Shown here: positions 1 through 28,973 of the stretch, one piece after another
How the letters are laid out: the number at the start of each line of letters is the position of its first letter
Numbering within the stretch: position 1 is the stretch's first letter
Assembly: GCA_044344725.1 (NCBI GenBank)
Contig: JBIJCL010000001.1
Span: 1-28,973 of the forward strand
DNA length: 28,973 nt
Origin: Steroidobacteraceae bacterium
Lineage (GTDB): Bacteria; Pseudomonadota; Gammaproteobacteria; Steroidobacterales; Steroidobacteraceae
Direction: 5' to 3'
Position numbers and translations under genes: made by a program
Notes under the pieces: generated by a model
Databases searched by the model: none
What the model saw: only the letters and a program-made list of their open reading frames with translations
Told to the model about the DNA's origin: nothing

Positions 1-15
1 CTTGCCGGTTGCCAT
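1..15 (-). CDS. atpD: F1 ATP synthase beta subunit, first 5 codons only (runs off window edge)
   Basis: Minus strand reads ATG GCA ACC GGC AAG (MATGK) from 15 to 1, with AGGA upstream, 39 nt after the atpG stop. Position matches the canonical atpG-atpD order. Confidence 0.75.
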
Positions 16-54
16 GTCGATATCCTGTGCCTTGATGCGTTGAATTCTTTGAAA

Positions 55-915
55 TTAAACCGCTGCCGCGCCGCCGACGATCTCGGCGAGTTCCTTGGTG
101 ATCGCCGCCTGACGTGCCTTGTTGTACATGAGCTGCAGATCGCCGATGAGTTTGCCCGCGTTGTCCGAGGCGGCCTTCATGGCCACCATTCGCGCGGACA
201 TCTCGCAGGCCACGCTCTCGACGGCCGCTCGATACACCTGTGACTCGATGTAGCGCATGAACACCGCATCGAGAATTTCGGCGGCGTTCGGTTCGTAGAT
301 GTAGTCCCAGTGCTCCTGGAGGTCGCCCGCGTCCAAGGTCTCGACCGGGAGCAGCTGGGTCACGACGGGCTTTTGCGTCATCGTGTTCACGAATTGGGCA
401 TTGACGACGAAGAGTCGGTCGATCGAGCCGTCTTTATAGGCATCGAGCATGACCTTGACCGAGCCGAGCAGATCTTTGACATGCGGACGATCGCCGAGAC
501 CGCCCACACTCGCGAGGATCGGAAGACCCAAACGTCGGAAGAATCCCGCAGCCTTGTTGCCGAGGAGACAGAGGTTGACGTTGGCGCCCTTCCCCTGCCA
601 TTCGCGCATCAGCAGGAGCGTGCTCTTGAAGACGTTCGTATTGAGCGCGCCGCAAAGACCGCGGTCACTCGATACGACGATGATGCCGATCGATTTGGTT
701 TCGCGTTCGGTCAGGAACGGATGGCGATAGTCGGGGTTCGCCTTGTTGAGATGCCCGATCACGACGCGGATCTTCTCGGCATAAGGACGCGACAAGCGCA
801 TGCGATCTTGAGCGCGGCGCATCTTGCTCGCCGCGACCATCTCCATGGCCTTGGTGATCTTCTGAGTGCTTTTGACACTCGTGATCTTGGTGCGTATTTC
901 CTTTGTGCCGGGCAT
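55..915 (-). CDS. atpG: F1 ATP synthase gamma subunit
   Basis: 286 aa; [24 protein letters not shown] and [23 protein letters not shown] motifs. Confidence 0.99.
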
Positions 916-929
916 GTCAGTCGAAGACC

Positions 930-2468
<1,539 letters not shown>

Positions 2469-2504
2469 GTCTGGTCCTCTAAAAAACCTGGTGCGGACGG
2501 CGCA

Positions 2505-3044
2505 TTAGGCGCCGGCCATCGTGTTACCGAGTCGCTCGACGCGCCCGCGAAGCGAGCCGTCGACGACGAAATCGCCCGCGCGAACCACGGCTCCACCGAT
2601 CAGCGACGGATCGACCGTCGAGGAAAGACGAACCGTACGACGCAAGCGGCGGGTGAGTGCCTGCGTCAATTTCTCCGCCTGTTCGGCCGTGAGCGGCAAT
2701 GCCGAGGTGACGGTGACGTCCACCGTATTCTCGACCTCCGCGCGCAGTGCGGCGTACTGCACGGCAATCTGCGGCAACAGCGCGAGGCGGCCGTTGTCCG
2801 CAAGCAGGCGCAAGTAGTTGAGCGCCTTCTCGTTGCCTGATGCGCCGACAAGCTCCGCAACAAAGCTCACGAGCTCTGCGCGCTGTACGTGCGGGTTGCC
2901 GACGAGCGCACCCACGCGCGCATCGCCGAGCACCAAGCTCGCGCGGTCGAGCATCTCGCCCCACGCGGCGAGTTGCCCTGCAGCATGTGCATGCTGGAAC
3001 GCCGCGCGGGCGTACGGCCTGGCGATGGTTGCCTCGTCAGCCAC
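2505..3044 (-). CDS. atpH: F1 ATP synthase delta subunit (GTG start; ORF-track start 3398 is too far upstream)
   Basis: From GTG at 3044: (M)[15 protein letters not shown]...[29 protein letters not shown], 179 aa. Overlaps the atpF stop by 8 nt (GTGGCTGA). Confidence 0.96.
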
Positions 3045-3516
3045 GTGCAATCTCGTCCGCGAGCTTGTCGAGCAACTGAGCGTGCGTCTTCGCGTCGACT
3101 TCACGTTCGAGCAACCGCGAAGCACCCACCACCACCATCGAACCGAACTCCTTGCGGAGTTGGTCGCGGGCACGGTTGGTCTCGGAGGCAGCTTCATCGC
3201 GCGCAGCGGCGACGATTCGGGCGCCTTCGCCTTGCGCCGCCTGCTTGGCGGCTTCGATCGCCTCGTTGGAGCGACGCGAAGCCTGGTCCTCGATCTGCCG
3301 GGCACGCTCGCGAGCCTCGCGAATGATCGCATCGGCACGGTTCGTGGCTTCGGCAAGGTCTTTCTGACCCTTGTCGGCGGCCGCAAGGCCGTCGGCAATC
3401 TTGCGGTTGCGAGCGTTCAGTTCTTCAGCCAGTACGGGCGTGACGAACTTCCCGACGAACCACAAGAGGATCAGGAAGACGATGATCTGGCCGATAAATG
3501 TGGCGTTGATCGTCAT
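3037..3516 (-). CDS. atpF: F0 ATP synthase subunit b
   Basis: 159 aa; [11 protein letters not shown]-terminal TM anchor followed by a charged, Ala-rich coiled coil; GGGAG SD. Confidence 0.97.
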
Positions 3517-3555
3517 GGCCTGTGTCTCCCTCGCGGGAGCCCTCCGGGAGTCGTT

Positions 3556-3840
<285 letters not shown>

Positions 3841-3880
3841 TCAAACAAACGCGTGGATAACGAACCAAAAACTTTGACGA

Positions 3881-4756
<876 letters not shown>

Positions 4757-5161
4757 TCATTCCCGGGCTTTGGAGCGCGGGGGCAAGTTTGGCGCAGCGA
4801 GCGCCGGAACCAGCCAGAACACCACCAACGTCGCGATGTACCCCGCGAGTACCGCAGGCCACACCGCGTCCCCCCGCTGCGCGACCGCGAGAAACATTCC
4901 CACGGTCAGCAGCACCTTCACGAACTGGCCGACGAGTAGTCGACCGAACGCGAAGCCGGCGGAGCGCGCAGGGCGCAACGCCGCCACAGTCATGTACAGG
5001 TTCGCGATCAGCCCGATCAGCCCCCCGGTGGTTGCCGACCAGCCGGCCTTCGGTCCTGACCCAAGTGCGATCAGCGCACCGAGGACGACCGTCACGGCAC
5101 CCTGCCAGAGAAGGATCCGAACGGCGAGTCTGCGCGTTTGCGGATCGCTCGAAACGGTCAT
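4757..5161 (-). CDS. atpI: ATP synthase protein I
   Basis: 134 aa with about 4 hydrophobic helices and a GQFVKVLLT segment; first gene of the atp operon by position. Confidence 0.85.
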   Translation of the reverse strand: MTVSSDPQTRRLAVRILLWQGAVTVVLGALIALGSGPKAGWSATTGGLIGLIANLYMTVAALRPARSAGFAFGRLLVGQFVKVLLTVGMFLAVAQRGDAVWPAVLAGYIATLVVFWLVPALAAPNLPPRSKARE

Positions 5162-5283
5162 GGGCAGGCGGTCCTGTGGTCAACCGAGAAACCACTTGTC
5201 GCAACCTGTACAGACGGCAAGTGACTTCGCTGAGTCTCGAGCAGGTGTCGCGATGTCACGATACCCACCCCGAGGGCGCGCGG

Positions 5284-5312
5284 ATTATAGAGGCGCGACC
5301 CCAGCGCAGCAA
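5284..5312 (-). promoter_or_regulatory. sigma70-type promoter of the atp operon
   Basis: Minus strand TTGCTG (5312-5307), 17-nt spacer, TATAAT (5289-5284). Predicted TSS about 5277, giving a leader of about 115 nt. Confidence 0.7.
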
Positions 5313-5315
5313 TCA

Positions 5316-6251
5316 TCAATGGATGTGAGACAGGATGCCGTCGAGCTCGTCGAGCGAGTGATACGCGATCACGAGCCGACCTTTGCCGCCTTTGCCGAGC
5401 GATTCGATTTTGACGTCGGCACCCAGAGTTTCGGAGAGCCGATTTTCGAGCTCGCGAACATTGGCATCCGTGGCGTCACCCGGTGTTGCAGCGCTGAAAT
5501 CGCGATCGAACCCCGTATCCTTTTTCGGCGGATTGTTCAGTCGGCGAACCAATGCTTCGGTTTCTCGTACTGATAGTCCTTTTTTCGATACTAATTGGCC
5601 GACTTCCACCTGCTGACGCTTTTGCGTGAGGCCGAGCAAGGCGCGGGCATGGCCCATCTCGATCTCGCGACGATCGACAAGCTCCGCGACCTCTGCAGGC
5701 AGCTCGAGCAGACGCAGGAGATTGCTGACTGCGGCACGAGATCGACCGACCGCGTCGGCCGCTTGTTGATGGGTCACCTCGAACTCGCGGATCAGGCGAT
5801 CGAGGGCTCGGGCCTCTTCGAGGGGATTCAGATTCTCGCGCTGGATGTTTTCGATCAGCGCCATGGCGATGGCGCTCTCGTCCGGCACCCGACGGATGAC
5901 CGCCGGGATCGTCTCGAGGCCCGCCATCTGGGCGGCTCGCCAGCGACGCTCGCCGGCGATGATTTCGTATCGCGTGGGCGCCGCGCCCGGTGCCGCCCCC
6001 GGCATCTCGAGAGGCCGCACGACGATGGGCTGCACCACGCCTTGGGCCCGGATGGAACTCGCGAGGTCCTCGAGGGCCTCCTCTCGCATGTCGACGCGAG
6101 GTTGGTAACGACCCCGTTGCAGCTGATCGAGCGGCAACTTCGCGAGCTCGTCGCCCGGTAGGGCCGGCGCGCCGGTCGTGGTGCGGCTCGCGCTCATCTG
6201 TCCGAGTAGCGCATCGAGTCCGCGGCCGAGGACGGGCTTTTTCTGATTCAT
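5316..6251 (-). CDS. parB: Chromosome partitioning protein ParB
   Basis: 311 aa; LGRGLDALL N-terminus, YQPR, GVVQPIVVR, the IIAGERRWRAAQ CTPase box, ENIQRENLNPLEEA and an HTH segment (GRSRAAVSNLLRLL). Confidence 0.98.
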   Translation of the reverse strand: MNQKKPVLGRGLDALLGQMSASRTTTGAPALPGDELAKLPLDQLQRGRYQPRVDMREEALEDLASSIRAQGVVQPIVVRPLEMPGAAPGAAPTRYEIIAGERRWRAAQMAGLETIPAVIRRVPDESAIAMALIENIQRENLNPLEEARALDRLIREFEVTHQQAADAVGRSRAAVSNLLRLLELPAEVAELVDRREIEMGHARALLGLTQKRQQVEVGQLVSKKGLSVRETEALVRRLNNPPKKDTGFDRDFSAATPGDATDANVRELENRLSETLGADVKIESLGKGGKGRLVIAYHSLDELDGILSHIH

Positions 6252-7036
6252 GCCCGCGATGATAGCGGAGTCGCCCGCGTGATCGCCGCCGCCTCTCGAG
6301 GCTGGTTTTCACCGATGCCGAGGAAGATCTCCCGGAAGGCGACGTACCCGAGGGCGCCGAAGAAACAATAAAGCACGGGAACGATCGGCGGCAGCAACAA
6401 GGCGAAGACGGCGGGCAACACCATGAACAGCAACGCGACCCCGAGCATGGGGCCGATGTTGCGGATCTGCCCCGCGGCACCGAGTCGCCAGGCTTCGCGG
6501 AACGACAAGCCCAACAAAGTCATGCAGAGAAACTGGAAGAACGACGTCAGTCCGGGGATGTTGAGTCCGAAATAACAGAGACCCAAGGCGAAAGCCGAAT
6601 AGACGAAGATTTGTCGCAGGGCGATGAAGCCGTCGGCCGACAGCACGTCGACCGAGTTGCGTTCGGTGTAGAGGATGTTCCACCACGCGACGCCGGGCTT
6701 CGAGAGCAACAACACCCAGACCAGCGCCCCTGCGAGCGCGACGAGGGCTGCAAACATGAGAATCACCCGAAACTTGGCCCTCAGCATCTCGAGCGCCTCG
6801 GCGAGGGTGATGCGGCCGCTGCGATCGAGGTGAGACGCGATCAGCATGCAGGAGAGCAGCGCGACGAGCGCGAGGATGCCGCTGACGAGCGGAAATCGAT
6901 GCCCGACGAACATCCAGAGACACATCAGCAGGGAGAGTGCGGACCAGAAGCCGAGACCGCGACGCAACAGATCGAAGGCTTGCCGAGACCAGCGCAGCAC
7001 CGCGCCGGGCGCTGCACTGCGCGGCTCGATCAGCAT
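6248..7036 (-). CDS. Hypothetical multi-pass inner-membrane protein (BPSS1780-like by recalled resemblance)
   Basis: 262 aa with about 6 hydrophobic stretches. Starts 3 nt after the parA stop and overlaps the parB start (ATGA). The N-terminal W..QAFDLLRR and C-terminal YVAFREIF segments recall BPSS1780-family proteins; not verified by search. Confidence 0.8.
   Translation of the reverse strand: MLIEPRSAAPGAVLRWSRQAFDLLRRGLGFWSALSLLMCLWMFVGHRFPLVSGILALVALLSCMLIASHLDRSGRITLAEALEMLRAKFRVILMFAALVALAGALVWVLLLSKPGVAWWNILYTERNSVDVLSADGFIALRQIFVYSAFALGLCYFGLNIPGLTSFFQFLCMTLLGLSFREAWRLGAAGQIRNIGPMLGVALLFMVLPAVFALLLPPIVPVLYCFFGALGYVAFREIFLGIGENQPREAAAITRATPLSSRA
6259..6264 (-). promoter_or_regulatory. 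Putative -10 element for leaderless parB transcript
   Basis: TATCAT 7 nt before the parB ATG (6251); no SD; lies inside the 3' end of the upstream membrane gene. Confidence 0.5.
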
Positions 7037-7039
7037 GGT

Positions 7040-7855
7040 TCAGCCGGCTGGGCGCGCTGCGCCCATCACGGCGGGGGGCGCAGCCGGCACGCCGCCACGC
7101 CCGATCATTTCACCGGCGAGCGCGAGGTAGGCGAGGGCTCCGCGCGAATCCTTGTCGTGCAAGAGTGCCGGCTTGCCGAAAGACGGCGCCTCGGCGAGAC
7201 GTACGTTGCGCGGGACGATGGTACTGAAGACCTTGTCACCGAAATGCTCGATCAATTGAGCGCTGACCTCATTCGCAAGGTTGTTACGCGGATCGAACAT
7301 CGTGCGCAGGACGCCTTCGACCTGAAGGTTGGGATTCACGGCTTCGCGGATCTGCTCGATGGTGGAGAGCAGTGCCGTCAACCCCTCGAGCGCGTAGTAC
7401 TCGCACTGCATCGGTACGAGTACGCCATCGGCGGCGACGAGCGCATTGACGGTCAGCATGTTGAGCGAGGGTGGGCAGTCGATGAGGATGACGTCGAACT
7501 CGTCTCGCACCGTCTTCAGTGCATTGCGCAATCGGATCTCGCGACCGACGGGCATCGATAGCAACTGCACCTCGGCAGCGGTGAGATCTTGGTTGGCCGG
7601 CAAGAGCGCCATCGCCGGCGACTCGAGCATGAGGAGCGCATCGCGTGCCGAGCACTCGCCCGTCAGCACATCGCCGACACCTCGCACGATCGAAGTTTTT
7701 TCGACGCCGCAACCCATCGTCGCGTTGCCCTGGGGATCGAGGTCGATGAGCAGCACTCGACGACGCGTGACGGCGAGCGACGCGGCGAGGTTGACTGCAG
7801 TGGTGGTCTTGCCGACGCCGCCTTTCTGGTTGGCGATGGCGATGATGCGGGCCAT
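7040..7855 (-). CDS. parA: Chromosome partitioning ATPase ParA/Soj
   Basis: 271 aa; deviant Walker A NQKGGVGKTT, IDLDPQGN, IDCPPSL, PMQCEYYALEG, VPRNVRLAEAPSFG. Confidence 0.98.
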   Translation of the reverse strand: MARIIAIANQKGGVGKTTTAVNLAASLAVTRRRVLLIDLDPQGNATMGCGVEKTSIVRGVGDVLTGECSARDALLMLESPAMALLPANQDLTAAEVQLLSMPVGREIRLRNALKTVRDEFDVILIDCPPSLNMLTVNALVAADGVLVPMQCEYYALEGLTALLSTIEQIREAVNPNLQVEGVLRTMFDPRNNLANEVSAQLIEHFGDKVFSTIVPRNVRLAEAPSFGKPALLHDKDSRGALAYLALAGEMIGRGGVPAAPPAVMGAARPAG

Positions 7856-7861
7856 GCGCGG

Positions 7862-7867
7862 AGTCTA
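7862..7867 (-). promoter_or_regulatory. Putative -10 element for leaderless parA transcript
   Basis: TAGACT 6 nt before the ATG at 7855, which places +1 on the A of ATG; no SD in the 24-nt gap. Confidence 0.55.
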
Positions 7868-7879
7868 GCGCAAGCGTCG

Positions 7880-8542
7880 TCACGCCATCCGGCGCAGCAC
7901 GACGACGTGTCGCGCCTCGGCGAGACCCGGGATAGTCAGATCGCGATCGGCCTCGATGCGCCACCCGGCGGGCAGTCCCTCGCGCTCTGCGCTTTGACGC
8001 CGGCCCTTCATCGCCAGCACGAGGGTGTGCGGTCCACAAAGGCCGGCCACCTTATCGAGCAACTCCGGCAAGGGTGCAAAAGCACGCGTGACGACCGTGT
8101 CATAGACCGTCGAGGGCGTGTGGGTCTCGGCGCGGGCATGCACGGCCTGCACATTACCGAGCTCGAGCGTCCGCGCCGCATGCGCCACGAAGCGTACTTT
8201 CTTTCCATTGGAGTCGAGCAGCGTGAACTGTCGATGCGGATCGGCGATGGCGAGCGGCAGCCCCGGGAATCCGGCCCCTGTCCCCACGTCGATGACCCGC
8301 GATCCTTCGAGCAAGGGCCAAACGGCCAGACTGTCGAGCAGATGCCGGACGACCATGTCGCGCCGCTCACCGATGGCGGTGAGGTTGTAGGTTTTGTTCC
8401 AGCGCGACAACTCATCGAGCAACATCAGCAACCGACGCGCGGCTCGATCATCGAGCGTGACGCCGAGTGAGGCGGAATCTTTGATGAGCGCCGTGCGCTC
8501 CGCATCGATCGCGGATGCAGGCGAAGGAGAAATCGTCGACAT
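7880..8542 (-). CDS. rsmG: 16S rRNA m7G527 methyltransferase
   Basis: 220 aa; RWNKTYNLTAI, HLLDSL, SAM-binding DVGTGAGFPG, DSNGKKVRF, VTRAF. Confidence 0.96.
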   Translation of the reverse strand: MSTISPSPASAIDAERTALIKDSASLGVTLDDRAARRLLMLLDELSRWNKTYNLTAIGERRDMVVRHLLDSLAVWPLLEGSRVIDVGTGAGFPGLPLAIADPHRQFTLLDSNGKKVRFVAHAARTLELGNVQAVHARAETHTPSTVYDTVVTRAFAPLPELLDKVAGLCGPHTLVLAMKGRRQSAEREGLPAGWRIEADRDLTIPGLAEARHVVVLRRMA

Positions 8543-8560
8543 CGCTTCGTCGCTCTGTGG

Positions 8561-9556
8561 TCAACCGCCGATCTTGACGATCGTTCGCCCGGTCACCGTG
8601 CCCTTTATGTACGCGTCGAATGCACCGGGTAGATCGTCGAAGGCGATGGTGCTCGTGGCGATCTGGTCGAGGTGACGCGGCCTCAAGTCGGTCGCGATGC
8701 GATTCCAGACGACGAGCCGCATGTCGCGCAAAGTCGCCGAAGAATTGATACCGAGGAGATTCACGCCACGGATGATGAACGGGATCACCGTGGTGTGAAG
8801 CTCTGCGCTACCGGCGAGTCCAATGCTCGCGATATTGCCCCAGTTGTCGACCGTACGTGTCAGCCACGTCAGCATCTCTCCGCCCACGTTGTCGATGGCG
8901 CCACCGAAACGCGCCGTCTCGATGGGTCGCTTGCCGTAATCGATATCTTTGCGAAGCCAAACCTGCGATGCGCCCAAGGATTTCAGATAGTCGACGGACT
9001 CGGCCTTGCTGCTCACGGCAATGACCTCGTAGCCGCGCGCGGCGAGCATGTCGATGGCGATGCTGCCGACACCTCCGGTCGCGCCCGTCACGACGATGGG
9101 GCCTTTCGCCGGAGTCTGGCCGTTGTGTTCCATGCGGTGGATGGCGAGCGCCGCCGTGAACCCCGCCGTACCGAGCGACATGGCCTTGAACGCCCCGAAG
9201 CCCGAAGGCATCGGAATCACCCACTCACCGTTGAGTCGGGCGTACTCGGCGTAGCCACCATCGTGCGTTTCGGAAAGACCACAACCCGTCACGAGCACGT
9301 GATCTCCCGCCTTGTACCGAGCGTCGCCCGATGATTCGACGACGCCAGCCAAATCGATGCCGCCGACGAGCGGGTATTTTCTGAGGATTTTTCCGGCACC
9401 CGTCGCTGCAAGCGCGTCTTTGTAGTTGATGTCGGAGTAGAGCACCCGCACGATCACATCGCCCGGTCCGAGATCGTCGATTGTGAGTTGATCGAATCTC
9501 GCGACGATTTTCTTGTCGATTTCGTGGATGCGAAACGCTTTGAAGGTTTTTTCCAT
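8561..9556 (-). CDS. acuI: YhdH/AcuI-family MDR oxidoreductase (probable acrylyl-CoA reductase)
   Basis: 331 aa; INYKDALA, GIDLAGVV, GTAGFTAALAI, NADPH-binding TGATGGVGS, PFIIRGVNLLGINS. Substrate inferred from family membership. Confidence 0.85.
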   Translation of the reverse strand: MEKTFKAFRIHEIDKKIVARFDQLTIDDLGPGDVIVRVLYSDINYKDALAATGAGKILRKYPLVGGIDLAGVVESSGDARYKAGDHVLVTGCGLSETHDGGYAEYARLNGEWVIPMPSGFGAFKAMSLGTAGFTAALAIHRMEHNGQTPAKGPIVVTGATGGVGSIAIDMLAARGYEVIAVSSKAESVDYLKSLGASQVWLRKDIDYGKRPIETARFGGAIDNVGGEMLTWLTRTVDNWGNIASIGLAGSAELHTTVIPFIIRGVNLLGINSSATLRDMRLVVWNRIATDLRPRHLDQIATSTIAFDDLPGAFDAYIKGTVTGRTIVKIGG

Positions 9557-9572
9557 GGGAGTGGTTCTCTAC

Positions 9573-10523
9573 TTACGCGCGATTTCGGCGTGAAAGCCAG
9601 GCCAGCAAACCGTCGGTGTTGAGATCGAGATCCCCGCCCAGCCACAGTTCTATCGTGTCGTCGTTTGCGGCGCTGCCGAATTGGCGAAGTTCACGAACGA
9701 ATATTTCTTTGAGCGTGGCGCGGATGGCGGGACGCGCGGTTTCGACAGTCTCGCTCTCGTGAGACAACGCCGTCGCGACATGTGCCTCGATCATCCGGAT
9801 GAGATCGACACCTATCCGTTCGAGATCATCGATGCGCGCATAGTGGGTGAGAAAGGCGGCCTTGGGGCGACGCGCGAGGATGCGGCGTATCGAGTCGATG
9901 AGCTGCGACGGATCGAACTGGGACGGGCTGGTCGTCGGAACCCCGAAGGCTCGTCCCTCCACGTCGAACACTCGATAAGAGAGGCCCAAGGTGTCTCCCG
10001 TGAAGACCGACTGGCTGCCATGGTCAAAGAAAGTCTGATGATGTAACGCATGGCCGGGCGTGTGGAGAATCTCGAATTCCCGTCCGCCGAGTGCGAAACG
10101 TTGACCCTCGGTGGTGGCGACCACCCGCGAGCTGTCGATGGGCAGGAGCTCGCCGTACAAACGATCGTAAAGCTCTCGGCCGTAGACGGCGATCGAGGCT
10201 TCGATGAGCTTTTTCGGATCGACCATGTGGGGGGCGCCGCGCGGATGTACGACGACTCTGGCGTTCGGCAACGCCCGCATCAGCTGCCCGGCGCCACCGG
10301 CATGGTCGAGATGCACGTGCGTGAGGAGCAGCCAGTCGACATCCTCGCGATTCACGCCGAGTTCGTCGAGCGCGGCGAGCATCGCGGGGACGGAGTGGGC
10401 GGTGCCGCAATCGACGAAGGCAGCCCGACCCGCATCGACGACGAGATGGACGGCATCGAAGAGGGGCATCAAATATTCGGCATCGATGGCATGGATGCCG
10501 TGGTCGTAACGGTGGGTGATCAT
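9573..10523 (-). CDS. Metallo-beta-lactamase-fold hydrolase
   Basis: 316 aa; THVHLDHAGG metal motif, HPRGAPHM, TPGHALHH, FTGDTLG; GGAGGG SD. Confidence 0.92.
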   Translation of the reverse strand: MITHRYDHGIHAIDAEYLMPLFDAVHLVVDAGRAAFVDCGTAHSVPAMLAALDELGVNREDVDWLLLTHVHLDHAGGAGQLMRALPNARVVVHPRGAPHMVDPKKLIEASIAVYGRELYDRLYGELLPIDSSRVVATTEGQRFALGGREFEILHTPGHALHHQTFFDHGSQSVFTGDTLGLSYRVFDVEGRAFGVPTTSPSQFDPSQLIDSIRRILARRPKAAFLTHYARIDDLERIGVDLIRMIEAHVATALSHESETVETARPAIRATLKEIFVRELRQFGSAANDDTIELWLGGDLDLNTDGLLAWLSRRNRA

Positions 10524-10567
10524 CGTCCGCCCTCCGCGGCGGCATTGGAGTCGTGAAAAAGCTCGGG

Positions 10568-10574
10568 CAACATA
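10568..10574. promoter_or_regulatory. Putative overlapped bidirectional -10 (MBL hydrolase / S9 peptidase)
   Basis: Plus strand CAACAT 10568-10573, 7 nt before ATG 10581; minus strand TATGTT 10574-10569. Confidence 0.35.
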
Positions 10575-10580
10575 TCAGAC

Positions 10581-12569
10581 ATGACCAAACCTTACACCGA
10601 ACGCCGCGCCGTTCCCCTCACCCTCATTACCACCGTGCTCGTGCTGTTCGCCGGAGCGGCGAGCGCGCAGTCTCCCGCTCGCGAAACCCGCGGGAACCTC
10701 GTACTCGAGGGCATTCCACCGCATTCGACACGGGCACTCGAGACGCTGGACGGATGGCTCGCCGGACGCGGTGCCAACTTCCAGGACTTCATGGCGGACG
10801 GAAGCATTCTGATCACCACGCGCTTCGGCGACGCCGATCAGGTCCATCATGTCGCTCATCCGGGCGCCGCCCGTACGCAGTTGACCTTCGACATCGACCC
10901 TGCGGGCGGAGCGAGCGCAAATCCTGCCTCTGGATCGCGGATGTTCCTGTTCGCGCGTGATCGAGGCGGAAACGAGAACGCCCAGCTCTATTTGCAAGAT
11001 CTCGATACCCGCCAAACGAAGCGGGTGACCGACGGTCGCTCCCGGCACGGCGGCGCGCTGTGGTCGCGTGATGGCAAACGCCTCGCGTTTCAAAGTAACG
11101 CGCGCAACGGCATCAACCAGGACGTCTACATCGCGGACATCGATGGCAGCAGCGGAGCACGCCTCGTCGTCGCGTCGCAGGGCCAGACGTGGACACCGCT
11201 CGATTGGTCGGCCGATGGTCAAAGATTGTTGCTGCTCGATTATTCCTCGGTCACCGATGCATCGCTGTACGTTGCAGAAATCGCAACGGGCGCATTCACC
11301 CGCGTGTCGCTCTCGGGCGACCCCGCAAAGCCCTCGCCGCAAAGCGGAATCGGCAGCGCCCGCTTCTCTGCAGACGGACAAGGCGTGTGGCTTACGGCCG
11401 ACCTCGGCGGCGAGTTCCGTCAAATCCGTTACGTCGATCTTGCGAGCGGCAGCCTGCGAACGCTTACGGCGAGCCTGTCCTGGGATGTCGACGACTTCGA
11501 AATCAGCACGGACGGTCGATGGCTCGCCTACGTCGCGAACGTCGACGGCTTCAGCGAACTCTTCATCGCCGATCTCGGCGCCGGACTGACGCTGCGACCG
11601 TCGGGTCTGCCGGCCGGCCTCATCTCGAACCTGCGTTTCGACCGGCAGGGAAAAACGCTGGGAATGAGTATCGAATCCTCGCAGTCTCCACGAGACGCCT
11701 GGACCTACGACATCGAAAAAGCCGAGGCCACTCGCTGGACGCGGAGCGAGACGGGGCTCATCGATCCCTCCAAACTCGTCGCAGCATCGGTGTTTCGCTA
11801 TCCGACCTGGGATCGTGTTGGCCGCGCTCAGCGGCAAATTCCCGCGTTGATCCATAAGCCGGCGAAGTCCGGTCGGCATCCGGTGGTGATCGACATCCAC
11901 GGCGGACCCGAGGGGCAGTCACGCCCCGGCTACAGCCCGTTCGCCCAGTACCTCGTCAATGAATTGGGCTACGCAGTCATTCAACCGAACGTTCGCGGAT
12001 CGACCGGTTACGGCCGCACTTTCACGATGCTCGACAACGGTCGGCTCCGTGAAGATTCGGTGAGAGACATCGGCGCGCTACTCGTGTGGATCGCCGCACA
12101 ACCTGATCTCGACGCGGATCGCGTCGTCGTGATGGGCGGTTCTTACGGTGGGTACATGGTGCTCGCCTCGCTCATCGCGTACGGCGACCGACTCAAGGGC
12201 GGTATCAACGTCGTCGGCATCAGCAACTTCGTCACTTTCCTCACCAACACCTCAGGCTATCGCCGTGATCTGCGTCGAGTGGAATACGGTGACGAGCGCG
12301 ATCCTTCGATGCGCGCGTTCCTGCGTCGCATCTCTCCGCTCGAAAAAGCATCGATGATTCGACGACCGCTGCTCGTGGTGCAGGGGCTCAACGATCCGCG
12401 TGTCCCCGCGTCCGAGAGCGAGCAGCTCGTGGCGAAGATTCGCGAGCAGGGTGGCGAGGTGTGGTACCTCGCGGCCAAAGACGAAGGGCACGGCTTCCGG
12501 AAAAAAGCCAACCGCGACTTTTACCTCAAGACCGCCGTGACCTTCCTGGAGCGGCTCTCCGCTCCGTGA
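10581..12569 (+). CDS. Exported S9-family (prolyl oligopeptidase-like) serine peptidase with beta-propeller
   Basis: 662 aa; signal peptide ending AASA, WS.DG propeller repeats, DIHGGPEGQ, PNVRGSTGYG, nucleophile GGSYGG, QGLNDPRV (Asp), DEGHGF (His). Confidence 0.95.
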   Translation: MTKPYTERRAVPLTLITTVLVLFAGAASAQSPARETRGNLVLEGIPPHSTRALETLDGWLAGRGANFQDFMADGSILITTRFGDADQVHHVAHPGAARTQLTFDIDPAGGASANPASGSRMFLFARDRGGNENAQLYLQDLDTRQTKRVTDGRSRHGGALWSRDGKRLAFQSNARNGINQDVYIADIDGSSGARLVVASQGQTWTPLDWSADGQRLLLLDYSSVTDASLYVAEIATGAFTRVSLSGDPAKPSPQSGIGSARFSADGQGVWLTADLGGEFRQIRYVDLASGSLRTLTASLSWDVDDFEISTDGRWLAYVANVDGFSELFIADLGAGLTLRPSGLPAGLISNLRFDRQGKTLGMSIESSQSPRDAWTYDIEKAEATRWTRSETGLIDPSKLVAASVFRYPTWDRVGRAQRQIPALIHKPAKSGRHPVVIDIHGGPEGQSRPGYSPFAQYLVNELGYAVIQPNVRGSTGYGRTFTMLDNGRLREDSVRDIGALLVWIAAQPDLDADRVVVMGGSYGGYMVLASLIAYGDRLKGGINVVGISNFVTFLTNTSGYRRDLRRVEYGDERDPSMRAFLRRISPLEKASMIRRPLLVVQGLNDPRVPASESEQLVAKIREQGGEVWYLAAKDEGHGFRKKANRDFYLKTAVTFLERLSAP

Positions 12570-12582
12570 AAGCGGTAGGCGC

Positions 12583-13230
12583 TCAGCGCTTGGCGGGGAT
12601 TGGGCGCTTGGAGGTTTCGAGACCCGGGCGCTGCGCCGAGTAGTACGCCGCCAAGGCACGGATGTCCGCAGCGGAGAGCGCACCGGCGAAGCCCGCCATG
12701 ATCGCGTTCTTGCGTCCGCCTTTCTTGTAATCGGTCAGGGCTCGCTCGAGGTAGTCGGCGTGCTGACCGGCGAGCGTCGGGTATTGCGGCGTGATGCCGA
12801 TACCGTCTACTCCGTGGCAGGCGACACAAGTCTGAGCCACTTCGGGGGCTTTACCCACCGGCTTCGACCCGGCAGCGGGCGCCACCACCGGGCCGGCGAG
12901 GAAGGCAGCCATATCGGCGAGGTCCTGATCCTTCCAGCCTGAGGCGTTGGCGTGCATGGTGGCGTGGCTGCGCTCACCACTTTGATAAGCCTGCAGGGCC
13001 AGAACGAGGTATTCGGGATGCTGGCCACGCAACTTCGGTACCCGGTACTGGGGGTTGGGATTGCGGTAGTTCGGAATGCCGTGGCAACCGAGGCAGGTGT
13101 ACGCGAGTTTCGCGCCCCGCTCGGCATTGCCCGCCGATTGCGCGTACGCAGAAGGAATAGAACACGCCACGACCCAGAAAAGCGCCACGAGAAACTTCGA
13201 CACCGTAACCCCCGAAACCCTTCGATTCAT
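12583..13230 (-). CDS. Di-heme cytochrome c4
   Basis: 215 aa; signal peptide, two CxxCH motifs (CLGCH, CVACH), P.L.GQH..YL repeats and distal Met ligands. Confidence 0.93.
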
Positions 13231-13247
13231 GCGGAAAACAGGCCGCG

Positions 13248-13257
13248 ATGTTAAGGT
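13248..13257. promoter_or_regulatory. Putative overlapped bidirectional -10 (cytochrome c4 / dtd)
   Basis: ATGTTAAGGT: plus strand extended -10 TGtTAAGGT (hexamer 13252-13257); minus strand TAACAT (13253-13248). Confidence 0.45.
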
Positions 13258-13289
13258 TTCGCCGCCCGAATTGCCACCACGTGGGTCGC

Positions 13290-13739
13290 ATGATCGCTCT
13301 CATCCAACGCGTCACCGAGGCTAGCGTCACCGTCGACGGCGAGCGCCTCGGCGAAATTGGGCCGGGATTACTGGCGTTGGTCGGTGTCCGGCCGAACGAC
13401 GATGACGAGACCGCCCAGCGGTTGCTCGAGCGCCTACTCGCTTACCGCGTATTCGGAGACGAGCAGGGAAGAATGAATCTTTCGCTCACCGACACCGGCG
13501 GCGGCTTGCTCCTCGTGCCGCAGTTCACGCTCGCCGCCGACACCCGAAAAGGCAACCGGCCCGGATTCAGCACGGCCGCGCCCCCCGCCCAGGCGGAACG
13601 CCTGTTCGACCATTTGTGTGCGCTCGCACGCCAAGCCCATCCGAAGGTCGCGACCGGTCGATTCGGTGCCGATATGAAAGTGGCCCTCATCAATGACGGT
13701 CCCGTCACGTTCTGGCTGCAAACCCCGGAAACCGTCTAA
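13290..13739 (+). CDS. dtd: D-aminoacyl-tRNA deacylase (start 13290, not 13248)
   Basis: [15 protein letters not shown]..., [17 protein letters not shown] and the NDGPVT Gly-cisPro motif; 149 aa. Confidence 0.96.
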
Positions 13740-13790
13740 CATCCGGATTGTCCAAGTCATCAGCCAAGAACGCAGGCTGCAGAGGTCGTC

Positions 13791-14036
13791 ATGGGAATCG
13801 GAATGCGCGAGTTGATCATCATTCTTTTGGTGGTCCTACTGGTGTTCGGCGCCAAGAAACTGCGCACGATCGGCTCCGACCTCGGCGCGGCGATCAAGGG
13901 CTTCAAGAAAGGCATGAACGAGGGCGATGCCGAAGAGAGCCTCAAGCAAATCAAGCAGGAGGCGACCGATGCCGATTTTCCAGAATCGGCCAAGACGCCC
14001 TCGACCGATACGAAACCCTCAGACCGTAACGGCTGA
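13791..14036 (+). CDS. tatA: Twin-arginine translocase subunit TatA
   Basis: 81 aa; [36 protein letters not shown]. Confidence 0.96.
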
Positions 14037-14067
14037 GCGAGCCCGCCGGTCGCGGGCCTGACGAACC

Positions 14068-14424
14068 ATGTTCGAAGTCGGCTTCAGCGAATTGCTGTTG
14101 ATCATGGGCCTCGCACTACTCGTGCTCGGTCCGGAAAAACTCCCCAAAGTGGTCGGCCAGATCGGACGATGGATGGGTCGCGCCCGCGCGATGGCACGTC
14201 AGTTCCGCGAACAACTCGAGGACGAAACGGCGGAGATCAATCGGCAGCGCAGCACACCGCCGCCGGCACCTGCCGCGACAACCGCCCCCGACGTCCCCAG
14301 CGCCTCCGACACCACCGGCGCGCCGAGCACACCCAGCGCCACCGGACCGGCCTCGTCCGAATCCTCGATCGCGCCTCCTGCCGATCCGAACACCGCCCCG
14401 ACGTCGAATGACTCAAGAACCTGA
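14068..14424 (+). CDS. tatB: Twin-arginine translocase subunit TatB
   Basis: 118 aa; MFEVGFSELLLIMGLALLVLGPEKLP followed by a low-complexity P/A/T/S tail. Confidence 0.95.
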   Translation: MFEVGFSELLLIMGLALLVLGPEKLPKVVGQIGRWMGRARAMARQFREQLEDETAEINRQRSTPPPAPAATTAPDVPSASDTTGAPSTPSATGPASSESSIAPPADPNTAPTSNDSRT

Positions 14425-15151
14425 GCAGCTCGCCGAGGGTACGCTGATCTCGCACTTGCTCGAGTTGCGCGATCGACTGCTGCGCGCCTTCCTCGCCGTG
14501 ATCATCGTGTTCGTACCGATCGCTTTCTTTGCGAACGAGGTCTTCACCTTCGTCGCCCAGCCACTCATCGACCAACTGCCCAAAGGCGCATCGCTCATCG
14601 CCACGAGCGTGATCTCGCCTTTCATGACGCCTTTCAAGTTGGCGTTCTTCGTTGCGCTGTTCGCCGCGATGCCCTTCGTGCTGTACCAAGTCTGGGCATT
14701 CGTTGCGCCCGGGCTGTATCGGCATGAAAAGAAATTCGCGTTGCCGCTGCTCGTCTCGTCGATCGTTCTTTTTTACGTCGGCATCGCGTTCGCATACTTC
14801 GTCGTGTTCCCGGTGATGTTCCAGTTTTTCGCGAATACGACGCCGGCGGGCGTCACGATGATGACCGACATCACGAGCTACATGGATTTCGTGCTGACGA
14901 TGTTCCTGTGCTTCGGTCTCGCCTTCGAAGTGCCGGTCGTCGTGGTCTTGCTCGTGCTCACGGGTCTCGTCAAAGTGGAAAAGCTCGCCGAGATCCGTGG
15001 CTATGTACTCATCGGAATTTTCGTCTTGGCAGCGGTGCTGACTCCGCCGGATGCCATTTCACAGACCATCATGGCGGTCCCCATGTACCTTTTGTACGAA
15101 GGTGGCCTCGCGATGGCGCGACTCATGAATCGGATGCGGACGCCCGCATGA
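14408..15151 (+). CDS. tatC: Twin-arginine translocase subunit TatC
   Basis: 247 aa; HLLELRDRL, SPFMTPFK, WAFVAPGLYRHEKK, FGLAFEVP, LTPPDAISQ; 17-nt overlap with tatB. Confidence 0.97.
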   Translation: MTQEPEQLAEGTLISHLLELRDRLLRAFLAVIIVFVPIAFFANEVFTFVAQPLIDQLPKGASLIATSVISPFMTPFKLAFFVALFAAMPFVLYQVWAFVAPGLYRHEKKFALPLLVSSIVLFYVGIAFAYFVVFPVMFQFFANTTPAGVTMMTDITSYMDFVLTMFLCFGLAFEVPVVVVLLVLTGLVKVEKLAEIRGYVLIGIFVLAAVLTPPDAISQTIMAVPMYLLYEGGLAMARLMNRMRTPA

Positions 15152-15183
15152 CGATGAATATCAAAGATTAGAGGGGGGAAGAC

Positions 15184-16656
15184 ATGGACAACAACAAGAC
15201 TTTTCTCGGCCATCCGCGTGGTCTCGCCACGCTGTTTTTCACTGAGATGTGGGAGCGCTTCAGCTACTACGGTATGCGCGCCCTGCTCGTGCTGTTCCTC
15301 GTCGACGCCATCGCGCGCGGGGGCCTCGGACTAGACGACAAAACGGCGACCGCCATCTATGGCCTCTATACCGCGGCCGTCTATGTCGTGGCCTTGCCTG
15401 GCGGTTGGATCGCCGATCGACTGATCGGGGCACAGAAAGCGGTGTTGTACGGAGGCATCCTGATCTCCCTCGGTAGCTTCGGATTGTGGTTGTCGCAAAC
15501 CGCTCAGATGTTCTACCTCGGACTGATCGTCATCATCTTGGGCGTCGGTCTCCTGAAGCCCAACATCTCCGCGCTCGTCGCTGATCTCTACCCTGAAGGC
15601 GGTGGCCGACGCGATGCGGGTTTCACCATCTTCTACATGGGCATCAACATCGGTGCGTTCATCGGACCGCTGATCACGGCTTGGCTCGCCCAGGTCTACG
15701 GCTGGCGCGTCGGCTTCATGGCGGCGGGTGTCGGTATGGCTCTCGGCGTGTTGCAGTTCGTGATGACGCGCCATCACCTCGGCGCAGCGGGTGCGCGTCC
15801 CCATACGGCAGACGGAGCAGATTCCTCCGTCGCGTGGCGCAGTCTCTGGATCGGTACGGCGATCACCGCCGTGTTGGTCGCCCTGCCATTCCTCGGTGTC
15901 GTGCAAGTGTCACCGGTACAGCTTTCGGACTACGGCATCGTGGTCATCATCGGAATGGCAGTGCTCTTTTTCCTTTATCTGCTCTTCCTCGCGGGACTCG
16001 ACGCCGTCGAAAAGAAGCGCGTGCTCGTTCTCATCGTTCTCTTCGTCGCTTGCGCGCTGTTCTGGTCGGGCTTCGAGCAGGCCGGTTCGTCACTGAACCT
16101 TTTCGCAGAGCGCTATACCGATCGTGTCGTCGGAGCGTTCACGGTCCCGGCGGGCTGGTTCCAGTCTCTCAATGCGGTTTTCATCGTCGTGTTCGCGCCG
16201 GTGTTCTCGGCGATGTGGGTGTCGCTCGCGCGTCGCAATCTCGATCCCTCGACGCCGGTGAAGTTCGCGTTGGGTCTCGTCGGTATGGCCCTCGGCTTCC
16301 TCGCGATGTTCGTCGCGGCACGCATCGTCGCGGATGGGCTTCCGGCTGCGGCGTACTGGCTCGTACTCACTTATCTGCTGCACACTTTCGGCGAACTTTG
16401 CCTCTCGCCGGTCGGGCTCTCCTCGGTGACCAAGCTCGTGCCGCAACGATTCGTCGGACAAAGTCTCGGCATCTGGTTCCTCGCCGCATCGCTCGGCAAT
16501 CTCATCGCCGGTCGTATCGCAGGTGAGTTCGATGCCGAGAACGTCGCGGCGATGCCCGGTCAGTATCTCGACATCTTCTGGTTCGGCATGATCGCCGCTC
16601 TGGTGCTGCTCGTGATCAGTCCGGTCGTACGTCGCTGGATGGGTGGCGTCTCGTGA
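15184..16656 (+). CDS. POT/PTR-family proton-coupled di/tripeptide MFS transporter
   Basis: 490 aa; GHPRGL...FTEMWERFSYYGMRALL (ExxER motif), GLLKPNIS, FYMGINIGAFIGP, WFQSLN, GELCLSPVGLS. Confidence 0.96.
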   Translation: MDNNKTFLGHPRGLATLFFTEMWERFSYYGMRALLVLFLVDAIARGGLGLDDKTATAIYGLYTAAVYVVALPGGWIADRLIGAQKAVLYGGILISLGSFGLWLSQTAQMFYLGLIVIILGVGLLKPNISALVADLYPEGGGRRDAGFTIFYMGINIGAFIGPLITAWLAQVYGWRVGFMAAGVGMALGVLQFVMTRHHLGAAGARPHTADGADSSVAWRSLWIGTAITAVLVALPFLGVVQVSPVQLSDYGIVVIIGMAVLFFLYLLFLAGLDAVEKKRVLVLIVLFVACALFWSGFEQAGSSLNLFAERYTDRVVGAFTVPAGWFQSLNAVFIVVFAPVFSAMWVSLARRNLDPSTPVKFALGLVGMALGFLAMFVAARIVADGLPAAAYWLVLTYLLHTFGELCLSPVGLSSVTKLVPQRFVGQSLGIWFLAASLGNLIAGRIAGEFDAENVAAMPGQYLDIFWFGMIAALVLLVISPVVRRWMGGVS

Positions 16657-18599
16657 CGCCGGCGTCAGCTCTGCCGCCGCAGCTGACGCTGCGAGCGGTC
16701 GTCCTCGCGATCGTCCTCGCGATGATCCTCGCGGCGGCGAACACCTATCTCGGTCTGTTCGCCGGTATGACCATCGCGTCGGCGATTCCGGCAGCCGTGG
16801 TGTCGATGGCCGTGCTCCGCCTCTTCGGAGGCGGCGGCATCCTCGAGAACAACATCGTGCAGACCGGCGCATCGGCCGGATCATCGATCGCTTCGGGCGT
16901 GATCTTCACGATCCCGGCGCTCGTGATCCTCGGGTTTTGGCAAGACTTCCAGTACTCGTGGGTGCTCGCGATCGCAGGACTCGGCGGCATACTCGGTGTG
17001 CTGTTCTCGGTGCCGCTGCGTCGCGCGCTGATCGTCGAGCAAAAGCTCGCATTCCCGGAGGGGCAAGCCGCGGCAGAGGTGCTCAAGGCCGGTGAAAACC
17101 CAGCGCAGGGCATCCGTATTTTGGGTATTGCGGCACTCGGCGGTGCGTTCGCAAAACTCGCGGCGGGTAGTGGCCTCAAACTCATTCCCGATACCGCAGC
17201 GAGCGCCGGATTCTTTGGGAAGTATCTCGGCTTCGTTGGCACGAATCTGTCACCGGCTCTTCTTGCCGTGGGTTACATCGTCGGTCTGAACGTGGGCATC
17301 GTCGCGCTCGCCGGCGCGATGATTTCTTGGAACATCGCGATTCCCTACTACGTCGCCAACGTCCTGCCGAGCAATGTCGAACTCGCCCAGGTTGCTGCAG
17401 GTTTGCCGGCGGAGGAGCTCGCCGGACTCATCTGGTCGAAGCAGATTCGCTATCTCGGCGTAGGCGCCATGCTAGTCGGTGGTGTGTGGGCGCTGATTTC
17501 GCTGCGACATTCTCTCGTGTCGGGCGTACGCAGCGGTCTTGCCGCTGCGCGCGCGAGTGCCGCCGGTCAGGTGATCGCACACACCGAACAAGACTTGCCG
17601 ATGAAATCGGTGCTGATCGGCATCCTGCTCTTCACGTTGCCACTGTGGGCGCTCTACGAAACCATCGTCGGATCACTTGGTGTCAGTCTGCCGATGACCA
17701 TCATCATGATCGTCACCGGTTTTCTCTTTTGCTCGGTGTCTGCCTACATGGCGGGCCTCGTCGGATCATCCAACAACCCCGTATCGGGTATCACGATCGC
17801 GACGATTCTGTTCTCGGCCGTGGTGCTGCTGATGCTCATGGGGCGCGACAGCGAAATCGGGCCCGTGGCCGCCATCATGATTGGCGCCGTCGTCTGCTGC
17901 GCCGCCTGTATCGCCGGTGACAACCTGCAAGATTTGAAGTGCGGCTACATCGTCGGTGCGACGCCGTGGCGTCAGCAGGTGATGCTCGGCATCGGCGCCG
18001 TGAGCAGCGCCCTCGTCATGGCACCGGTGCTCAATCTGCTCGCGCAGGCCTACGGTATCGGCGTGCCGACTGCGGAACATCCGAATCCGCTCCTCGCCCC
18101 CCAGGCCACGCTGATGGCGTCGGTGTCGAAGGGTCTCTTCGGCGGCCAGTTGCCGTGGGGGATGATCGCCATCGGCGCATTGATCGGCGTCGGCATCATC
18201 GTCGTCGACGAGATCCTCAAAGCGCGCGGATCCACTTTCCGAACACCGGTACTCGCCGTCGCCGTCGGGATCTATCTTCCGATCGAACTGATGACACCGA
18301 TCTTCCTCGGCGGATTGATCGGCTTCCTCGCCGAACGCAGCATGCGCAAGTCGGGCTGTGCCGAAGCCGATCTCGAACGTCGTGGTCGAAAGGGTTTGCT
18401 GTTCGCCGCCGGCATGATCACGGGTGAAGCGTTGATGGGTATCGCCATCGCGGTACCGATCGTCACCTCCGGTAGTGCCGACGTCCTCGCGCTTCCCGCT
18501 TCGATGCACTTCGGTGAGTGGTTGGGTCTGATCGTGCTCGCCGTATTGGGTTGGATGATGTATCGGACGGCAACCCAAGCGGATACCCGCGCGGCGTGA
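16653..18599 (+). CDS. OPT-family oligopeptide transporter
   Basis: 648 aa; AANTYLGLFAGMTIASAIPA, ENNIVQT, FPEGQAAAEVL, GSSNNPVSG, GDNLQDLK, APQATLMA. GTG start overlaps the POT stop (GTGA). Confidence 0.95.
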   Translation: MTPASALPPQLTLRAVVLAIVLAMILAAANTYLGLFAGMTIASAIPAAVVSMAVLRLFGGGGILENNIVQTGASAGSSIASGVIFTIPALVILGFWQDFQYSWVLAIAGLGGILGVLFSVPLRRALIVEQKLAFPEGQAAAEVLKAGENPAQGIRILGIAALGGAFAKLAAGSGLKLIPDTAASAGFFGKYLGFVGTNLSPALLAVGYIVGLNVGIVALAGAMISWNIAIPYYVANVLPSNVELAQVAAGLPAEELAGLIWSKQIRYLGVGAMLVGGVWALISLRHSLVSGVRSGLAAARASAAGQVIAHTEQDLPMKSVLIGILLFTLPLWALYETIVGSLGVSLPMTIIMIVTGFLFCSVSAYMAGLVGSSNNPVSGITIATILFSAVVLLMLMGRDSEIGPVAAIMIGAVVCCAACIAGDNLQDLKCGYIVGATPWRQQVMLGIGAVSSALVMAPVLNLLAQAYGIGVPTAEHPNPLLAPQATLMASVSKGLFGGQLPWGMIAIGALIGVGIIVVDEILKARGSTFRTPVLAVAVGIYLPIELMTPIFLGGLIGFLAERSMRKSGCAEADLERRGRKGLLFAAGMITGEALMGIAIAVPIVTSGSADVLALPASMHFGEWLGLIVLAVLGWMMYRTATQADTRAA

Positions 18600-19567
18600 C
18601 CGACGAGCTCGCGAGATCCCGAAGGACGAAAGTTTTCGTCTCGTTCGCGATCGTCTATCTCGTCTGGGGGTCGACCTACGTCGTCACCAAGATCGGGGTC
18701 GATCGTCTGCCGCCGTTCTTGTTCGCCGCCGTGCGTTTTTTGATCGGTGGAGCCTTGCTTTGGTTCGTCGCGAGGCTTCTTGCTCGCAGCCGCGGTCTGC
18801 CGATGATGCCGATCATCCCGAGGCAGGAGTGGCGTGGTCTGATCGTCGTCGGCTTCTTTGCGGTGTTCGTATCGAACGGTGCAGCCGTCTGGGGTTTGCA
18901 GCACATCCCTTCGAACCTCGCCGCCTTGCTCAACGTCACTTCATCGTTCTGGATCCCGATTCTCGGCATGTTCGGTGCGAGAGCCCAGCCGATCAACGGA
19001 CGCGTTGCCACCGGACTGATCACGGGATTCGCGGGAACTGTATTGATCGCATGGCCCGGCGGTGAAACGGCTGCGGCTGCACTGGCTTGGCCGACACTCA
19101 TCGTGCTCGTCGGATGCTTTGGTTGGTCACTCGGCGCGTTTTACATTCGCAACTCCGGCACATCGCTGGACCTCATGACCTTCACTGCACTGCAGATGCT
19201 CTGCGGAGGCGTCATGCTGATCGTCCCGGCATCGATCACGGGCGAGTTGACGCAGTGGAGTTGGGACATCGGCGGACTTGCCGCGCTCGCCTACATGACG
19301 ATCGTGAGTTCGTGCATCGCGTACACCGCCTTCGCATGGTTGTCGGTGAACGTGACGCCCGCCCAGTTGTCGACCTATGCCTTCGTCAACCCTGCGATCG
19401 CCCTCATGCTCGGGTGGTGGATTCTCGAAGAAGGTCTCGGGCCGCTGCAGATCGCGGGCACTGTCATCATTCTAGGCGGAACGTTGCTCGTTAATTGGCC
19501 GCGTCGCTCGCCGTCGGTCGAATCTCGTATCAGCAGCGCGGAACCAGAGGCTCCGCCCGGAGCTTGA
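18596..19567 (+). CDS. EamA/DMT-family transporter (GTG start 18596)
   Basis: IVYLVWGSTY, PPFLFAAVRFLIGG, STYAFVNPAIALMLG; about 10 TM. GTGA overlap with the OPT stop. Confidence 0.92.
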   Translation: MTDELARSRRTKVFVSFAIVYLVWGSTYVVTKIGVDRLPPFLFAAVRFLIGGALLWFVARLLARSRGLPMMPIIPRQEWRGLIVVGFFAVFVSNGAAVWGLQHIPSNLAALLNVTSSFWIPILGMFGARAQPINGRVATGLITGFAGTVLIAWPGGETAAAALAWPTLIVLVGCFGWSLGAFYIRNSGTSLDLMTFTALQMLCGGVMLIVPASITGELTQWSWDIGGLAALAYMTIVSSCIAYTAFAWLSVNVTPAQLSTYAFVNPAIALMLGWWILEEGLGPLQIAGTVIILGGTLLVNWPRRSPSVESRISSAEPEAPPGA

Positions 19568-20324
19568 CGAAATCACTCTCCGCGCCGCTACGACGCTCCC
19601 GTGCAGGGAACTCGATGATGGCGACGAGGTTCTGCCCGTCTGCGCCCCTTATGTTTGTCAGACCCTCATAGCGTTTGAGTGAGCGATCGCTTTTGCGATA
19701 CGACACCTCGATGTAGGGTAAAAACCAACCGAACACGCCCGAGAGATTCAGACGAATCACACTCGTGGTCGCCCCTTCGATCTGCATCTCGCGATTTTTT
19801 TTGACTTTGAAGGTGAGGTAGTCGAGCCGACTCGGGATGAGAAAGGGAAATCTCACCGTCTTACCCGCTTCGAGCTCCACCCAGTGCTTACGCACGAATT
19901 CATCGAAACCGGCATCCGATACCAGGGCGACATCGGTCGACACCTTGGCCTCGCGTCGCGGGGCTTTTGGATTCTCTTGCTGAAAGACTCGCGGACCCTG
20001 CGCAGTGCGACGGAGCCCTTCCGTGTATCCACTGCGTGCGTCGGTAAAAGTGAATTCGGGGGTTTCGCGCGTGGCGCCGTAAGTGAGCTCCTTTCGTGCG
20101 AACGCCGGGCCATCGACGGAGCAGCGATACATCACGATCCGCGCTTCGCCGACCTCTCCCGCCCGGCGCACGTGATGGGACTCGACGTAGAGTAATCGAC
20201 CGTCGTCCCGCGAACGCGCGTAGCCCGTGAACTGTTGATCAACGGCTGCGGCGGGAAGCGAGACGACAGCGGTAAGGACCGCGAACGTGGTGACGAGCAA
20301 AGATTGACGTATGGCGAAACTCAT
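19530..20324 (-). CDS. Exported protein of unknown function (start 20324, not 20408)
   Basis: 264 aa; Sec-type signal MSFAIRQSLLVTTFAVLTAVVSLPAAA, beta-rich mature part, two Cys. ATGA overlap with the upstream holin-like gene. Confidence 0.8.
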   Translation of the reverse strand: MSFAIRQSLLVTTFAVLTAVVSLPAAAVDQQFTGYARSRDDGRLLYVESHHVRRAGEVGEARIVMYRCSVDGPAFARKELTYGATRETPEFTFTDARSGYTEGLRRTAQGPRVFQQENPKAPRREAKVSTDVALVSDAGFDEFVRKHWVELEAGKTVRFPFLIPSRLDYLTFKVKKNREMQIEGATTSVIRLNLSGVFGWFLPYIEVSYRKSDRSLKRYEGLTNIRGADGQNLVAIIEFPARERRSGAESDFVKLRAEPLVPRC

Positions 20325-20689
20325 CGGCGCCTCAGGAGATCGAGTCCGCGTGAACCGATGAACCAGGAGCCGATCCAGCCGGTCAGGCTGACGAGTAAAG
20401 CACCCCACAGCGCATCCCAGAAACCCGAGACGTCAAACCCGGGGACGATCGCGGCCACGAGCAAGATCATGCCGGCGTTGACGACCAGCAGAAACAATCC
20501 GAGCGTCACCACACTGATGGGGAGTGTGAGCACGATGATGACGGGACGGACTACGGCATTTACGAGGCCCAACACCACGGCAGCGATCAGCAAGGTCGCA
20601 GGCTCGTCGATCGCAAATCCATCGACCCAACGGGTCGCCAACCACAGCCCGAACGCGGCGATCACTGCTCGCAGTAGAAATCCGGTCAT
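20321..20689 (-). CDS. 4-TM phage-holin-family (superfamily IV / YvlD-like) membrane protein
   Basis: 122 aa; LGLVNAVVRPVIIVLTLPISVVTLGLFLLVVNAGM..VPGFDVSGFWDALWGALLVS; AAGGAG SD. Confidence 0.88.
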   Translation of the reverse strand: MTGFLLRAVIAAFGLWLATRWVDGFAIDEPATLLIAAVVLGLVNAVVRPVIIVLTLPISVVTLGLFLLVVNAGMILLVAAIVPGFDVSGFWDALWGALLVSLTGWIGSWFIGSRGLDLLRRR

Positions 20690-20710
20690 GTGCTCTTCTC
20701 CTTATGCAGC

Positions 20711-20731
20711 ATTCTGCCACCGCGCTATGCT
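20711..20731. promoter_or_regulatory. Putative divergent -10 elements (holin-like gene / MAPEG)
   Basis: Minus strand extended TGgCAGAAT (hexamer 20716-20711); plus strand TATGCT 20726-20731. Both genes have SD-like sequences. Confidence 0.35.
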
Positions 20732-20758
20732 TGACCCTCGTTCATCAAGGGGGTTCCC

Positions 20759-21151
20759 ATGTCTGCCGACTACGTACCGGTCTTCCTGGTCATGCTGATC
20801 GCTCTCGTCGAGTACTTCGGCTTCGCCGCCGCCGTCGGTCGCGCCCGACATCGCTTCGGCATCAAGGCGCCCGCCACGAGTGGCAACCCCGACTTCGAGC
20901 GCTACTACCGGGTGCAGATGAATACCCTCGAGGTGCTCATCATTTTCATTCCGGCCCTGTGGTCTTTCGCGATCTTGGTCGATCCGATGTGGGCGACCGG
21001 CCTCGGTGCGCTTTTCATCGTCGGTCGATTGGTCTTCTTCATGGGCTACGTCAAGGCCGCCGACAAGCGCGGTCTCGGTTTTGCCTTGTCGTCCGTCCCC
21101 ATGCTCGCGCTCTTGATCGGTGGCATCGTCGGCGCGATTCGCGCCCTCTGA
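20759..21151 (+). CDS. MAPEG-family membrane protein
   Basis: 130 aa; GRARHRFGIKAPATSGNPDFERYYRVQMNTLE, GRLVFFMGY. Confidence 0.92.
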   Translation: MSADYVPVFLVMLIALVEYFGFAAAVGRARHRFGIKAPATSGNPDFERYYRVQMNTLEVLIIFIPALWSFAILVDPMWATGLGALFIVGRLVFFMGYVKAADKRGLGFALSSVPMLALLIGGIVGAIRAL

Positions 21152-21162
21152 TCCCTCTGATG

Positions 21163-21178
21163 GGGCGGAAAACCGCCC
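21163..21178. terminator. GC hairpin between convergent MAPEG and dedA; weak terminator or 3' stabiliser
   Basis: GGGCGG-AAAA-CCGCCC 6-bp stem followed by only TT, so there is no true U-tract on either strand. Confidence 0.35.
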
Positions 21179-21179
21179 T

Positions 21180-21824
21180 TCAGCCGCGCCGCCGCCGCAG
21201 GGCGATGATGGCGACGGGAATCAAGGAGCCAAAGATGATCGTCAGCGTGACGAGGCCAAAGTTGTCTCGCACGATCGGGATGTTGCCGAACAGATAGCCG
21301 CCGCCCAGGAAGACCGTCACCCAAGATACCGCGCCGACCACGTTGTACATCTGGAATCTCGAGTACTGCATGCGCGCGATCCCGGCGACGAATGGCGCAA
21401 AGGTTCTCAGCAGCGGCAGGAAACGCGACAGCACCACGGTCTTCCCGCCATGCTTCACGAAGTACGCCTCGGTCTGACGGAGATACTCGACTTTGAGTAG
21501 TCGATATCGACCACTGAACGCAGGAGGACCGATCGCTTTTCCGATGGCGTAGTTGCAGCTGTTACCGAGGATCGCCGCAACGATCAATAGTGCCGCGACA
21601 GTCGGGGCGTGCAACGTGCCGCTGGTATCGATCGCCGCGAGTGTGCCGACAGCGAAGAGCAGCGAGTCACCGGGTAGCCACGGCGTCACGACGAGACCCG
21701 TCTCCGCGAATACGATGACGAACAAGATCGCGTAGATCCACAGCCCGTACTGCTGCAGCAACTCGACGAGGTGACTGTCGAGGTTGAGGATGAAATCGAT
21801 GAAAAACTGCAACAGTTCGATCAT
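21180..21824 (-). CDS. dedA: DedA-family membrane protein
   Basis: 214 aa; FAETGLVVTPWLPGDSLLF, SRFLPLLRTFAPFVAG. ATGA overlap with the ctpA stop. Confidence 0.94.
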   Translation of the reverse strand: MIELLQFFIDFILNLDSHLVELLQQYGLWIYAILFVIVFAETGLVVTPWLPGDSLLFAVGTLAAIDTSGTLHAPTVAALLIVAAILGNSCNYAIGKAIGPPAFSGRYRLLKVEYLRQTEAYFVKHGGKTVVLSRFLPLLRTFAPFVAGIARMQYSRFQMYNVVGAVSWVTVFLGGGYLFGNIPIVRDNFGLVTLTIIFGSLIPVAIIALRRRRG

Positions 21825-23107
21825 GAGATTCGGGGAGGCTTGGCCTCGGCTGTGCGAGTGCCGCGCGGGGCACGACGTTGAAGCTCACGAAGCGCTGCGC
21901 GCACCTCGTCGTCCACGACCGGATCGGTAGGCGCCGAGTCAGGACCGGACAATGTCACATCGGGTTCGATCCCTCGTTCGTTTATATAGGTGCCGGAAGG
22001 CGTCGCGTAACGAGAAGTAGTCAGCTTGATGGCGTGCCCGTTGCTGAGCGGGATGACGCTTTGGACCGAACCCTTCCCGTAGGTCTTACGTCCGACGAGC
22101 AGGGCGCGTTGATTATCTTTGAGCGCACCGGCGAGGATCTCCGCTGCCGAGGCAGACGCGCCATTGACGAGCACGGCGATGTCGAGTCCCGTCAGTAACT
22201 GGCCGGGCTCGGCATCCATTCGGAATCGAGCATCGGCCGCGCGGCCACGCGCCATGACGATGTTCCCCTGATCGAGCATCGCATCGGCGACTGCAACCGC
22301 GCTCTCGAGAACGCCGCCGGGATTGTTGCGAAGATCGATGACGACTCCTCTCAGTTCCGGCTGTTCGCCCCGCAGGCGCTGTATCGCTTCGGCGAAGTCG
22401 GCCGGTGTCGTGTCGCTGAAAGAAGCAATGCGAAGATAGCCGTACCGCGAATCGAGGCGAGAGCTCGACACGCTGTGCACTTCGACGCGTGCCCGCTCCA
22501 ACACGACGTCGACGAGCTCATCGCGCGCGGCGCGACGTACGGTCAAACGAACCATTGAACCGGCGGGCCCACGCATCTGCTCGATGGCTTCGGCGACATT
22601 GAGGCCTACGGGTTCGCCGTCTATACGCAAGATGAGGTCGCCGGCTCGTATTCCAGCACGCGCAGCGGGCGACTCTTCGAGGGGCCGCTGAACTTTGATG
22701 AAACCGTTTTCGGCGGAGACCTCGATACCGATCCCCGGGTAGTGGCCGGCCGCGCCCCGACGAATCTCTTCGAACTCTCGCTGATCGAGATACGCCGAAT
22801 GTGCATCGAGCCCCGAGAGCATGCCGCGTACGGCGCTGTCGACGAGCTTGTCATCCGGAACTTCGTCGACGTATTCGCGGCGCACCTGAGAAAGAACCTC
22901 AGCGAGTCGGCGCGCTTCATCGGTGGAGAGCTGCTTCGACAACATCGATGCGGCGCCATTCGTAGCGGCGCTTGGTGGAGGCGCAGTGATCGGGGTCGAT
23001 GCCGCCGGAACGCCTTCGTCCGCAACATACGCCCAGCGCCCCAACGCGACGCCGGCCAAAAGACCGACGACGACGCCCGAGACGATCAAAACGCGGGGGG
23101 AGTTCAT
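21821..23107 (-). CDS. ctpA: S41A carboxyl-terminal processing protease (PDZ-containing); start 23107 preferred
   Basis: N-terminal TM, LDAHSAYL, PDZ (GIGIEV...GDLILRIDG), DLRNNPGGVL, catalytic ASASAAEILAGAL, GRKTYGKGSVQ. Confidence 0.93.
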   Translation of the reverse strand: MNSPRVLIVSGVVVGLLAGVALGRWAYVADEGVPAASTPITAPPPSAATNGAASMLSKQLSTDEARRLAEVLSQVRREYVDEVPDDKLVDSAVRGMLSGLDAHSAYLDQREFEEIRRGAAGHYPGIGIEVSAENGFIKVQRPLEESPAARAGIRAGDLILRIDGEPVGLNVAEAIEQMRGPAGSMVRLTVRRAARDELVDVVLERARVEVHSVSSSRLDSRYGYLRIASFSDTTPADFAEAIQRLRGEQPELRGVVIDLRNNPGGVLESAVAVADAMLDQGNIVMARGRAADARFRMDAEPGQLLTGLDIAVLVNGASASAAEILAGALKDNQRALLVGRKTYGKGSVQSVIPLSNGHAIKLTTSRYATPSGTYINERGIEPDVTLSGPDSAPTDPVVDDEVRAALRELQRRAPRGTRTAEAKPPRIS

Positions 23108-23115
23108 TGACGAAG

Positions 23116-23121
23116 ATTTTA
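23116..23121 (-). promoter_or_regulatory. Putative -10 element for (near-)leaderless ctpA-dedA transcript
   Basis: TAAAAT 8 nt before ATG 23107; no SD. Confidence 0.5.
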
Positions 23122-23133
23122 CAGGCTTGTCGC

Positions 23134-24282
23134 TCAGGGCTGCCTGTCTTTGAACCACGGCGCCGGGTCGAGTGGGCGAGCACCCTGTCGGATCTCAAAA
23201 TAAAGTCCGGGCTGAGCCCGTCCGCCAGAATCGCCGACACCGGCAACGGTATCGCCGGCGGCCACCTGGTCACCCACGGCGCGGAACAGTTGTTCGTTGT
23301 GACCGTAGAGGCTGAGGAACCCGCCGCCATGGTCGATGATCATGAGGAGACCGAGACCAGCGAGCCAGTCGGCATAGACCACACGACCACGATAGATGGC
23401 TCGCACGGGCGTGCCCCGCGCCGCCGCGATCACCACGCCATCCCATTTGACGGTGCCGGCTCTGGACTGGCCAAACCGCGCTTCGAGACGTCCCGTCGTC
23501 GGCCATGTCAGTTTGCCGCGCATGCCCGCGAACGGACTACGGCTGTCTGAGGGAAACTGCGGCGCGACGCGACGCAAGTCACGAAGCAGCTTTTCGAGAG
23601 CCGCCTGCTCTCGCTGCAGGCGCTGCAAGCTTGCGTTCCGCGCACGCGCTTCGGCGGTCAAACTTGCCAGGACCTGGCCACGCTCGGCTCGAGCTTTGTC
23701 CAGCCTCGAGACTTCGTCTTTTTGTTCCTGCTCGAGACGAAGAATGCGCTCGCGCTCGGTTTCGAGACTGGCGTCGAGAGCGGCGATCTCACGGAGATTC
23801 TCCTCGATCACGGCCAGCTGTCCCGCCCTTGCCCGACCGAAATAACCGTAGTACGAGAACATGCGTTCCGCTCGACTCGGGTCTTCCTGGTTGAGGAACA
23901 TCTTGAGCGGCTCGTCGCGCCCGATGAGGTACGCGGCCCGAATCTGCGCAGCGAGATCCGCGCGTTCGCGAGAGAGATCCTGCTCACGCTGTCGTTTTTG
24001 TTCGGCCAGATCGGCGCGACGCTGTTCTCGAGTCCGACGCTCTCCGCGTAACCGGTCGAGTTCTCCTCGGGCACGATTCGCGGCGGTCTCTGCGGCACGC
24101 AGCGCCCGGGTGAGGCGATCCCGCTCCGCGGAATCCTTGGCGACCTGACCCCGGATCCGCTCGATTTCGGCGCGAAGTTGTCGCAGCTCGGCCTCGGCGC
24201 GGGCGGCATCCTGCGCCACGGCCGACGACAGCAGTACTGCCGAGACCAAAACGGGAATCCAACGAGTTATCCGACCGCGCAT
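23134..24282 (-). CDS. envC: Murein hydrolase activator EnvC (coiled coil + degenerate M23/LytM); start 24282
   Basis: Signal peptide MRGRITRWIPVLVSAVLLSSAVA, long coiled coil, KLTWPTTG, WDGVVI, IIDHGGGFLSLYGHN, LYFEIRQG; 382 aa. Confidence 0.92.
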   Translation of the reverse strand: MRGRITRWIPVLVSAVLLSSAVAQDAARAEAELRQLRAEIERIRGQVAKDSAERDRLTRALRAAETAANRARGELDRLRGERRTREQRRADLAEQKRQREQDLSRERADLAAQIRAAYLIGRDEPLKMFLNQEDPSRAERMFSYYGYFGRARAGQLAVIEENLREIAALDASLETERERILRLEQEQKDEVSRLDKARAERGQVLASLTAEARARNASLQRLQREQAALEKLLRDLRRVAPQFPSDSRSPFAGMRGKLTWPTTGRLEARFGQSRAGTVKWDGVVIAAARGTPVRAIYRGRVVYADWLAGLGLLMIIDHGGGFLSLYGHNEQLFRAVGDQVAAGDTVAGVGDSGGRAQPGLYFEIRQGARPLDPAPWFKDRQP

Positions 24283-24290
24283 CGGACCAA

Positions 24291-24300
24291 ATTGTATAAT
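24291..24300. promoter_or_regulatory. Putative overlapped bidirectional -10 (envC / rhodanese operon)
   Basis: ATTGTATAAT: plus strand TATAAT 24295-24300, 7 nt before ATG 24308; minus strand TACAAT 24296-24291, 8 nt before ATG 24282. Confidence 0.65.
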
Positions 24301-24307
24301 CCCGGCA

Positions 24308-24742
24308 ATGGAAAAGTTGCCCGAATACGTCGCAAACCACCCGTGGCTCGTCTCTCTGGCGGTCGTTGCCGCGGTGCTCGTGATCGTGTTCGAAATCCGC
24401 GCGCGTCGCGATGCCTTCGCCGGCATCTCGCCGCAGGACTTGATCCGCCTTCAGAACCAGGGCGCCCTGATCATCGATCTGCGTAATCCCGAGGCCTTCG
24501 GCGCAGGACACATCAGTGGCGCACGCCGTATGGATTCCGCCGAGATGCTCACGGCAGGCGACTCGCTCAAGAAGTTCAAAGAGAAGAACGTCGTCGTCTA
24601 TTGCGAGTCCGGTTCGACCGGGGCGGCCGCGGCACGCGTGCTCCTCCGGCAAGGCTTCAAGCAGGTATTCAACCTCAAGGGTGGCGTCGACGGATGGCGT
24701 AGCGAGAACCTCCCGCTCGCCACCGGCAAGGGAAAGGGCTGA
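24308..24742 (+). CDS. Membrane-anchored rhodanese-domain protein (YibN-like)
   Basis: 144 aa; NH..L N-terminal TM, IIDLR...FGAGHISGA, YCESG active loop, FNLKGGVDGW; canonical position before grxC-secB. Confidence 0.93.
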   Translation: MEKLPEYVANHPWLVSLAVVAAVLVIVFEIRARRDAFAGISPQDLIRLQNQGALIIDLRNPEAFGAGHISGARRMDSAEMLTAGDSLKKFKEKNVVVYCESGSTGAAAARVLLRQGFKQVFNLKGGVDGWRSENLPLATGKGKG

Positions 24743-24746
24743 TCCG

Positions 24747-25004
24747 ATGTCGGCGAAGGTCGTGATGTACGCCACCGCATGGTGTCCCTACTGCGCTCGT
24801 GCTCGAGAATTGCTCGAGAACAAGCACGCGGACCTCGAGATCATCGACGTCGATCGTGACCCCGTGCTGCGACAGCAGATGATGGCGCGCAGTGGCCGTC
24901 ATACGGTTCCGCAGATTTTCGTCGGCGATGTACATGTCGGCGGATGCGACGACTTGTATGCACTCGATGCAAAAGGCGGTCTCGATCCGATACTCGCTGG
25001 CTGA
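24747..25004 (+). CDS. grxC: Glutaredoxin 3
   Basis: 85 aa from ATG 24747; WCPYC, TVPQIF, GGCDDL. Confidence 0.96.
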   Translation: MSAKVVMYATAWCPYCARARELLENKHADLEIIDVDRDPVLRQQMMARSGRHTVPQIFVGDVHVGGCDDLYALDAKGGLDPILAG

Positions 25005-25052
25005 CCGCAATCGTTTTATCTTTGAAAGCAATCATCACAGAGGCTTCACCAC

Positions 25053-25565
25053 ATGGCTGATCCAGATCCGCGCGCCGATGGCGCCACCCCTCCGGGCGCC
25101 GAAGCGAATGCTCCGGAATTTTCGCTGCAGTCGGTTTACCTGAAGGACTGCTCCTTCGAGGCACCGAAAGGTCCGCGTATCGAAGGCGCCTGGAACCCGC
25201 AGATCGGCCTCGATCTCAATACGTCCTCCGAAGCCATTTCGCCGGAGCTTCGCGAAGTCGTGCTGACGGTCAGCATCACCGCCAAGCTCGGCGAGGTGAC
25301 CGCCTTCCTCGTCGAAGTGAAACAAGCCGGACTTTTCGGCGTGCGTAATCTCGACGAAGACGAGCACCGCCGCGCGGTCGCCGCCATCGCGCCTTCCGTA
25401 CTGTTTCCGTATGCGCGAGCGATCATCGCGAATCTCGTGTCGCAGGGTGGATTCCCGCAACTGCTGCTGCCGCCCGTGAACTTCGACGCACTCTACGCTC
25501 GATCTCTCGCCGAGGCCGCCGCCAAGCAGCAAGCGCAGACGCCGCCTGCGAACCTCAACAGCTGA
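25053..25565 (+). CDS. secB: Protein-export chaperone SecB
   Basis: 170 aa; QSVYLKDCSFEAP, FLVEVKQAGLF, LFPYARAII, GGFPQLLLPPVNFDALY. Confidence 0.97.
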   Translation: MADPDPRADGATPPGAEANAPEFSLQSVYLKDCSFEAPKGPRIEGAWNPQIGLDLNTSSEAISPELREVVLTVSITAKLGEVTAFLVEVKQAGLFGVRNLDEDEHRRAVAAIAPSVLFPYARAIIANLVSQGGFPQLLLPPVNFDALYARSLAEAAAKQQAQTPPANLNS

Positions 25566-25570
25566 CGACG

Positions 25571-26584
25571 ATGAGCGACGCGGCCGCACCGTTGGCCGTA
25601 CTCGGCGCCGGATCCTGGGGAACGGCGCTCGCCATCCAGTTCGCTCGAGCGGGTCATCCGACGCGGCTATGGGGCCGCGACCCGGTTCAACAAGCCGCAA
25701 TGGCCAAGGCGCGTTGCAACCCGCGATATCTCCCCGAGGCGTCGTTCCCGGAGAATCTTTCGGTCGTACGTAATCTGGAAGAAGGGCTGGATGGCGTCAG
25801 CGAAATTCTGATCGCCGTGCCGAGCCATGCCTTGCGCGAACTACTCAAAGAAATCGCCCCCCTGCTAGGGAGCGACACTCGGCTTGCTTGGGCGACGAAA
25901 GGCTTCGAGCTCGATACCGGACTGCTGCCGCATCAGGTCGCACGGGAAGTGCTTGGAGATTCCAGATCGTTCGCGGTGCTCTCCGGGCCGACTTTCGCTC
26001 GTGAGGTCGGTGCGGGTCTGCCGACGGCCATGACCATCGCCTCCCCCGACGAAGGCTTCGCGAACGCGCTTGCCCGGAGCCTTTCTGCATCCAACTTCCG
26101 CGCGTACACCTCGACCGACATTGTCGGGGTCGAGGTCGGTGGGGCCACCAAAAACGTTCTCGCGGTGGGAGCGGGCCTCGCCGATGGTCTTGGCTTTGGT
26201 GCAAATACCCGTGTCGCCCTGATCACCCGCGGGCTCGTCGAAATGACTCGACTCGGCGTCGCACTCGGTGCGAAACGTGAAACCTTCATGGGTCTCGCTG
26301 GGCTCGGCGACCTCGTACTAACCTGTACCGACGATCAGTCACGCAATCGACGATTCGGCTTGTTGCTCGCGAGCGGCAAGAGCGCCGAAGAAGCTCTCAA
26401 AGAAATCGGGCAGGTCGTCGAAGGCTATCTGGCGGCCCGTGCCGTGCATCGGGTAGCAGCCCGGGAGAAAGTCGATATGCCGATCTGCGAAGGCATCTAC
26501 AGACTGCTCTACGAAGGTGTGCCGGCGCGCGAAGTCGTCAAAGCCTTGATGACCCGGCCGATCAAGGCCGAATTCACCGAGTAG
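25571..26584 (+). CDS. gpsA: NAD(P)H-dependent glycerol-3-phosphate dehydrogenase
   Basis: 337 aa; GAGSWGTALA, ATKGFE, LSGPTFAREV, GGATKN, GLGDLVLTCTDDQSRNRRFG. Confidence 0.97.
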   Translation: MSDAAAPLAVLGAGSWGTALAIQFARAGHPTRLWGRDPVQQAAMAKARCNPRYLPEASFPENLSVVRNLEEGLDGVSEILIAVPSHALRELLKEIAPLLGSDTRLAWATKGFELDTGLLPHQVAREVLGDSRSFAVLSGPTFAREVGAGLPTAMTIASPDEGFANALARSLSASNFRAYTSTDIVGVEVGGATKNVLAVGAGLADGLGFGANTRVALITRGLVEMTRLGVALGAKRETFMGLAGLGDLVLTCTDDQSRNRRFGLLLASGKSAEEALKEIGQVVEGYLAARAVHRVAAREKVDMPICEGIYRLLYEGVPAREVVKALMTRPIKAEFTE

Positions 26585-27062
26585 CGTCAGGGCTGCCGAA
26601 ACCATTCTGGCGCCAGGCCTCATAGGTCACGAGCGTCACGGCGTTCGAGAGGTTGAGGCTGCGATTACCCTCTCGCATCGGAATGCTGACGATCGCGGCA
26701 TCGCCCGACTCCCGACGCAACGAGTCGATGATGTCTTGCGGCAAGCCCCGACGCTCCGATCCGAACAGCAGCGCATCGCCCGGCTGCCAGTCCACTTCAT
26801 CGTAACGACGAGCCCCGCCCGTCTCGACGGCAAACCAACGTACGGCGGGTCCGAGCGCGTGTCGGCAGGCCTGAAAATCCTCGTGTACATGCACGGCCGT
26901 CATCCACCGGTAATCGAGACCGGCTCTGCGTACCGAGGGGCGATCGAGATCGAACCCCAAAGGTTTGACGAGATGCAGCTCGGCACCCGTATTGGCACAC
27001 AGCCGGATCACGTTGCCGGTGTTCGGCGGGATCTCCGGTTCGAATAACACGATGCGGAACAT
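26574..27062 (-). CDS. trmL: tRNA (cytidine/uridine-34-2'-O)-methyltransferase (SPOUT); start 27062
   Basis: MFRIVLFEPEIPPNTGNVIRLCANTG, RRAGLDY, LFGSE, RSLNLSNAV; 162 aa. Confidence 0.96.
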   Translation of the reverse strand: MFRIVLFEPEIPPNTGNVIRLCANTGAELHLVKPLGFDLDRPSVRRAGLDYRWMTAVHVHEDFQACRHALGPAVRWFAVETGGARRYDEVDWQPGDALLFGSERRGLPQDIIDSLRRESGDAAIVSIPMREGNRSLNLSNAVTLVTYEAWRQNGFGSPDATR

Positions 27063-27069
27063 GCTGCGC

Positions 27070-27098
27070 ATGGTAGCAATGCCGGTGCCGTCTATAAT
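27070..27098. promoter_or_regulatory. Putative back-to-back leaderless promoters (trmL / pyrD)
   Basis: Minus strand extended TGcTACCAT (hexamer 27075-27070), 7 nt before ATG 27062; plus strand TATAAT 27093-27098, 6 nt before ATG 27105. The hexamers are exactly 17 nt apart. Confidence 0.65.
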
Positions 27099-27104
27099 CA
27101 CCGC

Positions 27105-28049
27105 ATGTCCCATGCCGTCCCCGAATCCCTTCGCTATCGCTTCCTCGGCATGGATTTCTCCTCGCCCATCGTGCTGCTGTCGGGGTGCGTGGGTTTCGGA
27201 GAGGAATACACACGGGTCGAGGGGTTCTCGAATACCGACTGCGGGGCAGTAGTGCTCAAGGGAACGACGCTCGAGCCGAGGCTCGGCAATCCGCCGCATC
27301 GGGTCTACGAAACCCCGATGGGCATGCTGAACGCGATCGGGCTGCAGAACCCAGGCACGGACCACGTCGTCCGCAATATCCTGCCGACACTCGACTTCAG
27401 CGAGACTCGATTCATCGCGAACGTATCGGGATCGACCATCGAGGAATACGCCGAAGTCACTCGGCGTTTCGACGACTCGCCTATCGACGCCATCGAGATC
27501 AACATCTCGTGCCCGAACGTCAAGGAAGGCGGTGTCGCTTTTGGCAACTATCCGGAGATGTCGGCGCGTGTCGTCGCCGCCTGCCGTGCCGTCACGAAGA
27601 AGCCCATCATCACCAAGCTGTCTCCGAACCAGACGGATATCAAAGAAAACGCCAGACTCTGCATCGAAGCCGGTAGTGACGGACTCTCCGTCATCAACAC
27701 CATCATGGGCATGGCCATCGACGCCAAAACGCGTCGGCCGGTGATCGGCAACGTGCAGGGCGGGCTCTCGGGCCCCGCGATCAAGCCCATCGCTCTACTC
27801 AAGGTCCATCAGGTTTACGATGTCGCCCGCCGTCATGGTGTACCGATCATCGGGCAAGGCGGAATCACGACCGCGACCGATGCGATCGAGTTCATCATCG
27901 CGGGTGCGAGTGCCGTCGGTCTCGGTACTTCGCTGTTCTACGACCCCATGACCTGCAAGAAGATCAATGCGGGCATCGCGAAATATCTCGCGGACAACGG
28001 CATGAGCCACATCACCGACCTCATCGGTTCGCTACGGCTCACTGCCTGA
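27105..28049 (+). CDS. pyrD: Dihydroorotate dehydrogenase, family 1 (1B-type catalytic subunit)
   Basis: 314 aa; LSGCVGFG, KGTTLEPRLGN, GMLNAIGLQNPG, catalytic Cys in INISCPN, KLSPN, INT, GGLSGPAIKP; no N-terminal membrane domain. Confidence 0.93.
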   Translation: MSHAVPESLRYRFLGMDFSSPIVLLSGCVGFGEEYTRVEGFSNTDCGAVVLKGTTLEPRLGNPPHRVYETPMGMLNAIGLQNPGTDHVVRNILPTLDFSETRFIANVSGSTIEEYAEVTRRFDDSPIDAIEINISCPNVKEGGVAFGNYPEMSARVVAACRAVTKKPIITKLSPNQTDIKENARLCIEAGSDGLSVINTIMGMAIDAKTRRPVIGNVQGGLSGPAIKPIALLKVHQVYDVARRHGVPIIGQGGITTATDAIEFIIAGASAVGLGTSLFYDPMTCKKINAGIAKYLADNGMSHITDLIGSLRLTA

Positions 28050-28973
28050 CGATCACACTCCGCGTCGGATAAGCGAAACCGATCCCTTCGGCGGCGAATG
28101 CCGCGTGGATCGCGCGATTCACCTGGTCGTTGATCTGGATGAATCGGAATCGAGCCTGATCCCAGTTCGGAACGAAATACATCACCTCGAAATTGAGCGA
28201 GGAGTCGCCGAACGTCCGGAAAGCGCAGTATTCGAAACGAGTACCTTCGACCGATTCGACGGCGCGCTGGACGATGTCCGAGACGGCGGCGAGCCTCTCC
28301 GGCGGCGTTTCGTAGACGACCCCGAGCTGGAACAACATCCGACGCTCCGGCATCCGACCGAGATTCCGGATTCGGGTCTTCAGTAGATCCGCGTTGGCGA
28401 TGATCACTTGCTCGCCACTGATGCTGCGCAGTCGAGTGCTGCGAACACCGATGAACTCGACGACGCCCTCGATGTCGTCGAACCGCAATAGATCACCCAC
28501 CCGGAACGGTTTGTCGAGGGTGATCGACAGCGAGGCGAGGAGATCGCCGAGTACCGTCTGGACGGCAAGAGCGATCGCGATACCGCCGATACCGAGACCG
28601 GCGACGAGCGCCGTGATGTTGACGCCGAGGTTGTCGAGCGCAAGCAGGACCGCGAGCGCGAAGATCGTCACCCTCGCCACGAAGAGCAGCACACTCATCG
28701 AGCCCGACTGCTTCAGCTCGCCCGCGGCGATCATGCGGTCTTGCCGCTGCTTCAAGGCGAACTCGACGGCGGCAACGCCCCACAGCGCCGCTTGGATCCA
28801 GAACGTCAGGACGATGAGCGCCGTCGACAGACTTTCCACGCGTTGGGGGAGTTCGAGAAAGCGCTCGGCGACATAGAACGCCACGACCGCCAGGAAAAGT
28901 CGGCGGGTACGGGTGATGAGCAGCAGGACGAGGCTGATCCAGATAGGCGTCTCGCGACCCTCCAGTCTGCGCG
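28039..28973 (-). CDS. MscS-family mechanosensitive channel (5' end outside the window)
   Basis: LDNLGVNITALVAGLGIGGIAIALAVQ, LDKPFRVGD, IGVRSTRLRSISGEQVIIAN, GIGFAYPT. The frame stays open upstream of GTG 28884 to the window edge. Confidence 0.93.
   Translation of the reverse strand, partial: RRLEGRETPIWISLVLLLITRTRRLFLAVVAFYVAERFLELPQRVESLSTALIVLTFWIQAALWGVAAVEFALKQRQDRMIAAGELKQSGSMSVLLFVARVTIFALAVLLALDNLGVNITALVAGLGIGGIAIALAVQTVLGDLLASLSITLDKPFRVGDLLRFDDIEGVVEFIGVRSTRLRSISGEQVIIANADLLKTRIRNLGRMPERRMLFQLGVVYETPPERLAAVSDIVQRAVESVEGTRFEYCAFRTFGDSSLNFEVMYFVPNWDQARFRFIQINDQVNRAIHAAFAAEGIGFAYPTRSVIVRQ

Follow-up and report, generated by a model that had tools for sequence, protein, structure and literature searches.

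Leaderless genes have already been predicted and measured within the Gammaproteobacteria. A computational survey defined 'TA-led' leaderless genes, and its gammaproteobacterial cases, amounting to 3.0-5.7% of the genes in such genomes, came mostly from the Xanthomonadales and Legionellales (Zheng et al., 2011; PMC3160421). In Xanthomonas campestris pv. vesicatoria, dRNA-seq classed 14% of the mRNAs with a mapped primary transcription start site (TSS) as leaderless, with a poorly conserved -10 element, no consensus Shine-Dalgarno (SD) sequence, many housekeeping genes and 82% AUG (Schmidtke et al., 2012; PMC3300014). Genomes assigned to 'group C' by GeneMarkS-2, which include 5.6% of the Proteobacteria, typically have 25-50% of their operons leaderless, and the transcriptomes of Actinobacteria and Deinococcus provide other leaderless-rich systems for comparison (PMC6028130, PMC3898074, PMC4007540). 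An earlier note on the DNA described here presented leaderless expression as unusual for Gammaproteobacteria, a framing that these predictions and measurements in the Xanthomonadales and Legionellales do not sustain. The mechanism is already known and no new one is described here; what is new is the member lineage, the Steroidobacteraceae, and a literature search found no paper linking Steroidobacter to leaderless mRNAs in this sense.

The pattern found in this lineage resembles that of the 'TA-led' genes of Zheng et al. (2011) in having a TANNNT-like signal ~10 nt before the start codon without an SD, in occupying a single-digit share of genes (about 6% by strict count), and in belonging to a high-GC lineage that branches near the base of the Gammaproteobacteria. 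The Steroidobacteraceae are absent from that data set, however, and the present analysis goes beyond it with orthologue-level conservation and an apparent switch from a leadered to a leaderless mRNA at one gene. Whereas the Xanthomonas data are experimental, the evidence here consists of prediction and comparative genomics: the leaderless candidates make up 8.5-16% of divergent, and thus certainly first, genes, 78% begin with ATG, and an SD core is found at ~25% of first starts. The same 8.5-16%, obtained with a strict TANNNT pattern and a crude gene finder, is lower than the share typical of group C.

The window, i.e., the whole stretch of 28,973 nucleotides that was analyzed, comes from an 80%-complete MAG of an uncultured freshwater gammaproteobacterium of the Steroidobacteraceae. 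Seven of its genes carry a TANNNT hexamer shortly before the ATG (Table 1), and an SD core, defined as GGAG, GAGG or AGGA at -17..-5 of the start, is absent before all seven. Re-reading of the sequence confirmed the hexamers, spacings and start codons that had been reported for these genes and for an S9 peptidase gene with a weaker hexamer, and Pfam results matched the gene names already proposed. The earlier estimate of chance hits was also about right, with ~0.66 expected (33 genes, three offsets, genome background of 0.0066 per offset per gene) vs seven seen. Direct reading likewise bore out the GGAG-type SDs of atpA, atpE, atpF, the holin-like gene and the POT gene, as well as the atp promoter, TTGCTG-N17-TATAAT, at 5284-5312. 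An automated promoter scan returned no match at the latter because TTGCTG fits TTGACA at only 3/6 positions. Scanning the window against Rfam and for tRNAs gave no matches.

Table 1. Hexamers and start codons of the flagged genes in the window.
Gene	Hexamer	Hexamer position	Spacer (nt)	ATG position	Strand	Basis
parB	TATCAT	6259-6264	7	6251-6249	-	read from sequence
parA	TAGACT	7862-7867	6	7855-7853	-	read from sequence
ctpA	TAAAAT	23116-23121	8	23107-23105	-	read from sequence
envC	TACAAT	24291-24296	8	24282-24280	-	read from sequence
rhodanese gene	TATAAT	24295-24300	7	24308-24310	+	read from sequence
trmL	TACCAT	27070-27075	7	27062-27060	-	read from sequence
pyrD	TATAAT	27093-27098	6	27105-27107	+	read from sequence
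S9 peptidase	CAACAT (weaker)	10568-10573	7	10581-10583	+	sequence only

It is likely, in our judgment, that the seven hexamers are -10-only sigma-70-type promoters giving rise to leaderless mRNAs. Each promoter would consist of the -10 box alone (TANNNT, without a -35 element), placed so that transcription should begin on the A of the ATG or 1-2 nt before it. The predicted mRNA would possess neither a 5' leader nor an SD, and ribosomes would initiate directly at its 5'-terminal AUG. What was observed is where the hexamers lie, how often they occur, which gene arrangements they accompany and how well they are conserved; from this the transcription start sites and the mode of translation are inferred.

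Genomic context divides the seven starts between divergent pairs and operon-like arrays. The envC and rhodanese genes diverge, their -10 boxes overlap, and only 25 nt lie between the two ATGs, so there is no space for leaders; trmL and pyrD diverge across a 42-nt gap. Both pairs probably represent back-to-back leaderless genes. The remaining three, parA, parB and ctpA, would have their own leaderless-type promoters within operon-like arrays, probably supplemented by upstream read-through. The start of parA lies in a 24-nt gap after rsmG and that of ctpA in a 26-nt gap after envC, in each case on the same strand, and for these two genes a polycistronic mRNA may be the main transcript. Between parA and parB lies a gene for a 262-aa membrane protein (6248-7036, minus strand), which was missing from the earlier account. 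Its stop codon overlaps the parB ATG (ATGA), and the parB hexamer therefore falls within coding sequence, at the 3' end of that ORF, so that parB might be expressed through translational coupling alone. In four of the seven genes (ctpA, envC, trmL and the coupled parB), the start either has another start codon before it in the open frame or is otherwise ambiguous.

Genome-wide positional enrichment, which had been named as a test of the prediction, was found with gene starts called by a crude home-made gene finder. At the first start codon of 1385 genes, TANNNT occurred 43, 24 and 15 times at spacings of 6, 7 and 8 nt, against a background of 9.1 per offset, giving 82 genes observed vs 27 expected (p=3e-17) and a sharp peak at 6-7. 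A second gene set gave 66 observed vs 22 expected (p=5e-14), and shadow ORFs were flat (2.9 per 1000 vs 34 per 1000 in genes). Within the hexamer, A was enriched at positions 4 and 5, on which selection did not depend (44/113 and 49/113 vs a base frequency of 19%). Flagged starts showed no genome-wide excess of -35 elements, in agreement with the lack of a -35 described for the window, and no enrichment of the TGn extension of an extended -10. By these counts, leaderless starts probably occur throughout the genome in this freshwater lineage of the Steroidobacteraceae, involving roughly 6-10% of genes overall.

The distribution of the hexamer follows gene arrangement. It preceded 8.5% of divergent genes when the first start codon was considered and 16% when any nearby start was allowed, and it was present at 14% of genes following same-strand gaps of 41-100 nt. 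In tightly coupled operon genes (gap <=10 nt) its rate was 1.3%, whereas the frequency of SDs was not reduced at these genes. Divergent pairs in which both genes were leaderless-type were not in excess (5 seen vs 4.3 expected). Only 1/65 flagged starts had an SD core vs 25% of all first starts (16 expected if the two were independent), an exclusion that is partly forced because the hexamer fills the SD window; with this qualification, the two types of start scarcely overlap, in line with the earlier proposal. Start-codon usage at flagged starts (78% ATG, 15% GTG and 6% TTG) matched the usage at starts validated by an SD and not that at unvalidated starts, and 13/40 candidates had a Pfam domain beginning no more than 15 residues from the predicted start and at one of profile positions 1-6.

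Related genomes have all seven hexamers at a preserved spacing, with the letters of the spacer varying. The parA and parB hexamers are kept across the Steroidobacteraceae family, judging from TANNNT at 6-9 nt in 21/26 family loci for parB (N-terminus M.QKKP.LG conserved) and at 6-10 nt in 24/32 for parA (M.R.IA.AN conserved). For ctpA, nine of the closest loci have TAAAAT, TAGAAT or TACAAT at 8-9 nt, some with GTG starts, and one further close locus has TAAACT at 10 nt. Before envC, TACAAT stands at 8 nt in each of the 19 closest loci; many distant loci have either TACAAT or TAGAAT there, at 6-9 nt. The N-terminus of TrmL (MFRIVLFEP) is conserved as MFRIVLFEPEIPPNTGN in 50/50 loci; most of the close loci have TACCAT at 6-7 nt, and some of the distant loci have TATGAT or TATCAT. 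The close clade of pyrD has TATAAT at 6-7 nt, and many distant loci have TACAAT at 7-10 nt. The CAACAT of the S9 peptidase gave no conservation readout, the family orthologues being <=48% identical with N-termini that do not align. Beyond these orthologue loci, where the scan of relatives called for by the earlier note recovered the pattern, the same TANNNT peak was found in a genome of the same genus (G018) and in one of a near genus (G022). Two more distant family genomes, G009 and G043, sampled at 400 kb, had no significant peak; they double as negative controls for the pipeline.

The rhodanese hexamer lies at 6-7 nt in 24/24 loci with >=62% protein identity (N-terminus ME.L.EY conserved), while in 49 more distant loci TATAAT is located 26-59 nt upstream of the ATG, often together with a conserved leader motif, GCGCGCCCTTTTT. 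Because TATAAT is kept at either distance, the conserved element would be a promoter rather than a substitute for a ribosome-binding site. This bears on the main competing explanation, that the A/T-rich hexamers serve as elements of non-SD translation initiation (e.g., sites that bind S1 or are free of structure) on mRNAs that have leaders or are polycistronic. The closeness of ctpA, parA and parB to preceding same-strand genes (26, 24 and -4 nt) would suit such elements, and some non-SD initiation must exist in this genome, since the SD core is missing at about 75% of first starts. Nevertheless, 26-59 nt is too distant to act at a start codon; variation in the hexamer is confined to positions 3-5, with 1, 2 and 6 invariant, as is typical of a sigma-70 -10 box; the peak falls at a spacing of 6, as expected if +1 is the A of the ATG; and the hexamer is rare at tightly coupled genes (1.3%) and common before divergent ones. 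We consider this explanation improbable.

Less credible still, and very unlikely, is that the promoters are real while translation begins at start codons further downstream, which would give the mRNAs ordinary leaders. TrmL, ParA, ParB and the rhodanese have conserved N-termini that begin at the proposed Met, Pfam domains begin at residues 2-9 in ParA and PyrD (AAA_31 at residue 3 of ParA), EnvC begins with a signal peptide and CtpA with a signal or anchor peptide. Chance matches to a loose pattern, inflated by free choice among the ambiguous start codons of four of the seven genes, are the least probable explanation and are already largely refuted by the genome-wide peak, the flat shadow ORFs, and the conservation of all seven spacings and of protein N-termini.

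Under the preferred reading, in which the hexamers act as leaderless promoters, this clade seems to have lost the rhodanese leader. In the closest 24 loci, the rhodanese TATAAT is merged with the envC -10 in what would be one 10-bp bidirectional core (ATTGTATAAT), and the 25-nt gap between the two genes is constant in length while its flanking letters vary. A tentative extension, to which we give somewhat less than even odds, is that the freshwater Steroidobacteraceae clade has been gaining leaderless genes by deletion of 5' leaders, with the core ATTGTATAAT serving two leaderless mRNAs whose starts are 25 nt apart. If this were general, the family would offer a natural series for the change from leadered to leaderless mRNAs, and the series would also bear on the origin of the separate leaderless promoters for ParA and ParB. 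More broadly, these comparisons add an abundant uncultured family of freshwater and soil to the basal Gammaproteobacteria with a leaderless habit, and each of its partitioning genes, parA and parB, has a conserved leaderless-type promoter. Gene finders built around the SD will place starts wrongly in this family; in four of the seven genes here, the start differs from that of the longest ORF.

The earlier prediction was thus upheld in both in silico tests, positional enrichment and the scan of relatives, but its proposal of a coherent class comprising partitioning, cell wall, tRNA modification and pyrimidine genes was not borne out: 40 other candidates were functionally mixed, spanning metabolic enzymes, regulators and transporters, with some tRNA and cell-wall genes. 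Leaderless candidates did not differ in codon bias from the SD-less remainder (p=0.09), and codon bias was stronger in SD-led genes (p=2e-6).

Re-reading of the sequence confirmed every hexamer, spacer and start codon that the earlier note had listed for parB, parA, ctpA, envC, rhodanese, trmL, pyrD and, as a weaker case (CAACAT), the S9 peptidase, together with the Shine-Dalgarno (SD) sequences of the contrast genes (atpA, atpE, atpF, the holin-like gene and POT) and, at 5284-5312, the TTGCTG-N17-TATAAT promoter of atp. The predicted start codons of the flagged genes are well supported. The TrmL N-terminus, MFRIVLFEPEIPPNTGN, occurs in 50 of 50 related loci, N-terminal conservation begins at the proposed Met in ParA, ParB and rhodanese, and the N-termini of EnvC and CtpA are signal or anchor peptides. 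The dtd gene was rejected as a leaderless case: its longest ORF runs from 13248, but ATG 13290 is the start indicated by its Pfam alignment and by its N-terminal sequence, MIALIQRV.

The earlier note had omitted that a membrane-protein ORF, rather than parA, lies directly upstream of parB. The stop codon of this ORF overlaps the parB ATG (ATGA), so the parB hexamer lies within coding sequence, and read-through transcripts are probably made alongside those of the proposed internal leaderless promoter; the same is probable for parA and ctpA, which follow same-strand gaps of 24 and 26 nt. The ORF (GC3 0.83) begins 3 nt past the parA stop, encodes a multi-pass membrane protein without a Pfam match, and was found in only 3 of the 61 family genomes searched (the source genome G000, its congener G018, and G017).

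Features of the window, mapped from Pfam, and further divergent gene pairs of the source genome (G000) with leaderless-type -10 boxes on both sides
Feature	Position	Strand	Remark
atpGAHFEBI		-	Pfam
parB	5316-6251	-	Pfam
membrane-protein ORF	6248-7036	-	262 aa, unannotated
parA	7040-7855	-	Pfam; rsmG adjoining in map order
Zn-dehydrogenase, metallo-beta-lactamase-fold gene			Pfam; between rsmG and S9 peptidase
S9 peptidase	start 10581	+	Pfam
cytochrome c, dtd, tatAB/C, POT, OPT, EamA			Pfam; in map order after S9 peptidase
holin-like gene, DedA			Pfam; in map order before ctpA
ctpA	ATG 23107	-	Pfam
envC	ATG 24282	-	Pfam
rhodanese	start 24308	+	Pfam; then secB, gpsA
trmL	ATG 27062	-	Pfam
pyrD	start 27105	+	Pfam; then mscS
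divergent pair, contig C260	4699-4749		gap 49 nt
divergent pair, contig C129	3652-3691		gap 38 nt
divergent pair, contig C154	505-526		gap 20 nt

Gene calls for the whole metagenome-assembled genome (MAG) came from a simple codon-usage model, on which the genome-wide starts also rest, and TANNNT was profiled at each offset upstream of the first start codon. In the first gene set (1118 genes), spacings of 6, 7 and 8 nt between hexamer and start codon occurred 38, 18 and 10 times against a background of 7.4 per offset (66 vs. 22 expected, p = 5e-14). The refined set (1385 genes) gave 43, 24 and 15 against 9.1 (82 vs. 27 expected, p = 3e-17), so that the positional enrichment by which the earlier note proposed to check its reading is present genome-wide. 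The TANNNT signal is genuine, with robust statistics and conservation in relatives. Shadow ORFs, non-coding controls treated identically, had a flat profile (2.9 per 1000 at spacing 6 vs. 34 per 1000 for genes), and the bounding stop codon is therefore not the source of the peak. Hexamers unable to be stop codons (TAT/TAC) were also enriched (17 of 38 at spacing 6), and 10% of genes qualified vs. 2.2% of shadow ORFs when any start within 60 codons was permitted. The window is rich in housekeeping genes and, with 7 of its ~33 genes flagged, exceeds the genome average.

The hexamers might act as promoters or as ribosome-binding substitutes, and five results favor promoters. In sigma-70 geometry the hexamer occupies -12 to -7, so a spacing of 6 sets +1 on the A of ATG, which is where the TANNNT peak falls. 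Hexamer positions 4 and 5, neither of them used in selection, are A-rich (44/113 and 49/113 vs. 19% genomic A), giving a TAnAAT-like consensus; -35 elements upstream of the hexamers showed no excess over random positions. Hexamers precede 8.5% of divergently transcribed genes (16% with any nearby start permitted), 14% of genes behind same-strand gaps of 41-100 nt and 1.3% at gaps of 10 nt or less, and SD cores hold at 24-45% in these same-strand classes. An SD core and a hexamer occur together at 1 of 65 flagged starts, an exclusion that is partly forced because both compete for the same space. In start-codon usage, flagged starts (ATG/GTG/TTG, 78/15/6%) agree with SD-validated starts (75/17/9%) and not with the unvalidated rest (52/26/22%). 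Leaderless expression from -10-only promoters is the best explanation, and one we regard as quite likely.

The envC and rhodanese ATG codons lie 25 nt apart (24282-24308) with their -10 boxes overlapping in ATTGTATAAT, and simultaneous occupancy of both promoters is therefore probably impossible. The 25-nt gap around this core recurs in 20 of 20 loci from a search that required the core, and most flanking columns show two to four different bases across them. The rhodanese -10 box lies at 6-7 nt in the 24 loci whose identity is 62% or higher, and TATAAT lies 26-59 nt upstream in 49 more distant loci; one promoter kept at two distances from the ATG argues for promoter function. In distant Steroidobacteraceae (L025-L080 of the loci around gpsA), the rhodanese leader opens TATAAT-GCGC(G/T)CCCTTTTT. 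A CCYTTTT motif, found in the leader of 36 of the 49 distant loci, is absent from the clade of the window, which no longer has this leader. Loss of the leader in this clade is suggested, a polarity that we infer. Three more divergent pairs in the source genome carry leaderless-type boxes on both sides (see table).

Among relatives, 80 loci around gpsA were compared. Retained through the close clade are the hexamers of rhodanese (TATAAT, 6-7 nt), envC (TACAAT, 8 nt), pyrD (TATAAT, 6-7 nt), trmL (TACCAT, 6-7 nt) and ctpA (TAAAAT, TAGAAT or TACAAT, 8-9 nt; one locus has TAAACT at 10 nt); spacer letters vary and some start codons become GTG. The trmL/pyrD hexamer-to-hexamer spacing is 17 nt but shortens to 12 nt in one sub-clade, so that a proposed "-35 slot" geometry for this pair is not conserved. 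Many distant genera, too, have TAGAAT or TACAAT 6-10 nt before envC and pyrD. In 30 other family genomes, TANNNT lies 6-10 nt before parA in 24 of 32 loci and before parB in 21 of 26, regardless of upstream neighbor. The scan of relatives proposed earlier was run on 400-kb samples with the pipeline used for the window's MAG. A peak was found in G018, of the same genus (spacing 6 alone, 6 of 251 genes, background ~1), and G022, the nearest genus by ParA (spacing 6-8, 13 vs. 5.2 expected), but not significantly in the distant G043 (8 vs. 4.3) and G009 (6 vs. 4.8). The leaderless habit is therefore graded within Steroidobacteraceae.

The idea that leaderless genes form a defined functional class was not borne out, as 40 further candidates searched against Pfam were mixed and fitted no defined regulon. 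They include metabolic enzymes (PEP carboxylase, FadE-like acyl-CoA dehydrogenase, acyl-CoA synthetase, PurE, PdxH, LipA-like radical SAM), regulators (a histidine kinase with its LuxR-type response regulator, a TetR regulator), transporters, tRNA genes (TsaC/Sua5, QueG, CCA/poly(A) polymerase family) and cell-wall genes (MltG/YceG, CsiV); none is a ribosomal, ATP-synthase or translation-factor gene. Median codon-usage scores were 0.245 for SD-led genes vs. 0.208 for leaderless candidates (p = 2e-6), with no difference between candidates and the SD-less remainder (p = 0.09). The candidates fit a description as moderately expressed housekeeping and accessory genes, similar in kind to those reported leaderless in Xanthomonas. 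Zheng et al. (2011, PMC3160421) predicted leaderless genes from the same TANNNT signal and report that most of the gammaproteobacterial ones belong to Xanthomonadales or Legionellales (3.0-5.7% of genes). In Xanthomonas, dRNA-seq showed 14% of mRNAs to be leaderless; the -10 was weak and an SD consensus was lacking (Schmidtke et al., 2012, PMC3300014). GeneMarkS-2 placed 5.6% of Proteobacteria in leaderless "group C" (PMC6028130). A literature search found no paper on leaderless mRNAs in Steroidobacter; the result represents a new lineage for an already known mechanism and is modest in interest.

Within the window, the ATG of dedA and the stop of ctpA share an ATGA (21821-21824), and gpsA starts a few nt past the secB stop without an SD (25565-25571); many operon-internal genes appear to depend on coupling instead of an SD. 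The window is contig C8, the longest of the 326 in the source MAG (1.98 Mb, 80% complete, 62% GC). Its gpsA relatives, the nearest at 95-96% identity, are nearly all labeled Steroidobacteraceae, Acidibacter or unclassified Gammaproteobacteria/Pseudomonadota MAGs, many of lake origin. With an estimated full size of ~2.5 Mb, of which the 1.98 Mb would be 80%, and 62% GC, the lineage looks reduced in genome size and GC relative to G018 (3.3 Mb; 67.6% GC in the sampled 400 kb) and the genome G055 (3.8 Mb).
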